Notes under the pieces: model-generated
What the model was told of the DNA's origin: nothing
The model's database searches: none
Seen by the model: the letters and a program-made list of their open reading frames with translations, nothing else
Translations under genes and position numbers: made by a program
In this document: one piece after another, positions 1-64,000 of the stretch
How the letters are laid out: every line of letters begins with the position of its first letter
How positions within the stretch are numbered: the first letter of the stretch is position 1
Assembly: GCA_937996235.1 (NCBI GenBank)
Contig: CALKVK010000015.1
Coordinates: 29,744 to 93,743 of the forward strand
DNA from: an uncultured bacterium
Lineage (GTDB): Bacteria; Planctomycetota; JAJSAM01; JAJVHW01
Length of the DNA: 64,000 nucleotides
Reading direction: 5' to 3'

Positions 1-870
1 CGCACGCTTCGGGTCCGTGAGATCCGCCACGTCGTCGGGCGTCGGCGCGCGCGCGGCGCCGATCACGGGCGCGGCGTCGGGATCGCTCTCGCGCGCGATG
101 CGCGGCACCGCGCGCAGTCCGCCGAACTGCTCGGGGTGCAGGTCGATGGCCTCCGCCGCGTCCGCCGGGATGCGCGGCAGGAGCGCGTGGGAGCGCCAGT
201 CCGGATGCCACTCGCGACGGCGCAGCGCGAACACGAGCGCGGCGTCGATGTCGAAGACGTCGCGCTGCACGAGCGCGGCGAGATCGGCGCGGTCGATCGG
301 TGCGAGCTCGTCGCACTGCCCGTCGGCCCGGCACTCGGGACACGTGCTGCGACTCGCCGCGGTGAGCTTGCGCACGTGTCCGCACACGCGGCAGCGCACG
401 CGCGGGCCGCGGGTGCGCGTCGGCAGCTCCGACGTCAGCCGCACGAGATCGCCGGCGAGCTCGTCCCTCGCGGTGCGGCGCTGCTCGCGCTCGCGCACGC
501 GCCGGTGCGCTTCGGCCTCGCGCTCCGCCGCGCTCGCGAGCGCGGCCAGGGCGGCGGCGTCGTCGCGCGCCTCGCGCTCCTCGCGCAGGCGGCGCTCGGC
601 GGCGAACGCCTCGGGCGTCGGGAGCAGCCGGTCGTCCACGGCGCCGAACTCGATCTCGAGCGAGTAGCCCGGCACGCTCCACGCGAGCGGCGAGCCGTCG
701 GCCGCGAGCACGGCGCCGCGCCGCGGCAGGACGCTGAACTCGCGGCCGCCGTCGACCTCGGCGCGGTGGCTCCCGACGTCGAGCACCTGAACCAGGAACG
801 CGCGGCCGGCGATCAGCGCGAACACGAGCGCGAACGCCGCGACGAGCCGCGAGAGCCGCTTCTCATACAC
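1..870 (-). CDS. mrdA: Penicillin-binding protein 2 (elongasome transpeptidase), N-terminal part only; the gene runs off the window start. It is not in the ORF track because no in-window stop exists.
   Basis: A minus-strand ORF starting at GTG ~870 translates to VYEKRLSRLVAAFALVFALIAGRAFLVQVLDVGSHRAEVDGGREFSVLPRRGAVLAADGSPLAWSVPGYSLEIE... This is a typical PBP2 N-terminal TM plus pedestal region. It sits directly downstream of mreD, with its GTG overlapping the mreD stop. The frame stays open to position 1. Confidence 0.55.
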   Translation of the reverse strand, partial: MYEKRLSRLVAAFALVFALIAGRAFLVQVLDVGSHRAEVDGGREFSVLPRRGAVLAADGSPLAWSVPGYSLEIEFGAVDDRLLPTPEAFAAERRLREEREARDDAAALAALASAAEREAEAHRRVREREQRRTARDELAGDLVRLTSELPTRTRGPRVRCRVCGHVRKLTAASRSTCPECRADGQCDELAPIDRADLAALVQRDVFDIDAALVFALRRREWHPDWRSHALLPRIPADAAEAIDLHPEQFGGLRAVPRIARESDPDAAPVIGAARAPTPDDVADLTDPKRA

Positions 871-1357
871 GGGCGCTGCGCCTCCACGCCGGACGCAGCA
901 GCCGCGCGGCCCGGAACAGCGCGAACGCGGGCGGGGCCGCGAGGGCCGTGCATCCCGCGGAGACGGCGGCCGGCGCCACGGCGGCCGACAGTCCGTGTGC
1001 GCCCTCCGCCGCCGCGAGCGCGGCCAGGCGCGCGACGAACGCCGCCCCCGCGACGAGCGCGAGCTGCACGGACGCGCGGTCGCGGAAGACGGCCTGGCGC
1101 ACGATCCCGGTCGCGAGGCCCGTCGCCCCGAGCACGAACGCCTGCTGGCCGAGCGGCTCCGACGTCCAGGGACACGCGGCCAGGCCGAGCGCCACGCCGA
1201 CGAACGCCGCAGGGGACGGGCCGGCCTCGAGGGCGACGTACGCCGTCACGAGCACCGCGAGGTCGGGCACGAGTCCGAAGCGCACGAGATCGCTCGGCAC
1301 GAGCAGCGGCACGAGCGCCGCGACGAGCACCGCCCAGGCGACGCGCCAGCGCCTCAT
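863..1357 (-). CDS. mreD: Rod shape-determining protein MreD (164 aa, polytopic membrane protein)
   Basis: This is the in-frame tail of the 863..2281 track ORF, starting at MRRWRVAWAVLVAALVPLLV... It is hydrophobic. Its ATG overlaps the mreC stop (ATGA coupling), giving the mreB-mreC-mreD synteny. Confidence 0.6.
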   Translation of the reverse strand: MRRWRVAWAVLVAALVPLLVPSDLVRFGLVPDLAVLVTAYVALEAGPSPAAFVGVALGLAACPWTSEPLGQQAFVLGATGLATGIVRQAVFRDRASVQLALVAGAAFVARLAALAAAEGAHGLSAAVAPAAVSAGCTALAAPPAFALFRAARLLRPAWRRSARV

Positions 1358-2187
1358 CGCGCCCGCCCTGCCGCGCGGATCGGCTCGGGCAGCTCGGGCC
1401 GCACCAGGACGACGACCGCCTCGAGCCGGTCCAGGTCGCGCAGCGGCCGGACCTCCGCGCGCCACTCGCCGTCGCGGTCGTCGTCCTCGACGCGCACGAT
1501 CTCGCCGACGACGAGCCCGTCGGGGATCCCGAAGCGCCCGGCGCCCGTGACCACGAGATCCCCGACGGCGGCCTCGTCGGCGGCGAGGTGCGACACCACG
1601 ATGCGCCCGGTGCCGCCGCCGTTCGCGACGCCGGCGCCGCGGCGCGTCGGCACTCCTCCGTCGGCAGGCCGCGCGAGCACCACGACGGGCAGCACGACCT
1701 GCGGCGACGTGTCGTCGACCCGCAGCACGCGCGCGTAGTCGTCGGTGACGACCTGGACGATGCCGACGAGCGAGTCGCCGTGGACGACCGCCAGCCCGTT
1801 GTGCAGTCCGGCGGCGGAGCCGGCGTCGATGACGAACGACGCGCGCGCGGCCGACGCGTCGCGGTGCAGCACGCGCGCCGTCAGCGCGCGGACCGGGTCG
1901 CGCTGCGCGCCGGGGGCGAACTCGAGCGCGCCGAGACTCGGCGCGACGCGCGTCGGCCGCGCCTCGTACGCCGCGCGCAGCCGCTCGAGCTCGCGTGCGC
2001 CCGCGGCCGCCGCCTCTTCCCAGACGCGCACGGGAGCGGTCTCGCCCGAGCCCGTGACGCCCGCGGTGGCGGGCACGAGCACGGCCACCCGCACGCGCGC
2101 CGACTCGCAGGCGCGCGGGAACACCAGGGCCGTCACGAGACAGCCGAGGAGCACGAGGAGGGCCCGGCGGAGTGGATCGAGTCGCAC
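1354..2187 (-). CDS. mreC: Rod shape-determining protein MreC
   Basis: 277-aa ORF with an N-terminal TM (LLVLLGCLVTALVF) and a MreC-like beta domain (GLHNGLAVVHGDSLVGIVQVV...GLVVGEIVRVE). It lies immediately downstream of mreB. Confidence 0.8.
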   Translation of the reverse strand: MRLDPLRRALLVLLGCLVTALVFPRACESARVRVAVLVPATAGVTGSGETAPVRVWEEAAAAGARELERLRAAYEARPTRVAPSLGALEFAPGAQRDPVRALTARVLHRDASAARASFVIDAGSAAGLHNGLAVVHGDSLVGIVQVVTDDYARVLRVDDTSPQVVLPVVVLARPADGGVPTRRGAGVANGGGTGRIVVSHLAADEAAVGDLVVTGAGRFGIPDGLVVGEIVRVEDDDRDGEWRAEVRPLRDLDRLEAVVVLVRPELPEPIRAAGRAR

Positions 2188-2323
2188 GCGTCCCGCGAGG
2201 TGCGGGAGAACGCAGGTGCGCGAGGGGGAGCGTCAGTTTCCGGTGCGCTGCGCGCGCGCACCAGAAAACGGTCGGACGCACTGCGCAGATCGCGACCGGT
2301 CGCCGCGCTCCGCGCGCCCGGCG

Positions 2324-3376
2324 TCAGTCCTCTGCCTCGTCGAGCATCGCGCGGAACCCGGCGAGGTTCTCGAGGAAGATCTGCGTGCCGCGCGCCACCG
2401 CCGTGAGCGGGTCCTTCGCCACGCGCACCGGCAGCCCGGTGCGCTCCGAGATCACGCGGTCGATGCCGCGGATGAGCGAGCCGCCGCCGGCGAGCACGAT
2501 GCCGAGGTCGACCAGGTCCGCCGAGATCTCCGGCGGCGTCGCCTCCAGCGTCGAGCGGATGGCGCCCACGATGTGGAGGATCGGCTCGGCCAGCGCCTCG
2601 CGGATCTCCTCGGAGGTCACCATGACCTTGCGCGGCATGCCGCGCTGGAGGTCACGGCCCTTGACCTCCATGCTCATCTCCTTCTTGAGCGGGTACGCGC
2701 TGCCGATCGCGATCTTGATGCGCTCCGCGCTCTGCTCGCCGATGAGCAGTTCGTAGTGCTTGCGCATGTGGTTGATGACGGCCTCGTCGGCCTCGTCGCC
2801 GGCGACGCGCACGGACTCGGAGTGGACGATGCCCGCCAGCGAGATCACCGCGACCTCGGTCGTGCCGCCGCCGATGTCGCAGATCATGCAGCCGGTCGGC
2901 TCGGTGATCGGGAGGCCGACGCCGATCGCGGCTGCGAGGGGCTCGGACACCAGGTAGACCTTGCGCGCGCCCGCGCGCTCGGCGCTGTTGATGACGGCGC
3001 GCCGCTCCACCTGCGTGATGCCGCTCGGAATGGCGATGACCATGCGCGGGCGCACGAACGCGCGCTGGTTGTGCACCTTGCGGATGAAGTACCGCAGCAT
3101 CGCCTCGGTGATCTCGAAGTCGGCGATGACGCCGTCCTTCATGGGGCGGATCGCCTCGATGTGACCGGGCGTCTTCCCGAGCATCTCCTTGGCGGCCCAG
3201 CCGACGGCGGTCCCGCCCGCCGCGATCTCGTTGGTGCCCTTGCGCACGGCGACCACGGACGGCTCGTTCAGGACGATGCCCTCGCCACGCACCGTCACGA
3301 GCGTGTTGGCGGTCCCGAGGTCGATCCCCATGTCGACCGAGACGGACCCGAGGAGGCGGTCCCAGAAGTTCAACAC
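2324..3376 (-). CDS. mreB: Actin-like rod shape-determining protein MreB
   Basis: DMGIDLGTANTLVTVRGEGIVLNEPSVVAV ... ICDIGGGTTEVAVISLAGIV ... LAGGGSLIRGIDRVISERTGLPV are canonical MreB motifs. The likely start is GTG (VLNFWDRLLGS) with GGAGGG 8 nt upstream. The track ORF extends in frame to 3421, so the exact start is uncertain. Confidence 0.9.
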   Translation of the reverse strand: MLNFWDRLLGSVSVDMGIDLGTANTLVTVRGEGIVLNEPSVVAVRKGTNEIAAGGTAVGWAAKEMLGKTPGHIEAIRPMKDGVIADFEITEAMLRYFIRKVHNQRAFVRPRMVIAIPSGITQVERRAVINSAERAGARKVYLVSEPLAAAIGVGLPITEPTGCMICDIGGGTTEVAVISLAGIVHSESVRVAGDEADEAVINHMRKHYELLIGEQSAERIKIAIGSAYPLKKEMSMEVKGRDLQRGMPRKVMVTSEEIREALAEPILHIVGAIRSTLEATPPEISADLVDLGIVLAGGGSLIRGIDRVISERTGLPVRVAKDPLTAVARGTQIFLENLAGFRAMLDEAED

Positions 3377-3587
3377 CGCGCGCCCTCCGCCAGCGCCGGG
3401 GAGCCCGCCGGCCCCCACCACCCAGTCCGCGCCCGCCGTCCCTGCGTCCGCACCGTCACGTACCGCGCCGCCCGTGCGTGCGGCCGTGCCGGGAGGCCGC
3501 GCCGCGGACGCGGCTCCGTCGCCGACGATGCAGGTCGCGGCACAGCGTAGCGCCGCGCGCGACGGGCGTCCCGTCTTCGCGCATCAT

Positions 3588-3622
3588 GGAAAACGGGTCC
3601 GACGCCCGAAGGCGCCGGACCC
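3588..3622 (-). terminator. Rho-independent terminator between the upstream minus-strand genes and mreB
   Basis: 12-bp GC stem GGGTCCGACGCC/GGCGCCGGACCC (one mismatch) with a CGAA tetraloop at 3595..3622. On the minus strand it is followed by GUUUUCC (forward gaaaac at 3589-3594). Confidence 0.5.
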
Positions 3623-3672
3623 GTCTCTTCGTCCGTGGTGGACCCCGGCGGCGCGCCGCCGGAGCCGGCGGC

Positions 3673-3828
3673 TCACTTCGCGAGCCAGCCGACCTGGTAC
3701 TGATCGGCCGAGACCTTGCACATCGCCCAGATCGCGAGGATCAGGACGATGCCGGTCACGACCACGATGCCGTTCGCGATGTTCACGCCGTCGTCGCCGG
3801 CGGGGGCGTCGTACTCGTCGTTCGCCAT
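3673..3828 (-). CDS. Small hypothetical membrane protein (51 aa)
   Basis: ATG preceded by GGAAAGGGAA. The product is MANDEYDAPAGDDGVNIANGIVVVTGIVLILAIWAMCKVSADQYQVGWLAK, with one clear TM helix. It is below the track length cut-off and is co-oriented with the flanking genes. Confidence 0.35.
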   Translation of the reverse strand: MANDEYDAPAGDDGVNIANGIVVVTGIVLILAIWAMCKVSADQYQVGWLAK

Positions 3829-3886
3829 GGGTGGTTCCCTTTCCGTTCGGTCCGTGCGGGGGTGTGTTCCGTGGACTTCCCGGGGG

Positions 3887-4735
3887 TTACAGGCTCGTCG
3901 ACGCCGAGTCGCCCGGATTCGCGTCCTTGCGCTTCATGCCGGCCTTGGTGCGGGCCGAGGCGTAGTTCGCGTAGACCTTGTCGACGACCACCGTGGCGAC
4001 GAACTCGCCGTTCCGGTGCACCGTGAACTCCCAACCCTCGGCGACGCCGTCCTTGGAGCCGACCGAGAGGATGTAGATGTCGTTGGTGTTGTCGACCGAC
4101 TGGACGACCGCGTCGACCGGCTTCATGGGCGGGCCGCCCGGCAGCGGGCCGAAGGCCTTGTTGTAGAGACTGACCGTCGTCCCGAGCGAGTCGATCTTCT
4201 CGGCGTCGGCCTTCTGCTGCTTCTCCATGGCCGCGACGGCCGCGTTGCCGTCGGCCACCGCCTGCTCGAGGCGCGCGATCGTCTCGAGGTGCGTGCGCAC
4301 CTGGTCGGCGAGGTCGGACTTCTCCGAGTTCGCCTGCGCGAGCGACGTGTTCAGGTTGGAGATGATCGTCTGCAGCTCGGAGTTCTTCGTCTGCAGGTCC
4401 TGCTGCGTCGCGGTCAGCGTGTCCAGCGAGGCGCGGAGCTGCTGGTTCTGCGTGTTCAGCGCCTCGTTCGACGCGTCGAGCACGTTCATGCGCGACTCGG
4501 CCGCGGCGCGTGCCGTCTCGGCGGACTCGCGGCGCGTGTTCGCGTCGCCCTCGCGCGCCTTCGCGGCCTCGACCTGCTTCTGCAGGTCGTCCTTGTCCGA
4601 CTCGAGCCGGTCCGTGTCGGCCTTGTGCTTCGCACGCCAGCTGTCCGTCGCGTTGAGGAACGTGCCCGCCGCCGCCAAGAAGACGACCGCGAGGATCAGA
4701 TTGACCACGACCATGATCTTGGCGAAGAGACTCAT
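3887..4735 (-). CDS. Hypothetical membrane-anchored coiled-coil protein with a C-terminal beta domain
   Basis: Start MSLFAKIMVVVNLILAVVFLAAAG (TM), then ~180 aa of Q/N/T/E-rich heptad-like sequence, then YILSVGSKDGVAEGWEFTVHRNGEFVATVVV. No family recognised. The track ORF begins 6 codons upstream. Confidence 0.55.
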   Translation of the reverse strand: MSLFAKIMVVVNLILAVVFLAAAGTFLNATDSWRAKHKADTDRLESDKDDLQKQVEAAKAREGDANTRRESAETARAAAESRMNVLDASNEALNTQNQQLRASLDTLTATQQDLQTKNSELQTIISNLNTSLAQANSEKSDLADQVRTHLETIARLEQAVADGNAAVAAMEKQQKADAEKIDSLGTTVSLYNKAFGPLPGGPPMKPVDAVVQSVDNTNDIYILSVGSKDGVAEGWEFTVHRNGEFVATVVVDKVYANYASARTKAGMKRKDANPGDSASTSL

Positions 4736-4886
4736 CTGAGTTCGGCCTCCCACGACGGCCCCGGATGCCCGCCGGACCCGCCCATCCTGTCCATACCAGC
4801 TGAACTGGCCATGCCCGCTGAACCCGCCCGAGCGACGTCAGCGATTTCGACCGCGGGGGGATGCTAGGCGCGTCGCGCGAAGAGGG

Positions 4887-6578
4887 TCAAGAGGATTTCC
4901 CCACTCCCTCCGCACGCTCCGAACCCGCGTCCCCGCTGCCACTTCCGAACGCCCCGGAGGCCCTGCGCCACGGGCCCCCGCGTCCGGCCAGCCCGAGCGC
5001 GAGCCCGACGAGTCCGAGGCCCCAGGCGGGCCACTCCCCCCACGTCCGGAAGGGCGTCGCGCGGCCTCCGAGCGGCACCTCGGCGACCAGGCACGCGCGC
5101 ACGTCCGTCGTGCGGCCGGCGGCGCCCGTCGCGAACGCGCGCGGGCGCCCGTCGGCGCCGATGACGGTGGAGTGGCCGTTGTTGCTGGAGAGCGCCACCG
5201 GCACCCCCAACTCGGCGGCGCGGAAGCACGCCATCGCCAGAGCCTGGTCCATCTCGGCGGTCCCCTCGAACCAGCCGTAGTTGCTGGCGTTCAGCAGGAA
5301 GTCGGCGCCGTCGCGCACCATCCCCCGGGCGATCTCCGGGAAGACGGACTCGTAGCAGATCAGTACGCCGGCACGTGCAACGCCGGTGCGCCCGCGGACG
5401 GGCAGCAGGGTGTTCCCGTCCCCCGCGACGAGCTCGGGCACGAAGCCGGCGAACTCGCGCAGGCGCGCCTCCAGCCACGCGCGGAACGCGCGCGGGAGGA
5501 GCCCGACGTAGGGCACGTACTCGCCCCCTGGCGTCAGGTGCTGCTTGTCCTGCGCCGCGACGGGTCGCCCCTCTGCGTCGAGCAGCACCACCGAGTTCCA
5601 CTGCCGTCCCAGGTCGTCCTCGAGCACGACGCCCGCGAGCGTCTGCGCGCCGCCCGACAGTTCCGCCAGGCGCTCCCAGAGCGGCGCCGAGCGCGGCAGG
5701 TCGCGCCACGCCACGTACGGCTGCGGCGGGACCATCGTCTCGGGCCAGACGACCACGTCGACCTCGCGTCCGCGCGGGCCCTCGCGGACCTCGTCGGCGA
5801 GTGCCTCGTAGGACTGCCACCACGCGAGCAGGTTCTTGCGCTGGTAGTCCCGGATCTCGGCCGGCGTGGCGTTCGCCAGCACCTGGTGCTTCAGCTTCTG
5901 CGGCACGTTGCCCTGCAGCAGCGCGAGCGTCGGACCCGGCCGCTCCGCAGGCGCAGGGGCCAGCGCGGCGAAGAGCGCGAGGGCGCCCCACCACACGGCC
6001 GCGGGGACGAGCGCGCCGACCGGGCGCGGACGGGCCTCGAGGCGGCGGACGAGCGCCTCCGCGATTCCCCCGCCGAGCAGCAGCACCGCAAGCGTCGCCC
6101 CGTGGACGCCGAGCAGGCCCGCGGAGCCGAGGAGCACCGGGTTGCGCCAGCCCGTGTAGCCCGGCAGGAGCCACGGGAACCCGGAGAGCGCGTACGTGCG
6201 GACGCCGTCGCACGCGAGCTGCACCAGCGCCGCGCCGACGACCCAGCCCGCGCGCTCGCGCGCGAGCCACACGCGACCGACGAACCAGCCGAGGGCGGCC
6301 GGGAAGAGCGCGCACCAGGCCGCGGAGAAGAGCCAGCCGCCGTCCATGAGCGGCTGCATCCAGTGCAGCCCGGGGAGGAAGAGGCAGAGGCCGGCGACGA
6401 AGCCCTGCCGCCCGGCGCGTGCCCCGCGGCGGACGCGCATCGACGCGAGGAGCAGCGCCCAGGCGAGCGGCGCGAGGAACCCGAGGTCGAGCGGCGGGAA
6501 CGCGGCGGCCATCAGCAGGCCCGCGGCGAGCGGCGCCGGCCAGAACCCGGCGAGGAGCGAGCGCAGGAGGCGCGTCAC
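4887..6578 (-). CDS. lnt: Apolipoprotein N-acyltransferase
   Basis: GTG start (VTRLLRSLLAGFW...). There are N-terminal TM helices and a C-terminal nitrilase-like CN-hydrolase domain (VVWPETMVP...GVLICYESVFPE...NASNYGWF). It is the real gene within the spurious 1186-aa track ORF, and its start overlaps the moeA stop. Confidence 0.85.
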   Translation of the reverse strand: MTRLLRSLLAGFWPAPLAAGLLMAAAFPPLDLGFLAPLAWALLLASMRVRRGARAGRQGFVAGLCLFLPGLHWMQPLMDGGWLFSAAWCALFPAALGWFVGRVWLARERAGWVVGAALVQLACDGVRTYALSGFPWLLPGYTGWRNPVLLGSAGLLGVHGATLAVLLLGGGIAEALVRRLEARPRPVGALVPAAVWWGALALFAALAPAPAERPGPTLALLQGNVPQKLKHQVLANATPAEIRDYQRKNLLAWWQSYEALADEVREGPRGREVDVVVWPETMVPPQPYVAWRDLPRSAPLWERLAELSGGAQTLAGVVLEDDLGRQWNSVVLLDAEGRPVAAQDKQHLTPGGEYVPYVGLLPRAFRAWLEARLREFAGFVPELVAGDGNTLLPVRGRTGVARAGVLICYESVFPEIARGMVRDGADFLLNASNYGWFEGTAEMDQALAMACFRAAELGVPVALSSNNGHSTVIGADGRPRAFATGAAGRTTDVRACLVAEVPLGGRATPFRTWGEWPAWGLGLVGLALGLAGRGGPWRRASGAFGSGSGDAGSERAEGVGKSS

Positions 6579-7801
6579 GCGTCGGACCCGGAGAGCCGGA
6601 CGACCTCGACCACGTCCCCCGCCTGCGGCGCGCGCGCGTGCTCCGGGACGACCGCCAGGGCGTCGGCCGCGGCGAACCCGAACACGTCGCCCGAGCCGCG
6701 GTAGCGCACCGGGCGTGCGGTGACGCGCCCGTCGGACGCGTGCGACAGCCGCACGGGGTCGCAGCGGCGCCGCGCCCCGCCGGCCGGGAGCGCACCCTCG
6801 AGGACGGCGTGCGTCGGCCCGGGGAGCGCGGACGGCAACCCGAGCAGCGCGCGCACGGCCGGCCGCACGAAGAGGGTCGCCGTGACGAGCGACGAGACCG
6901 GGTTGCCCGGCAGGCCGAACACGAGCGTCCGCCCCCGGACGCCGAACCAGAGCGGCTTGCCGGGCTGCAGCCGCACGCCGTGCAGGACGCGCTCGACCCC
7001 GGCACGCTCGAGCGTCGCCGGGACGAGGTCGAAGTCGCCGACGCTGACGCCGCCGGTCAGCACGCACACGTCGCCCGCGAGCGCGGTGCGGACGGCCGCG
7101 TCGAGCTCGTCGGCGTCGTCGCGCGCGCGGAGCGGCGCGGCCGGGCGCGCCCCGAACGCCGCGAGCGCCGCGGCGAGCGCGGGCGCGTTGCTGTTGCGGA
7201 TACGGCCCGGCGGCGGGTCGTCCTCGACGGCGACCAGCTCGTCGCCGGTGGCGACGACGTGCGCCGCGGGGACGGCGTGGACCGCCACGTGCGCCGCGCC
7301 CGCCGCGGCGAGGGCTCCCGCGACGGCGGGCGAGACCCGCGTGCCGCGTGCGGCGACGAGCGCGCCCCGCGCGCACTCGTACGCGACGGGCACCACGTGC
7401 TGCCCGGGCGCCGCAGCGCGCCCGACGCGCACGCGCCCCGTCGCGTCGCGCGCGCAGTCCTCCTGCATCACGACCGCGTCCGCGCCGGGCGGCACGGTCG
7501 CGCCCGTGAAGACGCGCGCCGCGGCGCCCGGCGGGAGCGGCGGCGGCGCCACGACGCCCGCGGCGACCTCGTGGGCGGGCGCCAGCTCCGCGCCCTCGTG
7601 CGCCTCGGCCGCCCGCACGGCCCAGCCGTCCACACGGCTGCGCGGGAACGCGGGGAAGTCCTCGCGCGCGGCGACGTCCTCGGCGAGCACGCGCCCGGCG
7701 GCGACGTCGAGCGGCAGCCGCTCGGTGCGAGGCGCGGGGACGCGGGCGAGGACGAGCGCGAGGGCCTCGTCCACGGAGAGCAGCGCGGGCATCGGCGGCA
7801 T
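6575..7801 (-). CDS. moeA: Molybdopterin molybdenumtransferase MoeA
   Basis: Start MPPMPALLSVDEALALVLARV (MoeA N-term). It contains the MoeA/gephyrin fold motifs (GGVSVGDFD, LPGNPVSSLVT). The upstream 66 codons of the track ORF were rejected as non-coding extension. Confidence 0.85.
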   Translation of the reverse strand: MPPMPALLSVDEALALVLARVPAPRTERLPLDVAAGRVLAEDVAAREDFPAFPRSRVDGWAVRAAEAHEGAELAPAHEVAAGVVAPPPLPPGAAARVFTGATVPPGADAVVMQEDCARDATGRVRVGRAAAPGQHVVPVAYECARGALVAARGTRVSPAVAGALAAAGAAHVAVHAVPAAHVVATGDELVAVEDDPPPGRIRNSNAPALAAALAAFGARPAAPLRARDDADELDAAVRTALAGDVCVLTGGVSVGDFDLVPATLERAGVERVLHGVRLQPGKPLWFGVRGRTLVFGLPGNPVSSLVTATLFVRPAVRALLGLPSALPGPTHAVLEGALPAGGARRRCDPVRLSHASDGRVTARPVRYRGSGDVFGFAAADALAVVPEHARAPQAGDVVEVVRLSGSDA

Positions 7802-7919
7802 CGTCCGCGTCGGCACGCGCGCGGGCGGAGAGCTTTCCGGGCGGCGGCACGGGGCGCCCGGAAGTCGGAGGCGCCCCGCGACGCCAGTACAGTGCCGGGC
7901 CGGCGGACGGAGGTCGTGC

Positions 7920-8441
7920 ATGCAGGAGTTCGAAGGGCGCCCGCTCGGCGCGGGGCGGCGCGTCGGGATCGCGGTGTCGCGCTTCAACGCGGAGATCACG
8001 GAGCGCCTGCTCGCGGGCGCGCTCGACGCGCTGCGCGGCGCCGGCGTCGCCGACGACGACGTCGCCGTGGCGCACGTCCCGGGCGCGTTCGAGCTGCCGC
8101 TCGCGTGCGACGCGCTCGCGCGCCGCGGCGGCTTCCACGCACTCGTCGCGCTCGGCGCCGTGATCCGCGGCGAGACCGACCACTACGACTACGTGTGCGA
8201 GGCGGCCGAGCAGGGCCTCGTCGCCGTGTCGCTGCAGCACACGCTGCCCGTGCTGTTCGGCGTGCTCACGTGCGACACCGACGAGCAGGCGCTCGCGCGC
8301 TCGGGCGGCGCGCACGGCAACAAGGGCGCGGACGTCGCGCTCGACGCGCTGCGCATGGCCGACCTGCTCGAGCAGGTGCGCCCCGCGCCCGCGGCGCGGC
8401 CGCCGATCGGCCGGATGCCGCAGCCGGGAGGCGGGCGGTGA
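7920..8441 (+). CDS. ribH: 6,7-dimethyl-8-ribityllumazine synthase
   Basis: MQEFEGRPLGAGRRVGIAVSRFNAEITERLLAGALDAL...VPGAFELP...ALGAVIRGETDHYDYV is a canonical RibH. The upstream RBS is GGACGGAGG. Confidence 0.9.
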   Translation: MQEFEGRPLGAGRRVGIAVSRFNAEITERLLAGALDALRGAGVADDDVAVAHVPGAFELPLACDALARRGGFHALVALGAVIRGETDHYDYVCEAAEQGLVAVSLQHTLPVLFGVLTCDTDEQALARSGGAHGNKGADVALDALRMADLLEQVRPAPAARPPIGRMPQPGGGR

Positions 8442-8848
8442 AGGCACGGCGCAAGGCGCGCGAGATCGCGCTCACGATCCTCTACCAGTGGGACGTGCGC
8501 GGCGACGAGGTGCTGCCCGAGATGGACGACCTGCTCGTGCGCGACCGGCGCGAGGACGACGTCGCCGACTACGTGCGCAAGCTGGTGCGCGGGGTCGTCG
8601 CGGAGCGCGCGGCCATCGACGAGCTGCTCTCCGGTGCCGCCGAGCACTGGGCGCTCCACCGCATGGCCGTCGTGGACCGCAACGTCATGCGCATGGCGGT
8701 GTTCGAGATGCGCTCGACGGGCGGCGACGTGCCGGCGAAGGTGGCGATCAACGAGGCGATCGAGCTGGCGAAGCGCTTCGGCGCGGAGCAGAGCGGCGCG
8801 TTCGTGAACGGCGTGCTCGACCGCGTGCGCCGCACGCTCGGACTCTGA
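8436..8848 (+). CDS. nusB: Transcription antitermination factor NusB
   Basis: GTG start overlapping the ribH stop (GTGA). KARRKAREIALTILYQWDVRGD...AINEAIELAKRFG is NusB. ribH-nusB synteny is conserved. Confidence 0.9.
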
Positions 8849-8893
8849 ACGAAGGGGCCGCGCGGCGGCCCGTCACCGCGGGAGCGAACGTCC

Positions 8894-9805
8894 ATGCCCT
8901 TCGCGAAGCTCCGGGACTCGCTGCGCAAGACGTCGCGCGCGCTCGCCGGGCGCCTCAAGGCGCTCGTGAAGGGGCGCAAGATCGACGCGGCGCTCTGGGA
9001 CGAGATCGAGGAGGTCCTGATCACGAGCGACGTCGGTGTGGCCGCCACCGAGGCGCTGCTCGCGGCGGCGAAGGACGCGGCGCGCCACGGCGAGATCCTC
9101 TCGGGCGACGACGTGATCCCGTGGATGCGGCGGCACATGGCCGAGCGGCTGCGTCCGCGCGAGTCGGGGCTGCGCTGGAACCCCGACGGCACGACGGTCG
9201 TGCTCGTCGCGGGCGTGAACGGCTCCGGCAAGACGACGTCGATCGCGAAGCTGGCGACGTGGGTGCGCGCGCAGCGCCGCACGTGCATGCTCGCGGCCTG
9301 CGACACGTTCCGCGCGGCCGCCGTGGACCAGCTCACCATCTGGAGCGAGCGCATCGGCATCCCGATCGTCCGCCAGAGCCAGGGCGCCGACCCGGCCGCG
9401 GTGGCGTTCGACGCGGCGGAGTCCGCGGCGCAGCGCAAGGTCGACGTGCTGATCGTCGACACGGCGGGCCGCCTGCACACGCAGCGCAACCTCATGGAGG
9501 AGCTCACGAAGATCACGCGCGTGCTCGGACGGCGCATCCCGGGCGCGCCGCACGAGACGCTGCTCGTGCTCGACGGCACGGCCGGCCAGAACGGTCTCGC
9601 GCAGACGCGGCGCTTCCGCGAGCACGCGAACGTCACCGGACTCATCGTCTCGAAGCTCGACGGCACCGCGAAGGGCGGTGTCGTGCTGTCGATCCGCGAC
9701 GAGCTCGACGTGCCCGTGAAGTTCGTCGGCACGGGCGAGACGCCGGAGGACTTCGCGCCGTTCGACGCCGAGGAGTTCGTGGCCGCGCTGTTCGACGCGG
9801 TCTGA
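8894..9805 (+). CDS. ftsY: Signal recognition particle receptor FtsY (short form, NG domain)
   Basis: VLVAGVNGSGKTTSIAKLA ... DTAGR ... GLIVSKLDGTAKGG are SRP-GTPase motifs. Confidence 0.9.
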   Translation: MPFAKLRDSLRKTSRALAGRLKALVKGRKIDAALWDEIEEVLITSDVGVAATEALLAAAKDAARHGEILSGDDVIPWMRRHMAERLRPRESGLRWNPDGTTVVLVAGVNGSGKTTSIAKLATWVRAQRRTCMLAACDTFRAAAVDQLTIWSERIGIPIVRQSQGADPAAVAFDAAESAAQRKVDVLIVDTAGRLHTQRNLMEELTKITRVLGRRIPGAPHETLLVLDGTAGQNGLAQTRRFREHANVTGLIVSKLDGTAKGGVVLSIRDELDVPVKFVGTGETPEDFAPFDAEEFVAALFDAV

Positions 9806-9858
9806 TGCGCGCTCCGCGCGCGGGTCGACACCGTCCGATGCGCGCTCCGCGCGCGGGT
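9804..9858. repeat. Tandem pair of 22-bp palindromic GC hairpins downstream of ftsY (terminator-like)
   Basis: GATGCGCGCTCCGCGCGCGGGT occurs twice, at 9804..9825 and 9837..9858. Each copy contains GCGCGC-TCC-GCGCGC. Confidence 0.4.
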
Positions 9859-9920
9859 TCCGGGCACCGCGCGTCCCCGCGCCGCGCAGGCGCGAGCCGC
9901 GCCGGGCGTCCAACGAGACC

Positions 9921-12308
9921 GTGAGCGACGCGCGGCAGGCGACCGACGACCGCCCCGCCCGACTCGCGGCGTGGCTGCTCGTGCCCGTCGCGTGGGCGTT
10001 CCTGCCGCTCGAGGGGCTGCCGGGCTTCGATGCGCTGAAGCTCGTCGTGCTCCTCGCCGGCGCGGCGCTCATCACGCTGCGGCTCGCCGCGCGACGTGAC
10101 GCGCCGCGCGCCCCGGACGGCGATCCGCTGCTCGCCGTGCCGCTCGCGCTCGCCGCGCTGGCGGCGTGCGTCGCCGTGGCGGCGGGTCCCGTCGGCGCCG
10201 TGGACGGCCCGCTCCTCGCGGTCGGCGCGCTCGCCGCCGCGCGGCTGACCGCGCGCGGTGCGCCGGAGGCGACGTTCCGCGCCCTCGCGCGCGCCGCGTC
10301 CGTCGCGGCCGCGGGTGCGGGGATCTACGCGCTCGTGCAGGCGGCCGGTCTCGATCCGACACCCTGGGGCGCGCGGCGCGAGGTCGTCGCGACGTTCGGG
10401 AACACGTCGTTCGCCGCAGAGTTCCAGGCGGCTGCGCTGCCGCTCGCCCTCGCGCTCGCGCTGACGCGCGGCGCCGGGCGCGGCGACCGCGTGCTCGGCG
10501 CGGCCGCGGTGGCCCTCGCGGGGACGCACCTCGTGCTGGCGCGCTCGCGCATCGACCTCGTCGCGGTCGGCGTCGCGCTCACGGTCCTCGCGCTCGCCGG
10601 GCTCGAGGCGCGTGGGCGACGCCGACTCGCCCGCGGGCTCGCGCTCGGCGCGGGAGTCGCCGCGGTCGCGCTCGCGTGGGCGTTCCGCGCGGCGGCCCTC
10701 GGCGACGGCGCGGCGTTCCTCGGTCGCTCCGACACCGTGCGCGTGCGGCTGCTCGTGTGGCAGGCGTGCCTCGCCATGCTGCGCGGGATCGGCGCGTGGC
10801 TGCCGCAGACGCACCCGTTCACGGATCTGTTCCCCGCGTTCCGGGACCGCGAGGAGTTCGTGCTCTCGCTCGGCCGCGAGGTGGACACGCCGCACAACAC
10901 GTTCCTCGCACTCGCGGTGCCGCTCGGTCTCGTCGGTCTCGCCGTCGCCGTGCTCTGTGCGAGCCGTCTCTGGCGCCGCCTGCGGCGCCCGGACGCCGCG
11001 CAGCCCGCGGCGCGCGGCGCGCTCGCGGCGTGCAGCGCCGCGCTGCTCGTCTCGGGGCTCGCGTCGTCGCCGCTCGAGCACGGCGCGACGGCGCTGCTCG
11101 GCGGGCTGGCGTGGGGCGCGGCGATCGGCATCGAGCCACGCGAGCCGGTCGCGGCCCTGCGTACGCCCGGCGCACGCAGGGCCGCGGACGTCGTCGTCTC
11201 CGCAGCGTTGTTCGCCGCGCTCGTCGGCGCGGTCGCGACGCTGCGCGGCGAGACGTTCCTGGCGCTCGCACGCGGGCACCTCGCGCGCGGCGAGCACGCG
11301 CAGGCGCTGCGCCTGCTCCACGACGCCGCCGACGTCGACGCACGCGCGTTCGCGCCGCGCTTCGAGCTCGGCGTGCTGCTGCTGAACGCGCGCGAGGGCC
11401 GCGCGGCGGCCGACGCGCTGCGCGCCGCCACGGCGCTCCGGCCCGGGAGTCCGACGGCGCACGCCAACCTCGCGCGCGCGCTGCTGCAGGGCGGCGACGA
11501 CGCCGGCGGCCGCGCCGCCCTGGCGCGCGCGCTGGAGCTCTGCCCGTGGCACCCCGACGCCCGGAGCGCGGCGGGACAGCTCGCGCTCGCGGACGGCCGC
11601 GCGCGGGACGCCGTCGCCGACTTCGACGAGGCGCTCGCGTCCGCGCCGAACGACCCTCGCCTCGTCGCGCTCCTCGCCGAGGCGCGGCTGGCGGCGCGCG
11701 AGCGCAACGCCCACGCGGACGCCCTGGCCGCCCTCGACTCCCTCTTCGGCGCCGGCGACGACGCGCAGGTGCGGCGCTCGACCCCCGCGATGCTCCGCCG
11801 CGACCCGGAGTTCGTGTGGGCGCTCCTGCACCACGCCGAAGCGCTCGCCCCGAAGGCGCCCGAGCGCGCGCTGACACTCGTCGTGGCGGCCGGGAGCGTG
11901 CCGGCGCTGCAGTCGGACACCGGCTTCCTCGCGGCGGCGGCGCGCGTGCTGCGGGCGGCGGGCCGCGAGGCGGAGGCGACGACGTTCACCGGCCGGCTGC
12001 TGGGCGTGCGCGCCGCCGCCGCGCTCGCCGTCGGCGACAGCGCCGGCGCGCTGCGCCTCGCGAAGCAGGCTGTCGAGCGCGACCCGGACCCCGAGCACTA
12101 CCTGGTGATGGCGCGCGCCCTCGCGCGCCAGGGCCAGCGCCGGGGCGCGATCGACGCCATCGGCTCGGCCGTCGCCACCGGAGCCGTGGACCCGCACGCC
12201 GTGCGGACCGACCCGGACCTCGGAGCGCTCCTCCCGGACGCGACGCTCGAGACGCTCCTCGAGCGCGCGGCCGCCCGGCAGGCCGGCGCCGCGGAGGCGC
12301 CCAGGTGA
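9921..12308 (+). CDS. O-antigen ligase (WaaL/Wzy_C)-like polytopic membrane protein with C-terminal TPR repeats
   Basis: GTG start. There are ~10 predicted TM segments, including an EVDTPHNTFLALAV-type motif typical of O-antigen ligase family loops. The C-terminal ~350 aa are TPR-like (ALRPGSPTAHANLARALLQGGD...). Confidence 0.6.
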   Translation: MSDARQATDDRPARLAAWLLVPVAWAFLPLEGLPGFDALKLVVLLAGAALITLRLAARRDAPRAPDGDPLLAVPLALAALAACVAVAAGPVGAVDGPLLAVGALAAARLTARGAPEATFRALARAASVAAAGAGIYALVQAAGLDPTPWGARREVVATFGNTSFAAEFQAAALPLALALALTRGAGRGDRVLGAAAVALAGTHLVLARSRIDLVAVGVALTVLALAGLEARGRRRLARGLALGAGVAAVALAWAFRAAALGDGAAFLGRSDTVRVRLLVWQACLAMLRGIGAWLPQTHPFTDLFPAFRDREEFVLSLGREVDTPHNTFLALAVPLGLVGLAVAVLCASRLWRRLRRPDAAQPAARGALAACSAALLVSGLASSPLEHGATALLGGLAWGAAIGIEPREPVAALRTPGARRAADVVVSAALFAALVGAVATLRGETFLALARGHLARGEHAQALRLLHDAADVDARAFAPRFELGVLLLNAREGRAAADALRAATALRPGSPTAHANLARALLQGGDDAGGRAALARALELCPWHPDARSAAGQLALADGRARDAVADFDEALASAPNDPRLVALLAEARLAARERNAHADALAALDSLFGAGDDAQVRRSTPAMLRRDPEFVWALLHHAEALAPKAPERALTLVVAAGSVPALQSDTGFLAAAARVLRAAGREAEATTFTGRLLGVRAAAALAVGDSAGALRLAKQAVERDPDPEHYLVMARALARQGQRRGAIDAIGSAVATGAVDPHAVRTDPDLGALLPDATLETLLERAAARQAGAAEAPR

Positions 12309-12402
12309 GACGCCCTTTCTCGGCTGCCTCACACGTCCGAAGGTACTCTGGACCGTTCCCGAGACCGCCCGCCCCGCGCAGAGGGGCGCACGGAGATCCC
12401 CG

Positions 12403-14106
12403 ATGAAATCCTCCAACCTGTTGCTCGTCGCGTGGTGCGCGCTCGTCGCCGTGGTGGCGTTCTTCCTCGTGCGCGCGATCCTCCCGGGCGACACGCCGCC
12501 GAACCCGGACGAGGCCGTCGTCGGTCCGCTGAGCCCGGGTCCGGAGACGGGCTCGAAGACCCCTGGACCGCGTCATCCGGACGGCGGACCCGCCGGCCCC
12601 CGCGACACGCCGCAGCGCCGCAAGAACCCCGTCGTCCTCGGCCGCGTCGTCGACGGCGACGGCAACGCCGTGCCCGACGCGACCGTGCGCATCGCGCTGC
12701 CCGTGGAGAGCGTCCCGGCGGCGGAGACCTCGTCGCCCGAGGACATCGCGTTCCTCTACTCGCTGCTCATCGTCATGGACGAGGACATCGAGCGCCCGCG
12801 GCCGTTCGCCGCGTTCGGCAAGAGCCTCTCGGGCGCCGCGGGGGCGCGCGCCGGCGCGGCGGAGCTCGCGCACGTGACCACGGGCGCCGACGGCCGGTTC
12901 GAGTGCCCGGTGCCCGGCGGCGGCGGACGCGGCCCGTTCCGCGTGACCGTCGAGTCCGCGCTCGGCAAGGCGTCGGCGCAGGGCGTGCAGCCGGACGACG
13001 AGATCGAGCTGACGGTCGGCCCGGTGGCCGCCGTCACCGGCACGGTCACGAGCGGCGGCAGCAACGTCGGGGTGGCGGGCGCGATCATCGTGCTCGACGA
13101 CGGCGAGGGCCGGCACACGGCCACCTCCGCCGCCGACGGCAGCTTCCGCATCGAGGGCGTGGGCCCCGGCAGCTACCTCGCGAACGTGGCCGCGACGGGT
13201 CAGCCGCCGCTCATGGACGCCACCGTGAAGGTGCTCCCGGGCCGGCCGCTCGAGCTGCGCCTGCCGCGCGGCACCACGCTGCACGTCGTCGCGGTCCTGA
13301 CCGCGCTCGACCCGGAGGACGTCCAGGGCGACCGGCCGCTGGCGGACGCGCAGATCGCCGTGCTCCACCAGGACACGCTGCAGTACGTCCTCGGGAAGAC
13401 CGACGCGAACGGCGTCGTCGACTTCGACGGACTGCCGCCCGGCACGTACTCCGTGAGCGGCCGCGGTGCGCGCGCGATCCCGTTCGGCGAGGAGATCGTG
13501 AACGTCACCGGCGAGCAGCTCCGGCAGGAGGTCGAGCTGTCGTTCGACCCCGCCGTGGACACGGAGGTGACGGTCGTCGACGAGGGCGGCGCGCCGCTCG
13601 CGGGGATGACGTTCTACACCGCCAACGTGGACGAGATGTACGACGCCGTCCGCTCGGTGCGCGTGCCGGGCCAGACCGACGCCCAGGGACGGTTCACGTT
13701 CCCGTTCGAGTTCGAGGGACCGCGCGCGCTGCTCTTCGGGTTCAAGAAGGGCTTCGCGATGGTGCGCGTCTACCCCGAGAGCCACGACGAGGGCGCACCC
13801 ATGCGCGTCGTCGCGCACCCGGCCGTGCGCGTCCACGGCCTCGTGAGGACCCCCGAGGGCACGCCGGTGCCGGACGCGCTCGTGCTGCTCGACGTCGAGC
13901 CCGACGACGTCGACGGGTTCGACGACGACCTGAGCGTGCAGATCCGCTCGGGCCCGGACGGCCGCTACGACTTCCCCTACCTGCCGCGCGGCGCCGTCTA
14001 TCTCTCGGCGGAGCTCGGCGAAGAGGCGTGGAGCGACGACATCGAGATCGAGATGGTCGACGGGAAGTCCGAGTACGAGCAGGACATCGAGCTGGAGGTC
14101 GAGTAG
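12403..14106 (+). CDS. Secreted/anchored protein with repeated carboxypeptidase-regulatory-like (CarbopepD_reg/Ig-like) domains
   Basis: N-terminal TM/signal (LLLVAWCALVAVVAFFLV). There are repeated segments of the form TGADGRFE / SAADGSFRIEGVGPGSY / KTDANGVVDFDGLPPGTYSV / TDAQGRFTF. Confidence 0.6.
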   Translation: MKSSNLLLVAWCALVAVVAFFLVRAILPGDTPPNPDEAVVGPLSPGPETGSKTPGPRHPDGGPAGPRDTPQRRKNPVVLGRVVDGDGNAVPDATVRIALPVESVPAAETSSPEDIAFLYSLLIVMDEDIERPRPFAAFGKSLSGAAGARAGAAELAHVTTGADGRFECPVPGGGGRGPFRVTVESALGKASAQGVQPDDEIELTVGPVAAVTGTVTSGGSNVGVAGAIIVLDDGEGRHTATSAADGSFRIEGVGPGSYLANVAATGQPPLMDATVKVLPGRPLELRLPRGTTLHVVAVLTALDPEDVQGDRPLADAQIAVLHQDTLQYVLGKTDANGVVDFDGLPPGTYSVSGRGARAIPFGEEIVNVTGEQLRQEVELSFDPAVDTEVTVVDEGGAPLAGMTFYTANVDEMYDAVRSVRVPGQTDAQGRFTFPFEFEGPRALLFGFKKGFAMVRVYPESHDEGAPMRVVAHPAVRVHGLVRTPEGTPVPDALVLLDVEPDDVDGFDDDLSVQIRSGPDGRYDFPYLPRGAVYLSAELGEEAWSDDIEIEMVDGKSEYEQDIELEVE

Positions 14107-14124
14107 CCCGCGCGGCGCGCCGCG

Positions 14125-15024
14125 ATGTCCTGGTGCGATCTCCATCTGCACTCCACGGCCTCGGACGGGACGGAGCGGCCCGCCGAGGTCGTGCGCCTCG
14201 CGCGGCGCGCGCGCCTCGCCGCGATGGCGCTCACGGACCACGACACGTTCGACGGCCTCGACGAGGCGCTCGACGCCGGGCGCAAGCAGGGCGTGGAGGT
14301 GGTCGCGGGCGTCGAGCTGAGCCTCCCCCACGACCGCGGCAGCTTCCACCTGATCGCGCTCGACGTGGACCCGTCGCACGCCGCGATCCGCGACGTCGCC
14401 GCGCGCCTGAAGGACGCGCGCGGCCCGCGCAACGCCGGCGTGATCGCGCGGCTCCGGGCCCTCGGCGTGGACATCACGCTCGACGAGGTCGTCGCCGAGG
14501 CGGGCGGCCCCGACCAGGTCGTCGCGCGGCCGCACATCGCACGCGTGCTGGTGCGCAAGGGTGCCGTGCGCGACGTGCAGGAGGCGTTCGACCGCTTCCT
14601 CGGGCGCGGCGCGCCCGCCTACGTCGAGCGCGAGCGCGTCGCGCTCGAGGAGTGCGTCGCCGCGACGCGCGCGGCCGGCGGTGCCACGGTCGTGTGCCAC
14701 CCGTTCACGCTCGGCTTCGCCGTGCCCGGCCTGCCCGAGGCCGAGCAGCGCTTCCACGCGTTCCTCGCAGACGCCGCCGCACGCGGCGTGGACGCGGTCG
14801 AGGCGCGCTACGGCAGCTACACGCGCCGCCAGGAGCGCTTCTTCGAGGCGGCGACCGAGGCGGCGGGGCTGCTCCCGTCGGGCGGCTCGGACTTCCACGG
14901 CTCCATGAAGCCGGGGCTGCGCGTCGGCTCGGGCCGCGGGCGCATGCGCGTCCCCCTCGCGTGGCTCGACGCGCTCAGGGAGCGCGCGGCGTCGCGGCGC
15001 GACGTGCGTCGCGCAGCTCGCTGA
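14125..15024 (+). CDS. PHP-domain metal-dependent phosphoesterase (TrpH/YciV-like)
   Basis: CDLHLHSTASDG...MALTDHDTFDG...GVEL... is the PHP fold His/Asp signature. Confidence 0.75.
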   Translation: MSWCDLHLHSTASDGTERPAEVVRLARRARLAAMALTDHDTFDGLDEALDAGRKQGVEVVAGVELSLPHDRGSFHLIALDVDPSHAAIRDVAARLKDARGPRNAGVIARLRALGVDITLDEVVAEAGGPDQVVARPHIARVLVRKGAVRDVQEAFDRFLGRGAPAYVERERVALEECVAATRAAGGATVVCHPFTLGFAVPGLPEAEQRFHAFLADAAARGVDAVEARYGSYTRRQERFFEAATEAAGLLPSGGSDFHGSMKPGLRVGSGRGRMRVPLAWLDALRERAASRRDVRRAAR

Positions 15025-16222
15025 GCCAGCGCTCGGTGCGGACGACGCACAGCTCGAGCGGGTAGAGCCGCTCGACGCGCTCGCGCGCCGCGGCCCCGAT
15101 GCGCCGCGCCGCGCCGCGGTCGCGCAGCACGTCTGCGAGCGCCCGCGCGAGCGCCGGGACGTCGCGGCGCGGGACGAGCCGTCCGGTGCGGCCGTCCTCG
15201 ACCTGCTCGTCGATCGAGCCGACGCGTGTCGCGACCACGGGCCGCGCGGCCGCCATCGCCTCGAGCACGACCATCGGCAGGCCCTCGTCGTCGCTGCTCA
15301 GGACGAGCGTGTCGGCGGCCGTGAGCAGCGCCGCCACGTCGCGCCGGAAGCCGATGAGGTGCGCGCTGCGCTCGAGGCCGAGAGCTGCGCGCTGCGTCTC
15401 GAGCGCCGACTGCAGCTTGCCCGTGCCCGCGATCACGAGGTGCGCCTCGGGCAGCTCGTCGCGGACGGCGCGGAACGCCTCGAGCAGCAGGTCGAAGCGC
15501 TTCTGGTCGTTCAGGCGGCCGATCGCGACCGCGACCGGCGCGTCGGCCGGCAGGCCGAGCTCCGCCCGCAGGGCCGCGGCGCGCTCGGCGTCGACGCGGT
15601 AGCGCTCGGGGCGCACGCCGTACGGGATGGCGCGGACGCTCTCCGGGTCGAGACCGCCGGCGGCGACGATCTCGTCGCGCATGCGCTGCGAGAGCGTGAC
15701 GACGCCGTCGAGGAACAGCTCGTACGTCAGCCGGTAGCGCAGCCCGGGGCGCGTCTCGACGAGCCCCATGAACGCGACGACGGGCGGCGCGCCCGCGAGC
15801 TTCGCCGCGAAGCCCGCCGCGCGGATGCCGCGGTGCAGCTTCGTCGCGACCACGTCCACGCCCTGGTCGAGCATGAAGCGCGAGAGCTTGCGCGCCTGGC
15901 CGAGGTGGAAGTCGGCGCGGAGCGGCACGGCGAGCGACGGGACGTCGTTGTCCGCGCAGCGGGCCAGCCACGCGCTGCCCGGACGCCCCGCCGCGCTGAC
16001 GGCGTGCCCCCGGCCCCGCAGGCCGAGCGCCACGTCCATCAGCCAGCGCTCCACGCCGCCCCAGCCGTCGCCGCCCATCGGGTTGACCATCAGCAGCGAC
16101 AGCGGCCGCGGCGGCGCGGACGCGTCGGGCGCGTCCACCTCGAACGTCAAAGCTCCTCCTCGCCCTTCGAGAGCAGCGGTCCCGTGCGCGGCTGCGCCCC
16201 GCGCACGCCGCGTCAGCGTCAC
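14975..16222 (-). CDS. Glycosyltransferase family 4 (GT-B); the true start is probably ~45 codons downstream of the track start
   Basis: LLMVNPMGGDGWGGVERW (GT4 N-domain glycine motif) ... EGLPMVVLEAMAAARPVVATRVGSIDE (GT1/GT4 C-domain E-x7-E region). Confidence 0.7.
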   Translation of the reverse strand: MTLTRRARGAAAHGTAALEGRGGALTFEVDAPDASAPPRPLSLLMVNPMGGDGWGGVERWLMDVALGLRGRGHAVSAAGRPGSAWLARCADNDVPSLAVPLRADFHLGQARKLSRFMLDQGVDVVATKLHRGIRAAGFAAKLAGAPPVVAFMGLVETRPGLRYRLTYELFLDGVVTLSQRMRDEIVAAGGLDPESVRAIPYGVRPERYRVDAERAAALRAELGLPADAPVAVAIGRLNDQKRFDLLLEAFRAVRDELPEAHLVIAGTGKLQSALETQRAALGLERSAHLIGFRRDVAALLTAADTLVLSSDDEGLPMVVLEAMAAARPVVATRVGSIDEQVEDGRTGRLVPRRDVPALARALADVLRDRGAARRIGAAARERVERLYPLELCVVRTERWLSELRDARRAATPRAP

Positions 16223-16256
16223 CCGCGGAGCGTGGCGCGCCTACGTGAAAACCGGA

Positions 16257-16871
16257 TCAACTCCCCGTGCAGGGGCGCACGAGTCCGAGCTCCTCGAGCC
16301 GCCGCAGCACGAGCGCTGTGCTCTCCTCGAGGGTCTGGTGCGCCGTCTCGCACACGATCTCGGGCGCGAGCGGCTCCTCGTACGGGTCGTCGATGCCGGT
16401 GAAGCCGCGGATCTCGCCCGCGCGCGCCTTCGCGTAGAGGCCCTTCACGTCGCGCGACTCCGCGACCTCGAGCGGCACCTTCACGTGCACCTCGACGAAG
16501 CGGGGCGACTGCGCGCGCAGCTCCTCGCGGATCGCACGGTACGGGCTGATGACCGCGCACACGGCCGCGCAGCCGTGCTTCGCCAGCGTGTTCGCGACCC
16601 AGCCGATGCGCCGCACGTTGGTGTCGCGGTCCTCCTTCGAGAACCCGAGCCCCTTCGTCAGGTGCGTGCGGATGACGTCGCCGTCGAGCAGCTCGTGCTC
16701 GACGCCGCGGCGCACGAACTCGGCCACGACGGCGTTCGCGAGCGTGCTCTTGCCCGCTCCCGACAGCCCGGTGAACCACAGCACGAAGCCCGGATCCCGC
16801 ACGCGACGCACCTCCCGCGAACTCGGCCCGAACCTACCCCGGCGCGCCGCCGCGGGAAGACGATTCGGCAT
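16257..16871 (-). CDS. cysC: Adenylyl-sulfate (APS) kinase
   Basis: [17 protein letters not shown]-loop ... ISPYRAIRE...[25 protein letters not shown] are canonical CysC. The ATG at track codon 18 gives the usual ~30-aa N-term before the P-loop. Confidence 0.8.
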
Positions 16872-17649
16872 CGGGCTCGAAGAACCAGCGCGGACCGAGG
16901 CGCCGCCGCAGCCAGACGGCCGCACGGTGCGGCCGCGTGGGCGCGAGCCCCGCGCGCACGTACATCTCCGCGACGTCCACGCGCCGCCACGGGTGCTCCT
17001 CGCCCGACGCGATCACGCTCTTGTGGCCGTGGTGGACGAGGAACGGCGGCTCGTTCGCGCAGCGCCGGTAGATCCAGCCGCGCGCGAACGCGCGCGCGCA
17101 CCAGTCGTACGGCGCGCCGTTCCACGGATAGCGCTCGGCGTCGAGCAGTCCGACGGCGTCGAACGCCTCGCGCCGCATGAAGAAGACGGAGCCGTCCACG
17201 CAGCCGTAGACGGGGCCGATGCGCTTCCAGTTGAGCGCCGTGCCCGTGACGGCGACGCGCGGGTCGCGCTCGAGCACGGCCGCGAGCCGCCGCACCCAGT
17301 CGTCGGCGAGGACCTCGCAGTCCGGATTGAGCAGCAGCACGTAGCGCGAGCGCGGATCGACGAGCCGCAGCCCCTGGTTGCAGGCCGGCGCCCACAGCAC
17401 GTTCTCCTCGTTCTGGACGAGGCGCAGCCGCCCCGCGCGCTCCTCGGCGACGTTCAGCGCGCGCGTCTCGGCGCCGGACGCGTTGTCCACGACGATCAGC
17501 TCGTACGGCTCCGCGGTGCGCGCGGCGAGCGACGCGTAGAGCCGCGCCGCCCACTCGGGCGCGTTCCACGTCACCGTCACGACGGAGAGCACGGGTGCGT
17601 CTCCGCCAGGGGTCACCGCCGGCATCCGGCGGAGGGTAGCCCGGACCAT
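16834..17649 (-). CDS. Glycosyltransferase family 2
   Basis: [22 protein letters not shown]...[14 protein letters not shown]...LNPDCEV is a GT-A fold DxD region. The upstream 160 codons of the track ORF were rejected, as they overlap the divergent + gene. The alternative start is 17625. Confidence 0.7.
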
Positions 17650-17758
17650 TCGCCAGCCTCGCGCAGTTCGCAGCGACCGCCGGCGCGCGCGACGGCCGAC
17701 GGCACGGGAACTGCTACACTCCGGCGCCGCGCGCCCCGGCGCGCCGTCCCGTGGAGGA

Positions 17759-18727
17759 GTGAGTCCGATGCGCACGTGTTCCCCGATCGTCCTCGCAGCC
17801 CTGGTCGCCGCCGTCGGCGCGTCGCACGTCGCGCGTGCGGACGGCGAGGGCGCGCAGCGCCCTGCCGCGCCCGCACCCGCCGACGCGGCCGAGACGCCGC
17901 GCAAGGTGGACGCCGACGCGCTCGCGCAGCTCGAGCGCTGGGACGGCGCGATGCACGTCCCCACGCGCGACGTGAAGAAGGAGCTCACCGCGAAGGCCGA
18001 GGGCAAGATCCCGGACGTCCTCGGGAAGGGGCAGCTCGAGGCCACGCTGTCGTGGACGCCGGAGGGCGGGATCGACCTCGACGTCACGCTGCCGCGCGAG
18101 TTCGCGGAGCGCCAGCCGCCGCAGGCGGTGACCATGCTGCGCGAGATGCTGCGCGCGCGCGCGAAGGAGTCGCTGCGGCCCGCGCTCGAGAAGCCGTCGG
18201 CGATGGCGACGGACTACGACGTCGCGCTGACGAAGAAGAAGGCGAAGGACGCGGAGATCCGCGGCGTGGAGCTGCTCGCGCACGCGAAGGCCGCGCGCTT
18301 CGAGCGGCGGCGCATGTGGTTCGACGCGGACGGCCGCTGCGAGTCCGAGACGATGGTCCTGCGCATCGACCCGGCGACGCAGGACATCATCGAGCAGTCG
18401 CTGATCGGCGCCGAGGTCGAGACGACGTACGGCTACGAGAAGCACGGCGAGCGCAGCGTGCTGACCCGCATGAACACGCTCATGCCGATCGGCGAGATGA
18501 CCGTGAAGTACGACTACTTCGACGTCCCCGGCGGCACGCCGCTCCTGCGCGCCATCACGCTCGAGCTCCCGGGCATGCTGCAGCACCCGATCGAGGTCAC
18601 GTTCCACGACTACGTGGTGGACGGCACGGCCGTCGAGGCGACGAAGCCGGCCGACGCGCCCGCGGTGACGCCGAAGGACGCGCCCGGCGCGGGCGACGAG
18701 GGCGGGAAGGGCGACGAGTCGAAGTAG
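17759..18727 (+). CDS. Hypothetical secreted protein
   Basis: Signal peptide MRTCSPIVLAALVAAVGASHVARA. The composition is K/E-rich and normal, and no family was recognised. Confidence 0.5.
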   Translation: MSPMRTCSPIVLAALVAAVGASHVARADGEGAQRPAAPAPADAAETPRKVDADALAQLERWDGAMHVPTRDVKKELTAKAEGKIPDVLGKGQLEATLSWTPEGGIDLDVTLPREFAERQPPQAVTMLREMLRARAKESLRPALEKPSAMATDYDVALTKKKAKDAEIRGVELLAHAKAARFERRRMWFDADGRCESETMVLRIDPATQDIIEQSLIGAEVETTYGYEKHGERSVLTRMNTLMPIGEMTVKYDYFDVPGGTPLLRAITLELPGMLQHPIEVTFHDYVVDGTAVEATKPADAPAVTPKDAPGAGDEGGKGDESK

Positions 18728-18736
18728 CGCCCGTCG

Positions 18737-19294
18737 CTACCGTCCGGGGTTGCGCTGCTTCGTGGGCGGGCTGCCGCCCGCGGCGTCCGCCGCGAACCCG
18801 GACTCGAGCCGGTAGACGATCAGGTTCGCGCGCTCGCGGTCGGCGGGCTGGTCCTTCCACACGGCGCGCGCGGGCTGCGTGGGGTCCACGAGGTCCTCGT
18901 TGCGCTGCACGAGCACCGCACAGCGCGCGACGTACCGGCCGGGCGCGGTCTCGTCGAAGCGCAGGTGCACACGGCGCCGCACGCCCTGGAAGCGCGCCGG
19001 GGCGAGCAGCGTGCGCCAGGCGGTCACCATCGAGCGCTCCGAGCGGCGGCTCCGCAGCGAGTCCGGCGCGTAGCCGTCGGCCTGCAGGTCGAACTTCGCG
19101 CGCTCCCACAGGAACTCGAACTCGGGCGCGGTGAGCGGCTTGCTGGAGACGTACGCGTCGTCGTCCGGGAGCGCGGCGTCCGGATCGCCCGAGAACGGCG
19201 AGTGCATGCCCTCGCAGCCGCCGAGACCGAGGGCGGCGGGGCAGAGGAGGAGCAGGAGCGCGGCGACGCGCGCGCGGCGAGCGGGGGTGCGCAT
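18737..19294 (-). CDS. Hypothetical lipoprotein
   Basis: Signal peptide plus lipobox RVAALLLLLCPAALGLGGC. No family recognised. Confidence 0.55.
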   Translation of the reverse strand: MRTPARRARVAALLLLLCPAALGLGGCEGMHSPFSGDPDAALPDDDAYVSSKPLTAPEFEFLWERAKFDLQADGYAPDSLRSRRSERSMVTAWRTLLAPARFQGVRRRVHLRFDETAPGRYVARCAVLVQRNEDLVDPTQPARAVWKDQPADRERANLIVYRLESGFAADAAGGSPPTKQRNPGR

Positions 19295-19405
19295 CGGCGA
19301 GACGATAGCGATCCCGCGTCAGGATCGCGCCACATCCCGCCGACACCCGCCGGTCCGGGGGTCCTCCCCGCCGCGAGGCCGCGTGCGGTACCGTGCGCGG
19401 TTCCC

Positions 19406-20749
19406 ATGCCGCTACCGGCCATCGCGATCGTCGGACGTCCCAACGTCGGCAAGAGCACGCTCCTGAACGCGTTCGCCGGCCGGCGCGTGTCCGTCGTCGA
19501 CCCGACCGAGGGCGTGACGCGCGACCGAGTCGCCGCTCCGCTGCTGCGCGGGGAGCGCGCGTTCGAGGTGCTCGACACGGGCGGCATCGGGATCGTGGAC
19601 CGCCAGGACCTCGAGGCGGATGTCGAGCGCCAGATCGGCGCGGCGCTCGAGGCCGCGTGCGCCGTGATCTTCGTGGTGGACGCGCGCGCCGGGCTGACGT
19701 CGCTCGACCGCGAGATCGGGCGGCGCCTGCACGCCATCGGCAAGCCCGTGGTGTTCGTCGCCAACAAGGCGGAGTCGGTGGCGCTCGAGCAGGGGCTCGA
19801 CGAGTTCCGCGCCCTCGGCTTCGGGCCGCCGCTCGCCATCTCGGCGCAGAACGGCGAGAGCACCGAGGAGGCGCTCGAGCGCGCGCTGGCGTTCCTGCCC
19901 GAGGACACGCCCGCGGAGCTGCCCGGCGCAGCCGTGAAGGTCGCGATCGTCGGGCGCCGCAACGCCGGCAAGAGCACGCTCGTGAACGCGATCGCGCGGC
20001 AGGAGCGCGTGATCGTCTCGGAGAAGCCCGGCACGACGCGCGACGCCGTGGACGTGTGGATCGAGCGCGACGGCGCGCAGTGGGTGATCGTCGACACGGC
20101 GGGCTTCACGCAGCACGCGCGCGACGGGCGCGACCCGATCCAGTTCTACGGCGAGCACCGCGCGCTCCGCGCGGTGCGCTACTGCGACGTCGCCGTGCTG
20201 CTGCTCGACGTGACGACGAAGATCAGCGGTCTCGAGAAGCGCCTCGCCGACGCCATCGCGGAGGCCGGGCGGCCGTGCTACCTCGTCGCGAACAAGTGGG
20301 ACCTCGTGGACGGCGTGCCGACCGGCGAGTTCGACACGTACTACCGCGGCGTGCTCTCGGGCCTCTCGCGCGCGCCGCTCGCGTTCATCTCGGCGCAGAC
20401 CGGGCGCAACGTCGAGCGCATGCTCGACGTCGTGCTCGAGCTCCACGCGCAGGCGGGGTTCGAGATCGGCACCGGCGAGCTGAACCGCTTCGTGCAGGCC
20501 GCCCTCGACACGCGCCCGCCGCGCATCCGCTCGGGCCGCCGCGCGCGCGTCTACTACGCGACGCAGGTCGGTGTGCGTCCACCGACGTTCGCGCTCTACG
20601 TCAACGACCCGGGCCTCTTCGATCCGGCCTTCCGGCGCTACCTGGAGAACCGCTTCCGCGACACGTACCCGGTGCACGAGGTGCCGGTGCGCTTCGACTT
20701 CCGGCGCCGCGAGCGCAAGTCGCTCGGCGAACTCAAGGGCGGCGCCTGA
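19406..20749 (+). CDS. der: Ribosome-associated GTPase Der/EngA (tandem GTPase domains + KH-like)
   Basis: Two G domains: IAIVGRPNVGKSTLLN and VAIVGRRNAGKSTLVN, with DTGG/DTAG and NKAE/NKWD motifs. The real start is the ATG at track codon 147. Confidence 0.9.
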   Translation: MPLPAIAIVGRPNVGKSTLLNAFAGRRVSVVDPTEGVTRDRVAAPLLRGERAFEVLDTGGIGIVDRQDLEADVERQIGAALEAACAVIFVVDARAGLTSLDREIGRRLHAIGKPVVFVANKAESVALEQGLDEFRALGFGPPLAISAQNGESTEEALERALAFLPEDTPAELPGAAVKVAIVGRRNAGKSTLVNAIARQERVIVSEKPGTTRDAVDVWIERDGAQWVIVDTAGFTQHARDGRDPIQFYGEHRALRAVRYCDVAVLLLDVTTKISGLEKRLADAIAEAGRPCYLVANKWDLVDGVPTGEFDTYYRGVLSGLSRAPLAFISAQTGRNVERMLDVVLELHAQAGFEIGTGELNRFVQAALDTRPPRIRSGRRARVYYATQVGVRPPTFALYVNDPGLFDPAFRRYLENRFRDTYPVHEVPVRFDFRRRERKSLGELKGGA

Positions 20750-20843
20750 GAGCGCGCGCCGGAATGCGGCGGACGCCCCGCCAGAGGCCGCGGGCGCCGC
20801 GCGGCGCACTGCGCTACGATCCCGGTCCAGGCGGAGGACGGAC

Positions 20844-22463
20844 ATGAGGCGATGGACCCTCGCCCTCTTGCTCGCGCTCGCGGCGTGCAACGGCGACTCG
20901 CAGGACGGCACCGGCTCGGGCGGCGGCATCGGACGCGTGGACGCGTCCGCGCTCGTGACGATCGTGACGGCGGACGACGCGAAGGTGCTCGATCCGCACT
21001 GCACGTCGGACGGCGGCAACTCGAAGGTCATCCACCAGGTGTTCGAGACGCTGGTGCGCATCGACCCGGCCGACGTCAACCGGCTGATCCCCGCGCTCGC
21101 CACGCAGTGGGAGACGGCGCCCGACGGGCTCGCGGTCACGTTCACGCTGCGCGAGGGCGTCACGTTCCACGACGACGCGCCCTTCGACGCCGCCGCCGCG
21201 AAGCTGAGCCTCGACCGCCTGCGCGAGGTCGGCTTCAAGCTGTCGTCGGCGCCGTACGCGCCCGAGTTCCAGGACGTCGCGAGCTTCGACGTGGACGGCG
21301 CGCGGCTCGTCATGCGCCTGCGCGCGCCCGTCGCGCGCGTCGCCCTGCGCAACCTCTCGATGTTCTGCTCGAGCATCGTGAGCCCGCGCGTGATCGAGGC
21401 GACGCGCGGCCTCGACCCCGACGCGGCGACGGCGTACGTCACGTCGCACCCGATGGGCACGGGCGCGTACCGCATCGAGACGTTCGACCCCGCCGCGAAG
21501 CAGGCGACGCTGACCGCGAACGACGCGTACTGGGGCGGCGCCCCCACCGTGCGGCGCCTGCTGTTCAAGCCCGTCTCCGACGAGAGCATGCGCACGGAGT
21601 ACCTCACGAAGGCGGCGGGCCACGTGCTCGTCGACGACGTGCCGCGCCAGCACTGGGACGCGGTGCAGGCATCGGGGACCATGCAGCTCCAGGCGTGGTG
21701 GGCGCTGAACGTCTGCTACCTGGGCGTGAACGCCGACCACGACGCGACGCGCGAGCTCGACGTGCGGCGCGCGATCCAGCTCGCGGTGGAACGCGAGCCC
21801 GTGGTCGCGCACTACGACGGCACCGCGCGGCCCACCTTCGGACTCGTGGCGCAGCCCATGGCGGAGTACGACCCGGCGCTGCGCCCGCCGGGCTGGAGCG
21901 ACGACCCGGCGGAGCGCCGCAAGGCCGCCGCGGCGCTGATCGAGAAGGCGCGCGCCGAGGGCCGCGTGGTCACCGTCTACCACCCGCAGCAGCCGCGTCC
22001 CTACCTGCCGCGTCCGCAGGACATCGCGGACACCGTGCGCCAGCAGCTCAAGGCGATCGGCCTCGACGCGCGCATCCAGAGCGAGGACAAGAGCGTGCTG
22101 TTCCCCGGCGTCGCGACCGGGAAGTACGAGCTCGTGCTGATCGGCTGGACGACCGACAACGGCGACCCCGACAACTTCTACGGGCCACTCGCGGACGGAC
22201 TCGACGGCCGGCCGGGCGAGAGCAACACGAGCCGCGTCGTGAACGCGGACGTGCACGCGAAGCTGCTCGCGGCGCGGCAGTACGACGAGCCCGCGCGGCG
22301 CGTCGCGGCGTACCGCGAGATCGAGCGCATCCTGCAGACCGACGTCGCCGGCTACGTGCCGCTCGTCAACACGCAGCAGGCGGTCGCGTTCTCGAAGACG
22401 ATCCACGGCCTCGAGGTGGACGCGACCGGGCACTATCGCTTCGACCGCGCGACGCTCGAGTAG
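20844..22463 (+). CDS. ABC transporter substrate-binding lipoprotein, family 5 (peptide/nickel/opine type)
   Basis: Lipoprotein signal MRRWTLALLLALAACNG with RBS GGAGGACGG. It has the SBP_bac_5 fold (TLVRIDP...YRIETFDP...IGWTTDNGDPDNFY). Confidence 0.85.
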   Translation: MRRWTLALLLALAACNGDSQDGTGSGGGIGRVDASALVTIVTADDAKVLDPHCTSDGGNSKVIHQVFETLVRIDPADVNRLIPALATQWETAPDGLAVTFTLREGVTFHDDAPFDAAAAKLSLDRLREVGFKLSSAPYAPEFQDVASFDVDGARLVMRLRAPVARVALRNLSMFCSSIVSPRVIEATRGLDPDAATAYVTSHPMGTGAYRIETFDPAAKQATLTANDAYWGGAPTVRRLLFKPVSDESMRTEYLTKAAGHVLVDDVPRQHWDAVQASGTMQLQAWWALNVCYLGVNADHDATRELDVRRAIQLAVEREPVVAHYDGTARPTFGLVAQPMAEYDPALRPPGWSDDPAERRKAAAALIEKARAEGRVVTVYHPQQPRPYLPRPQDIADTVRQQLKAIGLDARIQSEDKSVLFPGVATGKYELVLIGWTTDNGDPDNFYGPLADGLDGRPGESNTSRVVNADVHAKLLAARQYDEPARRVAAYREIERILQTDVAGYVPLVNTQQAVAFSKTIHGLEVDATGHYRFDRATLE

Positions 22464-22469
22464 CCGCGC

Positions 22470-23537
22470 GTGTTCGCGTACGTCCTGCGCCGGCTGGGAC
22501 TCTCCGTGGTCCTGCTCGCGGTGGTCGTGCTCGCCACGTTCCTGCTGCACCACGCGCTGCCCGGCGACCCCGCGGCGGCGGTGCTCGGCAAGCAGTACAC
22601 GCAGGCGGCCGCGTTCGAGATGCGCGAGCGGCTCGGCCTGAACGATCCGCTCCCGTGGCAGTTCCTGCACTACGTCGAGGCCGTCGTGGCCGGCGATCTC
22701 GGTCGCTCGCACGTCTCGAACCAGTTGGTGACGCGCGAGCTCGCGCGCGTGCTGCCCGCGACGCTCGAGCTGTCGGTCGCAGCGCTCCTCGTCGCGTCGT
22801 TCGTCGGCGTCGGACTCGGCGTGTTCACGGCCACGCGACCGCGCACGTGGTGGGACGTGGCCGGACTGACCGCGGCGCTCGCGGGCGTCTCGCTGCCGAT
22901 CTTCTGGCTCGGGTTCCTCGCGCTGCAGGGCGTCGGCGAGGGCGGACTCCTCGCGCACGCGACCGGACTGCGCGGGCTGCCGCTCGGCGGGCGCTTCTCC
23001 CCCGCCGAGTACAGCCTCGGGCCGTGGCTCGAGTCGCACGAGGGCGCGACCGGCTTCCTGCTGTGGGACACGCTCTTCGTGGCGCGCGACCCGCAGGTCT
23101 TCCTGCACGTCGCGAAGCACCTGCTGCTGCCGACGCTCGTGCTCTCCACCGTGCCGATGTCGGTGATCGCGCGCATCACGCGCGCGTCGGTCGGCGAGGC
23201 GCTGCTGCAGGACTACGTGCGCACGGCGCGCGCGAAGGGACTGCCGGCGCGCACGGTCGTGCTGCGCCACGCGCTGCGCAACGCGGCGATCCCGGTGGTC
23301 ACGTCGATCGGCACGCAGCTCGGCTACCTGCTCGGCGGCGCGGTGCTCACCGAGACGATCTTCCAGTGGCCGGGCATGGGCACGTACGTCGTGCAGGCGA
23401 TCCTGAACCTCGACGTGAAGCCGCTCCAGGCGTGCGTGCTCGTCGTCGCCGTCGGCTTCGTGTTCGTGAACCTGATCGTCGACGTCAGCTACGCCGCGCT
23501 CGACCCGCGCATCCGCGCGGGCGGAGGCGGCGCGTGA
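22470..23537 (+). CDS. ABC transporter permease (DppB/OppB family)
   Basis: GTG start. There are 6 TMs and the EAA-type loop LLQDYVRTARAKGLPARTVVLRHALRNA. Confidence 0.85.
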   Translation: MFAYVLRRLGLSVVLLAVVVLATFLLHHALPGDPAAAVLGKQYTQAAAFEMRERLGLNDPLPWQFLHYVEAVVAGDLGRSHVSNQLVTRELARVLPATLELSVAALLVASFVGVGLGVFTATRPRTWWDVAGLTAALAGVSLPIFWLGFLALQGVGEGGLLAHATGLRGLPLGGRFSPAEYSLGPWLESHEGATGFLLWDTLFVARDPQVFLHVAKHLLLPTLVLSTVPMSVIARITRASVGEALLQDYVRTARAKGLPARTVVLRHALRNAAIPVVTSIGTQLGYLLGGAVLTETIFQWPGMGTYVVQAILNLDVKPLQACVLVVAVGFVFVNLIVDVSYAALDPRIRAGGGGA

Positions 23538-24376
23538 GCGGCGGCGGCGCGCGCGCCGTCGCGTTCCTGCGGCACCATCGGCCCGCGCTGGTCGGGACGG
23601 TGCTCGTCGCCCTCGTGCTCCTCACGGCCGCGGGCGGCCCCGCCGTGATCCCCCACGCACCGGGCGACGTGTTCGAGCGCTTCGCTGAGCCCGGCGGCTC
23701 GCACCCGCTCGGCACCGACAGCCAGGGCTACGACCTGCTCGCGCGCATGGTCTACGGTGCACGCACGACGCTGGTCATCGCGGTGGCGTCGATGACGCTC
23801 TCGCTGGTGCTCGGCACGCTGGTCGGCGCGGTGGCGGGCTTCGCCGGCGGCGTCGCCGACATGCTGCTGATGCGCGGCGTGGACGTCGCGATGAGCTTCC
23901 CGAGCTTCCTGCTCGCGATGGTCACCGTCGCCGTGCTCGGCCCGCGGCTCGAGAACGTGATCGTCGCCGTGGGTCTCGTCGGGGCGCCGGTGTTCGCGCG
24001 CCAGGTGCGCGCCGAGGTGCTGCGCGTGGTGTCCGAGGAGTACGTCGTCGCCGCGCGCTCGCTCGGGCTGCCCGCGACGCGCGTGCTGTTCACGCACGTT
24101 CTGCCGAACAGCCTCGGGCCCGTCATCGTGCTCGGCACCCTCGGCACCGGCAGCGCGATCCTCTCCGTCGCGGGCCTCAACTTCCTCGGGCTCGGCGGCG
24201 ACCCCTACCGCGTCCCGGAGTGGGGTCTCATCCTCACGCAGGGCTGGAACAAGCGGCCCGACGCGAACCTGCAGGTGGCCGTCGCGGGCCTCGCGATCTT
24301 CGTGACGGTGCTCGGCTTCAACCTGCTCGGAGACGGCCTGAAGGACGAGCTCGACCCGCGCACGCGCCGCCGCTGA
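23534..24376 (+). CDS. ABC transporter permease (DppC/OppC family)
   Basis: GTG start overlapping the upstream stop. It has LGTDSQGYDLLARMVYGARTTLV and YVVAARSLGLPATRVLFTHVLPN. No ATPase genes follow. Confidence 0.85.
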   Translation: MSGGGARAVAFLRHHRPALVGTVLVALVLLTAAGGPAVIPHAPGDVFERFAEPGGSHPLGTDSQGYDLLARMVYGARTTLVIAVASMTLSLVLGTLVGAVAGFAGGVADMLLMRGVDVAMSFPSFLLAMVTVAVLGPRLENVIVAVGLVGAPVFARQVRAEVLRVVSEEYVVAARSLGLPATRVLFTHVLPNSLGPVIVLGTLGTGSAILSVAGLNFLGLGGDPYRVPEWGLILTQGWNKRPDANLQVAVAGLAIFVTVLGFNLLGDGLKDELDPRTRRR

Positions 24377-24521
24377 CCCGCCGCCGGGCGAATCCCGCGT
24401 CCCCTCGTGACGCGCGAACGTAGCCTGCGCGGTCCCGCCGCGGAGCCGTGCGGGGAGGCACTCCGACAGCGAGGTGCACGTGGGGACGAACGGCAGCCGG
24501 CGACGCCGGACGACGCGACCG

Positions 24522-26411
<1,890 letters not shown>

Positions 26412-26462
26412 CTCGGCCTGACGTAGCGCCGACCGACGCGGCGCCGCACCACGCGCGGCGTC

Positions 26463-26651
26463 TCAGTCCGTCTGCTCGATGTCCTGCTCGCGGATCTCGC
26501 GCGCGACGCGCCACTCCTCGTCGAACCAGCGGCCGAGGTCGATCAGGCGGCAGCGCTCGGTGCAGAACGGGAAGTTCGCCGGCAGCGGCTCGGCGTCGTC
26601 GACGACGATCCGCGTCCCGCAGCGACGGCACGCGACGGCGAGGCGCGCCAA
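26463..26651 (-). CDS. yacG: DNA gyrase inhibitor YacG-like zinc-ribbon protein
   Basis: CRRCGTRIV ... PFCTERCRLIDLGRWFDEE matches the YacG family signature. Confidence 0.7.
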   Translation of the reverse strand: MARLAVACRRCGTRIVVDDAEPLPANFPFCTERCRLIDLGRWFDEEWRVAREIREQDIEQTD

Positions 26652-26699
26652 CGCGTCAGCCCCGGCGTCCGCGCGACGGGCGGGCCGACCCGCGCACCG

Positions 26700-27020
26700 T
26701 CAGTCGTCCGAGCTCGTGCACGGGCCGGCGCACGACGCGGGGTGCGCGGTGCAGGCGCCCGGCTCGGACTTCGAGGCGGCCGTGTCCTTCGACGCCGGCG
26801 CCTCGTCCTTGGAGGCGGCCGCTCCGCCGCCGCCCTTGCGCTTGTAGTCCGTCTCGTAGAAGCCGCCGCCCTTGAAGATCACGCCCGCGCCCGAGCCGAT
26901 CAGGCGGCGCAGCTTGCGCTTCCTGCACGACGGGCACACGCGCAGGGGCGACGACGTCATGCTCTGCAGGTGCTCGAACGCGTGCCCGCAGGCGTCGCAG
27001 ACGTAGTCGTAGGTGGGCAT
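26700..27020 (-). CDS. FmdB-family zinc-ribbon putative regulatory protein
   Basis: MPTYDYVCDACGHAFE...CPSCRKRKLRRLIGSGAGVIFKGGGFY is the classic FmdB Zn-ribbon N-terminus. It is followed by a G/A/S-rich tail and sits 5 bp downstream of grpE. Confidence 0.7.
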   Translation of the reverse strand: MPTYDYVCDACGHAFEHLQSMTSSPLRVCPSCRKRKLRRLIGSGAGVIFKGGGFYETDYKRKGGGGAAASKDEAPASKDTAASKSEPGACTAHPASCAGPCTSSDD

Positions 27021-27024
27021 CCGG

Positions 27025-27633
27025 TCACTCCTCCGCCGCGACGACGGTGCGCGCCGGGCGCAGCAGCCGCGGCCCCAGCTTGTACCCGCGCTCGAACACG
27101 GTCACAACGCTGCCCGCGGCCTGCTCCGGCGCGGGGCGCCGCATGACCGCCTCGTGCACACGCGGGTCGAAGGCCTCGCCCGCCGCCGGGTCGATGACCT
27201 CGATGCCGCAGCGCGCGAGCGCGCCGCGCAGCTGGCGGTGCGTGACGTCGAGCCCCGCCTGCACGTCGGCGAGCTCGCCGGTCGCGCTCTCGCGGGCCTT
27301 GTCGAAGCTGTCGAACACGGGGAGCAGGTCCTTCACGAACGCCTCGAGCGCGTCCGCCATCCACTGCTCCTTCTCGCGCTGCGTGCGGCGGCGGAAGTTG
27401 TCGTACTCGGCCGCGAGCCGCAGGTGGCGGTCGCTCGCCTCCGCGAGCAGGCGCTCGACGTCGCGCCGCGTGTAGAGGACCTCGGGCTCCTCCTCCTCGG
27501 GCGCTCCGGTCTCCGGCTCCGCGCGGCCGGACTCCGGCGGCGCGGCGTCCTCGGGCGGCGTCGCGGGCGCGTCCACGGCGGACGCGGCCGCTTCGACGTC
27601 GTCGGTCGGGAAGTCGTTCTTCTCGTCGCTCAT
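27025..27633 (-). CDS. grpE: Nucleotide exchange factor GrpE
   Basis: [19 protein letters not shown]...[21 protein letters not shown]...[24 protein letters not shown] is GrpE. Its ATG overlaps the dnaJ stop. Confidence 0.9.
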
Positions 27634-28775
27634 AGCACGAACAGGTCCGCGAGGTGGTCGAGGAAGCTCTTGCGCTTCGGACCGGGGTTCTCGTTCTCGA
27701 TCTTGCGGAACTCCTCCAGGAGCTCGCGCTGCCGCGCCGTGAGGCCGCGCGGCACCTCGATCTCGACCGTGGCGACGAGATCGCCGCGGTGGCGCCCGTC
27801 GTGCATGTTCGGCAGGCCCTTGCCGCGCACGCGCAGCGTCTCGCCGCTCTGGGTGCCGGGCCGCAGCCGCACGGTCTCCTTGCCGTCGAGGGTCGGCACG
27901 GCGACCTCGGCGCCGAGCGCCGCGTCGGCGAACGAGACCGGCAGGTCCACGAGCAGGTCGTCGTCGTGGCGCCGAAACACGTCGTGGGGCCGCACGCGCA
28001 CGACGACGAACAGGTCGCCCGCGGGACCGCCGCGCGGGCCCGACTCGCCCTCGCCGCGCAGCCGCATCTGCGTGCCGTCCTCGATGCCGGCCGGGAACGT
28101 CACCGTGATGTCGGTCTTCTTCAGCTCGCGCCCGGAGCCCGAGCACGGGCCGCACGGGCGGTCGAGCGTCGAGCCCTCGCCGCCGCAGCGCGGGCACGTC
28201 TGCGCGACGTGCATGAACCCGCCGAACGCCGCCTGCCGCACCTGGCCGACGCCGCCGCACTGCGCGCAGCGCGTCCGCCCCGAGCCGGCCGCGGCGCCGG
28301 AGCCGGAGCACGTCGCGCAGGTCTGGTGGCGGCGCAGCGTGATCGTCTTGCGCGCGCCGCGCGCGGCCTCCTCGAACGCGAGGTCCACGTCCACGCGCAG
28401 GTGGCTGCCGCGCGGCGGCCCGGCCCGGCGTCCGCCGCCGCCGCCGAACAGCTCGTCGAAGATCGAGCCGCCGCGGCCGCCGAAGACCTGCTCGAAGATG
28501 TCGAACGGGTCGGCTCCGCCGGCCGCGCCGCCCGCGAAACCGCCCGGCTGCGGCGCGGAGTGGCCGAAGCGGTCGTAGTGCGCCCGCTTCTGCTCGTCCG
28601 AGAGCACCTCGTAGGCCTCGGCGGCCTCCTTGAAGCGCGCCTCGGCCTCCGCATCACCCGGGTTGCGGTCCGGGTGGTACTTGAGGGCGAGCTTGCGGTA
28701 CGCCTTCTTGACGTCGTCCGCGGGAGCGTCGCGGGCGACTCCGAGCACCTCGTAGTAGTCGCGCTTGTCCGCCAC
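27630..28775 (-). CDS. dnaJ: Chaperone DnaJ (J domain, G/F region, 4x CxxCxGxG zinc finger, C-terminal domains)
   Basis: GTG start ([13 protein letters not shown]...[16 protein letters not shown]) with GGGAGA SD. The zinc-finger motifs are [24 protein letters not shown] and CGPCSGSG. Confidence 0.9.
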
Positions 28776-28861
28776 GTCCGTCTCCCGTGCCGTCTTGCAC
28801 CGACGGCCGCACCGGTCCACCCGGCGCGGCCGCCGCAGCAGCACCGCCAGAGGGCGGTGCG

Positions 28862-30475
28862 TCAGGCGATCGCGCCGGCGACCGCCTTCTTGCGATCCTT
28901 GCCCTTCAGCTCCGTCACCATCACGCGCGTCGTGAGCATGGTGCCCGCGACGCTGACCGCGTGCGTGAGAGCGGACTTCGTGACCTTCGTCGGGTCCACG
29001 ATGCCCGCACGGAACATGTCGACGAGCTTGCCGCTCTTCGCGTCGAAGCCGCGCGTCTCGCTCGACTCGGCGAGCACGTCGGCGACGACGACGGCGCCGT
29101 CGCCGCCCGCGTTCTGCACGATGCAGCGCGTCGGCGCCTCGAGCGCGCGGCGCAGGATGCGCGCCGCGAACTTCTCGTCGCCCTTCAGCTTGACGCCCTC
29201 GAGCGCCGCCGCCGCGCGCAGGAGCGCGGTGCCGCCGCCGGGAACGATGCCCTCGTCGACGGCCGCACGCGTGGCGTGCAGCGCGTCCTCGACGCGCGCC
29301 TTCTTCTCCTTCGACTCGGCCTCGGTGGCCGCGCCGACCTTCACGATGGCCACGCCGCCCGCCAGCTTCGCGAGGCGCTCCTGGAGCTTCTCGCGGTCGT
29401 AGTCCGACGTGCTCGCGTCGATCTGGCGACGGATCTGCGCGACGCGCTCGCGCACGGCCGCCTGCGCGCCGGCGCCCTCGATGATCGTGGTGTCGTTCTT
29501 CGTGATCTCGATCTTCTTCGCGCTGCCGAGCTCGGAGAGCTGCACGTCCTCGAGCTTGCGGCCGAGGTCCGCGGCGAAGAACTCGCCGCCGGTCAGCACG
29601 GCGATGTCGCCGAGCATGGCCTTGCGCCGGTCGCCGAAACCCGGCGCCTTCACGGCGCAGACGTTCAGCACGCCGCGCAGCCGGTTCACGACGAGCGCCG
29701 CGAGGACCTCGTTCTCGACGTCCTCCGCCACGATCAGCAGCGGCTTGCCCGTGCGCGCGACCTGCTCGAGCAGCGGGATCAGCTCGCGCAGCGTGGAGAT
29801 CTTCTTCTCGTGCACGAGCACGAGCGCGTTCTCCATCACGCAGCGCATCTTCTGCGTGTCGGTGACGAAGTACGGGCTCACGTAGCCCTTGTCGAACTGC
29901 ATGCCGTCCACGAAGTCGAGCTTCGTGTCCATGCTCTTCGCTTCCTCGACGGTGATCACGCCGTCCTTGCCGCAGCGCTCGACGGCGTCGGCGATCAGCG
30001 CGCCGATCGCCTCGTCCTGGTTCGCGGAGATCGTGGCGACCTGCGCCATCTCCTCGCGCTTCGCGACGGGACGCGACTGACGCCCGATCGCGTCGTTCAG
30101 CGCGACCAGGCACTTGTCGAGTCCGCGCTTGAGCGCCATCGGGTCGGCGCCGGCCGAGAGCACCTTCACGCCCTCGTCGATGATCGCCTGGGCGAGCACC
30201 GTCGCGGTGGTGGTGCCGTCGCCGGCGACGTCGCTCGTCTTGCTGGCGACCTCGTTGACGAGCTTCGCGCCCATGTTCTCGAAGGGGTCCGGCAGCTCGA
30301 TCTCCTTCGAGACCGTGACGCCGTCCTTCGTGACGCCGGGGCTGCCCCACTTCTTGTCGAGGATCACCGTGCGGCCGGCCGGTCCGAGCGTCACCTTCAC
30401 GGTGTTCGCCAGCTGGGCCACGCCCTTCTGGACCTTCTTCCAGGCCTCCTCGTCGAAGAGCAGTTGCTTCGCCAT
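28862..30475 (-). CDS. groEL: Chaperonin GroEL copy 1, with an atypical C-terminus that lacks GGM repeats
   Basis: [19 protein letters not shown]...[17 protein letters not shown]...[11 protein letters not shown]...[12 protein letters not shown]. It ends ...[13 protein letters not shown]. Confidence 0.95.
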
Positions 30476-30583
30476 GTGTCGCTCCTGATCGTCGTTCCGT
30501 GCTGAGGTTCGTTCAGCGCCGAGTTGGGGTGTCCGTGGGTGCGGGGCGCGCCGCGCGCGCCGCCACGAGTCGACCGCGAGCCG

Positions 30584-30871
30584 CTACGACTCGACGGCGA
30601 GGATGTCGGACTCGCGCAGGATCTTGAGCTCCTGCCCGCCGACCTTGACCTCGGTGCCCGAGTACTTGCCGTAGTAGACGACGGCGCCGACCGCCACCGC
30701 GGGCGGCATGCGCTCGCCGTCGTCGCGCTGCTTGCCGGGGCCGACGGCCACGATCTTGCCCTTGTTCGGCTTCTCCTTGGCGCTGTCGGGCAGGATCACG
30801 CCGCCCGTCGTGCGCTCCTCGGCGGAGAGCGGGCTCACGACCACACGATCATCGAGGGGCTTCAACTTCAC
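30584..30871 (-). CDS. groES: Co-chaperonin GroES
   Basis: GTG start with GGAGG 8 nt upstream. [46 protein letters not shown]...[11 protein letters not shown]. Confidence 0.9.
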
Positions 30872-30926
30872 GGCTCGTTCCTCCGGTGCGATTGCGGTTC
30901 CGCGCGCGTCTGCGGCGCGGCAGGTC

Positions 30927-32552
<1,626 letters not shown>

Positions 32553-32745
32553 CCGGACGTCTCCTTCTCGCTCGATCGTCTGCCGCGGTCCGCGCCGCGC
32601 CGTGTTCGGCCGGGCGCCCGCGCCGGGTGGGGCCGTACTCCCGCCCCATCGCGCCTCCGCATCCACCGTGCCGCGCCGCCCGGGCTCGCGCAGGCTCGCC
32701 TCCCGATGACACGCTGGCAGAACCCACGCACGCCCGTGCGCCCGC

Positions 32746-32760
32746 CTGTCACGATGACAG
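32746..32760. promoter_or_regulatory. Perfect palindrome CTGTCACGATGACAG in the groEL2 / NPCBM-gene divergent intergenic region (candidate operator)
   Basis: CTGT-N7-ACAG dyad. A second ATGACACG half-like site lies at 32704..32712. No CIRCE was found. Confidence 0.3.
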
Positions 32761-32833
32761 CAGGCTCGCGCGGGAGCCTGCCCCCCGGCCGCATCTCCCC
32801 TGCGCCGGTGCGGGTACTGCTACGATCGCGGCC

Positions 32834-34105
32834 ATGTCGCGCCGCACTCTCCGCACCGCCGTGGTCCTCCTCGCCGGGCTCGCCGCGGCGGGTCCGGTCG
32901 CGGCGCCTGCCGCGGAGTCCGCGGCGCGCGTCCGCGTCACGCGCGTGCACGGCGACCCGCTCGTCGCCGACGCCTGGACCGCCGCCGACGGCGAGGAGCT
33001 CGTCTTCGCGCAGGGCGACGCGGCGGCGCGGGTGGCCGTCGGCGACGTCGTCGAGGTCTCGCTCGGCAACGCCCTCGAGGAGCAGCGCACCCCCGCCGCC
33101 GACGAGGTCGCGCTCGAGCTCTGGAGCGGCGAGGAGCTGCGCGGGCGGATCGTCGGGGGCGACGACCTCGGCATCGATCTCGAGACCCCGCTGATCGGGC
33201 GGGTGCGGGTGAACGTCGACCACGTCGCCGGCGCGCGCTTCCTGCAGCGGCTCGCGCAGGCCGCCGACCCGCCCGACCTCGCGCAGCGGCACGACGGCGA
33301 CGTCGTGCATCTGGTCGGCGGCGACCGCGTGGACTGCACGATCTCGTCGTTCACGGCCGACGCCCTGCACTGCGCGACGGCGACCAGCGACGACGTGGCG
33401 GTGCCGTACGCGCGCATCGTGGCGCTCCGGCTCGTCGCCGCCGGCGCCGCGCCCCCCGAGCGCGCCCGCTTCACGGCGGTGCTGCGCGACGGGACCCGGG
33501 CGGCCGCGGCGGCGGTCGCCGTGGACGCGGGGCGGCTCGTGCTGAGGAGCGTGAGCGGCTTCGACGTGCGCGTGTCGCTGCGCGAGGTCGTCACGGTGCT
33601 CGTGCGCAGCGCGTCGATCGCCTACCTGAGCGACCTGCCCGGGCGCACGCTCGTCGTGAAGCCCTTCTGGGAGCCGGTGGCCGGCGACCCGCAGTCGCTC
33701 TACGCCCCGCGCGACGACCGCGCGTTCTCGGGCGGTCCGCTGCGCGCGGACGGCCGCACGTGGACGAAGGGCATCGGCGCGTACTCCGGCACCGAGCTGA
33801 CCTGGCAGCTCGACGGCACCTGGCGCGAGTTCCGGACGCAGGTCGCGATCGACGACGCCGCCGGGCGCCTCGGAGGGGCGGTGTTCGAGGTCGTCGTGGA
33901 CGGCACCTCGCGCTGGAAGAGCCCCCTCGTGCGTCCGGCCCGCGACGCCGCGGGGGAGCACGGCACGCCCGGCCCCGTGGACGCCGGGCGCATCGACGTC
34001 GGCGGCGCGAAGTCGCTCACGCTGCGCGTGCTCGCGGGCGACGCGCAGGATCCCTACCCGATCCAGGACGAGGCCGACTGGCTGGGGGCGATGCTCGTCA
34101 GGTGA
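32834..34105 (+). CDS. Secreted protein with a C-terminal NPCBM/NEW2-like (glycan-binding, F5/8-C-like) domain
   Basis: Signal MSRRTLRTAVVLLAGLAAAGPVAAPAAES. The C-terminal segment is TWTKGIGAYSGTELTWQLDGTWREFRTQVAIDDAAG...LTLRVLAGDAQDPYPIQDEADW. The start is at track codon 69. Confidence 0.6.
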   Translation: MSRRTLRTAVVLLAGLAAAGPVAAPAAESAARVRVTRVHGDPLVADAWTAADGEELVFAQGDAAARVAVGDVVEVSLGNALEEQRTPAADEVALELWSGEELRGRIVGGDDLGIDLETPLIGRVRVNVDHVAGARFLQRLAQAADPPDLAQRHDGDVVHLVGGDRVDCTISSFTADALHCATATSDDVAVPYARIVALRLVAAGAAPPERARFTAVLRDGTRAAAAAVAVDAGRLVLRSVSGFDVRVSLREVVTVLVRSASIAYLSDLPGRTLVVKPFWEPVAGDPQSLYAPRDDRAFSGGPLRADGRTWTKGIGAYSGTELTWQLDGTWREFRTQVAIDDAAGRLGGAVFEVVVDGTSRWKSPLVRPARDAAGEHGTPGPVDAGRIDVGGAKSLTLRVLAGDAQDPYPIQDEADWLGAMLVR

Positions 34106-36690
34106 GCGCCCTCCGCTGGGACGCGGCGTCGGGCGCTGCCGTGGTCGCGGCACTCGGACTCGTCGTGGCCGTGGCGCTCCTCCAGGCGCGCCGCCTGCTG
34201 CGCCGTCCGGGGGCCCGCCCCCTGCCCGCCGTGCTGTGCGCCGTGGCGCGCGCGGGCGCCGTCGCGGCGGGTCTCGTCGCGGCCGCCGGGCCGCACCTCG
34301 TCCACGCCGTGCCGCGCTCCGGCGCGGTCCTCGTCGCCGCGCCCGACGCGGCGCGCCCCTCACGCCACCCCTCCGCCGTGCTCACGTGGCCGACCGACGC
34401 GCCCGACGCCGCGGCGGCGCTGAGCGCGCTGCGCGCGGCCGCCCCACCGGACCTGCCCGCGGACGTCGTGCTCGTCGCGCCGCGCGGACTGCGCGCGAGT
34501 CCGGCCCTCGTCGCGGCTCTGCAGCCGAGCGCGGCACTGCGCACGGCGGTCCTCGGTGTGGACGACGGCGACGCGCCCACGTCGGCCGCGCCGCCGCTGC
34601 CCGCGCCCCGCCTGCTCGCACCGGCGGGGGCGTGCGAGGGCGTGGACGTCGTGCTCGTCGCGGAGGCCGTCGGGAGCCCGTTCACGCGCGGCAGCGGGCG
34701 CGTGGCCGCCGCCGGGCGCGAGCTCCCGGCGGATCTCGAGGAGGGCGCGACGCGCGCGGCCCTGCCGGCACTGCGGCTCGACGCGGGCGAGCACCGCGTC
34801 GTCTTCCGCGCCCCCGGTCGTCTGCCGGCCGTGGCGTTCGTACACGTGCGGCGCGCGCCGCGGGTGGTCGTCGTCGGCGACGAGAGCGTGCGGGCGGGCC
34901 CGCTCGCGGCGCACCTCGCCGTGCAGGGCCTGCCGACGCGCGTGCTCACGCCGCAGGAGGTCGCGGCCGCGGGCTTCGGCGTGGCCGACGTGTTCGTCGT
35001 CGCGGCGGGCGCCGCCGGCGGCACGCTCGAGACGCGCCTCGGCGCGCGGCTCGACGAGGGCGCGGGGCTCCTCGTGCTCGGCGGCCCCGGTGCCGGGGGG
35101 CTGCGCCGCTTCGCGGACGGCCCCCTCGCCGCCCGCCTGCCGGTCTCGCTGCCGCCGCCGCCTCCGCCTCCCCCTCCCGCGCCCCCGGCGCCGCCGCCTC
35201 CCGCACCCCCGCCGCCGGACCCGGAGCGGCCGCACACCGAGCTCGAGGACGGGCCCAAGCAGGCGCTGCGCGTCGCGCTCCTCCTGGTCGTGGACCGCTC
35301 GGGGAGCATGGCGGGCGCCAAGCTGCAGCTCGCGCAGAACGCCGCGCGCGCCGCGGCCCGCAGCCTGGCGCCCGGGGACCGCGTGGGCGTGATCGCGTTC
35401 GACGACGCCGCCGAGTGGATCGCGCCGTTCCAGGACGCGGGCGACACGGCGACGCTGGCGCGCCGCGTCGCCGGGCTGCGGGCCGACGGCGGCACGCACT
35501 TCTTCCCGGCGCTCCGCGACGGCTTCGAGGCGATCACGCGCGAGGACGCGGGCATCCGCCACGTCATCCTCCTGACCGACGGCGTCACGCGCGACGCCGT
35601 GTTCCGTCCGCTCGTGGAGCAGGCCGCGCAGCGCGCCGTGACGCTCAGCACGGTCGCGGTCGGCGACGACGCCGACACGAACCTGCTCGCGCTGCTCGCC
35701 GGCTGGGGCCACGGGCGCATGTACCTCGCGAACGATCCGCGGCGGCTGCCGGAGATCGTCACGGTGGACACGCGCCGCTTCACCGTCGAGGAGCGCGAGC
35801 GCCGCGCCGTCGAGGACGCGTCGCGGCGCGCCCCGGAGGGACTGCCGCCGACTCCGCCGGACGCGCCGGACGCCCCCCCCGCCGAGGCCCGGCCGCCGCA
35901 GCCGCCCACTGCCGAGACCACGCCGCCGGAGCCGCCGCGCGCCCCGCCGACACGCCGCCCCCACGTCGTCGGACGCGCGCCCGCGCTCGCGGGTCTCGGC
36001 GGCGCCGTGTGGCCCGAGCTGGCCCACGCGGAGGCGCCGGGGGTGCGCACCCCGGCGCAGGTCGTGCTGGCGTGGGACGACGACGCGCCGGCGCTGGTCC
36101 TCGGGCGCTCGGGCGCCGCCCGCGTCGCCGTGCTGGCGGCCGACGCCGCGACGCTCGACGCGCGCGCCCTGTTCGCCTGGGAGGAGGGCGGGCGCTTCCT
36201 CGCGCAGCTCGTGCGCTCGCTCGCCCCGCCGGAGGACACGCCCGCCGCGGGGCTCGTGGCGGAGGTCGTCCCCGTCGCGGACGGCGGCGCGCGCATCGTG
36301 CTGCCCGGCGGCGTCGGCGGGGAGCTCCACGCGGTCCCGATCGAGGCCGGAGCACCCGCGGATGCCGTGGACGGCACGTGCGGCGGAGCGGGCGGGAGCA
36401 CGGCCGAGCTGCGCCTGGCGCGGATGCCCGCCCAGGGGCTGTGGGCCGGCAGCCTCACGCCCGCGGACGGCGGCCCGCGCCCGGTCGCCTTCGTGTCGCC
36501 GGGCGCCGCGCGGGCACCCGAAGGCGGCGCAGAGGCGCTCGCGCGCGCTGCGGACGTGCCGCTGGTGGCGTCGCTCCCGGCGCCGCGCGCCGCAGTCCCC
36601 GGCGAGCGGCGCGAGGAGCACGACGCGCCGTGGCTCGCCGCGTGCGGCGTGCTGCTCGTCGCGGAGGCCGCGCTGCGGCGCCTCGCATGA
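34102..36690 (+). CDS. Large membrane protein with a von Willebrand factor A domain (BatA-like), a poly-proline linker and a C-terminal unknown domain
   Basis: GTG start overlapping the upstream stop (GTGA). There are N-terminal TMs and a 22-residue P/A tract (PPPPPPPPPAPPAPPPPAPPPP). The vWA MIDAS motif is LLVVDRSGSMAG...IAFDD...THFFPAL...VILLTDG. Confidence 0.7.
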   Translation: MSALRWDAASGAAVVAALGLVVAVALLQARRLLRRPGARPLPAVLCAVARAGAVAAGLVAAAGPHLVHAVPRSGAVLVAAPDAARPSRHPSAVLTWPTDAPDAAAALSALRAAAPPDLPADVVLVAPRGLRASPALVAALQPSAALRTAVLGVDDGDAPTSAAPPLPAPRLLAPAGACEGVDVVLVAEAVGSPFTRGSGRVAAAGRELPADLEEGATRAALPALRLDAGEHRVVFRAPGRLPAVAFVHVRRAPRVVVVGDESVRAGPLAAHLAVQGLPTRVLTPQEVAAAGFGVADVFVVAAGAAGGTLETRLGARLDEGAGLLVLGGPGAGGLRRFADGPLAARLPVSLPPPPPPPPPAPPAPPPPAPPPPDPERPHTELEDGPKQALRVALLLVVDRSGSMAGAKLQLAQNAARAAARSLAPGDRVGVIAFDDAAEWIAPFQDAGDTATLARRVAGLRADGGTHFFPALRDGFEAITREDAGIRHVILLTDGVTRDAVFRPLVEQAAQRAVTLSTVAVGDDADTNLLALLAGWGHGRMYLANDPRRLPEIVTVDTRRFTVEERERRAVEDASRRAPEGLPPTPPDAPDAPPAEARPPQPPTAETTPPEPPRAPPTRRPHVVGRAPALAGLGGAVWPELAHAEAPGVRTPAQVVLAWDDDAPALVLGRSGAARVAVLAADAATLDARALFAWEEGGRFLAQLVRSLAPPEDTPAAGLVAEVVPVADGGARIVLPGGVGGELHAVPIEAGAPADAVDGTCGGAGGSTAELRLARMPAQGLWAGSLTPADGGPRPVAFVSPGAARAPEGGAEALARAADVPLVASLPAPRAAVPGERREEHDAPWLAACGVLLVAEAALRRLA

Positions 36691-37631
36691 GCACGCCCGC
36701 CACCCGCACGCGCCTAGCCGTCACGCTCGGCGACCCGCTCGGCATCGGCCCCGAGGTCGTGCTGCGCGCCCTCGCCGCCGAGGCCGCCCCGCACGCGGAC
36801 GTCACGCTGCTCGGCGACGCCGACGCCCTCGCGCGCACGGCGCGCGCCCTCGGACTGGCCGTGCGCGGGGTCGTGGTCCCGGCCCCCGTCGGCGGTCCCG
36901 CGTCGGCGCTCTGGGCGCTCGAGGAGGCCTGCCGGCTGGCGTGCGCAGGGGCCGTCGACGCGCTGCTCACGGCACCGGTCACGAAGGCCGACATCGCCGC
37001 GTTCGCACCCGGCTTCCGCGGCCAGACGGAGTTCCTCGGCGAGCGTCTGGGCGTCCCGCGTCCGACGATGATGCTCGCCGGCGCGAACCTGCGCGTGGCG
37101 CTCGTGACCACCCACCTGCCGCTGCGCGAGGTGCCCGACGCCGTCACGGCGGAGGCGGTCGAGCGCGCGGTGCGGCGCACGCACGCCGGGCTGCGGACGT
37201 GGTTCGGGATCGCCGCCCCGCGCATCGCGGTGCTCGGGGTGAACCCGCATGCCGGCGAGGGCGGGCTGCTCGGCGACGAGGACGCCGCCGCCGTCGCGCC
37301 GGCGGTCGCGCGCTGCCGCGGCGACGGCATCGACTGCGTCGGCCCGCTCCCGGGCGACGGGACGTTCGCGCCGCGGGCGCGGGCCGCGTTCGATGCGTTC
37401 GTCGCGGCGTACCACGACCAGGGGCTCGCCGCGCTGAAGGCGGTCGAGGGTGGTCACGCCGTCAACCTGAGCCTGGGGCTGCCCCTCCCGCGCACCTCTC
37501 CCGACCACGGATCCGCCCGCGACATCGCCGGCCGCGGCGTCGCGGACCCCGCGTCCACGGTCGCCGCGCTGCGGCTCGCGCTCCGTGCCGCGGCGCGCGG
37601 CGGCGGAAATCCTTCCCCCGCCGCGGCGTGA
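36687..37631 (+). CDS. pdxA: 4-hydroxythreonine-4-phosphate dehydrogenase
   Basis: LAVTLGDPLGIGPEV...LLTAPVTK...VLGVNPHAGEGG...AYHDQGL. The ATG overlaps the upstream stop. Confidence 0.85.
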   Translation: MSTPATRTRLAVTLGDPLGIGPEVVLRALAAEAAPHADVTLLGDADALARTARALGLAVRGVVVPAPVGGPASALWALEEACRLACAGAVDALLTAPVTKADIAAFAPGFRGQTEFLGERLGVPRPTMMLAGANLRVALVTTHLPLREVPDAVTAEAVERAVRRTHAGLRTWFGIAAPRIAVLGVNPHAGEGGLLGDEDAAAVAPAVARCRGDGIDCVGPLPGDGTFAPRARAAFDAFVAAYHDQGLAALKAVEGGHAVNLSLGLPLPRTSPDHGSARDIAGRGVADPASTVAALRLALRAAARGGGNPSPAAA

Positions 37632-37636
37632 CGCCG

Positions 37637-37882
37637 ATGATCCGCGGCTTCCCACGCGACCGAGGGTCGGAGGTTCCCGTGTCCATCGACAACAGCCTGA
37701 AGGTGAAGGCCGGCCTCCTGCGCCAGCGCAACGTGTGGACGCGCGCCGAGCGCATCGACGCGCTCCGCAAGGTGCGGCGCTGGGCCGACGGCGACGCCGT
37801 CCTGGGCCTCCCGAAGGTGCGCACCGCCCTCAAGTCGAAGGCGAAGAAGAAGGCCGAGAAGAAGGACGACGACGCCAAGTAG
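37637..37882 (+). CDS. Small basic hypothetical protein (81 aa)
   Basis: MIRGFPRDRGSEVPVSIDNSLKVKAGLLRQRNVWTRAERIDALRKVRRWADGD... with a K-rich tail. It is followed by a strong terminator. Confidence 0.5.
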   Translation: MIRGFPRDRGSEVPVSIDNSLKVKAGLLRQRNVWTRAERIDALRKVRRWADGDAVLGLPKVRTALKSKAKKKAEKKDDDAK

Positions 37883-37942
37883 GCGCCGTCGCCGCGCGCC
37901 GCGGCACCGCACGCAGCGGGAGCCGGCGCCGATCGGAACGCA

Positions 37943-37985
37943 GAAGGGCCGGCCGCGAGATGCGGCCGGCCCTTCTCGTCTTCGC
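37943..37985. terminator. Bidirectional intrinsic terminator between convergent genes
   Basis: Perfect 14-bp stem GAAGGGCCGGCCGC / GCGGCCGGCCCTTC with a GAGAT loop, then TCGTCTTCG. A 14-bp tandem repeat ggtctcgtcttcgc x3 follows. Confidence 0.6.
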
Positions 37986-38052
37986 GGTCTCGTCTTCGCG
38001 GTCTCGTCTTCGCGCGCCCGTGTTCCCGGGTCGGCGCCGCGCGACCGCGCGC

Positions 38053-39321
38053 TCAGCGGCCCGTGTCGGCGCCGCCCGACGGCTGCGCCGCCGAGGCGAG
38101 CGCGGCGCGCCCGTCCTTCTCGTACCACGCCTCCCAGGCCGCGACGTCCTCGCCGTGGTCCACGCCCGTCGCCTGCCGCAGCGAGCGGTAGAAGACGCGG
38201 CGCTCGACGGCCGTGAACTCCTCGTTGACGCCGAGCACGCGCGTGTCGAGCGAGACGCCCTCGCGGATCGTGCCGACGATCGGGTCGCCGATCTGCGCGG
38301 CCTGCGCGATCTCGACGTCGAAGTCGGAGATGTACGAGAGCTGGCGACCGATGAAGATCGAGTTGCGGCCCCCGGGGCCGCCGCTCGTCTTCAGCCGGCG
38401 GATGAGCCACTCGACCGACTGGCCGCCGCCGAACGCGCCGAGCGCCTCGGCGGCGTTGGTGCGCACGAGCGGCAGCGGGCTCCAGAGCGCACGCGCGAGC
38501 GGGCGCACCGTGTCCGGGTGACCGATCTCGCGCAGCGCCGCGACCGCGGCGTCGCGCACGCTCTTCTCGCGGTCCAACACGGCCGCGTGCAGCAGCGGTC
38601 GCAGCGCGTCGACGTCGCCCCAGCGCGCGAGCAGGCGCGCGGCGAGGCGGCGCTCCGCGGGCTCGCCCCGGCGCAGCGCGCGCAGTGCGGGACGGGCGAG
38701 GGCCTCCGCCGACATGCCGTCGAGCGCCTCGAGCGCGAACTTCTGGGCGCGCTCCGGTCCGGACGCCGCGCGATGGATGAGCTCGTCCGCGCGCTTCTCG
38801 TCGTCGCTCAGCTCGCGCACGGGCGTCGCGCGGCGGTCCGCGGCCTCCGCCTCCTCCTTCAGCACCCACGCGCCGTCGCGGCGCACGAAACCCTTCGCGG
38901 CGAGCAGCCGCTCGCCCGAGAGCCACGCGCCGTCGACCTGCTCCTGCGCGAGCAGCGCCCGCGCCCCGGTGTGCTCCGGATCCAGTTCGGCGACGCGCGC
39001 GGCGCACGCGCGCGACTCGTCGACGAGACCCGCGCGCTCCGCCCACAGCGCCAGCTCGTAGAGCGCGCCGGCGTCGTCCTTCGCGAGCGCGGCGCGGCGC
39101 TCCGCGAACTCGTCGGCCGGTGTGGTGTCGCGGCGCACGACGTCGACGTCGCGCCAGCGCAGCGACACGACGCCGTCGCCGGTCGTGACCTCGATGCGGT
39201 CGCCGCGGTCCGCGACGTCGCCCGCGACGACGTCGCCGGACTGCAGCCGGACGGTGTCCGCGGCAGCGCCGGCGGAGAGCGAGACGAGAATGGCGAGACA
39301 GGCCAGAGAGAGTGCACGCAC
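38053..39321 (-). CDS. Secreted HEAT-repeat (PBS-lyase type) protein that carries a short secretin-domain-derived segment
   Basis: GTG start with GGAGG 7 nt upstream. Signal peptide VRALSLACLAILVSLSAGAAA. The HEAT repeats are ALRALRRGEPAERRLAARLLARWGDVDALRPLLHAAVLDREKSVRDAAVAALREIGHPDTVRPLARAL. The segment SYISDFDVEIAQAAQIGDPIV is nearly identical at nucleotide level to part of secretin 1. The upstream 595 codons of the track ORF were rejected as antisense to the next gene. Confidence 0.65.
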   Translation of the reverse strand: MRALSLACLAILVSLSAGAAADTVRLQSGDVVAGDVADRGDRIEVTTGDGVVSLRWRDVDVVRRDTTPADEFAERRAALAKDDAGALYELALWAERAGLVDESRACAARVAELDPEHTGARALLAQEQVDGAWLSGERLLAAKGFVRRDGAWVLKEEAEAADRRATPVRELSDDEKRADELIHRAASGPERAQKFALEALDGMSAEALARPALRALRRGEPAERRLAARLLARWGDVDALRPLLHAAVLDREKSVRDAAVAALREIGHPDTVRPLARALWSPLPLVRTNAAEALGAFGGGQSVEWLIRRLKTSGGPGGRNSIFIGRQLSYISDFDVEIAQAAQIGDPIVGTIREGVSLDTRVLGVNEEFTAVERRVFYRSLRQATGVDHGEDVAAWEAWYEKDGRAALASAAQPSGGADTGR

Positions 39322-39438
39322 GCGACGACCTCCGCGCCGGACGGCGCCCGGCGATCGTCCACCCGATCCGCGCTTTACGCTAGCCACGGCGGACGACGTG
39401 TCAACCGCAGCACCGGTTCGTGCCGATGCATCCCCCGG

Positions 39439-41100
39439 ATGCAGGACCTCGTAGACCGCCTCGTCCGCCGCCCGTGCCTCCAGCAGGCACGGCTCGCGGG
39501 CAACTCCGTTCGCAACGCGTACCACCGCAACCCCGACGACGTGATGGCGGGGCTGGCGTCGTGGAGCGCGCACCCGAGTCCGTTCGTGCGCATCGCCTCC
39601 GGCGTGGCGTACGGGGTGATCGGGGCCCGCGACCGCGACTCGCTCACGCGCATCCTGCCGTTCGTGGAGCGGCTCGCGAACGACGCCGACCCCGAGGTGC
39701 GCGAGCACGGCGCGGAGGGCGCCCTCGAGGAGCTCTGGCTGGCCCACGCCGACGCGCTCTGGACCGTGCTCGAGCAGTGGCTCCAGGGCAAGAACGACCG
39801 TGTCCGCGAGGTCGTGATCCGCACGGTCGCGCGCATCGCGGTCGGCGGGAAGATCTCGCGGCCGAGCCTGCTGCGGCGCTTCATCGAGCGCGGGCTCGAG
39901 CTCTACGACGCGCTCGTGCCCGGCGCGTCCCCCACCGTCGTGGCCACGCTCACGACCGCGGTGGACGGCATGGGCTGCCTCGCGCCCGAGGTGGTGACGC
40001 CGTTCGTGCGGCGCTGCGCCGAGCGCGACGACGCGTCGTCGCTCTCGCTCGTGCTCGACGTCGCGCGCACGCCGTTCGGCTCGCTGTGCGAGGGCGTCGA
40101 CTTCGAGGACGCGGGCATGCGCCTCGGCCGCATGCGCCACGCGGCGGAGACGGATGTCGCCGGACTCGTCAACCAGGGCGTCGGCGACGTGGAGCACCTC
40201 TCGCTCATGGGCACGTCGTTCCTCGTGCGGCAGATGAGCGACCACCTGCCCTGGACGTGGATCGCCGACCCGTACCGCGGCTGCCAGATGCGCTGCACGT
40301 TCTGCAACGCGCGCACCGGCGACGAGTGGAGCGGCGACTCGGCGGAGAAGTTCCGGCGCCGCGTGACCGTCGTGCAGAACGCGCCGCAGCTCGCGGCGAT
40401 GGAGCTGCGCAACGAGGAGCTCGCACCGCGCGTCGGCAACGTGCTCGGCATCGGCGTCACGTCCGACCCGTACCAGCCGGGCGAGGAGCGCCACCAGGTC
40501 ACGCGCGAGCTGCTGAAGGCGTGCCTCGAGAGCGGCCACCCGGTCGTCGTGCAGACGCGCCAGGCGCTGATCCTGCGCGACGTGGACCTGCTCGAGATGC
40601 TCGCGAAGCGCGACCTCGTGAACGTCTACGTCGCGCTGCAGGCCGCCGAGGACGACGTGCGCGCGCGCATGGAGCCCGACGGCGCAACGGTGGCGGAGCG
40701 CCTGCGCGTCATGCGCGTGCTCTCGAGCCGCGGCGTGCCCGTCGCGCTGCTGCTCTCGCCCGTGATGCCCGAGGTCACCGACGACCTCGAGCTGCTCGGG
40801 GACACGCTGCGCCGCGCGAAGGACGCGGGCGCGTCGTGGGTCACCGCGGAGGTGCTGAACCTGCACGGCTCCGCGCGCGCGAAGGTGCGCCTCTTCCTCG
40901 AGTCGCAGTCGCCGGCGATGGTGGACACCTACCGCGCGCTCTACACGGCCGGTGCACGGCCGGGCGATCCCGATCCGGCGTACGAGCGCTGCCTGCTCGA
41001 GGAGACGCTGCCCGAGCTCGCGCGGCAGCACGGTCTCGTCCAGACGGCGCGCATGCTGACGTCCGGACGCGACCCGCAGCTCTGCCTCGTGCGCCGCTGA
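39439..41100 (+). CDS. Fusion protein: N-terminal DNA-alkylation-repair (AlkD-like HEAT-like) domain plus a C-terminal radical SAM domain (SplB / DNA-photolyase-like)
   Basis: AYHRNPDDVMAGLASWSAHPSPFVRIASGVAYGV... is AlkD-like. IADPYRGCQMRCTFCNA is the CxxxCxxC radical SAM cluster motif, followed by TIM-barrel-like sequence. This is the real gene inside the 1171-aa track ORF. Confidence 0.75.
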   Translation: MQDLVDRLVRRPCLQQARLAGNSVRNAYHRNPDDVMAGLASWSAHPSPFVRIASGVAYGVIGARDRDSLTRILPFVERLANDADPEVREHGAEGALEELWLAHADALWTVLEQWLQGKNDRVREVVIRTVARIAVGGKISRPSLLRRFIERGLELYDALVPGASPTVVATLTTAVDGMGCLAPEVVTPFVRRCAERDDASSLSLVLDVARTPFGSLCEGVDFEDAGMRLGRMRHAAETDVAGLVNQGVGDVEHLSLMGTSFLVRQMSDHLPWTWIADPYRGCQMRCTFCNARTGDEWSGDSAEKFRRRVTVVQNAPQLAAMELRNEELAPRVGNVLGIGVTSDPYQPGEERHQVTRELLKACLESGHPVVVQTRQALILRDVDLLEMLAKRDLVNVYVALQAAEDDVRARMEPDGATVAERLRVMRVLSSRGVPVALLLSPVMPEVTDDLELLGDTLRRAKDAGASWVTAEVLNLHGSARAKVRLFLESQSPAMVDTYRALYTAGARPGDPDPAYERCLLEETLPELARQHGLVQTARMLTSGRDPQLCLVRR

Positions 41101-41132
41101 GCGCACGCGGGCGGACGCCCGCTGCGCGCCGC

Positions 41133-41582
41133 TCAGCGCGTGCCGGCGGAGCCCGGCGCGCGGCAGTCGGGACAGCGGCCGAACAGGCGCAGCGAGTGGC
41201 TCACGAGTTCGAAGCCGTGCGCCTCCGCGACCTGCCGCTGCAGCGCCTCGATCGCCTCGTTCTCGAACTCGACGATGCGACCGCAGCGCGAGCAGATCAG
41301 GTGGTCGTGGTGGTGCTGCCCCACCATCACCTCGTACATGAGCTGGCCGCGCTGGAACTCACGGCTCTCGACGAACTCGCCCTCGCAGAGCAGCGCCAGC
41401 GTGCGGTACACGGACGCGCGGCTCACGCGGTGACCGCGCGCGCGCAGCCGGTCGAGCAGGTCGTCGGCGGTGAAGTGGTCGTCGGTGTCGAGCAGCACCT
41501 CGACGATGCGACGACGCGCGTCGGTGCTGCGCAGCCCGCGGCTGCGCAGGTAGCGGATCACGCGCTCGACTCCCTCCGTCAT
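41133..41582 (-). CDS. fur: Ferric uptake regulator family transcription factor
   Basis: RSRGLRSTDARRRIVEVLLDTDDHFTADDL...HHHDHLICSRCGRIVEF...CPDC shows the Fur DNA-binding helix plus HHHDH and CxxC metal sites. Confidence 0.8.
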   Translation of the reverse strand: MTEGVERVIRYLRSRGLRSTDARRRIVEVLLDTDDHFTADDLLDRLRARGHRVSRASVYRTLALLCEGEFVESREFQRGQLMYEVMVGQHHHDHLICSRCGRIVEFENEAIEALQRQVAEAHGFELVSHSLRLFGRCPDCRAPGSAGTR

Positions 41583-41659
41583 CGCGCGCAGTTGTAGCGG
41601 ACGCCGCGCTCCCCGTCGCGTGACGACTTCGCGCGCGGCGCCCGGCGCCGCCGCGGCGC

Positions 41660-42409
41660 TCAGCGCGCCGCGCGCAGGAGCGCGAGGAAGCGCGCGATCT
41701 CGCGCTGCACCTTCGGGTACTGGCGCACGACGAGCTTGTCCTTGAGCACGGCGATCGAGACGCCCTCGTCGTCCCACGTGTCCGCGGCGACGTACTCCTT
41801 CACCATCTCCGCGACCTTGTCGCCGTCGGCGAACGGGTTCTCGACCTCCGAGACCTCCTCGTCCTCGAACTCGGCGCCGGACGGGTGCAGGTTGATGTCC
41901 GGTCCGGGGAAGTTCATGAGCGGCGCCGTCAGCTCCCCGATCGGGTAGATGCGCAGCACCGGCTTCCCGCGCGCGGCGGCCTTCGTCGTCACGCGCAGGA
42001 TCCCGCCGTCGAACGCGAGCGCCGTGTCCGTGAACCGCAGCGTCAGGTCCACGACCTGGAGCAGCGAGACGCGCTCGAGCTTCATCGTGAGGTGCGGCAG
42101 GGCGTCGAGTCCGTCGCGCTGGAGCTCCGGCGCGACGATCACGTTGAAGCCCGCCACGCGCGCGACGAACGCGACCACGTCGGCGAGCTCCATCTCGCGG
42201 AAGTCGACGCTCACGCGCTGCGCGTCGAGCCGCCGGCGCGCCTCCTCGAGGGAGCGCGGCGCCGGGCGCTGCACGAGCGGCGTGCCCGCCGCGGGAGCCG
42301 GCGCCTTCGCGGTCACGCCGGCGGCAGGGGCAGCCGGGCGGTCCCCGGCGGCGGCGGGCGCCGCGAGCACGGCGAGGCCGAGTGCGAGGCAGGCGAGCAG
42401 TGAGCGCAT
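41660..42409 (-). CDS. Secreted paralog of the N-terminal (STN-like) region of the TPR-secretins, with no secretin C-domain
   Basis: Signal MRSLLACLALGLAVLAAPAAAG with GGAGG RBS. VSVDFREMELADVVAFVARVAGFNVIV...IYPIGELTAPLMNFPGPDINLHPSG aligns with ISFTDATLDEAVEYLGRVSGTNIVV...MYDIKDLATPIANFPGDEINLDPQG of secretin 1. Confidence 0.65.
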   Translation of the reverse strand: MRSLLACLALGLAVLAAPAAAGDRPAAPAAGVTAKAPAPAAGTPLVQRPAPRSLEEARRRLDAQRVSVDFREMELADVVAFVARVAGFNVIVAPELQRDGLDALPHLTMKLERVSLLQVVDLTLRFTDTALAFDGGILRVTTKAAARGKPVLRIYPIGELTAPLMNFPGPDINLHPSGAEFEDEEVSEVENPFADGDKVAEMVKEYVAADTWDDEGVSIAVLKDKLVVRQYPKVQREIARFLALLRAAR

Positions 42410-42509
42410 GCGAGGAACCTCCGACCGCGACCCCGCCGCCATGCTAGCGGTCGCCGCCGGGGCGGGAAGGGGCCGCGCCGCAGCCGGCCCGCGGCGACGC
42501 GGCGGCCCG

Positions 42510-43787
42510 TCAGCGGCCGAGCGCGCGCGACGCGATGTCGCGGCGGAACTGCATGCCGTCGAAGCGGATGCGCTCGACCGCCTCGTACGCGCGGTCGCGC
42601 GCCGCCTCGACGTTCGCGCCGAGCGCGGTGACGCCGAGCACGCGGCCGCCGTTCGTGACGACGTCGTCGCCCACGCGCTTCGTCCCGGCGTGGAACACGA
42701 GCACGTCGTCGAGCTCCCCCGCCTCGCGCAGGCCGTGGATCGCGTCGCCCTTGCGCGCGGACTCCGGGTAGCCCGCCGACGCGAGCACCACGCACACGGC
42801 CGGTCGCGGGTCCCAGTCGAGGTCCTCGACCTGGTTCAGGCGCCCTTCGGCGCACGCGGCGAGCAGCGGCACGAGGTCCGAGCGCAGCCGCGGCAGCACG
42901 ACCTGCGTCTCGGGGTCGCCGAAGCGGCTGTTGAACTCGATGACGCGCGGACCGCCGCGGGTCGCCATCAGCCCCGCGTACAGGACGCCGCGGTAGTCGA
43001 CGTGCTCCCGCGCGAGCGCATGGACGATGCGGACGAGGATCTCGCGCGTGACGACGTCGAGCAGCGCGCGCGTCGCGACGGGCGCAGGGCTGTACGCGCC
43101 CATGCCGCCCGTGTTCGGGCCGCGGTCGCCGTCGAAGATGCGCTTGTGGTCCTGCGCCGACTCGAGCACGGCGAGCGTGCGCCCGTCGGTCAGCGCGTGG
43201 ACGCTCACCTCCTCGCCGCGCAGGTGCTCCTCGATCACGACGGTGCGCCCCGCGTCGCCGAAGCGCCCCCCCTCGAGCATCGCGTGGACGGCGTCGAGCG
43301 CCTCCTCCAGCGTCTCGGCCACCACGACGCCCTTGCCCGCCGCGAGGCCGTCGGCCTTGAGCACGATCGGGAAGTGGCGCTGCGCCTCGATGTACTCGAC
43401 GGCCTCGTCGAGACGGTCGAACGTGCGCGCCGACGCCGTCGGCAGGACGTAGCGGTGCATGAGCTGCTTCGCGTACGACTTCGACGCCTCGAGACGGGCG
43501 CCCGCCGCGCCGGGCCCGAAGACGAGCACGTCGGCCGCGCGCAGGCGGTCGGCGAGCCCGGCCGCGAGCGGCGCCTCGGGCCCGACCACGACCAGCCCGA
43601 TGCGCTCCTTGCGGCACAGCGCGGCGATGCCGTCGTGGTCGCCGTCGGCGATGTCCGCCGTCTCGGCGACCGTCGACGTGCCGGCGTTGCCGGGCGTCAC
43701 GATCAGCCGCTCGACGAGCGGGCTCTGCCGGATCTTCCACGCGAGCGCGTGCTCGCGCCCGCCGCCGCCCACCACCAGGACTCGCAT
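42510..43787 (-). CDS. purD: Phosphoribosylamine--glycine ligase
   Basis: MRVLVVGGGGREHALAWKI...ATP-grasp motifs...PurD C-domain. Confidence 0.9.
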   Translation of the reverse strand: MRVLVVGGGGREHALAWKIRQSPLVERLIVTPGNAGTSTVAETADIADGDHDGIAALCRKERIGLVVVGPEAPLAAGLADRLRAADVLVFGPGAAGARLEASKSYAKQLMHRYVLPTASARTFDRLDEAVEYIEAQRHFPIVLKADGLAAGKGVVVAETLEEALDAVHAMLEGGRFGDAGRTVVIEEHLRGEEVSVHALTDGRTLAVLESAQDHKRIFDGDRGPNTGGMGAYSPAPVATRALLDVVTREILVRIVHALAREHVDYRGVLYAGLMATRGGPRVIEFNSRFGDPETQVVLPRLRSDLVPLLAACAEGRLNQVEDLDWDPRPAVCVVLASAGYPESARKGDAIHGLREAGELDDVLVFHAGTKRVGDDVVTNGGRVLGVTALGANVEAARDRAYEAVERIRFDGMQFRRDIASRALGR

Positions 43788-44076
43788 CGTGCCTCCCGTG
43801 CCGTCGCCGCGGCGGCATTCTGGACGAGACGTGGGCGCCTCCGAAGCGCTGCCGGGCGGCGCGATTTCCCTACCGTCGCGCGCCCGCGCCGTCCTACGCT
43901 CCCCGGCCCTTCGCGCGGGCCCGACCTGCGCGCCGTTCCGCCCCCGCGGCGGAGCCTGACACGACGGACGGCAGACGTCCCCCGGGCGCCGCTCGCGGCG
44001 TGCGGGGACGGTTCCCGCGGCGCGCGTGCGACGCGGCGCCGGCGGGGCAGCGCCGCGGACGGGCCGCAGCCGCGGA

Positions 44077-44154
44077 CGGGGCGTAGCTCAGCCTGGCTAG
44101 AGCGCCTGCTTTGGGAGCAGGAGGCCGGAGGTTCGAATCCTCTCGCCCCGACCA
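44077..44154 (+). tRNA. tRNA-Pro (anticodon TGG)
   Basis: CGGGGCGTAGCTCAGCCTGGCTAGAGCGC...anticodon loop CTTTGGGAG...GGTTCGAATCC...CGCCCCGACCA. This is a cloverleaf with an encoded CCA. Confidence 0.85.
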
Positions 44155-44186
44155 GAGCCCGCCCGCGCGGCCCGGCGGCGACGCAC

Positions 44187-44238
44187 ACACGGCACGCACG
44201 GCACGCACGGCACGCACGGCACGCACGGCACCGCACGC
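44187..44238. repeat. Microsatellite: 9-bp unit ACGGCACGC x ~5
   Basis: acggcacgc is repeated in tandem between tRNA-Pro and tRNA-Arg. It is followed by two imperfect ~24-bp direct repeats GCG(C/T)CTGCGACG(T/C)GCGCG(A/G)ACAC at ~44250..44300. Confidence 0.6.
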
Positions 44239-44304
44239 GCGCCGCACACGACGCGCCTGCGACGTGCGCGAACACGGCGCGTCTGCGACGCGCGCGGACA
44301 CAGC

Positions 44305-44381
44305 GCGCCGATAGCTCAGTTGGACAGAGCAGCGGATTTCTAATCCGCCGGTCGCAGGTTCGAGTCCTGCTCGGCGCGCCA
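44305..44381 (+). tRNA. tRNA-Arg (anticodon TCT)
   Basis: GCGCCGATAGCTCAGTTGGACAGAGCAGCGGATTTCTAATCCGC...GGTTCGAGTCCTGCTCGGCGCGCCA. Confidence 0.85.
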
Positions 44382-44457
44382 GCGCCGCGCGCGGCCCGGA
44401 CGGCGCATCGGCCGGACGAGACGCTGGCCGGACGACACGGTGGCCGGACGACACGGT

Positions 44458-44535
44458 GGTGGGTGTAGCTCAGTTGGTTAGAGCGCCTGACTGTGGCTCA
44501 GGAGGTCGCGGGTTCAAATCCCGTCACTCACCCCA
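44458..44535 (+). tRNA. tRNA-His (anticodon GTG) with a G-1
   Basis: G-GTGGGTGTAGCTCAGTTGGTTAGAGCGCCTGACTGTGGCTCAGG...GGTTCAAATCCCGTCACTCACCCCA. It is preceded by a 16-bp tandem duplication CCGGACGACACGGTGG x2. Confidence 0.85.
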
Positions 44536-44626
44536 TCCGGCAGCGTCCGGCAACCCGTCCGGCACCCGCTGCGGCAGCCCGTCGGGGCCGCGGTGACGGA
44601 CGCCACGCCGCTCCCGTCGCGGCAAC

Positions 44627-44655
44627 TTGCGGACGGCGCCGGGCCGCGCTATGAC
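44627..44655 (+). promoter_or_regulatory. Sigma-70-type promoter for tRNA-Lys
   Basis: TTGCGG - 17 bp - TATGAC, ending ~75 bp upstream of the tRNA 5' end. Confidence 0.4.
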
Positions 44656-44731
44656 TTGCCCTCCCGTGCCGGGCGCCGCTCGCGCGCGCCACGGCGGGGA
44701 CGTCGGCGGGCTCCCGCCGGCGGCGGAACGT

Positions 44732-44808
44732 GCCTCCTTAGCTCAGTTGGTTAGAGCAACGGATTCTTAATCCGTGGGTCCTAGGTTCGAGTCCTAGAGG
44801 GGGCACCA
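44732..44808 (+). tRNA. tRNA-Lys (anticodon CTT)
   Basis: GCCTCCTTAGCTCAGTTGGTTAGAGCAACGGATTCTTAATCCGT...GGTTCGAGTCCTAGAGGGGGCACCA. Confidence 0.85.
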
Positions 44809-44866
44809 GCACCCGCGCGCGGCGCCGCGCGCCCGGCCGGCGACGCCCGGCCGCCCGCTCTCCGCC

Positions 44867-45817
44867 GTGACGAGGGACGCCGTCCGCACCGTGGCCGCGC
44901 TCGCCGTCGGGACGCTCGCCGTCTCCGCCGCGGCGCCGCTCATCCGCCTCGCCGCCCTGCCCGCCGTGGCGCTGGCCGCGTGGCGCACGGCGACGTGCGG
45001 CGCGCTGTACGCGGCGCTCCGTCCGCGCGACCTCGCGGCGCTGCGCGGTCTCGGCTCGCGCGAGTGGCTCCTGCTCGCCGCGGCGAGCTCGCTGCTCGCG
45101 CTGCACTTCGGCCTCTGGATCTCCGCGTTCGAGCACACGTCGTACGCGTCGACGGTGCTGCTGCTCGTCACGCAGCCGCTCTTCGGCGCGCTCGTCGGTC
45201 GCGTCGCGTACGGGGAGCGGCTCGGCGCCGCCACGTGGTTCGCGCTCGCGGGCGCGGCCGGCGGGCTGGCGCTGCTCGTGCACGCCGACGTGCGCGGCGC
45301 CGCGGAGACGCCGCCCGCCGACGCGCTGCTCGGCGACGCGCTCGCGGTGCTCGGCAGTCTCGCGATCGCGCTCTACTACGTGGCCGTGCGCCCGCTGCGG
45401 CGCGCGCTCCCGTTCGCGCCGTTCATGGCGGCGACGTACGGCGGCGCCGGCCTGCTGCTCGCCGGCGCCGCGCTCGCGCTCGGCGTGCCGCTCCACGGCT
45501 ACGCGACGGCGTCGTGGGGCTGGCTCGCCGTCCTGGTCCTGCTCCCCACCGCCGTCGGCCACGCCTGCTTCAATTGGGCCGTCCCGCGCGTGCGCTTCTT
45601 CACGCTGAACCTGCTCATCGTGCTGGAGCCGGCGCTCGCCCTCGCGTTCGGCGTGGCGTTCCTCGCCGAACGCGTCACGGCGCCGCAGGTCGTGGGCGGG
45701 GGCGTGCTCGGCGCGGCGGTGCTGGTCGGGCTCCGGCGCCCGCCGCAGCCGCCGCGCGCGGACGCGTCGACGGACGCGGCGACCGATACGGCGACCGATG
45801 CGGAGGACGGCCCGTGA
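44867..45817 (+). CDS. EamA/DMT-superfamily 10-TM transporter
   Basis: GTG start. Two EamA-like halves of hydrophobic helices, with an A/D/T-rich C-terminal tail. Confidence 0.7.
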   Translation: MTRDAVRTVAALAVGTLAVSAAAPLIRLAALPAVALAAWRTATCGALYAALRPRDLAALRGLGSREWLLLAAASSLLALHFGLWISAFEHTSYASTVLLLVTQPLFGALVGRVAYGERLGAATWFALAGAAGGLALLVHADVRGAAETPPADALLGDALAVLGSLAIALYYVAVRPLRRALPFAPFMAATYGGAGLLLAGAALALGVPLHGYATASWGWLAVLVLLPTAVGHACFNWAVPRVRFFTLNLLIVLEPALALAFGVAFLAERVTAPQVVGGGVLGAAVLVGLRRPPQPPRADASTDAATDTATDAEDGP

Positions 45818-46674
45818 GCGTGACGAGCACCGAAGCCGACGACCTGCGCGCCGAGCTGGCCCGCCTCACGCGGGCGGCGCGCGCGCTCGTCGCGGCCGAG
45901 CGCGAGGCCGGTCACGTCGCGCTCCCCGGGCTGCCCGAGCCGCCCCCCGCGCCGGCGGCCGCGCCCGTCGAGCGCGCGCCGTCCGCCGCCCCGGCTCCGT
46001 CGCGCGCGACGGAGCCCGCCGGCGCGTCGCGCGCGCCGGCGGCACCTCGCGCGGCCCCGGCGCCCGACGACGCGTTCACGCCGCGCGTCCGCCCGCTCGA
46101 GCTTCCGGAGAGCGCGCTCGCGCCGTTCGGCGACCTGCCCGCGCGCGTCGACGCGTGTCGGCGCTGCGGCCTCGGCGCGCAGCGGACGCGCTGCGTCTTC
46201 GGCGAGGGCACGGCGCCGACCGACCTCGTGTTCTGCGGCGAGGCACCGGGCTTCGAGGAGGACCGCAGCGGACGCCCGTTCGTGGGCGCCGCGGGCGAGC
46301 TCCTCACCGCCATGATCGAGCGCGGCATGGGGCGGCGACGCGAGGACGTGTTCGTGTTGAACACGCTCAAGTGCCGCCCGCCGCGCAACCGGCCGCCGGC
46401 TCCCGACGAGGTCGCGGCCTGCCGCCCGTTCCTCGAGGAGCAGCTCGCGGTGCTGCGCCCGCGCGTCATCGTGGCGCTCGGCAACCACGCCGTGCACGCC
46501 CTGCTCGACGAGACGCGCGGCATCACGCGCCTGCGCGGCCAGGTGATCGAACGCTACGGCGCGCGCGTCGTGCCGACGTTCCATCCCGCGTACCTGCTGC
46601 GCAACCCGGCCGCGAAACGCGAGACGTGGGAGGACCTCAAGCTGGTCCTGCGGCTGCTGGCGGAACCCGCGTGA
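45814..46674 (+). CDS. Uracil-DNA glycosylase family 4 (with an N-terminal ~130-aa A/P-rich extension)
   Basis: GTG overlapping the upstream stop. CRRCGLGAQRTRCVFGEGTAPTDLVFCGEAPGFEEDRSGRPFVGAAGELL...NTLKCRPPRNR...HPAYLLRNP is the UDG family-4 signature. Confidence 0.8.
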   Translation: MSVTSTEADDLRAELARLTRAARALVAAEREAGHVALPGLPEPPPAPAAAPVERAPSAAPAPSRATEPAGASRAPAAPRAAPAPDDAFTPRVRPLELPESALAPFGDLPARVDACRRCGLGAQRTRCVFGEGTAPTDLVFCGEAPGFEEDRSGRPFVGAAGELLTAMIERGMGRRREDVFVLNTLKCRPPRNRPPAPDEVAACRPFLEEQLAVLRPRVIVALGNHAVHALLDETRGITRLRGQVIERYGARVVPTFHPAYLLRNPAAKRETWEDLKLVLRLLAEPA

Positions 46675-46741
46675 CCTGTGGGCGCGCCGCCGCGCGCGCA
46701 GTAGCATCGCGAGGCCGCGCGACGCCGCGGCGCGACCGGTC

Positions 46742-47806
46742 GTGAGCGCACCGAATCCTCTCTGGGGCATCCACGTGACGCGCGGCGCCGTGTGCGGCGC
46801 GTTCGTCCTGCGCGGCGACGACGGGCGCCACGAGGTGCTCGACGGCTTCGTCGAGACGACCGCGGACGCGCCGCGCGACGCGGTGCGTCGGGCGCTCGCG
46901 CGGCGCGAGGTGCGCGGGCGTCCCGCGTGGATCGCCGTCGGCGACGAGAGCTGCGCCGTGGGCACCGGCGAGATCGACCGCTCCGAGCTCGAGATGACGG
47001 ACGAGGAGGTCGTGTTCACGCTGCACGACTTCGCGCCGTTCGAGCCGGGCGAGGGCCAGCTCCTCTACCACCGCGTCGGCAGCGGCGAGGAGCGCCGCTA
47101 CATGGTGGCGGCGGTGCCCGCGGCCACGTCCGCCGCGTTCGCCTCCGTGGCCGCGGAGCTCGATCCCGCGCGGCACGGCCTCGGCCTCGCCTCGCCCGCG
47201 CTGGCGCGCGGCGTGCGCGCGCTCGGACTGGTCGGGCGTTCGGGGTACGCGGTGGACGTGCAGGACGACGTCACCCGCGTGCTGGCGTTCGACGGCGACC
47301 GCGTGCGCCGCTACCTCGTGGCGGCCGGGCTGCGCGAGCTCGCGCGCGACGGCGGCGCGGTGGCGCTCGCCCACGACCTCGTGCGCCTCGCGGACTACCA
47401 CCGCGAGCTCTCGCGCCGCGGCCCCGGCGGGCCGCGGCCGGACTTCGCGCTCGTCGGCGCCGGCGCCTCCCGCGCGCGCGCCGCGCTCGCGGCCGCGCTC
47501 GGGGAGCGCCTCGCGCCCGCCGCGTTCCGCTCGGAGCCGACCCACGCCCTCGACGGCGCGGGGGGCGGCGCGCTCGACGACGCGCGCGCAGTCGAGCTCG
47601 TCGGAGCGGTCGGCGCGGCGCTCGAGGCGCTCGGCGCGCCGACCGCGCGACTGCCGCTCGCCGACGTGCCCGCCGACGTGCCCGACCCGCCCGCCGGACC
47701 GTCACCGACCGTCCAGGCGCTGCTCGTGGCCGCGGCCGTCGTCGCCGTCGGCACGGCCGCACTCGGCGTGTGGATCGCCCTCGGACGCCCCGGCGCGCGG
47801 GGGTGA
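46742..47806 (+). CDS. Hypothetical cytoplasmic protein with a C-terminal TM anchor; possibly PilM/GspL-like (speculative)
   Basis: GTG start. ~320-aa soluble region (WGIHVTRGAVCGAFVLRGDDG...RRYMVAAVP) followed by a single TM helix VQALLVAAAVVAVGTAALGVWIAL at the C-terminus. Confidence 0.45.
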   Translation: MSAPNPLWGIHVTRGAVCGAFVLRGDDGRHEVLDGFVETTADAPRDAVRRALARREVRGRPAWIAVGDESCAVGTGEIDRSELEMTDEEVVFTLHDFAPFEPGEGQLLYHRVGSGEERRYMVAAVPAATSAAFASVAAELDPARHGLGLASPALARGVRALGLVGRSGYAVDVQDDVTRVLAFDGDRVRRYLVAAGLRELARDGGAVALAHDLVRLADYHRELSRRGPGGPRPDFALVGAGASRARAALAAALGERLAPAAFRSEPTHALDGAGGGALDDARAVELVGAVGAALEALGAPTARLPLADVPADVPDPPAGPSPTVQALLVAAAVVAVGTAALGVWIALGRPGARG

Positions 47807-48056
47807 GAGCGCCCCGCGGAGGGCGGCCCGCAGGCCGCGCGCGACGCGGCGACGCCGCCCGCGAGAGGCTTGGAAAAATGACAGACGGGTGACGCGCCCC
47901 ATCTAGTAGAACTCCCCGTCTAGGAAGACGTCGCGCGCTCGGGCCGTGCTCCGGGGGGTCGGGTTCACCCCCCGCGGGCGCGGCGCGAGAGCGCGTTGGG
48001 AAAACCCCACGGAAGGGCCCCGTCGCGAACGGGTCCAGCACAGGGAGGGGCTACGA

Positions 48057-50696
48057 ATGAAGACGCCTCGAGTTGCCGCAGCGCTTGCGCTCGCGGGCGC
48101 GGCGCTGTCTCTGGGGGCTTGCAAGAGCGGCGAGTTCCCCTTCTTCGGTAAGAAGAAGGCCGCCGCCCAGCCGGCCGCCAAGAAGGCGGACGACGCGCAG
48201 CAGCCCGCCGCGGCCTCGGCCACGGCCGTCGCCAAGCCTGCGTCGGACGGCGCGCCGTCGCTCGACGAGGTGCGCAAGGACCGGAGCGTCCGCGAGCAGG
48301 CCCGGCAGACGCTCGTCCAGAACTTCCTCAAGATGGGCGACGACGCCTTCGCGGCTTCGCGCTTCGAGGACGCCGAGTCGCACTACAACTCGGTGCTCGA
48401 CCTCGACCCGTCGAACGAGCACGCCCGCCGGCGCATGCAGCAGATCGGTGCGGCGCTCGGCAAGCGCGGCGTGACCGAGGGCGAGGCGATGGAGGGCGCC
48501 CGGGACCTGAAGACGGTCCAGGTGCAGCAGGCCAAGGCCGAGGTCGCCCGCCTGGTCGCCGAGGGCAAGGCGAAGGCGGCGGCCGGCGACATGGCCGGCG
48601 CGGTCACCCGGTACGAGCGCGCGCTCGTGATCGAGCAGCTCTACCCGCGCACGGTCGACTTCAGCCCGACGCCGGACGGACTGCGCGCCATGCTGCGCTC
48701 CGCACGCGAGTCGGCCGAGGCCTCGGCCGACGCCGCGCGCCGCAAGGTGCTCCAGGAGGCGCACGACCAGGCGCGCCTCGAGGCCGCGCGCCAGCGCGCC
48801 GCCCAGCAGTCGCGCGTCAACAACCTGCTCAAGCAGGCGAACGAGGCGATGGAGCGCCGCAACTACCAGCTCGCCGAGAACCTGTCGGCCGAGATCCTGA
48901 CCTCCGACCCGCTCAACGCGTCGGCGAAGCGCCTGCGCGAGATCGCCCGCGACGCCCGCATGGCGGACGCCGACGAGCGCCTCCAGGCGACGCTCCTGAA
49001 CGAGTGGAAGTACACGTTCGCCGACCTGCGCGAGGCGACGACGCCGCAGGTCGAGGAGTACACCTTCCCCGACACGTGGAACGAGGTGCAGGGGCTGCGC
49101 ACGGCGCCCTCGCTCTCGGTCTCCGCGGCCGGCGAGGAGGACGCGCGCTCGCGCGAGGTGCGCAACCGCCTCGCCGCGGCCCGCACGACGATCAGCTTCA
49201 CGGACGCGACGCTCGACGAGGCGGTCGAGTACCTCGGCCGCGTCTCGGGCACGAACATCGTCGTCATGAACGAGGCCCGCGAGGGCCGCTCCGACGACGA
49301 GCTCGCGATCACGCTCAAGCTCGACTCGGCCGAGTCGGTCGACAAGATCCTCGAGCTGATCGCGCAGTTCAAGGGCCTCGCCTGGACGGTCGAGAACGGC
49401 ATCGCCCAGATCACGACGCCCGAGGCCGCGCGCGGCAAGTCGATCGTCCAGATGTACGACATCAAGGACCTCGCGACGCCGATCGCGAACTTCCCCGGCG
49501 ACGAGATCAACCTCGACCCGCAGGGTGAGCACGAGGTCGAGGAGGAGGTCCCGGAGCCGGTCGCCGAGTTCACCGGCGACGCGATCAAGGACCTGATCGA
49601 GCAGAACGTCGACAAGACGGTCTGGGAGGAGGGCGGCTCGATCGACCTCCTCGAGCCGGGCACGCTGGTCGTCAAGGCCCCGGCCACGACGCACGCGAAG
49701 ATCCAGAGCCTGCTCGGCGGCCTGCGCGGCGCCGGCGGCCTCGAGGTCTCGATCGAGACGCGCTTCGTCACGGTCGAGGACAACTTCCTGCAGGAGGTCG
49801 GCGTCGACCTGCGCGGCCTGGGCGACCAGTCCGGCGGCATCGGCGTGGCCGGCAAGGGCGGTCTCGCCGGACCGGGCGGCATCTCGGTGCCCGTCACGTT
49901 CGACGACCTGTTCTTCGGCTCGGCCGGCAACCCGTCCGGCATCGGCACGGGCGGCGACACCGGCATCTTCTACAACCTCAACAGCGACGGCGACATCCGC
50001 GGTCGCTTCGAGAACCTGTTCGACGTCGCGCTGGGCCGCCAGGGCGTCCTGACGAACCTGGGCGGCTTCTCGTTCCAGGGCACGCTGATCGACGACACGC
50101 AGCTCGAGGTCATCCTCCGCGCCGTCGAGAAGAGCAGCCGGAACACGCTCGTCGTGGCGCCGCGCCTCACGGCCTACAACGGCCAGCGCGCGAACGTCAC
50201 GGTCCTGAACCAGATCTCGTACATCTCCGACTTCGACGTCGAGATCGCCCAGGCCGCGCAGATCGGCGACCCGATCGTGCAGACCCTGCGCGACGGCGTC
50301 ATCCTCGACCTGCGTCCGGTCGTCTCCTCGGACCGCCGCTTCATCACCATGGAGCTGCGCCCGACGATCGCGCTGCTGCAGCGCCCGATCGCGACCTTCC
50401 AGACCACGCTGGCGAACGGCCCGCCGGTCACGATCCAGCTCCCCGAGATCCAGATCCAGCGCGTCCGCACGACGGTCACCATGCCCGACAACGGCACGCT
50501 GCTCCTGGGCGGCATGAAGTTCTTCACCGAGCAGCGGCTGGACTCCAGCGTCCCGTGGCTCTCGGACATCCCGATCGTCAGCTTCTTCGTCTCGCGCAAG
50601 GCGACGTACCTCGAGAAGCGCAACCTGCTCGTGCTGATCCGCGCGCGCATCCTGCGTCCCGAGGAGAACGAGCCCGGCTCGACCGTCGGTCGCTGA
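48057..50696 (+). CDS. Lipoprotein secretin 1: TPR-like N-region plus STN-like domain plus GspD/PilQ-type secretin C-domain
   Basis: RBS AGGGAGGGG. Lipobox MKTPRVAAALALAGAALSLGAC. STN-like ISFTDATLDEAVEYLGRVSGTNIVV. Secretin motifs are RFVTVEDNFLQEVGVDL...VVAPRLTAYNGQRANVTV...LLLGGMKFFTEQRLDSSVPWLSDIPIVSFFVSRKATYLEKRNLLVLIRARIL. Confidence 0.8.
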   Translation: MKTPRVAAALALAGAALSLGACKSGEFPFFGKKKAAAQPAAKKADDAQQPAAASATAVAKPASDGAPSLDEVRKDRSVREQARQTLVQNFLKMGDDAFAASRFEDAESHYNSVLDLDPSNEHARRRMQQIGAALGKRGVTEGEAMEGARDLKTVQVQQAKAEVARLVAEGKAKAAAGDMAGAVTRYERALVIEQLYPRTVDFSPTPDGLRAMLRSARESAEASADAARRKVLQEAHDQARLEAARQRAAQQSRVNNLLKQANEAMERRNYQLAENLSAEILTSDPLNASAKRLREIARDARMADADERLQATLLNEWKYTFADLREATTPQVEEYTFPDTWNEVQGLRTAPSLSVSAAGEEDARSREVRNRLAAARTTISFTDATLDEAVEYLGRVSGTNIVVMNEAREGRSDDELAITLKLDSAESVDKILELIAQFKGLAWTVENGIAQITTPEAARGKSIVQMYDIKDLATPIANFPGDEINLDPQGEHEVEEEVPEPVAEFTGDAIKDLIEQNVDKTVWEEGGSIDLLEPGTLVVKAPATTHAKIQSLLGGLRGAGGLEVSIETRFVTVEDNFLQEVGVDLRGLGDQSGGIGVAGKGGLAGPGGISVPVTFDDLFFGSAGNPSGIGTGGDTGIFYNLNSDGDIRGRFENLFDVALGRQGVLTNLGGFSFQGTLIDDTQLEVILRAVEKSSRNTLVVAPRLTAYNGQRANVTVLNQISYISDFDVEIAQAAQIGDPIVQTLRDGVILDLRPVVSSDRRFITMELRPTIALLQRPIATFQTTLANGPPVTIQLPEIQIQRVRTTVTMPDNGTLLLGGMKFFTEQRLDSSVPWLSDIPIVSFFVSRKATYLEKRNLLVLIRARILRPEENEPGSTVGR

Positions 50697-50758
50697 CACC
50701 GCCGCTCGGCGGACGCGGACGGCGCACGCCGCCGACCGCGGAACGACGAACACCAGAC

Positions 50759-50795
50759 CAGGGGAGGCCGACCGCGGCCTCCCCTGTGTCGTTCC
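50759..50795 (+). terminator. Intrinsic terminator after secretin 1
   Basis: Perfect 12-bp stem CAGGGGAGGCCG / CGGCCTCCCCTG with an ACCG loop, then TGTCGTTCC. Confidence 0.6.
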
Positions 50796-50832
50796 CGGCC
50801 GCGGCGAGTCCGGTTCGGACGCAGGCAGCCCC

Positions 50833-50860
50833 TTGACGCGCGCGCACGCCGCGCTACAGT
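50833..50860 (+). promoter_or_regulatory. Candidate sigma-70 promoter for the large TPR lipoprotein gene
   Basis: TTGACG - 16 bp - TACAGT. A second candidate, TTGCGC - 17 bp - TACGAT, lies at ~50986..51014. Confidence 0.35.
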
Positions 50861-51149
50861 CCATCTGCCTGTTCGTCCCCGCGCGGGGCCCGGACACGAC
50901 ACGAGAGGGCCCGCGCGCATGCAGTTCCCCACACTCCCGGAACTCCTCCTCCGCGCCCGCGCGTCACGCGCCCGCGGATTGGTGACGAATGTTGCGCCGC
51001 CTCCGGCGCATGGCTACGATCCGGCGCCGACTCGTCCGGACTCCCTCCGGGGACGCGGAACCGCGGCGTCCGAGCGGCGCGCGGCGTCGCTCGCCGGGCG
51101 CGCGGCGGCATCGTGGCGCGCCCGTCGCGCCCCATCGACCGAGGTGACC

Positions 51150-54134
51150 ATGCCCCGCCGTTCGCTCCTCCCGCGCTTCGTCCTCGTGGTCGCCGGGCTC
51201 GTCGCGGCCTGCGGCATCGCCCACGCGTACGAGGACGACTTCGAGTTCGCGCAGGCGCTGGCGGACCGCGGCTACACCGACCTCGCGGAGCAGCAGTTCC
51301 GGGCCCTGCTCTCGGACCCGAAGCGCAGCGCGAAGGAGAAGGCCGAGGGGCAGTACGGGCTCGCGATCATCAAGCGCATCGACGCGCTCGCAGCGGCACG
51401 CGAGACGAGCGAGCGGCGCCGCAGGCCGCTGAAGGAGGTCCTCGACCTCTTCCGCCAGGCCGACGCGGCGATCGCCTCGTTCATCGAGGCCAACGCCGCG
51501 CACCAGCGCGTGCTCGAGGCGAAGCTCGACCGCGCGAACCTGATCACCGACCGCGCCAACTACATCAACCTCGCGATCGAGCGCGGCTGGCTGCCGGCGG
51601 ACGTCTCCGAGGGCGATCTGCAGAAGGAGGTCGCGCAGGGCTACGACACGGCGATCTCGCTCCTGCAGGCCGTGCAGGACAAGGCGAAGAAGGACGTCGA
51701 GGGCAAGGCGCTCGGCACCGAGGAGTACGAGGACGCGCAGGAGCGCCTGGGCCTCGTGTGGCTGCACCGCATCGTGGCGCTGTACGGCAAGGGCGCCGCG
51801 CTGCCGCGCGGCGACACGAGCGGCGTCGCCGCGCTGAACGCGGCGATCTCCGAGGTCACCGACTACCTGTGGTCGTTCGACGGCACGCTGCGCGGCCTGT
51901 GGGCCTCGTACTACGGCGGGCTCGCGAACTGGAAGCTCGACCGGACGACGGACGCCGTGCGCGACATGGGCGACGTCACGGGGTACGTGAGCGAGTCCGA
52001 CGGCGTCCCGGCGGCGCGCGGCGTCTCGCTGCAGGCGTACGAGATGCTCGGCACGATCGCGCTCGACGCCGCCGACCGCAAGGGCGAGGAGGAGCTCGCG
52101 CGCACGGCGCTGGCGCGCCTCGACCGCCTGCCCGGACAGTGGCCGACGTACCTCGACGACGCCGCCGGGCAGCGCGCGGCGGTGTCGCGCGCACGTCTCC
52201 TCGCTCGTGCGCAGCGCACGCGCGAGGCGATCGAGCTGCTGCAGAACGTCCTGAAGAAGGCCGACGAGAAGCACACGGGCGTCGACGGCGCCGCGGGCGA
52301 GCTGCTCGCCGAGCTCCTCACGTCGACCGCGTCGGGCGGCGTCAAGCTCGACCCGGCGCTCCTGAACAGGATCGCGATCGCGAAGTGGCGCGACGGCGAC
52401 TACCCCGGTGCGATCCGGGCGTTCCAGGGCGTCATCGGTGCGTGCCGCACGCCCGAGCAGCGCGACGAGTTCGCGTGGGACGCGTGGGACTACATCGGCC
52501 GCTGCTACGGCATCGAGGAGCGCTGGTACGAGGCGTTCCTGGCGTTCGACGCCATCGAGAAGGCGTGGCAGGCGGACCAGAAGAGCGCGAAGCTCGCCGA
52601 GATCACGCAGGAGACCGGCTGGAACCGCGCGCAGGTCGTCGGCAAGCTCGGCATCGTCACGAAGGACGCGGCGGAGTCGGCGCGGCTCAAGGCGTGGGCG
52701 AAGGAGCTCCTCGACGAGTTCGCGCGCAACCACCCGGAGAGCCCGCGCAACCAGGGCGCGGAGCTGCAGGCCGCGACCGAGAAGCTGCGCGACGCGCAGG
52801 GCATGCGGCGCACGGGCGACTACGCCGGCGCCCTCGCCAAGTACGACGAGGCGATCGCCGCCCTCACCGCGACCGACAAGGGCAGCAGCCAGATCGACAA
52901 GGTCGAGGCGCTGATCGCGCAGGCGCGCCGCGAGACCGCGCGCTGCCTGCACGAGCAGAAGGACGACGCCGGCGCGGTCAAGGCGCTCGACGAGGCGCTG
53001 CGGCTGTCGCGCGCGTGGCTCGCGAAGCAGCGCCCCGCGGCCGAGGTCTCGACGGTGCGCCAGGCGCGCGCCGCCGGCGAGTCCATCGCGCTCACGAACA
53101 TCCTGACCGCACTGGCGGAGAAGGCCGACTACGTCGCGCAGGACCAGCGCAAGGCGGTCTTCGAGGAGCTCCTGAAGGAGATCGACGCCAAGGGCGCCGA
53201 CTTCCTGCGGGCCGTGAGCCGCGGCCAGACCCTGCTCGACCAGTGGCGCACGGAGGCGCTGATCGGCACGGACCAGGTCGAGAAGGCGGAGAAGCTGCTG
53301 CAGGACCTGCTCGCCAAGGACCCGGATCTGGCGAACGGCCCCTACCTCGCCGCGCTGGTCGCGCGCGCGCTCGAGACCGAGGCCAACACCTGGCTCGACA
53401 AGGGCGACGAGGGCCGCTACCGCACGCTCATGCTGCGCTCGGCGCGCCTGCGCGAGTACGCGATCACCAAGGCGGGAGACCCGAGCCCCGAGTCGTACCT
53501 CTCCCTCGCCTCCACCTTCCGGAAGTCGGGAGACCTCGAGAAGGCCGAGGAGTACTACCGCAAGGCCCAGGAGGCCTACGCGGGGCGCGGCGACGACGAG
53601 CGCGCCCGCGCCGTGCGGCTCGAGCTGATCAACCTGCTCGTGGACCAGCGCAAGTTCGAGGACGCGATCCGGCCGCTCGAGGTCGAGCTCGTCCCCGACC
53701 AGGGCGCGCGCCTCGCCGTGCTCGACCGCCTCGCGAAGGACGACAGCCTCACGAAGGAGGAGCTCGAGAAGCTCCTCGAGACGATGTCGCGCAACCGGCG
53801 CGTGCTCGACGTGCTGGCGCGCGCGTACGTCGAGGCGGCGCGCGACGACAAGGACCTGCTGCGCTCCGTCAACCTGACGAACGTGCTGCTGTACTGCCAG
53901 CCCGACGAGGACAAGTACGGTCCCGACTGGGTCGAGTACCAGCTCCGCCTCTCCACGGCCTACTTCAAGTACGGCGCGCTGAAGAACGACCCCGAGGCCT
54001 TCAAGAAGGTCGAGCGGCTGATCCAGACGCGGCTGGTCGTGCAGAACCTGCTCGACACGTGCAACCAGCTCGTGCCGGGCTCGAAGAAGAAGTTCGAGGA
54101 CCTGCTCGCCCGCGCGAAGAGCGGGGGCAGGTAG
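51150..54134 (+). CDS. Large (994 aa) all-helical TPR-like lipoprotein
   Basis: Signal plus lipobox MPRRSLLPRFVLVVAGLVAACG. There are many TPR/Sel1-like helical pairs, e.g. YAGALAKYDEAIAAL...LSLASTFRKSGDLEKAEEYYRKAQEAY. The R-rich 77 codons upstream in the track ORF were rejected. Confidence 0.65.
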   Translation: MPRRSLLPRFVLVVAGLVAACGIAHAYEDDFEFAQALADRGYTDLAEQQFRALLSDPKRSAKEKAEGQYGLAIIKRIDALAAARETSERRRRPLKEVLDLFRQADAAIASFIEANAAHQRVLEAKLDRANLITDRANYINLAIERGWLPADVSEGDLQKEVAQGYDTAISLLQAVQDKAKKDVEGKALGTEEYEDAQERLGLVWLHRIVALYGKGAALPRGDTSGVAALNAAISEVTDYLWSFDGTLRGLWASYYGGLANWKLDRTTDAVRDMGDVTGYVSESDGVPAARGVSLQAYEMLGTIALDAADRKGEEELARTALARLDRLPGQWPTYLDDAAGQRAAVSRARLLARAQRTREAIELLQNVLKKADEKHTGVDGAAGELLAELLTSTASGGVKLDPALLNRIAIAKWRDGDYPGAIRAFQGVIGACRTPEQRDEFAWDAWDYIGRCYGIEERWYEAFLAFDAIEKAWQADQKSAKLAEITQETGWNRAQVVGKLGIVTKDAAESARLKAWAKELLDEFARNHPESPRNQGAELQAATEKLRDAQGMRRTGDYAGALAKYDEAIAALTATDKGSSQIDKVEALIAQARRETARCLHEQKDDAGAVKALDEALRLSRAWLAKQRPAAEVSTVRQARAAGESIALTNILTALAEKADYVAQDQRKAVFEELLKEIDAKGADFLRAVSRGQTLLDQWRTEALIGTDQVEKAEKLLQDLLAKDPDLANGPYLAALVARALETEANTWLDKGDEGRYRTLMLRSARLREYAITKAGDPSPESYLSLASTFRKSGDLEKAEEYYRKAQEAYAGRGDDERARAVRLELINLLVDQRKFEDAIRPLEVELVPDQGARLAVLDRLAKDDSLTKEELEKLLETMSRNRRVLDVLARAYVEAARDDKDLLRSVNLTNVLLYCQPDEDKYGPDWVEYQLRLSTAYFKYGALKNDPEAFKKVERLIQTRLVVQNLLDTCNQLVPGSKKKFEDLLARAKSGGR

Positions 54135-54152
54135 CCCGTGAGGGACGCAACG

Positions 54153-55316
54153 ATGCCGACGACCCGGAACACGCTCATCCGCCCTGCCGCCGCCCTGGCG
54201 CTCGCCTTGGCGCTCGGCTCACCGGCGCGCAGCGCGGACGACCACGCGGCCGCCGCCGGTCCGCCGCCGGACACGATCGTGTACGAGGACGGCGGCGAGC
54301 AGAAGTCGCGCACCGACGTCGTCGTCGAGAGCGCCGACTGGGACGCCGTCGCCTACAAGGCCGGCGCGCGCTCCGCGTCGCAGCCGGGCAACACGGTCGT
54401 CGAGGTGCGCTGGGGCGACGCGCCCCCGGAGTACGCCGTCGGCTGGCGCGCCGTCGCAGGTCGCGACGGTGCCGCCGCCCGCGACGCGTTCAACGCGTGC
54501 CTCGCCGCGAAGGCGGCGGGAGTGGTCTCGCGCCCGTGGATCGACGAGTACGCGCAGATCGGCCTCGGCGAGGCGTGCCTCCTGCTCGCCGCCGCCGAGA
54601 AGGGCAAGACGTCGGCGGCCGTCGACGCGTTCACCGCGGCGCAGAAGGCGAACCCCAAGAGCCTGATGGCGGATCGCATCCTGAAGGGGCTGGCCGAGGC
54701 CGCGCTGATCGCGGGCAAGCCGGACGAGGCGCGCAAGCAGAGCGACGCGCTCCTCTCGGCGGGCCGCACCGCGCGGCGCCCGGAGTGGGAGATCGACGCC
54801 CTCTTCCTGCGCGCCGACATCGCGCGTCAGGCGAAGAACCCGGCCGAGGTCTCGCAGGCGTACGAGGAGGCGGCCCGCGTCGCGGAGCAGCAGGCGGGCG
54901 CCGCGCGCGCCCCGGCGGAGCGCCAGCGCTTCGAGCGCCTGCGGCGCCGCGCGGCGGCGTCCGCGGGCTGGGTGCTCGTGGACCAGGCGCTCGAGACCAA
55001 GGCCCCGGCCGACTTCGACCGGGCACGCGACTACTTCCAGGGCCTGCCGGGCAAGCTCGGACAGGTGCCGGAGGTCCTCTCGTCGGTCGAGAACGCGACG
55101 GGCGTGATCAAGCTCGCCGCCGGCGACACGTTCGGTGCGCTCCACCACTTCCAGACCACCGAGGTGCTGCACTTCGGCGTTCCGGACGAGGTGGCGCGGT
55201 CGCTGTGGTACCAGGCCGAGTGCTGGGACAAGCTCGGCGACACCGCACAGAGGGACGCGCGGCTGCGCGACCTTCGCAAGTACTATCCCAAGTCAGAGTG
55301 GGCCCGGAGGAAGTAG
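54153..55316 (+). CDS. Periplasmic TPR-repeat protein (387 aa)
   Basis: Signal MPTTRNTLIRPAAALALALALGSPARSA. It ends in TPR-like helices (...ARSLWYQAECWDKLGDTAQRDARLRDLRKYYPKSEW). Confidence 0.6.
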   Translation: MPTTRNTLIRPAAALALALALGSPARSADDHAAAAGPPPDTIVYEDGGEQKSRTDVVVESADWDAVAYKAGARSASQPGNTVVEVRWGDAPPEYAVGWRAVAGRDGAAARDAFNACLAAKAAGVVSRPWIDEYAQIGLGEACLLLAAAEKGKTSAAVDAFTAAQKANPKSLMADRILKGLAEAALIAGKPDEARKQSDALLSAGRTARRPEWEIDALFLRADIARQAKNPAEVSQAYEEAARVAEQQAGAARAPAERQRFERLRRRAAASAGWVLVDQALETKAPADFDRARDYFQGLPGKLGQVPEVLSSVENATGVIKLAAGDTFGALHHFQTTEVLHFGVPDEVARSLWYQAECWDKLGDTAQRDARLRDLRKYYPKSEWARRK

Positions 55317-55405
55317 GGTCTCGCGCACGCCGACGTGGGGTCCGTCGGCGGGCGGGATCGAGAGACGCCTCCGGAACGAGGGCTTACAGCCAAGGAGTGC
55401 CCTGC

Positions 55406-56140
55406 ATGCGCAAGTGGAAGAGCAACCTGACCGCCGGGCTGGCGGTGACGTTCATGACCGCGCTGCCGGCCGTGACCGCGTTCGCCCAGGACGCGGCCCC
55501 GGTGGTCGCGCCCGAGGACGAGGTGACCATCGGCAAGGTCATCGCGTGGGGCGGCGTCGTCGGCGGCGTGATCATCCTGATCTCGATCACGATGGTCGCG
55601 CTGGTCATCGAGCACTTCGTGTCGATCAAGCGCGACAAGATCGTGCCGCCCGAGATCATCGACGAGATCGAGGCGCTGTTCGAGGAGGAGGAGTACCAGG
55701 AGGCGCTCGAGCTCTGCGAGTCCGAGCCCAACTACCTCACGAACATGCTCGCGGCCGCGCTCCCGAAGATGAACGCCGGCTTCGACACGATGGAGGAGCA
55801 CCTCGACGAGGCGCACAGCCTCGAGGCGATGAAGCTCCACACCAAGATCAGCTACCTGTCGCTGATCGCGAACCTCGCCCCGATGCTCGGCCTGTACGGG
55901 ACGGTGCAGGGAATGGTGGGCGCGTTCAACAAGATCGTGCAGCTCGGACCGGCCGTGACGCCGAAGGACCTCGCCTCGGGCGTGCAGCAGGCGCTCATCA
56001 CGACGCTCTTCGGACTCGTCGTGGCGATCCCGGCGATCGGCTTCTTCTTCTACTTCCGTAACAAGGTCGTGCGGATCACCTACGAGTTCAAGGCGATCGG
56101 CGAGGACCTCATCGAGCGGTTCCGGCCGCAGCAGCGGTAA
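55406..56140 (+). CDS. exbB: MotA/TolQ/ExbB proton-channel protein with a cleavable N-terminal signal peptide
   Basis: RBS AAGGAG. MRKWKSNLTAGLAVTFMTALPAVTAFAQ signal. Three TMs plus the conserved LAPMLGLYGTVQGMVGAF...TTLFGLVVAIPAIGFFFYF motif. Confidence 0.85.
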   Translation: MRKWKSNLTAGLAVTFMTALPAVTAFAQDAAPVVAPEDEVTIGKVIAWGGVVGGVIILISITMVALVIEHFVSIKRDKIVPPEIIDEIEALFEEEEYQEALELCESEPNYLTNMLAAALPKMNAGFDTMEEHLDEAHSLEAMKLHTKISYLSLIANLAPMLGLYGTVQGMVGAFNKIVQLGPAVTPKDLASGVQQALITTLFGLVVAIPAIGFFFYFRNKVVRITYEFKAIGEDLIERFRPQQR

Positions 56141-56146
56141 CGCCAC

Positions 56147-56671
56147 ATGGCGAAGAAGCGCACGACTGCGGAGGCCGGGAAGGACGTCGAGGGCGGGGCC
56201 GAGATGGACATGACCCCGATGATCGACATCACCTTCCAGCTCATCGTCTTCTTCCTCGTCGCGAACGACCTGACCCGCAAGGAGGTCGAGGAGCTCAAGC
56301 TCCCGCAGGCGATCTACGGCAAGGAGGACAAGGCGACCGAGAAGGACCGCCGTGTGATCATCAACATCCTCGCCCCGGAGGACAGGGCGAACCCGCCTGA
56401 CATCCCCGAGGTGAAGGTCAAGGGCAAGCCCTACGGACTCGACGACCTCGAGCGTCTGATGCGCACCGAGGCCGACTCGAAGCGCGAGACGGACGGTCCG
56501 GGTGCGCCGAGTGCGATCTTCGTTCTGATCCGCGCCGACAAGGACACGCCGTGGCAGCACGTCCAGTACGTGATGCAGGTCTGCGCCGACCCGTCGATCC
56601 GCATCTACAAGATGCAGTTCGCGACGACGAAGCGTGACGACGGCAAGGCCACGTCGGCGAGCGGTGAATAG
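56147..56671 (+). CDS. exbD: ExbD/TolR family protein (paralog 1)
   Basis: MDMTPMIDITFQLIVFFLV TM region plus a periplasmic ExbD domain. Confidence 0.85.
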   Translation: MAKKRTTAEAGKDVEGGAEMDMTPMIDITFQLIVFFLVANDLTRKEVEELKLPQAIYGKEDKATEKDRRVIINILAPEDRANPPDIPEVKVKGKPYGLDDLERLMRTEADSKRETDGPGAPSAIFVLIRADKDTPWQHVQYVMQVCADPSIRIYKMQFATTKRDDGKATSASGE

Positions 56672-56680
56672 GAGCATCCC

Positions 56681-57199
56681 ATGAACGAAGAAGAGATGCC
56701 GAAGCCGAACATGACGCCGATGATCGACGTCGTGTTCCAGTTGCTGGTCTTCTTCCTCGTCTCGATGAAGTTCAAGACGCTGGACATGAAGATCGAGGCG
56801 TTCCTGCCGAAGGATCGCGGGCTTTCGCCCGAGATCGCGACGCTCGAGGAGAAGCCCAAGATCACCGCTGTGCTCAAGCGGAAGGTCGAGGGCGGAGGCC
56901 TCGAGAACAGCACGCGCATCCGTGTGCAGAACGCCACCCTCGGAACCGGCGACAAGCAGGAGACCTGGGATCTGCTCACGCAGCAGGCCAAGGCGCTCCT
57001 CGACCGCCACAAGGCGAACGGCGGCGCTGCGGAGGACGTGAAGGGCGAGGTCGATGCCTCGGCCCTCGTGCCCACGGGCGACGTCGTGCGTGCGGTGGAC
57101 GCGTTCCTCGCCGCCGGACTCCAGGACGTGACGTTCATCGGCACGCCCCCCCCGAACTCGAACCTGGCGAAGATCCGCAAGGCCGCGGGCACTCGCTGA
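56681..57199 (+). CDS. exbD: ExbD/TolR family protein (paralog 2)
   Basis: PNMTPMIDVVFQLLVFFLVSMKFKTLDMKIEAFLPK. Confidence 0.85.
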   Translation: MNEEEMPKPNMTPMIDVVFQLLVFFLVSMKFKTLDMKIEAFLPKDRGLSPEIATLEEKPKITAVLKRKVEGGGLENSTRIRVQNATLGTGDKQETWDLLTQQAKALLDRHKANGGAAEDVKGEVDASALVPTGDVVRAVDAFLAAGLQDVTFIGTPPPNSNLAKIRKAAGTR

Positions 57200-57389
57200 G
57201 GGTTCAGGACCCCGTATCGACCCCTTGCGCACACTCCGTGCCGCCCCGGCCCTGCCGGGGCGGCACACCGCGCTGCCTCCCCTGCCTGCCTGATCCCGAG
57301 TCGTGAGCGGGTGCTCGCGCGACGGCGCGACGCCCTCCCCCACCGCCTGTCCCGTCCCCGGCCGCGCGCGCGAGCGCAGGAGGCCGGAC

Positions 57390-57902
57390 GTGAGACGCCG
57401 ACGCGAAACCGACTCGAACCGCGACGCCACGGCGGCGTCGCCGGACCTGACGCCCCTCGTGGACGTCACCTTCCAGCTCCTCGTGTTCCTGCTCGTCGTG
57501 AACGACATCACGGCCCGGCAGAACGAGGAACTCGTGCTGCCGGAAGCGCAGCACGCGACCGAACTGCGCCCCGACGACGCGACGTGCACGGTCAACGTGC
57601 TCGCGCCCACGGACCCCGCGGACGACGCCGCGCCGCCGCGCGTGCGGGTGTCCGGGCGGACGCTCGACCTGCCGGATCTCGTCGACACGCTGCGCGCGTT
57701 CGCGGACCGCGAACGTGACGGCCGCGAGCCGCGCGCGCCGAGCGCGTCGGCCGTCCTGATCCGTGCCGACGCGGGCGCTCCGTGGCGCCACGTCCAGCTC
57801 GTCATGCAGGCCTGCGTCGACGACGACGTGCGCATCGTGCGCGTGCAGTTCGCGACGCGCGGCCCGGCCACCGAACCCAGCCGAGAGGAGGCACGCCGAT
57901 GA
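57390..57902 (+). CDS. exbD: ExbD/TolR family protein (paralog 3, divergent)
   Basis: GTG start with GGAGG 7 nt upstream. DLTPLVDVTFQLLVFLLVVNDI. The C-terminus RADAGAPWRHVQLVMQACVDDDVRIVRVQFAT parallels paralog 1. Confidence 0.7.
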   Translation: MRRRRETDSNRDATAASPDLTPLVDVTFQLLVFLLVVNDITARQNEELVLPEAQHATELRPDDATCTVNVLAPTDPADDAAPPRVRVSGRTLDLPDLVDTLRAFADRERDGREPRAPSASAVLIRADAGAPWRHVQLVMQACVDDDVRIVRVQFATRGPATEPSREEARR

Positions 57903-58354
57903 ACGACGACACACTCCCCCGCCCGAACATGACGCCGATGATCGACGTCGTCTTCCAGCTCCTGGTCTTCTTCCTCGTGTCGATGAAGTTCAAGACGCTC
58001 GACATGAAGATCGAGGCGCAGCTGCCGAAGCAGGTCGGGCTGAGCGACACGTTCGTCGATCCGCCGCCCGTCACACGCGTCTCGGCCCGGCTGGTCCGCA
58101 GCGGCCGGGCGACCGACCTGCGTCTCGACGGGCAGCGCCTCGGCACGGCCGACGATCCCGCGACGTGGGGGCGGCTCGCCGCATCGGCGCGCGGCATCCG
58201 CGCGCGGCACCTCGGCGCCGGTCTCGCGCCCGACGACCTCGTCGCGGAGGTCGACGGCAGCCGCGACGTCGCGACCGGCGACGTCGTGCACGCCATCGAC
58301 ACGCTGTTGGCAGCGGACATCGGGAACGTCCAGTTCCGCGGTGCCCGTCGGTGA
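57899..58354 (+). CDS. exbD: ExbD/TolR family protein (paralog 4)
   Basis: ATG overlapping the upstream stop (ATGA). PNMTPMIDVVFQLLVFFLVSMKFKTLDMKIEAQLPK. The 5' 96 nt are ~94% identical to paralog 2. Confidence 0.8.
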   Translation: MNDDTLPRPNMTPMIDVVFQLLVFFLVSMKFKTLDMKIEAQLPKQVGLSDTFVDPPPVTRVSARLVRSGRATDLRLDGQRLGTADDPATWGRLAASARGIRARHLGAGLAPDDLVAEVDGSRDVATGDVVHAIDTLLAADIGNVQFRGARR

Positions 58355-58391
58355 GAGGCACACCGCGTGCGAAGCACGCGGTGCGCCTCTC
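58353..58391 (+). terminator. Strong intrinsic terminator hairpin after the exbB-exbD x4 operon
   Basis: 18-bp stem GAGAGGCACACCGCGTGC / GCACGCGGTGCGCCTCTC (one mismatch) with a GAA loop. It overlaps the stop codon. Confidence 0.6.
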
Positions 58392-58668
58392 GCTCTAGTG
58401 GGGTGCACGCGGGCGTGCGTCACCTACGCAGGTGACGTCCGCCCCCTCGGTCGCACTGCCCGCGAGCACCATCCCGCCGGCACTGGCGCGTGCGGGGCAC
58501 GCGCGCGCCGGCGGGCGGCGGCCCTCTCGTTGCGAAGGGGACGGTCCTCGCGCAGGCTCGTGACGCAACGGGGAGTTGCGACGGGGACACTCCTGCCGCC
58601 GCGCGCTCGGGCGTCGGACGCGCCCCGCGATGACGATCGGGCGACGGAGCGCTGGTAGTGTCGCCGGG

Positions 58669-60552
58669 ATGCCGTCGCGTTCCGGTCCGCTGGTGGTCGT
58701 CGCGCTCTGCGTGGCGGGCGTCGTGGCGACCGCGCTCGCCTTCGTCTGGCGCGCGGAGCGACGCCCCACCGCCGTCGTCCTCATCAGCATCGACACGCTC
58801 CGCGCCGACCACGTGGGCGCCATCGCGGCGGCGACGGGCACCGACGGTGCTGCGGATCTGACGCCGCACCTCGATGCGCTCGCCGCCCGCGGCGCCGTCT
58901 TCACGCGGGCGTGGACGACCGCGCCCCTGACGGTCCCGGCGCACGCCAGCCTGCTCACGGGGCTCGTGCCGCCCGTGCACGGGCTGCGCACGAACTCCGG
59001 CGCGGCACGCATCCCGCCTGCCGAGACGCGGCGCTACCCGACGGTCGCCGAGGCGCTCCACGAGCAGGGCTGGCGCACCGGTGCGTTCGTCTCGGCGTCC
59101 GTCCTCCGCGCCGACCGCACGGGCCTCGCGGCCGGCTTCGACGTCTACGACGACGTCCCCGCCGCCGCCCCCGGGGCCCTGCACGACGCGGAGCGGCGCG
59201 CCGAGGAGACGGTCGCCGCGGCGCTCGCATGGCTCCGAGGCGGCTCCGGCAGCACGTTCCTGTGGGTGCACCTGTTCGACCCGCACGCTCCCTACGCCGC
59301 ACCGCAGCCCTGGGGCGCCGGCGCCGAGCACTCCGCGGACGCGACGGGGTACGCCGGCGAGGTCCGCTACGTCGATCATGCCGTCGGGCTCCTGCTCGAC
59401 GGACTCGCCGCCGCGGGCTACCGCAACGCCGCCGTCGTCGTCGTCGCGGACCACGGAGAAGCGCTCGGCGAGCACGGCGAGCCGACCCACGGCTTCCTGC
59501 TCCACGAGGCGACGCTGCACGTGCCGCTCCTCGTCGCTGCGCCCGGACTCGTGGCCGCAGGCCTCGTCCGCGAGGACCCGGTCTCGATCGCGGACGTCGC
59601 GCCGACGCTCCTCGGCTTCGCCGACGTGCCGGTGCCTCCGGGGCTCGGCGGGCGGCCGCTGTTCGCCGCCGGCGCACCGGGCGAGCGCCGGGCGCCCTAC
59701 GCCGAGTCGCTCTACGGCTGGGAGACCGCGCGCTGGGCGCAGGTGTTCGCGCTCCGCGACGGCGACCGCAAGCTGGTGGACGCGGGCCCGCACACGCTCG
59801 AGGCCGACCTCGCCCGCGACCCGCGCGAGCTCGCCGTCACCAGGCGCGCGGTCCCGTCGCCCGGGACCCCGCCCGCGGACGCGACGGCGGCCGCCGCGGA
59901 GCGCGACGTCGTCGAGTCCCTCCGGTCGGTCGCCGCCCTGCCGCCCTTGGACGCCCCGTCGGCCGCCGCAGCGCCGGAACTCGCGGGCGGCTCGTACTGG
60001 GCACCCGCCGGCACGGGAGCGACGACGATCCTCTCCCGCGCCGAGAACGCCGCCCTGCCGAGCCCCTACGACCGGATGGACGTCGTCCGCGAGCTCGACG
60101 CCGCCCGCGCGCTCCTCGCCGGGGGCGACCCCGCCCGCGCCGTGACCGCGTTCGCGGCGGTCGTCGCGCTCGACCCGGCGAACCCGCAGGCCCGCCAGTG
60201 GCTCGCACGGGCCCGGCTCGGAGCCGGCGACCCGCTCGGCGCGGCGGCCGACTTCCGGGCGGCGTTCGGGCTGGGCTGGCAGGACGCAGCCTGCGTCGCG
60301 AAGGCGCTGCAGGCCTCGGCGGCCGGCGTCGAGTCCGACCCCGAGGAGGCCGGGCGTGCCCTGAAGTTCCTGGAGGAGGCGCGCGGGAAGGGCCTCCGGA
60401 GCGACGGTCCCGTGTACGTGTTCGAGGCGCTGCTCCTGGCCGCGGCCGGACGGACGGACGCCGCCCGCCGCGCCCTCGCGGCGGCGCGCCGCGAGCCCCC
60501 GACGCCCTGGCTCGAGAAGGCCGTCCGGGAGCTCGGCGAGGCGCTGCGATGA
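58669..60552 (+). CDS. Membrane-anchored sulfatase/alkaline-phosphatase-superfamily protein with a C-terminal TPR domain
   Basis: TM LVVVALCVAGVVATALAFVW. VVLISIDTLRADHVG ... PAHASLLTG ... HLFDPHAPY ... VVVVADHGEALGEHG are sulfatase/LTA-synthase-type metal-site motifs. TPR-like helices follow from ~aa 480. In-frame alternative starts exist at 58576 and 58630. Confidence 0.7.
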   Translation: MPSRSGPLVVVALCVAGVVATALAFVWRAERRPTAVVLISIDTLRADHVGAIAAATGTDGAADLTPHLDALAARGAVFTRAWTTAPLTVPAHASLLTGLVPPVHGLRTNSGAARIPPAETRRYPTVAEALHEQGWRTGAFVSASVLRADRTGLAAGFDVYDDVPAAAPGALHDAERRAEETVAAALAWLRGGSGSTFLWVHLFDPHAPYAAPQPWGAGAEHSADATGYAGEVRYVDHAVGLLLDGLAAAGYRNAAVVVVADHGEALGEHGEPTHGFLLHEATLHVPLLVAAPGLVAAGLVREDPVSIADVAPTLLGFADVPVPPGLGGRPLFAAGAPGERRAPYAESLYGWETARWAQVFALRDGDRKLVDAGPHTLEADLARDPRELAVTRRAVPSPGTPPADATAAAAERDVVESLRSVAALPPLDAPSAAAAPELAGGSYWAPAGTGATTILSRAENAALPSPYDRMDVVRELDAARALLAGGDPARAVTAFAAVVALDPANPQARQWLARARLGAGDPLGAAADFRAAFGLGWQDAACVAKALQASAAGVESDPEEAGRALKFLEEARGKGLRSDGPVYVFEALLLAAAGRTDAARRALAAARREPPTPWLEKAVRELGEALR

Positions 60553-60637
60553 GCGCACTCCGGACACGTCGCGGAACCCCGGATTCGAGGCTGCGGCAGC
60601 GTGACAGACGGGTGACCTGCGAGGCGTAATCCGTGTT

Positions 60638-61062
60638 GGATTGAATGGTTGACCTCGTGTCCGAGCGCTGGCTAGCATCCGCGACTCGGGCACGGCCGGG
60701 CAGGCTCCGGATGCAGATCGGGAGAGGGTCCGGCAGGCTCGCGTGAGGCGGAGCAGCAGAGCGGCCGGATGGGCCGCGAGGCGGCCGTCGGGCGCGGGCC
60801 GGGGCACGTGACCGGACCGAAGGAACGGAAGGGCATGTCCTCCTCGATGGCGAGGAGGGCCGGAGGGAGGCCGCGCAGGCCGCCCCTCGTGGCCCGGCGA
60901 TCCAGCAGGATCGACGGGCGTGCAGGGCAGAGCCGGGTCGCTGATGCGATCCCGGACGGGAAGGACGGGCCCGGACAGGAAGAACGGGCACGGCGCCGTG
61001 CGGCCTCCGGGCTCGCACGTGGGCCGGTGCCTCCGCTGCGGAGGCACGTCACTCAGGTTTTT
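60638..61062 (+). ncRNA. Putative long GGA-rich leader or small RNA upstream of secretin 2
   Basis: Candidate promoter TTGACC - 17 - CTAGCAT (60638..60672). A ~380-nt purine-rich tract carries ~14 GGA motifs, including tandem 16-mers GGAC(G/A)GGAAG(G/A)ACGGG at 60954..60987. It ends with a 9-bp hairpin GTGCCTCCG-CTG-CGGAGGCAC (61027..61047) and TTTTT (61058..61062), ~110 nt before the ATG. Confidence 0.25.
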
Positions 61063-61173
61063 GGGCTGGAGCTTTCAGGGCAACGCGACCGGCGCGTCCG
61101 GCCGCAGTCCCGGGGCGTGCGGACGCGGGGTCCGACGCGCACCGGCACACCTCGACGGGAAGGGCAAGCACCT

Positions 61174-64000
61174 ATGACGGACTCCCGGACTCGTTCTCTG
61201 ACCCTCGTGGCCGCGCTGGCGACGATCGGCATGGTGGTCTCGGCGGCCTCCTGCACCGGTCCTGCGGACAAGAAGGCCGAGAAGCCGAGCAAGGCCTCGC
61301 CGGCGGTCGCGAAGGGCGACAAGACGTCTGCCATGCCGGGCGGCGGCGGCACGACCGCTGCGGGCGCCCCGGCGGCCGCGCCCGCGGACGGCGGCGCGAC
61401 GACGTCCGGGAAGCCGGCGACGCCTCCCGCGGCGCCTGCGGCTCCGGGCGGCACCGCGGCGAAGCCGGCGACCCCGGCGACGACGACGCCCGTCGCCCCG
61501 GCCGCGACGACCGCGCGCGCCGACGGCGGCCCGGTCGCCCCGCCCAAGCCGGGCGCTCCGCTGCCGGCGCCGGTCCCGCCGCGCGGCGGCCGCGACTCCG
61601 GCGCGACCACGCCGGTCCCGCCGGCCCCCACGGCCGAGAAGCCGACGACTCCGCCCGCCCCGCCCGCGCCGACGGCGACCGGCCCGACGCCGCCGCGTCC
61701 CGTGCCGCCGGCTCCGACGACGACCACGCCGCCCGTCGCGCCGCCGCCCGCCCCGCCGGCTGCGCCGACCGCGACCACGCCGAAGCCCGTCGAGCCGAAG
61801 CCCGCACCGGTCGCGACCGCGCAGAGCGAGGCCGATGCGCTCCTCGCGCAGCGCATCAAGGAGCTCGAGCTCGAGCGGCAGAAGAACGCGATCCTCGTCG
61901 AGGACTACGTCGCCCACGCCCGTGAGGCGGCGAAGCGCTTCGACCACGAGTCGACGGCCGACTGGGCGTCCCGCGCGCTCGAGCTCGACCACTCGAACCA
62001 GGAGGCCGAGAGCCTCCTGCGCACGGCGCGCGCCGCGATGGGCGAGCGCGACTCCGACATCGCGAGCCTCGCCGAGCTGCTGTCGCGCACGGCCTCGGTG
62101 AAGCGCGAGCAGGCGCAGTTCCAGGCGCAGCGCTACTGGACCTCCGCACAGGAGGCGAAGAAGGGCGGCGACTTCGCGAAGGCCGAGCAGGACCTCGAGA
62201 GCTGCCTGACGGTCATCGAGCACGATCCCTCGGGCATCAACTGGGGCGCGATGCCGACCTCGGTGCGCAACGAGCTCGCGGACGTGCGGAAGCTGCGCGC
62301 CGACGCCGACAAGGCCGCACGTGCCAGCGCCGCCCGCGACGCCTACAAGTCGGTCAAGGAGGAGGAGGCCCGGCGCCGCCTCGCCGAGGTCGAGAAGCGC
62401 AACGCGCTCTTCGAGGCCGCGATGACGGCGTTCGAGAACGAGCAGTACGCGTCGGCCGAGACGCTCCTGCAGGACTACCTCGCACTGGTGCCCGGCGACA
62501 CCAACGCGCAGCAGCTCCTCGCCACGGCCACGCGCGCGAAGCACGAGCGCGCGTCCGAGGAGTCGCTCAAGCTGCAGCGCGAGCGCTTCCGCGAGTGGCG
62601 TCTCGACATGCGCGAGACGACCGTCCCCTACCACAAGATCCTCAACTGGCCGTCGCAGGAGCACTGGGACCGCATCACGCAGCTCCGCGCGGACGCGGGC
62701 GTGCTCGCCGACCGCGAGCCCGACTCGCCCGACACCGCGGCGACGAAGAACAAGCTGCGCAGCGAGCGCGTCACCTTCCAGTTCCAGGGCGCCGAGTTCG
62801 CGGAGGTCATCCGCTACATCGCCGACACGCGGCAGATGAGCATCGTGATCGACCCGCAGGTCGCGCAGGAACTCGAGGCGATCCCGATCACCCTGAACCT
62901 GCAGGGCGTCGCGGTCGAGGAGGCGCTCAAGACGATCAACCGGATCGCCGGCGGCCTGACCTACGTGGTGAAGGGCGGCGTCGTGGTGATCACGAAGCCG
63001 GAGTTCGCCCGCGAGGACCCGATCGTCCAGGTGCACTCGGTCGGCGACCTGACCGTCGCGCTGACGAACTTCATCGCGCCGAACCTCCAGCTCCGCCCGG
63101 CCGGCGCCGAGGAGAACGAGGACGCGCCGATGTTCGGTGCCGCGCAGGAGGGCGTGACGTCCTTCGGCGACACCGACGCGCTGATGACGCTCATCCAGGG
63201 CAACGTCGCCGACCCCGACTACTGGACGGCCGACGGCGTGAGCATCGCGCCCTCCGGCACCGACAAGCTCGTCGTCGTCGCGGCGCCGAACGTCCAGCGC
63301 GAGGTCTCCGCGTTCCTCGACGACCTGCGGGCCTTCTCCGGCCTCGTCGTGACGATCGAGACGCGCTTCCTGACCGTCACCGACGACTTCCTGCGCGATG
63401 TCGGCATCGACATCCGCGGCATCGGCAACGGCACGCCCGGCCGCCTCGCGCTGCTCGACGACGTCACGAACGGCCTGCTGAACAACGCGTCGGCCGGCTT
63501 CGACAACGGCGGCGTGGGCCTGCCCGCGAACGCGAGCTCGGCTCCGTCGGCCGGCGCCTTCTACAACAACAACTCCGACGGCGACTACCGCGCCCGCACG
63601 GAGAACGTGTTCGACCAGGCGCTCGGCACGCGCATCACCAACATCGGCGGCGCCGTGCTGCAGTACACGCTGGTCGACGACACCGACCTGTCGCTGATCC
63701 TGCGCGCCGTCGAGAAGAGCCAGGAGGGCCGCGTCCTCCAAGCGCCGAGCGTGACGGTGTTCAACACCCAGCGCGCCAACATCACGCTGATCAACCAGCT
63801 CACGTTCGTGCAGGACTTCGACGTCGAGGTCGCCCAGACGGCGTTCATCGCCGACCCGATCATCGGCATCATCCAGGACGGCGTGGTGCTGGACGTGCAG
63901 CCCACGGTCAGCCACGACCGCAAGTACATCACCCTGCAGCTCCGCCCGACGATCGCGAACCTCGTGCGCCCGATCCCGACGTTCACCACGTCGCTCGGCG
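61174..64000 (+). CDS. Lipoprotein secretin 2 (paralog of 48057..50696); 3' end beyond the window
   Basis: Lipobox MTDSRTRSLTLVAALATIGMVVSAASC. ~190-aa P/T/A-rich spacer (…KPVEPKPAPVAT). STN-like VTFQFQGAEFAEVIRYIADTRQMSIVI. Secretin motifs are RFLTVTDDFLRDVGIDI...VLQAPSVTVFNTQRANITLINQ...VLDVQPTVSHDRKYITLQLRPTIANL. The frame is open to the window end, and the gene is not in the track because it has no stop. Confidence 0.8.
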   Translation, partial: MTDSRTRSLTLVAALATIGMVVSAASCTGPADKKAEKPSKASPAVAKGDKTSAMPGGGGTTAAGAPAAAPADGGATTSGKPATPPAAPAAPGGTAAKPATPATTTPVAPAATTARADGGPVAPPKPGAPLPAPVPPRGGRDSGATTPVPPAPTAEKPTTPPAPPAPTATGPTPPRPVPPAPTTTTPPVAPPPAPPAAPTATTPKPVEPKPAPVATAQSEADALLAQRIKELELERQKNAILVEDYVAHAREAAKRFDHESTADWASRALELDHSNQEAESLLRTARAAMGERDSDIASLAELLSRTASVKREQAQFQAQRYWTSAQEAKKGGDFAKAEQDLESCLTVIEHDPSGINWGAMPTSVRNELADVRKLRADADKAARASAARDAYKSVKEEEARRRLAEVEKRNALFEAAMTAFENEQYASAETLLQDYLALVPGDTNAQQLLATATRAKHERASEESLKLQRERFREWRLDMRETTVPYHKILNWPSQEHWDRITQLRADAGVLADREPDSPDTAATKNKLRSERVTFQFQGAEFAEVIRYIADTRQMSIVIDPQVAQELEAIPITLNLQGVAVEEALKTINRIAGGLTYVVKGGVVVITKPEFAREDPIVQVHSVGDLTVALTNFIAPNLQLRPAGAEENEDAPMFGAAQEGVTSFGDTDALMTLIQGNVADPDYWTADGVSIAPSGTDKLVVVAAPNVQREVSAFLDDLRAFSGLVVTIETRFLTVTDDFLRDVGIDIRGIGNGTPGRLALLDDVTNGLLNNASAGFDNGGVGLPANASSAPSAGAFYNNNSDGDYRARTENVFDQALGTRITNIGGAVLQYTLVDDTDLSLILRAVEKSQEGRVLQAPSVTVFNTQRANITLINQLTFVQDFDVEVAQTAFIADPIIGIIQDGVVLDVQPTVSHDRKYITLQLRPTIANLVRPIPTFTTSLG

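Follow-up and report, generated by a model that had tools for sequence, protein, structure and literature searches.

Why does a gene for a HEAT-repeat protein carry 64 nucleotides (nt) that are nearly identical to a piece of a secretin gene? The question is raised by a window of 64,000 nt, which is the whole stretch of DNA analysed here and comes from an uncultured bacterium. Secretins serve as outer-membrane gates in type II and type III secretion, in type IV pili and in the export of filamentous phages. The ways in which such a gate is kept closed, opened and assembled are only partly understood, and the envelope machinery of the Planctomycetota is poorly characterised. A detached copy of the gate loop that stays in step with its secretin is a concrete, testable handle on gate biology in this phylum.

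Results

The segment is shared in frame by a HEAT-repeat gene and a secretin gene

The first copy lies on the minus strand in the gene of an apparently secreted HEAT-repeat protein of 422 aa (38053..39321). The reading frame is supported by a plot of third-position GC and by an exact protein match in the database (P0001), and the Pfam family HEAT_2 (PF13646) scores 54.4 bits on the protein against a cut-off of 27.7. The second copy lies in the gene of secretin 1 (48057..50696, plus strand). This gene is assigned by Pfam and by its orthologues, and its product of 879 aa is identical to P0065. The Pfam family Secretin matches residues 689-867 with 86.6 bits against a cut-off of 27.5. Secretin 1 thus has its Secretin domain at the C-terminus, and a TPR-like region makes up the N-terminal part.

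A recount confirmed that the reverse complement of 38274-38337 and the segment at 50217-50280 are identical at 61 of 64 nt, as an earlier note on this DNA had stated. If the register is moved to 38277-38340 and 50214-50277, the identity rises to 62/64. A search that allowed up to three mismatches found no sites besides 38274-38337 and 50217-50280, and 100 dinucleotide-preserving shuffles gave no chance match. In both genes the copy is translated in frame into the same peptide, SYISDFDVEIAQAAQIGDPIV. This peptide forms residues 329-349 of the HEAT protein, its Gate-1-like core (38274..38337, minus strand), and the Gate 1 loop of secretin 1 (50217..50280, plus strand), as described in the next section. 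In a repeat search, the inverted repeat proved to be 105 nt long, with 86% identity (38240-38344 and 50210-50314). The same search pairs the HEAT segment, at 75% over 100 nt, with 63795..63894 on the plus strand, where the translation, FVQDFDVEVAQTAFIADPIIG, corresponds to the Gate 1 region of another secretin (secretin 2), which is more divergent. The gene of this second secretin runs past the end of the window. The base composition of the window is 74% GC, and GC at the third codon position of the coding regions (GC3) is about 0.95.

Some simple origins of the repeat were considered. A mobile repeat element was rejected because the segment occurs only in frame and only in HEAT and secretin genes. 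An explanation at the RNA level was rejected because each copy reads in the sense direction of its own mRNA. A further candidate was an assembly artefact (a collapsed or chimeric repeat), of which the earlier note had named the collapsed form. Since the same in-frame architecture is found in more than 20 independent assemblies, including a long-read genome with contigs of 1.8 and 2.0 Mb, an artefact is excluded. In addition, the repeat is far shorter than the final k-mers of the assemblers and both genes are intact. We regard the chance of an artefact as negligible.

The HEAT protein carries a module homologous to Gate 1 of secretins

The similarity extends well beyond the 64 nt. When the HEAT family was compared with the secretin orthologues by hhalign, 82 columns were aligned with a probability of 98.9% (E=1.7e-17). 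In this alignment residues 302-383 of the HEAT protein pair with residues 682-776 of secretin 1, with a deletion of 12 residues. BLASTP of the HEAT protein against secretin 1 gives 35/60 identities (58%, E=2e-16). The secretin-derived module of the HEAT protein, as delimited by hhalign and BLASTP, is encoded at 38173..38418 on the minus strand, and the homologous stretch of secretin 1, as delimited by hhalign, at 50100..50384 on the plus strand. The HEAT protein had been described as having no other similarity to secretins. This is wrong, given the wider similarity in BLASTP and in the profile-profile comparison and the repeat of 105 nt.

The homologous stretch of secretin 1 spans the last helix before the barrel, the first strands, Gate 1 and the next strand. 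When the C-terminal 210 residues of secretin 1 were searched against the PDB with phmmer, the best match was pIV of phage f1 (7ofh, E=1.2e-11), and the others included RcpA, GspD, PilQ and BfpB. G267 of pIV aligns to the residue just before NQISYIS, G297 aligns to the Gly of LRDG, and the shared segment aligns to pIV residues ~271-291. According to cryo-EM of pIV, Gate 1 hinges on G267 and G297 and is a loop that reaches the centre of the pore and seals the channel. The Gate 1 loops of adjacent subunits meet in the middle of the pore and form hydrogen bonds with Gate 2 of the neighbour (PMC8563730). Since these two hinges flank the shared segment, the alignment identifies the 64 nt as the coding sequence of the secretin Gate 1 loop.

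The Pfam family Secretin (PF00263) gave no match on the whole HEAT protein at E<=0.01, and none on its C-terminal 125 aa even at E<=10. Compared with the secretins, the HEAT protein has the loop in detached form, without the outer barrel, Gate 2 or the S domain. Unlike Gate 1 of a secretin, its copy of the loop is fused to a soluble helical-repeat protein. Judged by these sequence comparisons, the HEAT protein is not a secretin, and its module is homologous to the Gate 1 and inner-barrel region only.

The module is predicted to form a protruding hairpin

The N-terminus of the HEAT protein is signal-peptide-like, and no lipobox-like motif was found in the first 45 residues of any of the 63 family members. 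From these features we infer that the protein is exported. A model of the protein was built by AlphaFold2 with 56 family members and has a mean pLDDT of 89 and a pTM of 0.63. From the N-terminus to the C-terminus, it contains a signal-peptide-like helix, a small beta domain, TPR-like helices and the HEAT repeats (residues 173-311). After residue 311 there is a long beta-hairpin module, and this is followed by two C-terminal helices. The hairpin consists of a strand at residues 319-332, a short tip helix at 336-341 and a second strand at 348-361, all modelled with moderate confidence (pLDDT 67-80). In the model, the segment of 64 nt covers the last part of strand 1, the tip with its short helix, and the first part of strand 2. 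The tip, DFDVEIAQAAQIGDP, is the predicted counterpart of the flexible centre of pIV Gate 1.

The prediction of a long beta-hairpin with a tip agrees with Gate 1 of the secretins (f1 pIV, GspD/PulD, PilQ and InvG), and the Gly residues at the first and second hinge positions are both kept in the HEAT copy. The stretch RRFITMELRP differs, being a beta-strand in the secretin and predicted to be helical in the HEAT protein. A Foldseek search of the whole model against the PDB returned only matches of the HEAT/alphaRep type, the best of which were alphaRep/HEAT proteins and the CpcE/F lyase, and it was uninformative on the hairpin. Based on the model, the HEAT protein would present a protruding Gate-1-like beta-hairpin in the periplasm.

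The module is an ancient fusion in Planctomycetota

According to the earlier note, a recent conversion or patch in this genome had carried 64 nt from secretin 1 into an unrelated HEAT gene and thereby created a new chimera. A search of 5.8 billion proteins gave 63 orthologues of the HEAT protein, and wherever the source is named, they all come from metagenome-assembled genomes of Planctomycetota. In all 63 orthologues the module is at the same position, and its conserved flanks, with GGPGGRN.IFVG on the upstream side and VERR on the downstream side, are specific to the HEAT protein. No other part of the HEAT protein is as well conserved as the block SYIxDFDVEIAQAxQIGDPIVGTIREGVxLD when 23 or 56 members are aligned, and this block hardly varies, if at all, even in members with an overall identity as low as 34%. 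A motif scan of the GTDB species representatives found 80 loci, nearly all of which are labelled Planctomycetota, and the module is also present with the same layout in much more divergent HEAT-type proteins of this phylum. A profile of the full HEAT alignment was also searched against 1.84 billion representatives and matched mostly long generic HEAT-repeat proteins. Among the top 150 matches, about two dozen were single-stretch and near-full-length proteins of ~380-460 aa, which gives no usable estimate of the size of the family.

In pairs of copies whose synonymous sites have diverged (11-13 of 20 identical codons differ), the HEAT copy has nevertheless kept its peptide core. This shows that the HEAT copy is under strong purifying selection of its own. 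Thus, the module is an ancient fusion that has been kept across a large group of Planctomycetota, and it is not a recent insertion. The comparison of orthologues proposed in the earlier note found an ancient conserved motif, which is the outcome that the note itself had set against its reading. With the module in all orthologues, always between HEAT-specific flanks, and with homology over 82 aa, the idea of a new chimera is largely refuted.

Gene order is conserved around both genes

The HEAT gene is divergently transcribed from the gene of a radical SAM protein with a HEAT-like N-terminus (39439..41100, plus strand; assigned by Pfam and orthologous loci), and the two are adjacent in every orthologous locus retrieved. 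Downstream of secretin 1 is a cluster (51144..60552, plus strand; assigned by Pfam) that encodes two TPR proteins, ExbB, four ExbD paralogues and a sulfatase-TPR protein, with secretin 2 next, and its gene order is the same in orthologous loci. The conserved order as a whole begins with the HEAT gene, the divergent radical-SAM gene, Fur, an unnamed gene and PurD. It resumes after a variable stretch with a large protein without any Pfam family, secretin 1, the two TPR proteins, ExbB, the ExbD paralogues, the sulfatase-TPR protein and secretin 2. In six of the seven genomes for which neighbourhoods were retrieved, ~9-12 kb, including housekeeping genes, separate the HEAT gene from the secretin. 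In one genome the two genes are on different multi-megabase contigs. The HEAT gene and secretin 1 do not belong to one operon. Conservation of the neighbourhood would fit a link between the HEAT protein and the secretin, without proving it.

The inverted orientation of the two copies could also suggest that they recombine to flip the 11.9 kb between them in a programmed manner, as a phase-variation switch. Such a switch is very improbable. All syntenic loci agree in the order and orientation of their genes, the inversion would truncate the secretin barrel, and there is no adjacent invertase gene.

Most of the nucleotide identity in this genome follows from peptide conservation and codon bias

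The degree of nucleotide identity had been taken to imply that the event was recent. To see how much identity needs explaining, the 21-aa peptide was back-translated twice, independently, with the codon usage estimated from the confidently assigned genes of the window. About 6.5 differences are expected in 63 nt (about 57/63 matches), and 2 are observed (61/63), both of them synonymous, with P(<=2)=0.03. The longest exact run in the window pair is 34 nt, a length that is reached by 3.6% of cross-genome pairs of HEAT and secretin genes. A recent patch would account for this small excess of identity and for the run in the top 3.6%, and gene conversion is demonstrably active elsewhere in the family. 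It does not account for the exact run of 44 nt that the window HEAT copy shares with the secretin of a different genome. It is also at odds with the 90-nt core, in which the window HEAT copy shares 94.4% identity with its HEAT counterpart in another species and 88.9% with its own secretin. Because the excess is weak (P ~0.03) and the HEAT core is nearer to that of another species, conversion is not demonstrated in this genome. The last conversion here, if any, was probably not recent. Together with the orthologues, this makes a recent patch unlikely.

Peptide conservation and codon bias explain most of the identity here, and a recent exchange is not required. The step from identity to recency is not supported for this pair. 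The case also carries a caution: at a GC3 of ~0.95, near-identity of short coding segments is weak evidence of recent transfer.

A stricter reading is that no DNA has been exchanged at all, and that the likeness comes only from a constrained peptide and extreme codon bias. This reading accounts for most of the identity in the window. It also fits genomes such as G2_PLA2 and JAJRPF, where the two peptides are identical and the genes have 9-12 synonymous differences. What it leaves unexplained appears when many genomes are compared.

The two genes change together across genomes

We compared 23 genomes that have both the HEAT gene and the secretin, matched by contig and assembly. At a site where A, F or L occurs, the two genes agree in 23/23 genomes, and at a neighbouring A/S site they agree in 20/23. 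Rare residues (F>Y, A>F/L and S>A) are also matched in both genes of the same genome. In JAKLKS and CAYJMF, both genes have F>Y (DYD), L-S and P-I-I. PIVSQL is common to both genes in CAZWGT, as are SYIA, L-A and PIIQQL in CAZKTF, QESYIS and VIRDG at locus L002, and LDVK in JAIOPE. In CBDFJG, A>F is present in both genes though they are on different contigs, and the copies have 8/27 synonymous differences. This substitution needs two nucleotide changes.

The same pattern is found in permutation tests, which ignore phylogenetic non-independence, so that shared ancestry makes all of the following p-values optimistic: in the 30-column core, there are 4.96 amino-acid differences within genomes versus 8.49 between genomes, with 0/20,000 permutations as low; the fraction of synonymous differences is 0.277 within genomes versus 0.336 between them (p=2e-4); and exact runs of at least 50 nt occur in 5/23 within-genome pairs (79, 66, 59, 52 and 50 nt) versus 0/506 between-genome pairs (maximum 48 nt), again with 0/20,000 permutations. 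The HEAT cores of CAZWGT, CAZKTF and L002 each have their own secretin, and not another HEAT core, as the closest sequence, and identical tracts of ~79-97 nt have abrupt ends.

Sharp-edged tracts of 50-79 nt in five genomes indicate gene conversion in short tracts, of which abrupt tract ends and HEAT cores nearest to their own secretin are classical signs. Since other genomes (G2_PLA2 and JAJRPF) have identical peptides with 9-12 synonymous differences, conversion would be episodic and not continuous. The earlier proposal of gene conversion between these two genes thus stands for the family, where other genomes show it clearly, and is not demonstrated for the pair in the window. Without exchange, there is no account of the identical rare substitutions in both genes of one genome, including the two-change A>F, of the exact tracts with sharp edges that include four-fold sites (5/23 versus 0/506), or of the HEAT cores that cluster with their own secretin. 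The reading without exchange is therefore refuted for the family and improbable as a general account, though it is possible for this genome alone.

The conversion has probably run mainly from the secretin to the HEAT gene, to judge from residues that are typical of one gene. Secretin-type Q is present in 8/61 and secretin-type D in 5/61 HEAT copies, and HEAT-type G or E was found in 0/21 orthologues of secretin 1. Such gene-specific residues persist within or beside the tracts (HEAT-type G or secretin-type Q following PIV, and HEAT-type E or secretin-type D ahead of the second hinge Gly), and at locus L002 matched codons flank unmatched ones. Thus, conversion of single tracts is insufficient, and selection must also act.

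Discussion

We suggest that an ancient Gate 1 fusion, held in place by selection, codon bias and episodic conversion, explains the locus, and that the HEAT protein putatively acts on the secretin. We consider this combined account probable. Its evolutionary part, taken separately, is held with high confidence, and the function as a partner of the secretin is a tentative proposal that we would not yet rely on.

In the evolutionary part, a secretin fragment of ~82 aa would have been joined in an ancestor to the C-terminus of a Sec-exported HEAT-repeat protein. The fragment would comprise an inner-barrel strand, Gate 1 and the following strand. Very strong purifying selection would since have acted on the same peptide in both genes, and the extreme codon bias (74% GC, GC3 ~0.95) would have left few synonymous choices. 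Episodic conversion of ~80-100 nt, mainly from the secretin to the HEAT gene, would keep the two loops in step in each lineage. The identity of 61/64 would then arise because purifying selection, codon bias and episodic conversion work together.

What the HEAT protein does with the loop is a separate matter. The concerted change of both copies across genomes suggests that the HEAT protein works with the channel gate, and a putative role of the module as a plug or assembly partner of the secretin is plausible. The hairpin may act on the cognate secretin as an assembly chaperone, or as a modulator or plug of the gate. As a chaperone, it could pair with Gate 2 or with inner-barrel strands, in unassembled or assembled subunits. 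The HEAT solenoid may bind a further partner.

A possible, though not favoured, reading places selection for sameness first: the HEAT hairpin would have to match Gate 1, through mutual contact or a common partner, and conversion would be a mere route to the match. Rare variants are almost always matched despite saturated synonymous sites, as in CBDFJG with its shared F and 8/27 synonymous differences, and the HEAT copy is under strong purifying selection of its own. In secretins, the Gate 1 loops of adjacent subunits come together in the centre of the pore and form hydrogen bonds with Gate 2 of the neighbour (PMC8563730). A neutral model fits too, however, if conversion is slower than synonymous turnover and faster than amino-acid changes in the core. 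Moreover, physical co-evolution usually gives compensatory changes and not identical ones.

Our combined account has a more specific form, which is rather doubtful at present. The HEAT protein could be a dedicated soluble 'gate mimic' in the periplasm, whose hairpin would pair with the gate elements of its cognate secretin or insert among them and thereby control the assembly or opening of the secretin, and selection for an exact match to Gate 1 would fix recurrent gene conversions. If true, this would be a previously undescribed way to regulate a secretin, in which self-mimicry is maintained by DNA exchange between otherwise unrelated genes. In the literature searched, we found no description of such a HEAT/secretin-gate protein, and nothing relevant on gene conversion in secretins or on secretin-ExbD systems of Planctomycetes.

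Among known systems, the pilotins come to mind (the TPR lipoproteins PilF/PilW/Tgl and the PulS/OutS type). The HEAT protein resembles the helical-repeat pilotins PilF/PilW/Tgl by analogy only, as an apparently exported helical-repeat protein whose gene is ~9-12 kb from the secretin in most of the neighbourhoods retrieved. Following this analogy, it may plausibly help to assemble or stabilise the secretin. It differs from the pilotins in that a lipobox was found in none of the 63 family members, and its sequence showed no similarity to that of any known pilotin. The pilotins described so far bind the S domain at the C-terminus of the secretin, and we know of none that carries a copy of a secretin segment. 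LptE inside LptD offers a second comparison, as a separate exported protein that occupies or regulates the lumen of an outer-membrane channel, though the plug role is hypothetical here. To our knowledge, LptE is not derived from its barrel and involves no sequence mimicry.

The evolutionary pattern has closer parallels. The paralogues tufA/tufB in Salmonella and babA/babB in Helicobacter evolve in concert through gene conversion. Likewise, the HEAT and secretin copies show higher similarity within than between genomes, synonymous sites included, with short sharp-ended tracts and clustering by genome. The tuf and bab pairs are whole-gene paralogues, whereas the exchange between the HEAT gene and the secretin covers only ~80-100 nt in otherwise unrelated genes. 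The pair of genes in this family provides a clean natural case of concerted evolution confined to so short a stretch.

Conserved neighbourhoods of the HEAT gene and secretin 1

The gene for the secreted HEAT-repeat protein (38053-39321, minus strand) is divergent from a gene on the plus strand (39439-41100) for a radical SAM protein of 553 aa with a HEAT-like N-terminus, and these two genes are neighbours in every orthologous locus that was retrieved, which may reflect a functional link or conserved synteny alone. Secretin 1 also has a constant companion. Immediately 5' of it, all orthologous loci encode a protein of 600-880 aa that belongs to no Pfam family, for example at 8091-9887 of L002, a locus from another genome. 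In the window this gene lies at about 45900-47806 on the plus strand, where crude gene calls split it into two ORFs. Within the secretin cluster, this is a conserved gene whose product is uncharacterised.

The interval that parts the HEAT gene from the secretin includes four plus-strand tRNA genes (Pro-TGG, Arg-TCT, His-GTG and Lys-CTT; 44077-44808), located between purD and an EamA gene. Among the genomes whose gene neighbourhoods were retrieved, one has the HEAT gene and secretin 1 on different contigs, represented by the loci L007 and L008. Where its synteny breaks, at L007 4197-5162 and L008 1-837, there is a transposase of the IS1595 type as well as an integrase of the phage type. Despite the separate contigs, a rare A>F loop variant is present in both the HEAT gene and secretin 1 of this genome.

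Other paralogous identity in the window

Two of the four ExbD paralogues in the window (56696-57199 and 57899-58354) have in common a 119-nt block of 90% identity (56705-56823 and 57923-58041), so that mosaic identity of paralogues is seen twice in the window. This block encodes a near-identical N-terminal 34 aa, PNMTPMIDVVFQLLVFFLVSMKFKTLDMKIEA, outside of which the identity of the pair is only about 40%. It may be another case of conversion or of constraint. The window also has a groEL-groES-groEL arrangement on the minus strand (28862-32552), in which a Cpn10 gene separates two Cpn60 genes whose nucleotide sequences share 74-83% identity across long stretches.

Gate-1-like modules and the hinge of the pore loop

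Further Planctomycetota proteins have two Gate-1-like motifs per polypeptide, and a HEAT region is not obvious in them. At the locus L091 one motif lies near 1542 and the other upstream of it; at L092 one lies near 1506 and the other downstream. One such pair in a single polypeptide is YMEDYDVEVAS... with YVADFDVEIAEKSFIGNP..., and a second is LVADFDVEIAQFAFIADP... with VRDVDVEVASNS.... The two-motif proteins may represent additional architectures built from the same module as that of the HEAT protein.

At the position of G267 in the f1 phage secretin pIV, the first hinge glycine of Gate 1, secretin 1 has a leucine (TVLNQ; 50190-50215). The glycine is kept at this position in the HEAT copy of the window's clade (FIGRQ; 38340-38365). 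A secretin that lacks the canonical hinge glycine may have a different mode of gating.

Follow-up and report, generated by a model that had tools for sequence, protein, structure and literature searches.

Secretins are usually studied as single polypeptides, in which the N-domains form the link between the pore in the outer membrane and the machinery in the inner membrane. Within these proteins, the surfaces of the N0 and N1 domains build stacked periplasmic rings and hold the inner-membrane partners. Both domains are already known, and so are free partners of secretins that have the N0 fold. BfpG, like TcpQ, CofC and LngC, is a free protein with a signal peptide and an N0 fold that partners a type IVb pilus secretin; it encircles the N3 ring of the secretin BfpB as a hoop, bound in a 17:17 ratio, and promotes multimerisation (PMC12531336). 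In mitochondria, domains of the Secretin_N type occur as the stand-alone proteins GspDN1-3 beside a GspD that consists of the barrel only, and an interaction between GspD and GspDN1 has been found by two-hybrid assay (PMC8134430). The C-terminal N0 domain of the Xanthomonas VirB7 shows that N0 can also decorate rings in proteins other than secretins (PMC3093366), and the PilQ plug proteins SlkA and SlkB are small periplasmic proteins that act on the secretin lumen (PMC13392014).

Here I describe a gene from an uncultured member of the Planctomycetota, found in a stretch of DNA of 64,000 nucleotides that was analysed as a whole and is referred to as the window. I call it the N0-N1 gene, after the two domains that are predicted for its product, and compare it with the systems above and with the secretins that are encoded in the same window.

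Results

The window has a G+C content of approximately 75% and contains a number of housekeeping genes (mreB, mreC, ftsY, der, two copies of groEL, speA and purD), as well as two large genes for TPR-secretins and a group of one ExbB and three ExbD genes, the latter flanking the gene for secretin 1. The N0-N1 gene is located on the reverse strand (41660..42409, -) in an open reading frame that extends over 41660..42442, and it encodes 249 amino acids followed by a stop codon at 41660..41662. The ATG at 42409 is the most probable start. I prefer it because a GGAGG is present 7 nt upstream, and because the ATG at 42442, which would give a protein of 260 aa and was dropped as a candidate, falls within a box, TAnnnT, that does not vary among eight aligned orthologous upstream regions. 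In the window this putative -10 box reads TAGCAT (42441..42446, -). It is followed by a leader, GGGTCGCGGTCGGAGG (42418..42433, -), which includes the Shine-Dalgarno sequence and is conserved in eight loci; a second exact copy of this leader is absent from the window, and there is no sign of a common regulon motif.

The first 22 residues, MRSLLACLALGLAVLAAPAAAG (42344..42409, -), look like a Sec signal peptide when read from the sequence, which suggests that the N0-N1 protein is exported, and the N-termini in the family alignment are likewise hydrophobic and close with a sequence of the A-x-A-(D/E) type. The same alignment has no conserved lipobox cysteine. A lipoprotein can be ruled out, as Cys 7 is not kept in the family and is located too near the N-terminus. 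Behind the putative signal peptide follows a variable linker rich in proline and alanine (aa 23-52; 42254..42343, -), which is modelled with a pLDDT of 54-62 and differs in length among orthologs. The initial annotation of this DNA, made from the letters alone, had described a secreted protein of 249 aa, and both the open reading frame and the conserved signal-peptide-like N-terminus agree with this description.

An AlphaFold2 (AF2) model was built on an alignment of 67 sequences and has a mean pLDDT of 89.4, with 193 residues at 90 or above. It starts with a helix at aa 3-15, the signal helix, and continues after the linker with a short helix (aa 54-63) and an N0 or STN-like domain, which together span aa 54-141 (41987..42250, -), N0 itself comprising aa 65-141. 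The remainder of the protein is modelled as an N1 or Secretin_N-like domain (aa 151-248; 41666..41959, -), the topology of which fits the beta-alpha-beta-beta-alpha order of Secretin_N except for an insertion of approximately 38 residues after the first strand (beta1). This insertion (41828..41941, -) is a beta-meander with a pLDDT above 90; it carries the motif NFPGPD.NL.P and is the most conserved stretch of the family. The motif is clearly common to secretin 1 (NFPGDEINLDP) and looser in secretin 2 (NFIAPNLQLRP). With respect to known structures, the two domains together match the N0-N1 regions of EscC, MxiD, GspD and InvG, the N0 domain also matches the signalling domains of the FecR/PupR and FecA/FpvA types, and the model shows a structural match to BfpG as well.

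Sequence profiles give a similar picture. The N0-N1 protein has significant profile similarity to the N0 domain of PilQ, and its one Pfam match is a weak one to the N0 domain of GspD (PF21305, E 0.028, 14.7 bits with a cut-off of 27). At E<=0.01, PF21305 is matched by 7 of the 67 family members and STN (PF07660) by two; PF03958, which describes the Secretin_N domain, is matched by 33 of the 67 (best 2e-6), though not by the window protein itself. The model, together with these family matches, thus predicts an N0 fold followed by an N1-type (Secretin_N) domain in the 249-aa protein. Pfam finds no match to the barrel domain PF00263, and the protein ends after N1, as had been noted earlier on from its stop before any secretin domain.

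A tblastn search of the window with the N0-N1 protein returns two matches beyond the protein itself, all others having E > 2. One is the N0-N1 module of secretin 1 (49155..49682, +; 34% identity over 178 aa, E 3e-25) and the other that of secretin 2 (62746..63333, +; 32% identity over 199 aa, E 4e-25). Both alignments are significant and correspond to the N-region that precedes the barrel, and the segment quoted in the initial annotation, IYPIGELTAPLMNFPGPDINLHPSG, is indeed present and aligned with MYDIKDLATPIANFPGDEINLDPQG of secretin 1. The secretin 1 gene (48057..50696, +) encodes TPR repeats, a FecR_C-like match and PF00263 at aa 726-904 (2e-24), and in NCBIfam it is closest to the Amuc_1098 family. 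The secretin 2 gene (61174..>63999, +) is cut by the end of the window, the first half of PF00263 being present. Between the modules of the two secretins the identity is 31%, so that the three modules are old paralogs at roughly equal distances.

In order to place the window protein among its relatives, I ranked 152 full modules from a sample of the profile search (see below) by BLASTP, a sample in which the profile had included both secretin segments and the top-150 list was biased towards multi-repeat proteins. The first 82 ranks are taken by short proteins, with identities from 100% down to 35%. The secretins 1 and 2 of the window come directly after these, and the other long proteins reach 31% at most. 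The stand-alone paralog of the secretin N-region that had been proposed initially is therefore upheld by sequence, profile and AF2 structure alike: the 249-aa protein is an ancient paralog of this region, ending where the barrel would begin.

A word-indexed search over 5.8 billion proteins yields at least 65 homologous clusters, 210-343 aa in length and 32-66% identical, with invariant motifs, and the 65 clusters share the C-terminal end ...LLRAAR. The members of this family are all from Planctomycetota MAGs, and those that bear a name are listed as 'hypothetical protein [Planctomycetes bacterium]'. An exhaustive profile search over 1.84 billion representatives reaches much further and finds 19,085 representatives at E<=1e-3, 866 of which are left at E<=1e-30. 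Three architectures are observed: proteins with a single module, proteins of approximately 780 aa with two full N0-N1 modules, and multi-repeat proteins of 500-1800 aa, which contain 5-13 tandem copies of the N0 part. In seven multi-repeat proteins that were checked, Pfam detects STN in all, FecR_C in most and the Secretin domain in none; I found no description of such multi-repeat N0 proteins in the literature on Planctomycetes and secretin topics. The distant stand-alone members (26-32% identity; loci L010 and L013) are located in unrelated contexts, with fur absent nearby.

The neighbouring gene on the same strand (41133..41582, -) encodes a regulator of 149 aa that belongs to the Fur family (PF01475, 1.4e-35). 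Among the NCBIfam models, those for Fur fit it best, and not those for Zur or PerR, with every score below the curated cut-offs. The distance of 77 bp between the stop of the N0-N1 gene and the co-oriented fur ATG (41582), as well as the assignment to the Fur family, had been part of the initial annotation and are confirmed here.

I compared 13 orthologous loci (>=37% identity), namely the window and L001, L002, L003, L005, L006, L008, L009, L015, L017, L019, L020 and L021. A gene of the Fur family is found within 2.3 kb of the N0-N1 gene in all 13, and in 10 of these the two genes are immediate neighbours on one strand, 45-405 bp apart, so that the adjacency seen in the window is real and conserved. 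The usual order is purD, the N0-N1 gene, fur, a HEAT-radical-SAM gene on the opposite strand, and a HEAT protein. In L006 and L017 an ABC transporter with TupA-, TupB- and ATPase-like genes (TupABC-like) is located between the N0-N1 gene and fur, all genes being co-oriented, with gaps of about 35 bp in the transporter locus of L017. In L002, a contig of 2 Mb, the N0-N1 gene alone is inverted; it is divergent from fur across 94 bp and separated from purD by 4 bp. L015 and L016 retain only the pair of the N0-N1 gene and fur, with both flanks different and with purD replaced by genes for a Ser/Thr kinase-FGE-sulfatase and for an ECF sigma factor of the Planctomycete type, and L019 has kept purD and has another downstream gene.

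As the flanks differ in L015/L016 and in L019, the pair appears to have outlasted several rearrangements. However, purD is almost as constant a neighbour of the N0-N1 gene as fur is, and the linkage to fur may therefore be inherited gene order. Secretin genes are absent from the 6-kb flanks of the orthologs, and in the window the N0-N1 gene is part of neither secretin operon and lies approximately 5.6 kb from secretin 1.

Upstream of fur, a -10-like box of its own, TACAAC (41591..41596, -), is located 9-14 nt 5' of the ATG, the fur boxes as a group lying 8-12 nt from it, and a Shine-Dalgarno sequence is absent, from which I infer that the fur promoter is of the leaderless type. At the position of this box, GGTAGAA(C) is found in L001, L003, L005, L002, L020 and L008, and TACCCT in L015 and L017. 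Because the N0-N1 gene and fur each have a conserved -10-like box, and fur has no Shine-Dalgarno sequence, separate promoters can be argued for the two genes. The box of fur, the gaps of 45-405 bp and the inversion in L002 all speak against obligate co-transcription, and the two genes appear to be separate transcription units that are kept together by conserved gene order.

Further signals were sought with little result. A scan of 40900..44300 for consensus sigma-70 promoters and intrinsic terminators gave no sites of either kind. RNA folding revealed neither a significant hairpin in the 77-bp spacer (z -0.6 against shuffled sequence) nor structure above shuffled sequence 3' of fur (z -0.7), and a scan of 41000..45000 with Rfam (E<=1) gave four tRNAs and chance matches only. 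The Fur box that was sought upstream of the N0-N1 gene failed to appear: compared with the E. coli-type box GATAATGATAATCATTATC, the best site over 41480..42620 matches 9 of 19 positions, although the operator of Planctomycetota Fur may differ, and the maximum of the window (12 of 19) is found elsewhere than in the region of the N0-N1 gene and fur. In the aligned upstream regions, no palindromic or AT-rich element is conserved 5' of the -10 box. Control of the N0-N1 gene by metal status is possible.

A second gene with a secretin-like piece is located about 2.3 kb past fur. This gene (38053..39321, -) encodes an exported HEAT-repeat protein, and a segment of 59 aa in it (aa 317-375; 38197..38373, -) resembles the Gate-1 hairpin of secretins, with identities of 58% to a part of the core of secretin 1 (nt 50181..50360, E 2.6e-14) and of 51% to secretin 2. 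The matching segment of secretin 1 aligns with the region from the hinge Gly267 to Gly297 of phage f1 pIV, which comprises the Gate 1 loop and inner-barrel strands. Within the HEAT family of 66 clusters this segment is the most conserved part. AF2 models it as a long beta-hairpin with a pLDDT of about 58, and such a low value would be expected for a piece that folds solely as part of an oligomer.

Discussion

Of the free N0-fold proteins, BfpG and TcpQ are the most similar in layout: the N0-N1 protein is likewise exported, judging from its signal-peptide-like N-terminus, is not a lipoprotein, has an N0-like fold and lacks a barrel. However, BfpG is a single domain of about 90 aa without detectable sequence similarity to secretin N0, whereas the N0-N1 protein has two domains and shows 32-34% identity with its cognate secretins. 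The BfpG gene belongs to the pilus operon; the N0-N1 gene is placed between purD and fur, both in the window and in the majority of the orthologous loci. In addition, BfpG and TcpQ are from Proteobacteria and the N0-N1 protein from Planctomycetota, and binding of the latter protein to a secretin can be proposed by analogy.

The N-regions of secretins proper, such as PilQ, GspD and EscC/InvG/MxiD, have the same two-domain fold in the same order. Compared with these, the N0-N1 protein lacks N3, the barrel and the S-domain, has the beta insertion of about 38 aa in N1, and is the product of a separate gene. The mitochondrial GspD differs in another way, since it has lost its own N-region to split genes and N0 is absent; in the window the secretins retain N0-N1, and the free copy is an extra paralog. 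VirB7 is a lipoprotein of a type IV secretion system, and no homology of the N0-N1 protein was found to VirB7 or to SlkA and SlkB. In TonB-dependent transducers and in FecR and PupR, the STN domain forms one chain with a TonB-dependent barrel or with a membrane-anchored anti-sigma factor and is accompanied by an ECF sigma factor, whereas the N0-N1 protein is free, has N1 attached, and has no sigma/anti-sigma pair adjoining its gene in the window.

The reading that I tentatively put first, though I would give it somewhat less than an even chance, is that the N0-N1 protein acts in trans as a periplasmic partner of a secretin or as a subunit of its ring, in the manner of BfpG and TcpQ. The protein would be exported through Sec and, after cleavage of the signal peptide, be released as a soluble periplasmic protein, which could then act in trans on a secretin complex by means of its N0/N1 surfaces. 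It might furnish the vestibule of the secretin with an additional ring or hoop, as BfpG and TcpQ do on type IVb secretins, or it might form a bridge from the vestibule to the TPR and ExbB-ExbD proteins that are encoded beside secretin 1. Several observations favour such a partner. Paralogy within the window (E 3e-25 and 4e-25) is limited to secretins 1 and 2, and the same two secretins rank highest among the modules of long proteins that were compared. The 65 clusters with their common end and invariant motifs indicate a real gene under selection, the signal-peptide-like N-terminus is conserved without a lipobox, and the gene and fur have promoter-like elements of their own. Free N-domain proteins that bind secretins also have precedents in BfpG/TcpQ and GspDN1. 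What weakens the proposal is that the gene lies outside the secretin operons and that no secretin is encoded in the 6-kb flanks of its orthologs. Moreover, BfpG has no sequence relationship to the N0-N1 protein and no N1 domain, and the conserved adjacency to fur falls outside the explanation.

Since the module is not specific to secretins, with many barrel-free proteins among the 19,085 representatives, the N0-N1 protein could also work without a secretin. It would then be a periplasmic scaffold with another partner in the envelope, a single-module member of an expansion of N0/STN modules in the Planctomycetota, and its likeness to secretins would reflect common ancestry only. The large number of representatives (19,085 at E<=1e-3 and 866 at E<=1e-30), many of them 500-1800 aa proteins with 5-13 tandem modules and with STN and FecR_C in place of a Secretin domain, is in line with this, as are the family of roughly 780 aa in which the N0-N1 module occurs twice in full, the unrelated contexts of the distant stand-alone members (L010, L013), and the location of the gene outside any secretin operon. 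I nevertheless consider it rather unlikely, because the closest modules among the long proteins compared are those of the co-resident secretins, because the unusual NFPGPD insertion is common to secretin 1, and because N0-N1 pairs in solved structures are mainly parts of secretin vestibules. At the other extreme, the N0-N1 gene could be what is left of a truncated, decaying secretin gene, or an artefact of calling open reading frames in a genome with 75% GC, where long spurious reading frames are abundant. The conservation pattern over the 65 clusters, which are of one length class, share their C-terminal end and have motifs conserved to the last residues, refutes a pseudogene or remnant. As the AF2 model is confident, the Shine-Dalgarno sequence and the promoter-like box are conserved 5' of the gene, and an identical protein is on record in public collections, I give this explanation hardly any credence.

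The remaining alternatives start from fur and from the fold of the N0 domain. The initial annotation suggested a role as a regulator or decoy for the secretin/ExbBD system. A free N0-N1 protein made under control of Fur would in this case compete with the secretin N0 for an inner-membrane partner (ExbBD, TPR or TonB-like) and so tune the channel to metal status. The presence of a Fur-family gene beside the N0-N1 gene in 13 of 13 loci, and in L015/L016 and L019 despite their altered flanks, speaks for this idea, as do the co-orientation of the N0-N1 gene, a TupABC-like transporter for metal oxyanions and fur in L006 and L017, the 94 bp between the divergent pair in L002, a potential joint control region, and the ExbB and three ExbD genes around secretin 1. 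Against it stand the lack of an E. coli-type Fur box (weak evidence, as the operator of this Fur may differ), the lack of palindromic or AT-rich conservation upstream of the -10 box and the separate -10-like box of fur. As purD is an equally conserved neighbour for which a functional tie is implausible, and as fur is missing beside the distant family members, I find a metal-controlled decoy distinctly improbable, and less probable than a scaffold without a secretin. The initial annotation had also pointed to the signalling of TonB-dependent transducers, and an STN-like domain that contacts an anti-sigma factor or a kinase sensor, as in FecA/FecR, could in principle feed an ECF sigma factor. 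This analogy holds at the level of the fold, where FecR/PupR and FecA/FpvA are matched, and it fails for sequence affinity and for the layout of two domains, which are of the secretin type: profiles favour the N0 of PilQ and GspD over STN or FecR_C, and an attached N1 is typical of secretins. ECF sigma and kinase genes are neighbours in a single lineage (L015/L016) and are found beside the gene neither in the window nor in the other 11 loci, which leaves a signalling module with a very slight chance. None of these alternatives is preferred over a trans-acting partner of the secretins.

The two genes with secretin-derived pieces that flank fur raise the possibility that the locus serves secretin machines. 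It is conceivable, though I hold it for highly improbable, that the free N0-N1 protein and the HEAT protein with its Gate-1-like segment are trans-acting parts that gate or plug channels of TPR-secretins and ExbB-ExbD according to metal status. If such joint gating were true, it would amount to a secretin-based transport system coupled to the proton-motive force, with detachable regulatory subunits. Many Planctomycetota have been reported to lack TonB and TonB-dependent receptors (PMC3422733).

Conclusion

The literature on Planctomycetes with secretins, ExbD or the STN domain gave no account of a conserved free N0-N1 protein that is clearly a paralog of secretins in the same cell, occurs in Planctomycetota alone and has its gene beside fur, and the literature on crateriform structures in Planctomycetes mentions secretins just in passing, judged by term counts. 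In the conserved family described here, the connecting piece of the secretin is predicted to exist as an extra free periplasmic protein, with the secretins keeping their own copy. The constant pairing with fur gives a simple and testable hypothesis on metal control. Because numerous genes for secretins and ExbB/ExbD in the Planctomycetota have no assigned role, the soluble protein may be a useful handle for pull-downs and structures. The thousands of barrel-free multi-repeat proteins that contain the module may outweigh this single gene in importance. If the N0-N1 protein does bind a secretin, the principle of BfpG and TcpQ would hold for one more phylum and for a variant with two domains and clear paralogy.

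Secretin-related proteins and domains

The periplasmic N0/STN module of the free-standing 249-aa secretin N0-N1 protein (gene at 41660..42409, minus strand) is widespread, as a profile search at E<=1e-3 found it in 19,085 representatives. Many of the proteins recovered (P0066, P0067, P0069, P0079 and P0113, among others) carry 5-13 tandem copies within 500-1800 aa and lack a secretin barrel, and a separate family of ~780 aa has two full N0-N1 modules per protein. I found no description of these module-bearing proteins in the literature searched on Planctomycetes and secretin topics.

A different part of a secretin is found in an exported HEAT-repeat protein of 422 aa (38053..39321, minus strand), in which a 59-aa segment, encoded at 38197..38373, matches the Gate-1/inner-barrel region of secretin 1 with 58% identity (E 2.6e-14). 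Within the HEAT-repeat family (66 clusters), which is located in the same synteny block as the N0-N1 gene, conservation is highest in this segment, and AF2 predicts it, at low confidence, to be a long beta-hairpin. The block also retains a gene (39439..41100, plus strand) that is convergent on fur and encodes a PA0069/Rv2578c-type radical SAM protein extended at its N-terminus by HEAT repeats.

Secretin 1 itself has TPR, N0-N1 and barrel regions and a lipobox-like LSLGAC, and its best NCBIfam match, which does not reach the cut-off, is Amuc_1098, a type IV pilus outer-membrane family. It opens a run of plus-strand genes (48057..57902) that continues with two large TPR proteins (50919..54134 and 54138..55316), ExbB (55406..56140) and three ExbD genes (56147..57902), and a sulfatase-TPR protein (58576..60552) lies between the ExbD genes and secretin 2. 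Elsewhere in the window, four tRNA genes (Pro-TGG, Arg-TCT, His-GTG and Lys-CTT; 44077..44808, plus strand) separate purD from an EamA transporter gene, and two Cpn60/GroEL paralogs (28862..30475 and 30927..32666, both on the minus strand) are neighbouring, co-oriented and ~450 bp apart.

Rearranged loci and upstream sequences

Several loci from other Planctomycetota depart from the usual order of purD, N0-N1 gene and fur. In L002, which shares its contig with L007, only the ortholog (6001..6819) has changed orientation: it keeps its place between purD and fur but is divergent from fur across 94 bp and convergent on purD with a 4-bp gap. In L017 (2477..4611) and L006 (7212..9199), a TupA/TupB/ATPase-like ABC transporter of the tungstate/molybdate type is inserted between the ortholog and fur, all genes being co-oriented, with gaps of ~35 bp in L017. 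Directly upstream of the ortholog in L015 (618..4282) and L016, purD is replaced by genes for a Ser/Thr kinase-FGE-sulfatase fusion and a Planctomycete-type ECF sigma factor; a kinase-FGE-sulfatase gene is likewise upstream of the relative in L013.

Upstream of the N0-N1 gene (42418..42446, minus strand), a TAnnnT box is invariant and a leader, GGG(G/A)TCGC..CGGAGG, is conserved in 8 loci, among which the remaining intergenic DNA has diverged. An exact match to this leader occurs only once within the window, at the gene itself. A second conserved box, GGTAGAA(C)/TACAAC, lies 8-12 nt from the fur ATG (41583..41600, minus strand) and holds the same position in L001, L002, L003, L005, L008 and L020, where, as in the window, no Shine-Dalgarno sequence precedes fur. 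The closeness of this box to the ATG, together with the missing Shine-Dalgarno sequence, suggests that the fur mRNA is leaderless or near-leaderless.

Follow-up and report, generated by a model that had tools for sequence, protein, structure and literature searches.

What does a Tol/Exb-type motor, powered by the proton motive force (PMF), do between two outer-membrane secretins? The question arises from a 64,000-nucleotide stretch of planctomycete DNA (the window), in which a PilM homologue, secretin 1, TPR proteins of 994 and 387 aa, one ExbB, four ExbD proteins, a sulfatase-fold/TPR protein and secretin 2 follow one another from position 46742 to 64000. Across an uncultured clade of Planctomycetota this block is conserved as an envelope operon. 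The reading we prefer, at a probability of roughly 0.45, is that two self-piloting T4P-type secretins have become the outer-membrane partners of a PMF motor module of the Tol/Exb type.

Gene content of the locus

All genes named in the original prediction are found at or near their predicted positions on the + strand, with starts matching to within a few codons, and GC3 values of 0.83-0.97 across them are of the coding type. Profile searches with the block products matched Secretin, MotA_ExbB, ExbD, Sulfatase and TPR models, while TonB_C and TolA went unmatched in the window ORFs tested. Block genes lie close together, with overlapping start and stop codons, and every product bears a signal peptide, a lipobox or a TM segment, none of which is found on the flanking UDG and HAD proteins. 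The features are:

46742-47806, + strand: gX, remote homologue of PilM ending in a TM helix (orthologue profile A3 against the PDB)
48057-50696, + strand: secretin 1 (PF00263, 2e-24)
51150-54134, + strand: big, 994-aa secreted all-alpha TPR-like solenoid (TPR Pfam matches)
54153-55316, + strand: tpr, 387-aa secreted protein (TPR_12/TPR_6)
55406-56140, + strand: ExbB/TolQ-family proton-channel subunit (PF01618, MotA_ExbB, 3.5e-25)
56147-56671, + strand: ExbD-A1 (D1), A-type ExbD/TolR (PF02472, 1.9e-17)
56681-57199, + strand: ExbD-B1 (D2), B-type ExbD/TolR (PF02472, 2e-14)
57390-57902, + strand: ExbD-A2 (D3), duplicate A-type, alternative GTG start at 57303 (PF02472, 8.4e-16)
57899-58354, + strand: ExbD-B2 (D4), duplicate B-type (PF02472, 1.3e-12)
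58353-58391, + strand: GC-rich 18-bp hairpin (inverted repeat I1) just after the exbD-B2 stop, 94% complementary, 3-nt loop
58669-60552, + strand: TM-anchored alkaline-phosphatase/sulfatase-fold domain with C-terminal TPRs (Sulfatase 4.5e-38, Phosphodiest 3e-13, TPR_19 2e-7)
61174-64000, + strand: secretin 2, running past the window end (full length 1034 aa, P0029; Secretin match clipped by the window end)
61291-61338, + strand: conserved short linear motif KASPAVAKGDKTSAMP in the secretin 2 tether (alignment of post-Cys N-termini, P0029-P0045)

The motor and its TPR proteins

The ExbB protein has a signal-like segment at its N-terminus and retains 46-84% identity across 43 related loci. Its best NCBIfam model is TolQ (2.7e-19), followed by ExbB (2.3e-11), both under their cut-offs; the ExbB equivalog score is 43.9 bits against a cut-off of 206, and the ExbD proteins score 20-31 bits against cut-offs of 127-216. 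Judged from their sequences, the four ExbDs arose in this lineage by doubling of an ancestral A/B pair: D1 and D3 share 42% identity and D2 and D4 share 52%. ExbD-B1 has 20% identity with the A type and 70% with its own orthologue in locus L002. ExbD-A2 evolves faster than D1 (53% versus 79% identity to the respective L002 orthologues). The essential TM Asp is retained in every ExbD-A and ExbD-B, duplicates included, as in the MTPMID motif of ExbD-A1. The proposed 1:4 ratio of ExbB to ExbD reflects a recent duplication, and 1:2 is the usual state. Translational coupling is borne out, with 6 nt between the exbB stop and the following ATG, 9 nt including a GGAG between the D1 TAG and the next ATG, and an ATGA overlap between D3 and D4. 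The strong terminator placed after these genes is not, as the hairpin there has no T-tract and is not called by a terminator scan; it is a possible transcript end or processing site.

Upstream of the motor lie the two secreted TPR proteins. Of the earlier description of big as a 994-aa TPR lipoprotein, the TPR part holds, but lipidation is not a conserved trait, since the Cys lipobox is not kept and most orthologues have SPase-I-type signal peptides. Its AF2 model (pLDDT 91, 44 helices) matches generic long TPR scaffolds in Foldseek, and its only bacterial structural neighbours are a Campylobacter motor periplasmic scaffold (9hmf_K, 1.6e-6) and SprE of the T9SS (6.6e-6). It thereby resembles the TPR scaffolds of stator-driven envelope machines, namely the Campylobacter flagellar periplasmic scaffold and SprE, and the model makes big a putative periplasmic scaffold or connector. 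The family is small, with 131 representative clusters among 1.84 billion proteins. In tpr, whose orthologues also bear a signal peptide, a small conserved beta-rich N-terminal segment precedes the TPRs, and the C-terminus is CpoB/YbgF-like; the NCBIfam match to tol_pal_ybgF is weak (0.009), and profile A2, built for tpr, finds CpoB (9e-10), YbgF (5e-6) and BamD (7e-5) in the PDB among generic TPR matches.

Two secretins and the accessory proteins

Secretins 1 and 2 are paralogues (36% identity over ~830 aa, E 2e-140). In secretin 1, a lipoprotein whose LGAC lipobox is kept in 21/21 orthologues, a disordered linker leads to a TPR/helical region (~aa 69-327), an N0-like domain (~375-470), an N3-like domain (~505-560) and the secretin domain; the AF2 model has a mean pLDDT of 67, with domains at 80-95. 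Its top Foldseek matches are BfpB (3e-16) and V. cholerae PilQ (4e-14), the top phmmer match in the PDB is f1 pIV (1e-10), and the leading NCBIfam model, the Amuc_1098 family, scores 118 bits, far under its 750-bit cut-off. Secretin 2 is likewise a lipoprotein with a lipobox kept in orthologues, and consists of a tether of ~190 aa, a helical/TPR region, and N0, N3 and secretin domains; its NCBIfam matches to MshL (4e-26), PilQ (7e-22) and GspD (5e-21) are all under cut-offs. The N-terminal TPR domain on each secretin is putatively pilotin-like.

The original prediction gave both secretins STN-like domains and secretin 2 a proline-rich KP/EP-type spacer of the TonB/TolA kind. The former are ordinary secretin N0 domains, with sub-threshold FecR_C, GspD_N0 and STN matches of 14-24 bits in both proteins (in secretin 2, GspD_N0 21, FecR_C 20.9 and STN 16.6 bits), and therefore imply no special TonB link. 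The spacer is proline-rich as described, but it is enriched in Pro, Ala and Thr together and does not form the (EP)n/(KP)n repeat of the TonB type. Within this otherwise unconserved tether one motif is kept, with the consensus K-T-[ST]-G-P-A-[IVL]-A-K-G-D-K. A short peptide in a disordered tether is the kind of ligand that TPR domains bind, and the alignment marks this one as a candidate docking peptide.

The predicted PilM/GspL-like TM-anchored protein, gX, proves to have remote PilM homology together with its C-terminal TM helix. Pfam and NCBIfam searches gave no match, and profile A3 against the PDB finds PilM chains only (2ych 2e-7, 5eou 5e-5, 5eox 1e-4, 3jc8 1.2e-3); the actin-like cytoplasmic domain followed by a C-terminal TM helix recalls PilM-PilN, and the L001 protein, of 813 aa, has a periplasmic extension. 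With the best secretin matches (BfpB, PilQ and the Amuc_1098 family), this homologue points to type-IV-filament ancestry at the level of sequence. The sulfatase-TPR assignment also stands, in the sense of a fold: NCBIfam sulfatase equivalogs are all far under cut-offs, and the position of the Cys/Ser nucleophile motif reads TVPAH, which makes a true formylglycine sulfatase unlikely.

Conservation of the block

The 43 Planctomycetota loci were retrieved with ExbB, and 26 species-level MAG loci have enough flanking sequence for comparison. The kept order is sec1-big-tpr-exbB-exbD_A-exbD_B-(exbD extras)-(sulfatase)-sec2; the gene set is a conserved block and no chance juxtaposition. The order persists through deep divergence, with identities falling to 33-39% for the secretins, 18-25% for big, 22-35% for tpr and 46-59% for ExbB, and in L031 stop-to-stop gaps are at most ~130 nt from sec1 through HAD. 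In 20/26 loci the motor is preceded by a gene of the secretin 1 type and followed by one of the secretin 2 type; among the other six, L040 has the secretin 2 type in both places, two have the downstream secretin only and three have none. Secretin 1 is lacking from a subclade (L009, L011, L013, L014, L018). The accessory genes are narrower in range: the sulfatase-fold/TPR gene occurs in 10/43 loci, all of the window subclade, and gX is confined to one subclade; L004 and most of the distant loci lack it and have UDG immediately before secretin 1.

In relatives the block is bounded by UDG on one side and ends on the other with secretin 2, after which come a HAD hydrolase and other genes of unrelated kinds; the regions outside UDG and HAD differ and are rearranged from locus to locus while the block remains intact. 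The genes for UDG and HAD, unrelated cytoplasmic proteins, stay next to the block nearly as faithfully as the secretins do, so that synteny by itself is not enough to establish a joint function. The motor can also be found away from secretins: L044 has TPR-TPR-ExbB-ExbD-ExbD beside VWA proteins, and in L047 this module stands by itself, so a secretin is not an inherent part of it. TPR-secretin homologues at greater distance are orphans that lack ExbBD. In the window, gaps of 453 nt and 621 nt with promoter-like sites part the secretins from the motor genes and a hairpin follows exbD4, which points to several transcription units and counts against the preferred reading.

Proposed mechanism and alternatives

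The core of the system would be a Tol/Exb-type PMF stator of ExbB and dissimilar ExbD-A and ExbD-B subunits, probably with five ExbB around an ExbD-A/ExbD-B dimer by analogy with other 5:2 motors. It would be accompanied by the pair of secreted TPR proteins, the solenoid of ~970 aa and the CpoB-like protein of ~390 aa, and in this clade the module may have acquired the two paralogous secretins as neighbours and probable partners. Proton flow through ExbB/ExbD would drive conformational work in the ExbD periplasmic domains, which the soluble TPR proteins, in place of a membrane-anchored TonB or TolA, would relay to the tether/TPR/N0 region of the secretins, and this work would gate, position or help assemble channels through which macromolecules cross the outer membrane. 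The sequences show the gene content, the protein families, the conserved order and the signals that send the products to the envelope; physical coupling, the direction of transport and the absence of TonB are what we infer, as is the energising of the secretins by the PMF.

The original prediction reasoned from the lack of a TonB and an ATPase to a PMF-driven machine. The local absence is confirmed: TonB_C, TolA, GspE/PilB and pilin are absent from the window ORFs tested, GspE-type Walker A and prepilin motifs are missing from all ORFs of the window and of the 43 loci, and in relatives no TonB_C, TolA, T2SS/T4P ATPase or pilin is encoded within ~10 kb of the cluster, nor does a T2SS, T4P or Tad locus or a tonB lie beside it. 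A TonB-less or ATP-independent machine does not follow, however. Genes of these kinds often lie apart from their partners, as tonB does from exbBD in E. coli and pilB/pilT from pilMNOPQ in P. aeruginosa, which makes absence in cis weak evidence.

The secretins could instead be ordinary channels of a type IV filament system (T4P or T2SS-like) whose ATPase, platform and pilin genes lie in another part of the genome. The TPR-TPR-ExbB-ExbD-ExbD genes would then serve separate Tol-like envelope maintenance, and any link would be indirect, for instance through a motor needed to keep the outer membrane intact or to build secretins, much as mutating TonB/ExbB has effects on pili or transformation in certain proteobacteria. 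We consider this explanation somewhat unlikely. The PilM homology of gX favors it, yet gX is missing in most of the clade while the two-secretin layout is kept. The secretins themselves lean the same way, as secretin 1 is structurally closest to BfpB and PilQ and its top family, Amuc_1098, carries the annotation of an outer-membrane protein of type IV pili, but no PilN/O/P, ATPase or pilin lies within ~10 kb at any locus. A TPR-secretin fusion in Akkermansia is also regarded as PilQ (PMC4960237). The Tol-like half finds support in the highest scores of the ExbB and ExbDs, against TolQ/TolR, and in the CpoB-like tpr, although TolA, TolB and Pal do not adjoin these genes. Finally, the motor modules without secretins, the orphaned secretin homologues and the promoter-like sites in the window gaps speak for separate systems, whereas two secretins flank the motor in ~21/26 loci at identities down to 33%.

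Canonical TonB-type transduction is improbable. Here an unlinked tonB would serve TonB-dependent receptors elsewhere, and secretins, TPR proteins and sulfatase would be unrelated neighbours in a stable region. Pfam membership and the kept TM Asp agree with it, other phyla commonly have two ExbD genes after exbB (exbB-exbD1-exbD2), and UDG and HAD show that unrelated genes can remain syntenic here. Against this stand the equivalog scores far under cut-offs, the lack of a TonB-dependent receptor or TonB_C in the 64 kb, and a block that stays intact while the regions past UDG and HAD are rearranged. Moreover, big-tpr-exbB-exbD-exbD is near-contiguous or overlapping and travels together even in L044 and L047, which argues that at least the TPR proteins belong to the motor.

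We know of no secretin that is other than a static multimeric channel, and the block is without TonB-like GltG/GltJ, GltA/B/H-type beta-barrels or cytoplasmic AglZ/MglA-type partners. An analogue of the Myxococcus Agl-Glt/Nfs gliding or surface machine, with a TolQ-like and two TolR-like proteins driving a TPR scaffold in the periplasm and, through it, an outer-membrane module (the secretins) or a surface polymer along the envelope, is hence very improbable, despite the same motor logic of one ExbB/TolQ with two dissimilar ExbD/TolR, the several periplasmic TPR proteins of the block, and the pairing in Agl-Glt of a motor of this kind with TPR proteins and parts in the outer membrane (PMC3169522).

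Implications

The tandem duplication of the ExbD pair in the window lineage may provide one stator variant per secretin, and the same lineage also gained the PilM-like inner-membrane protein and the sulfatase-fold/TPR protein. We found no description of such a motor-secretin block in the searchable literature. The union of a motor, two TPR scaffolds and two secretins in one block suggests an undescribed way to power or organise a secretin channel.

Gene organization of the locus

Genes in the window, whose G+C content is ~75%, were selected by codon-position GC. From 44.8 kb to the end of the window, every gene listed here lies on the plus strand.

Features beyond 44.8 kb
44867-45817, plus strand, EamA transporter
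about 45820-46674, plus strand, family-4 uracil-DNA glycosylase (UDG)
46742-47806, plus strand, gX, a remote PilM homolog by ortholog profile
48057-50696, plus strand, secretin 1 (PF00263, 2e-24)
51150-54134, plus strand, 994-aa TPR protein (big)
54153-55316, plus strand, 387-aa TPR protein (tpr)
55406-56140, plus strand, ExbB (PF01618, 3.5e-25)
56147-56671, plus strand, ExbD 1 (PF02472)
56681-57199, plus strand, ExbD 2 (PF02472)
57390-57902, plus strand, ExbD 3 (PF02472)
57899-58354, plus strand, ExbD 4 (PF02472)
58353-58391, GC-rich 18-bp hairpin without a T-tract
58669-60552, plus strand, TM-anchored sulfatase-fold/TPR protein
61174 to the window end, plus strand, secretin 2 (full length 1034 aa, P0029)

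Pfam matches and coding-type codon-position GC bear out, with minor corrections, the gene set placed at 46742-64000 by the original prediction. Translational coupling within the exbB/exbD run, which had also been proposed, is supported by the start/stop spacing. The strong terminator expected after exbD4 received no call in a consensus terminator scan, the hairpin without a T-tract standing there instead. The secretins of the window appear to be transcription units separate from the motor genes. As predicted, no TonB_C or TolA domain was found among the tested ORFs of the 64-kb window, and none of the window ORFs tested gave a Pfam match to a T2SS or T4P ATPase or pilin. A true arylsulfatase role was rejected for the sulfatase-fold protein, in which the nucleophile motif reads TVPAH and equivalog scores fall far under the cut-offs.

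The upstream 46 kb is housekeeping in character, encoding MreB/MreC, FtsY, MoeA, a Wzy-TPR protein, a glycosyltransferase, APS kinase, Der, Opp components, arginine decarboxylase, two GroEL proteins, a radical-SAM/HEAT protein and PurD. The presence of MreB and MreC (1354-3583, minus strand) in this Planctomycetota lineage bears on the phylum's cell-shape and division questions; in one related locus (L004), MreB follows the block at a distance of ~1 kb. A surface-polysaccharide cluster is possibly formed by an O-antigen-ligase (Wzy_C)/TPR fusion (9720-12308, plus strand), the protein with three CarboxypepD_reg repeats that comes after it (12109-14106, plus strand) and the nearby GT4 glycosyltransferase and APS kinase (14975-17012, minus strand). 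The two Cpn60/GroEL paralogs adjoin one another (28862-30583 and 30927-32819, minus strand), and an ORF of 1171 aa (37585-41100, plus strand) has an unusual architecture of HEAT repeats with a C-terminal radical-SAM domain, overlapped by a long antisense ORF typical for such GC content. Two large ORFs have no Pfam match, one of 521 aa (27013-28578, plus strand) and one of 786 aa (34360-36720, minus strand), the latter being, given its GC1 of 0.95, either a very Gly/Ala/Arg-rich protein or no real gene.

Conservation among relatives

Homologs of the secretins come from Planctomycetota metagenome bins only. In four related loci with annotated gene tables (L001-L004), the genes follow the same order at 33-75% secretin identity. 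Neither a T2SS, T4P or Tad locus nor a tonB gene, which the original prediction had singled out as telling against it if found beyond the window, follows the block in these loci; a HAD hydrolase comes next, and then unrelated genes. A genome scan with an ExbB alignment yielded 43 loci, nearly all from uncultured Planctomycetota, which were annotated with HMMs built from the block. A GspE-type Walker A or prepilin motif was found in no ORF of these loci or of the window.

Counting was confined to the 26 loci whose sequence extends 7.5 kb or more upstream and 5 kb or more downstream of exbB. Secretin 1 lies upstream and secretin 2 downstream in 20/26, secretin-2-type genes occupy both sides in one (L040), a downstream secretin alone is present in two (L009, L011), and the remaining three (L042, L044, L047) have no secretin. 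One subclade is without secretin 1 (L009, L011, L013, L014, L018). ExbB and two types of ExbD, A and B, are conserved in nearly all loci. The sulfatase-fold gene is confined to the window's subclade.

Among the loci without secretins, L044 (JBBIVY010000010.1, 6013-18305) encodes TPR949, TPR371, ExbB, ExbD-A and ExbD-B, followed by two proteins with VWA domains, another ExbD-A/B pair and one or more further VWA proteins, so that the same module appears with a different partner set. L047, from Phycisphaerae, encodes a 381-aa protein, ExbB, two ExbD and TPR948. The module of big, tpr, exbB, exbD_A and exbD_B is older and more widespread than its link to the secretins. From the secretin side, no ExbBD genes were found beside the more distant TPR-secretin homologs P0022 and P0028 (23-26% identity), which makes the secretin-motor link specific to this clade. 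Here, two paralogous, putatively self-piloting secretins flank the module, an arrangement kept through deep sequence divergence.

The secretins

Secretin 1 and secretin 2 are paralogs with 36% identity across about 830 aa, and the lipobox Cys is kept in 21/21 secretin 1 orthologs and in essentially all full-length secretin 2 orthologs. In both, the Cys is followed by a disordered low-complexity tether, a helical/TPR region, N0-like and N3-like domains, and the C-terminal secretin domain, a layout taken for secretin 1 from its AF2 model. The secretin domain of secretin 1 matches PF00263 at 2e-24; the corresponding match in secretin 2 runs off the window end. The STN-like domain that had been put forward for both proteins is probably the usual secretin N0, which in type IV filament and T2SS secretins docks the inner-membrane platform, and it scores below threshold throughout (FecR_C 24.3 vs 24.4 bits, GspD_N0 21 vs 27, STN 14-17 vs 28.4). 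The secretin 1 model has an alpha/beta domain at aa 375-470 (pLDDT 80-88).

None of the NCBIfam secretin equivalogs (PilQ, GspD, MshL, Amuc_1098, SctC, PilN) was reached, all scores being far under the cut-offs, with the MshL model at 87-92 vs 250 bits. The top PDB sequence match was f1 pIV (1e-10), and in Foldseek the secretin 1 model matched solved secretins of every class, those nearest being BfpB and the V. cholerae competence-pilus PilQ. The top NCBIfam score belonged to Amuc_1098 (117.6 vs a 750-bit cut-off), the Akkermansia "PilQ" that has a BamD/pilotin-like TPR domain and ranks first in abundance among the outer-membrane proteins (PMC4960237). Each secretin of the block is likewise fused to an N-terminal TPR (BamD/pilotin-like) domain, but at 118 bits against 750 they are not members of the Amuc_1098 family.

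The tether of secretin 2 carries a conserved short motif, KTTGPAIAKGDK (window 61291-61338, aa 40-55), with the consensus K-T-[ST]-G-P-A-[IVL]-A-K-G-D-K-x-x-x-x-P. In the orthologs P0029-P0045 it sits 13-28 residues past the lipidated Cys, and the tether around it is otherwise unconserved in length and sequence. It may serve as a docking site for ExbD or for a TPR domain, being of a kind that TPR domains might bind, and is offered as no more than a lead.

The ExbB and ExbD subunits

ExbB scores 88.6 bits on PF01618 (cut-off 22.9) and all four ExbD copies match PF02472, while the NCBIfam equivalogs for exbB (43.9 vs 206.2 bits) and ExbD are not reached. The best NCBIfam models are those of TolQ for ExbB (69.8 vs 221 bits) and TolR for the ExbDs (21-31 vs 127), again below the cut-offs. 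The ExbDs fall into two types that share ~20% identity, type A (D1, D3) and type B (D2, D4). Tandem duplication of the first pair gave rise to the second, which has since diverged (42% identity for A, 52% for B). The essential TM Asp, in the motif P-[ML]-[IV]-D, is kept in all A and B copies across loci, duplicates included. D3 and D4 are 53% and 49% identical to their L002 orthologs, compared with 79% and 70% for the first pair (56147-57199), and so change about twice as fast; their GC at codon positions 1/2 (57390-58354) is 0.77/0.56 vs 0.62/0.39 in the first pair.

The ratio of one ExbB to four ExbD described in the original prediction is present in the window, but it is the least general aspect of the block, two ExbD (A and B) being the common state among related loci. 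Three are found in L005, L007, L009, L014, L022 and L039, and four or more only in the window, L006, L008 and L011.

The PilM-like and TPR proteins

Five gX orthologs gave no Pfam or NCBIfam match, and a homolog search of a large protein database with gX returned nothing but the query itself. A profile from eight orthologs, when compared with PDB sequences, matched PilM structures alone (best 2ych, 2.1e-7, spanning profile positions 58-306 of 367), so that the initial reading of gX as PilM/GspL-like was right. The gene is confined to the window's subclade; elsewhere, UDG lies directly 5′ of secretin 1. While the window gX (354 aa) stops just past its TM helix and has no periplasmic part, that of L001 is an 813-aa protein with a periplasmic extension, which is encoded as its own gene in L012, L015 and L016. 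In these loci, which represent some members of the subclade without secretin 1 and of its neighboring subclade, a TM-anchored protein with an FN3-like segment follows the PilM-like gene (L012 1515-2843, L015 1533-2546, L016 1873-2838) and is equivalent to the C-terminal portion of the L001 protein of 813 aa.

The 994-aa TPR protein is confidently modeled as a 44-helix solenoid (pLDDT 91) and belongs to a small family of 131 representative clusters among 1.84 billion proteins. Its structural neighbors are generic TPR scaffolds only, the bacterial ones being the Campylobacter flagellar periplasmic scaffold (9hmf) and T9SS SprE. It had been taken for a lipoprotein, but the lipobox is not conserved and orthologs normally carry an ordinary signal peptide. 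In the orthologs, neither it nor the 387-aa TPR protein has a TM anchor of the TonB or TolA kind, both carrying cleavable signal peptides, and the larger protein was on this ground rejected as an inner-membrane-anchored TonB substitute. Among many TPR proteins, the 387-aa protein resembles CpoB/YbgF and BamD, its match to tol_pal_ybgF being weak (E 0.009, 16.6 vs 90.1 bits) and its profile matching CpoB 6g5s (9e-10) and YbgF 2xev (5e-6) amid many generic TPR matches. Fold and profile searches with the two proteins returned generic TPR relatives only, from which no specific function can be read.

Comparison with known systems

The block shares parts with TonB, Tol-Pal, type IV pilus/T2SS and Agl-Glt but lacks at least one defining feature of each. 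In comparison with Tol-Pal, ExbB and the ExbDs score best on TolQ/TolR, the smaller TPR protein weakly resembles CpoB/YbgF, and every product is an envelope protein. Unlike Tol-Pal, the block scores far under the equivalog cut-offs, has no TolA, TolB or Pal either in the window or in L001-L004, where the block alone was considered, and possesses instead a ~970-aa TPR solenoid and two secretins. The five-gene module combines a PMF motor of the Tol/Exb type with a dedicated pair of periplasmic TPR proteins. A long TPR protein between a PMF stator and an outer-membrane assembly recalls the Campylobacter scaffold 9hmf and T9SS SprE/PorW with PorLM/GldLM, an analogy of role only, with generic solenoid similarity (TM-score about 0.2-0.25) and no evidence of homology. 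An anti-phage, Zorya-like system was rejected, as the ExbB/ExbD are not of ZorA/B architecture, every partner is an envelope protein, and genes for nucleases or effectors are lacking.

We tentatively favor physical and functional coupling of the motor module to the secretins (probability about 0.45). In its favor, the products belong without exception to the envelope, their genes lie close together amid neighbors that differ between relatives, and the tether of secretin 2 keeps its short motif; as a caveat, the clearly unrelated UDG and HAD genes are nearly as syntenic. Somewhat unlikely, but next in line, is that the secretins are ordinary T4P-type channels whose dependence on an adjacent Tol-like module is indirect at most. 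The PilM homolog directly upstream in the window's lineage, as in PilMNOPQ, and the T4P affinities of the secretins, with secretin 1 nearest in fold to BfpB and PilQ, are compatible with a type IV filament system that is ATP-driven and encoded at another site; the module can exist without secretins, and the secretins of the window appear to be transcribed separately. What sets the block apart from a type IV pilus is that an ExbB/ExbD motor lies between two paralogous secretins, that most of the clade has no PilM, and that no separate PilN/O/P genes, PilB/T/C or pilins lie nearby.

A system whose TonB is encoded elsewhere, the other genes being mere neighbors, is improbable. Like E. coli TonB-ExbB-ExbD, the block has one PF01618 channel subunit and PF02472 subunits with a TM Asp, adjacent and translationally coupled genes, and a presumed output of mechanical work on an outer-membrane protein; moreover, UDG and HAD, clearly unrelated to the block, are nearly as syntenic. 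Unlike TonB-ExbB-ExbD, it always has two dissimilar ExbD types, two secreted TPR proteins as fixed partners and secretins as outer-membrane neighbors, and it misses the NCBIfam ExbB/ExbD equivalog cut-offs widely. Neither a TonB (TM anchor, Pro-rich rod, TonB_C) nor a TonB-dependent receptor (TonB_dep_Rec, Plug) is found in the block, the 64-kb window or the ~10-kb flanks of relatives, and both are absent from the Pfam annotation of L001-L004. A missing tonB or ATPase gene in cis is weak evidence, since such genes are often unlinked in well-studied bacteria. Least probable is a surface machine like Myxococcus Agl-Glt/Nfs. Such a machine, PMF-driven, spanning the envelope and distinct from both TonB and Tol, resembles the block in composition, with one TolQ-like and two different TolR-like subunits, a number of TPR proteins in the periplasm and a module in the outer membrane, but it occurs in another phylum and has TonB-like GltG/J and the outer-membrane proteins GltA/B/H/K, where the block has secretins as its outer-membrane part and no extra beta-barrel genes (window, L001-L004).

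Possible function and significance

In its strongest form, the coupling of motor and secretins would make the block an ATPase- and TonB-independent machine, in which a proton-gradient stator opens or drives two lipid-tethered secretins via TPR adaptors, a proposal that we consider unlikely as a whole. Here, an ExbB5/ExbD-A/ExbD-B stator would tap the proton gradient, and the soluble TPR adaptors would pass on the force by gripping the secretins at their TPR/N0 region or at a short docking peptide, so that the channels are opened or driven.

To our knowledge, the partners of all characterized secretins are either cytoplasmic ATPases (T2SS, T3SS, type IV pili) or phage assembly proteins, and every characterized ExbB/ExbD-TolQ/TolR stator acts via a membrane-anchored TonB/TolA-like arm. 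A stator, secretins and soluble TPR proteins in one conserved operon, with neither usual partner in cis, suggest a different wiring of two well-studied modules. Full-text literature searches turned up no description of a secretin-ExbBD/TolQR operon in Planctomycetota, and we classify the block as known modules in an undescribed, conserved combination, with coupling and function putative. More interesting than the ExbD number are the conserved pairing of an A with a B ExbD, the presence of two soluble TPR partners, obligatory and in place of a TonB/TolA arm, and the paired lipoprotein secretins.

Should the coupling not be real, what remains is a Tol-like module specific to this clade, TPR970-TPR390-ExbB-ExbD-A-ExbD-B, together with a self-piloting TPR-secretin family that deserves proper annotation. 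If the ATPase- and TonB-independent reading is true, this would be the first PMF-energized secretin and a possible route of macromolecule uptake across the planctomycete outer membrane, where the mechanism of "selfish" polysaccharide import is an open question (PMC11131199); another possibility under this reading is a tether or channel of the outer membrane peculiar to the PVC group. If the coupling itself is real, it would add a member to the known PMF-driven envelope machines (TonB, Tol, Mot, Agl-Glt, T9SS) and provide a concrete candidate for the traffic of macromolecules across the outer membrane in Planctomycetota, a phylum with poorly understood envelope biology.

Follow-up and report, generated by a model that had tools for sequence, protein, structure and literature searches.

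A conserved TGAC direct-repeat element upstream of two paralogous secretin genes in Planctomycetota genomes

Two secretin genes in a 64-kb stretch of DNA from an uncultured bacterium (the window) are preceded by copies of a short sequence that, judged by comparison of orthologous loci, appears to be conserved cis-regulatory DNA in front of both genes in at least ten Planctomycetota genomes. The likely functional core of this element is narrowed to the consensus TGACAGnCGGrTGAC, because the two copies differ at inner positions in other genomes. The element looks like the core of its own activator-dependent promoter rather than an upstream site of the canonical TTGACC/TAGCAT promoter of secretin 2, and it most probably serves as the docking site of a single transcription factor that induces the two genes together. 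A preliminary description of the window had proposed a shared operator or activator site before the two paralogues, and this proposal is supported both by conservation at 18 of 18 sites and by the rarity of the motif in 326 kb of related DNA.

A 15-mer shared by the upstream regions of two secretin genes

The window contains exactly two copies of the 15-mer TGACAGACGGGTGAC, at 47879-47893 and 60602-60616, both on the + strand, and no third copy is found within 3 mismatches on either strand of the 64 kb. The first copy lies 5' of secretin 1 and ends 163 bp before its ATG (48057). The second lies 5' of secretin 2, ends 557 bp before its ATG (61174), and is followed after 32 bp by the sequence TTGACC-N18-TAGCAT (60649-60678, + strand). 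The match does not extend beyond 15 nt: the flanking bases differ on the left (a/g) and on the right (g/c). Two TGAC words inside TGACAGACGGGTGAC form direct repeats spaced 11 bp apart. The preliminary description had these coordinates, the distances to both ATGs and the two TGAC words one helical turn apart all correct, and its observation that the 15-mer occurs only before the two paralogues holds for the window, with exactly two copies, one 5' of each secretin gene.

Secretin 1 (48057-50696, + strand) codes for 879 residues with a lipoprotein signal, a TPR-like N-terminal region and a secretin domain (Pfam PF00263, E 1.9e-24). Secretin 2 (61174-64000, + strand) runs past the end of the window, and the truncated protein matches PF00263 with an E value of 3.7e-6; its full-length form, P0029, is 100% identical, has 1034 residues and carries a precomputed PF00263 assignment. 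The two proteins share 34% identity over 760 residues (E 1e-108) and are true paralogues. Their best NCBIfam matches are Amuc_1098, PilQ, MshL and GspD, all with scores far below the family cut-offs. The C-terminal secretin domain is common to both proteins and to the secretins of PVC-type type IV pilus and type II secretion systems (the Amuc_1098 family, PilQ, MshL and GspD). Unlike those secretins, the proteins described here occur as two paralogues per locus, have a long TPR-like lipoprotein N-terminus, and lie in a cluster that also encodes two large TPR proteins, ExbB, four ExbD proteins and a sulfatase-TPR protein, rather than in one of pil or gsp genes.

The + strand holds all genes from ~46.7 kb to the end of the window. 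A gene for a 354-residue protein with no family match (46742-47806) directly precedes copy 1. Secretin 1 is followed by genes for two large TPR proteins (50919-54134 and 54138-55316), ExbB (55406-56140), four ExbD paralogues (56147-58398) and the sulfatase-TPR protein, a member of the sulfatase/phosphodiesterase superfamily (58576-60552), which ends just before copy 2. The 354-residue protein has no Pfam or NCBIfam match and has a hydrophobic helix at its C-terminus; it matches only the N-terminal ~320 residues of orthologues that are 598-813 residues long, and its C-terminal half seems to have been lost or to have diverged in the window genome. By eye, its N-terminus resembles PilM/GspL-like assembly proteins, a candidate likeness. 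The second and fourth ExbD genes have exact stretches of up to 29 nt in common (56705 versus 57923), which suggests recent duplication or gene conversion between them.

Other repeated features lie further upstream in the window. Four tRNA genes are clustered at 44077-44805, and a 9-bp tandem repeat, CACGGCACG (~44188-44231), separates the first of them from the second. Two adjacent Cpn60/GroEL paralogues on the minus strand (28862-30475 and 30927-32666) have exact stretches of up to 41 nt in common (29364 versus 31441).

Conservation of the element in related genomes

Taken alone, the repetition of a 15-mer in a single window is suggestive only. The preliminary description had argued that an identical 15-mer is unlikely by chance in a genome of such biased GC content, but on its own this argument is unsound: at 74% GC, exact repeats of 15 nt or longer number 340 in the window (175 direct, 165 inverted), and ~6 of these join approximately non-coding segments. 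When the two intergenic regions (47807-48056 and 60553-61173) are subjected to dinucleotide-preserving shuffles, 9 of 2000 leave them with a word of 15 nt or longer in common (p ~0.005, for a comparison chosen post hoc). The 15-mer is significant because it is conserved in other genomes and not because it is repeated in a single window.

Orthologous loci were taken from a species-representative genome collection and from contigs encoding homologues of each secretin. Ten genomes are represented: that of the window, L001/L002, L003 with L021, L004/L025 with L020, L005/L023, L006, L008, L022, L024, and L026/L027. The closest genomes are metagenome bins labelled Planctomycetota, and the secretin orthologues in the ten-genome sample are 56-75% identical to those of the window. 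Phylogenetic footprinting, which the preliminary description had recommended, recovers TGAC-N7-TGAC in all eight secretin-1 and all ten secretin-2 upstream regions examined, so that the repeat at the position of copy 2 is also there in nine other genomes. Each of the 18 sites has the orientation of the secretin gene and lies in the intergenic region directly 5' of it.

The two TGAC words (positions 1-4 and 12-15 of the motif) and their 11-bp period are invariant at the 18 sites, as is a purine at position 11. The remaining inner positions are conserved to varying degrees, with A at position 5 and G at position 9 in 16 of 18 sites each, G at position 10 in 15, C at position 8 in 13, and G at position 6 in 12. 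The columns flanking the motif carry 0-0.6 bits, and the conservation of the motif does not therefore merely reflect slow divergence of the whole spacer. Site 1 in the seven other genomes reads TGACAGAC[G/A]G[G/A]TGAC or TGACACGCAGGTGAC. Within a genome other than that of the window, the two copies differ at 1-6 inner positions, and the 15/15 identity in the window is the extreme case.

In distant low-GC relatives (L009-L014, ~35% identity) only a canonical TTGACG-N17-CATAAT promoter is found, and TGAC-N7-TGAC is not found in their upstream regions. The TTGAC-type canonical promoter accordingly looks ancestral in this comparison, and TGAC-N7-TGAC looks like a later, clade-specific addition. 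The bins of L004 and L003 encode a further protein, on other contigs (L016 and L018), that is similar to the middle region of the secretins (residues ~370-560, ~34% identity). The motif is absent near this protein, so the element is not tied to every relative of the secretin genes.

Outside the target sites the motif is rare. TGAC-N7-TGAC occurs 20 times in 326 kb of clade DNA, comprising the 18 target sites and two positions elsewhere, where block shuffles of the same DNA predict 4.8 +/- 2.3 occurrences in total. No match of at least 14 bits to the weight matrix exists besides the target sites in the window and loci L002-L019. The preliminary description had named an abundant dispersed repeat as the finding that would speak against a regulatory site; the sequence examined shows no such abundance, with 2 background copies in 326 kb against ~4.8 expected. 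A REP- or MITE-like dispersed repeat is likewise rejected, given two copies of the 15-mer in the 64-kb window and two background matches in the clade DNA.

It is very improbable that the shared word is a chance coincidence or the functionless remnant of a dispersed repeat or mobile element. The 340 pairs of exact repeats of at least 15 nt in the window, ~6 of them between non-coding segments, would make such a reading natural for the window considered by itself, but the motif is kept at both positions in ten genomes while its flanks have diverged, and its background frequency is low. A pattern scan of a metagenome collection with AAAAATGACAGNCGGNTGAC, an extended 20-mer from site 1, returns 23 matches in contigs of GC 0.37-0.72; all are unrelated, mostly low-GC contigs, and no secretin homologue is found in any of the 23. 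This number is close to a rough, order-of-magnitude chance estimate of ~14, and the scan consequently says nothing about a regulon; with looser patterns, chance matches would drown any signal. Comparison of the orthologous loci indicates that the reading as chance or dispersed repeat is effectively refuted by conservation.

A fixed -10-like hexamer downstream of the motif

At each of the 18 sites the motif is followed by an unconserved spacer of exactly 10 bp and a -10-like hexamer, TAnnAn, in which T26 is present in 14 sites, A27 in 17 and A30 in 16. The usual final T of a -10 element is found in only 4 of the 18, whereas canonical promoters of the same genomes (TAGCAT, CATAAT, TAGGAT) keep it. 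In the window, the hexamers are TAGTAG (47904-47909, + strand), 10 bp 3' of copy 1, and TAATCC (60627-60632, + strand), 10 bp 3' of copy 2. All eight site-1 orthologues have TAGTAG, TAGTAC or CAGTAT at this offset. The hexamers at the same offset of site 2 are more varied in the orthologues: TAACAC, TATCAC, TCTCAT, CATAAC, TAGCAC, TATCAG, AAAACT, GACGAT and TACCAC.

Two further conserved features accompany site 1. An UP-element-like GAAAAA tract (47873-47878, + strand) lies directly 5' of copy 1; it is present at all eight secretin-1 sites and absent at the secretin-2 sites. From its position, it could serve as a proximal UP subsite at -43 to -38 if transcription starts near 47916. In the predicted secretin-1 leader, ~13 nt after TAGTAG, a conserved AGGAAGACG box (47922-47930, + strand) is kept as GGAAGACG or GGAGGACG in all seven aligned site-1 orthologues and is present in an eighth.

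Site 1 does not conform to a canonical sigma-70 promoter. A consensus scan of 47700-48100 finds none. The first half-site, aTGACA, is identical to TTGACA at five of six positions, and TAGTAG resembles TATAAT at positions 1, 2 and 5. However, 20 bp separate the near-consensus aTGACA from TAGTAG, which is too long a spacer for a normal -35 element (16-18 bp is needed), and the -10 lacks its terminal T. The 20-bp spacer is found at all 18 sites, and the second TGAC, at 10 bp from the hexamer, is too close to act as a -35. With no scan match and a spacer of 20 bp, a canonical sigma-70 promoter at site 1 is rejected.

Secretin 2, in contrast, has a recognizable promoter of the canonical sigma-70 type further downstream. 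TTGACC-N18-TAGCAT (60649-60678) is detected by the consensus scan, with 0 occurrences in shuffles, and is conserved as TTGAC[CG]-N18-TAGCAT 5' of secretin 2 in all ten genomes. The preliminary description had linked copy 2 to this promoter. The position stands, since copy 2 lies 32 bp upstream of it, but a functional tie looks unlikely: across the ten genomes the motif precedes TTGAC[CG]-N18-TAGCAT by 18, 30, 31, 32 (in four genomes), 44, 86 or 120 bp. Because the distance to the canonical promoter varies and the 10-bp spacing to TAnnAn is fixed, the element looks like the core of a separate promoter.

The leader between this canonical promoter and the secretin-2 ATG (60679-61173) is 495 nt long in the window and 114-211 nt in seven orthologues, and the window appears to carry ~300 nt of extra non-coding sequence there. 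GGGCAY words occur between TAGCAT and the ATG, four times in the window and 1-4 times in the orthologues (L002, L020, L021, L022, L023, L024 and L026); shuffles predict 0.2-0.8. A factor that binds RNA or DNA could recognize these words.

Likeness to known activator sites

The layout of the motif is that of the direct-repeat boxes bound by regulators of the OmpR/PhoB family. Examples of such boxes are TCACAGC-N4-TCACAGC for PhoP of M. tuberculosis, GTTCACC-N4-GTTCACC for PhoP of S. coelicolor, and CTGTCAT-(A/T)4-CTGTCAT for PhoB of E. coli (PMC4832192, PMC2648988, PMC4415409), each bound by a tandem, head-to-tail dimer (PMC4832192; PMC2648988). The repeats of these boxes are ~6-7 bp long with a spacer of 4-5 bp and a period of 10-11 bp, and the motif fits this description as TGACAGn-CGGr-TGACnnn; a 7+4+7 layout with equivalent bases about one helical turn apart is common to both. 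The first half-site, TGACAG, agrees with its M. tuberculosis PhoP counterpart, TCACAG, at all but one of six positions (PMC4832192). The E. coli half-site CTGTCAT is matched on the other strand: its exact reverse complement, ATGACAG, is found at site 1, and the second repeat agrees in GTCA only.

The placement of the motif may also be similar. In activation complexes, the PHO box overlaps the -35 element, where the contact of sigma region 4 is displaced (PMC11825685). The motif would likewise cover the predicted -35 region, in a sequence with no usable -35 hexamer. Differences from OmpR/PhoB boxes are the second half-site, which is conserved as TGAC only, and the -10-like hexamer, which has no terminal T. 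Apart from the sulfatase/phosphodiesterase-superfamily protein, no phosphate-regulon gene lies in the neighbourhood, and there are no pst or pho genes in the 64-kb window. In the Pho promoters of E. coli, the 3' edge of the box is 10 bp from the -10 element; the 3' edge of the motif is at the same distance from its -10-like hexamer.

A second group of comparable sites consists of those of SARP-type activators in Streptomyces, which are heptamer direct repeats with 11-bp periodicity that end ~8 bp before the -10. As proposed for the motif, direct heptamer repeats one turn apart replace the -35 and stand at a fixed short distance from the -10, a tentative likeness. SARP repeats are TCGAGxx-like, whereas the repeats here are not, and no SARP gene is seen.

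A possible activator-dependent promoter and its alternatives

The best explanation of these features, which we hold with roughly even confidence, is an activator-dependent promoter that is bound by a regulator of the OmpR/PhoB type and co-induces both secretin genes. The two TGAC(A) half-sites, spaced by one turn of the helix (7 bp + 4 bp + 7 bp), would be occupied head-to-tail by a dimeric regulator, for which a winged-helix response regulator of the OmpR/PhoB family is the strongest candidate. The box would span about -37 to -23 and replace the -35 hexamer, and the bound regulator would recruit RNA polymerase to the weak TAnnAn element exactly 10 bp downstream. Transcription would then start at ~47916 for secretin 1 and ~60639 for secretin 2, and one signal would turn both genes on together. 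Secretin 2 would keep its constitutive-looking TTGACC-N18-TAGCAT promoter downstream, with a predicted start at ~60685, as the second of two tandem promoters. Binding by a protein, its OmpR/PhoB-type identity, and activation rather than repression are all features that we infer. The asymmetry of the repeat, with a second half-site conserved as TGAC only, counts against this explanation. A Pfam search of most predicted ORFs of the window, together with the neighbour gene calls of five loci, reveals no response regulator, sigma factor or anti-sigma factor gene. A FUR gene lies ~6 kb upstream of secretin 1 in L026. Nothing specific was found in the literature on Planctomycetes promoters or on this secretin system.

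An unlikely alternative is that an alternative sigma factor of the ECF or another group, reserved for these envelope genes, recognizes TGACAGnCGGrTGAC-N10-TAnnAn by itself, with no separate activator. The spacing from the motif to the -10-like hexamer is fixed at all 18 sites, no sigma-70 promoter is found at site 1, and the hexamer has lost the terminal T that the canonical promoters of these genomes keep; on this last point an alternative sigma factor and a weak activator-dependent -10 fit about equally well. The conserved block, which measures 15 bp, and 21 bp if the A tract is counted, and has two repeats 11 bp apart, is however longer and more repetitive than a contact of sigma region 4, neither TGAC lies at a normal -35 distance (the spacers are 20 and 10 bp), and there is no sigma or anti-sigma gene nearby. 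Nor does the motif resemble the generally known ECF, sigma-32, sigma-28 or sigma-54 consensus sequences when compared by eye; the ECF consensus, for example, is GGAAC...CGTC. Individual resemblances break down on inspection: CCCCATCT before TAGTAG is like a sigma-32 -10, but its spacing from CTTGGAA is 21 bp, and it is neither conserved in the orthologues nor present at site 2, while CTGGCTAGCATCCGC at site 2 is one base short of the sigma-54 spacing. A MerR-type promoter with an overlong spacer is also rejected, as the conserved part of the spacer is a direct repeat and not a palindrome.

It is quite unlikely that the motif is an operator or upstream site through which other promoters are modulated, whether by a repressor or, at secretin 2, by a class I activator of TTGACC-N18-TAGCAT; in that case TAnnAn at +10 would belong to the protein footprint rather than act as a -10 element. 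At six of the ten secretin-2 sites the motif does end 30-32 bp before the canonical -35, but the remaining distances of 18, 44, 86 and 120 bp show no clear helical phasing, and site 1 offers no other recognizable promoter on which an operator could act. A lone secretin homologue (L007, 49% identity, in a different neighbourhood) has an inverted TGACACGTCGGTGAC on the minus strand (9665-9679), adjoining a divergent gene and 30 bp before TTGCGC-N17-TAGGAT, and independence of orientation would fit a plain transcription factor site. This copy may reflect such orientation-independent use of the same site, or it may be due to chance, which by base composition would produce one at ~0.004 per 350-bp region, with several regions inspected.

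An RNA-level element or terminator hairpin is extremely improbable. A simple scan does flag a stem-loop with a T5 tail on the minus strand at 47905-47882, over copy 1, but no minus-strand gene ends there, RNAalifold finds 0 consensus pairs among eight site-1 orthologues, and copy 2 has neither a stem partner nor a T/A run. The motif is a direct and not an inverted repeat, and Rfam gives no match at it. A coding constraint was considered because in some orthologues the preceding ORF is called as ending at a TGA within the motif. In the window, the upstream ORF stops 73 bp before the motif, and site 2 lies ~50 bp past the stop of the sulfatase gene, so that use as a stop codon cannot explain both TGACs at both sites.

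Implications

The motif represents, as far as comparison of the loci allows, a new and specific cis-regulatory motif with an architecture of a familiar kind, from a phylum that has received little study. Very little is known about how Planctomycetota regulate their genes, and the genomes compared here are available as metagenome bins only. The method itself carries a lesson for such genomes: at 74% GC, an exact 15-mer repeat alone is no evidence, and comparison of orthologous loci can recover the true signal.

A bolder reading, which we consider unlikely, is that motif-N10-TAnnAn forms a class of promoters peculiar to this lineage, that either a dedicated alternative sigma factor or a new kind of activator reads it, and that it defines the regulon of an undescribed trans-envelope machine of Planctomycetota. 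If this is true, the machine would consist of the two paralogous TPR-secretin lipoproteins, the giant TPR proteins, ExbB with four ExbD proteins, and the sulfatase-like protein, and the motif would provide a handle for finding its remaining genes in uncultured genomes.

The common conserved motif is evidence for co-regulation of the two secretins, which probably work in one process. Its weight matrix can be scanned over complete bins, which may reveal the rest of the regulon and give a hint at the inducing signal, and the motif is a defined DNA bait with which the regulator could be identified.
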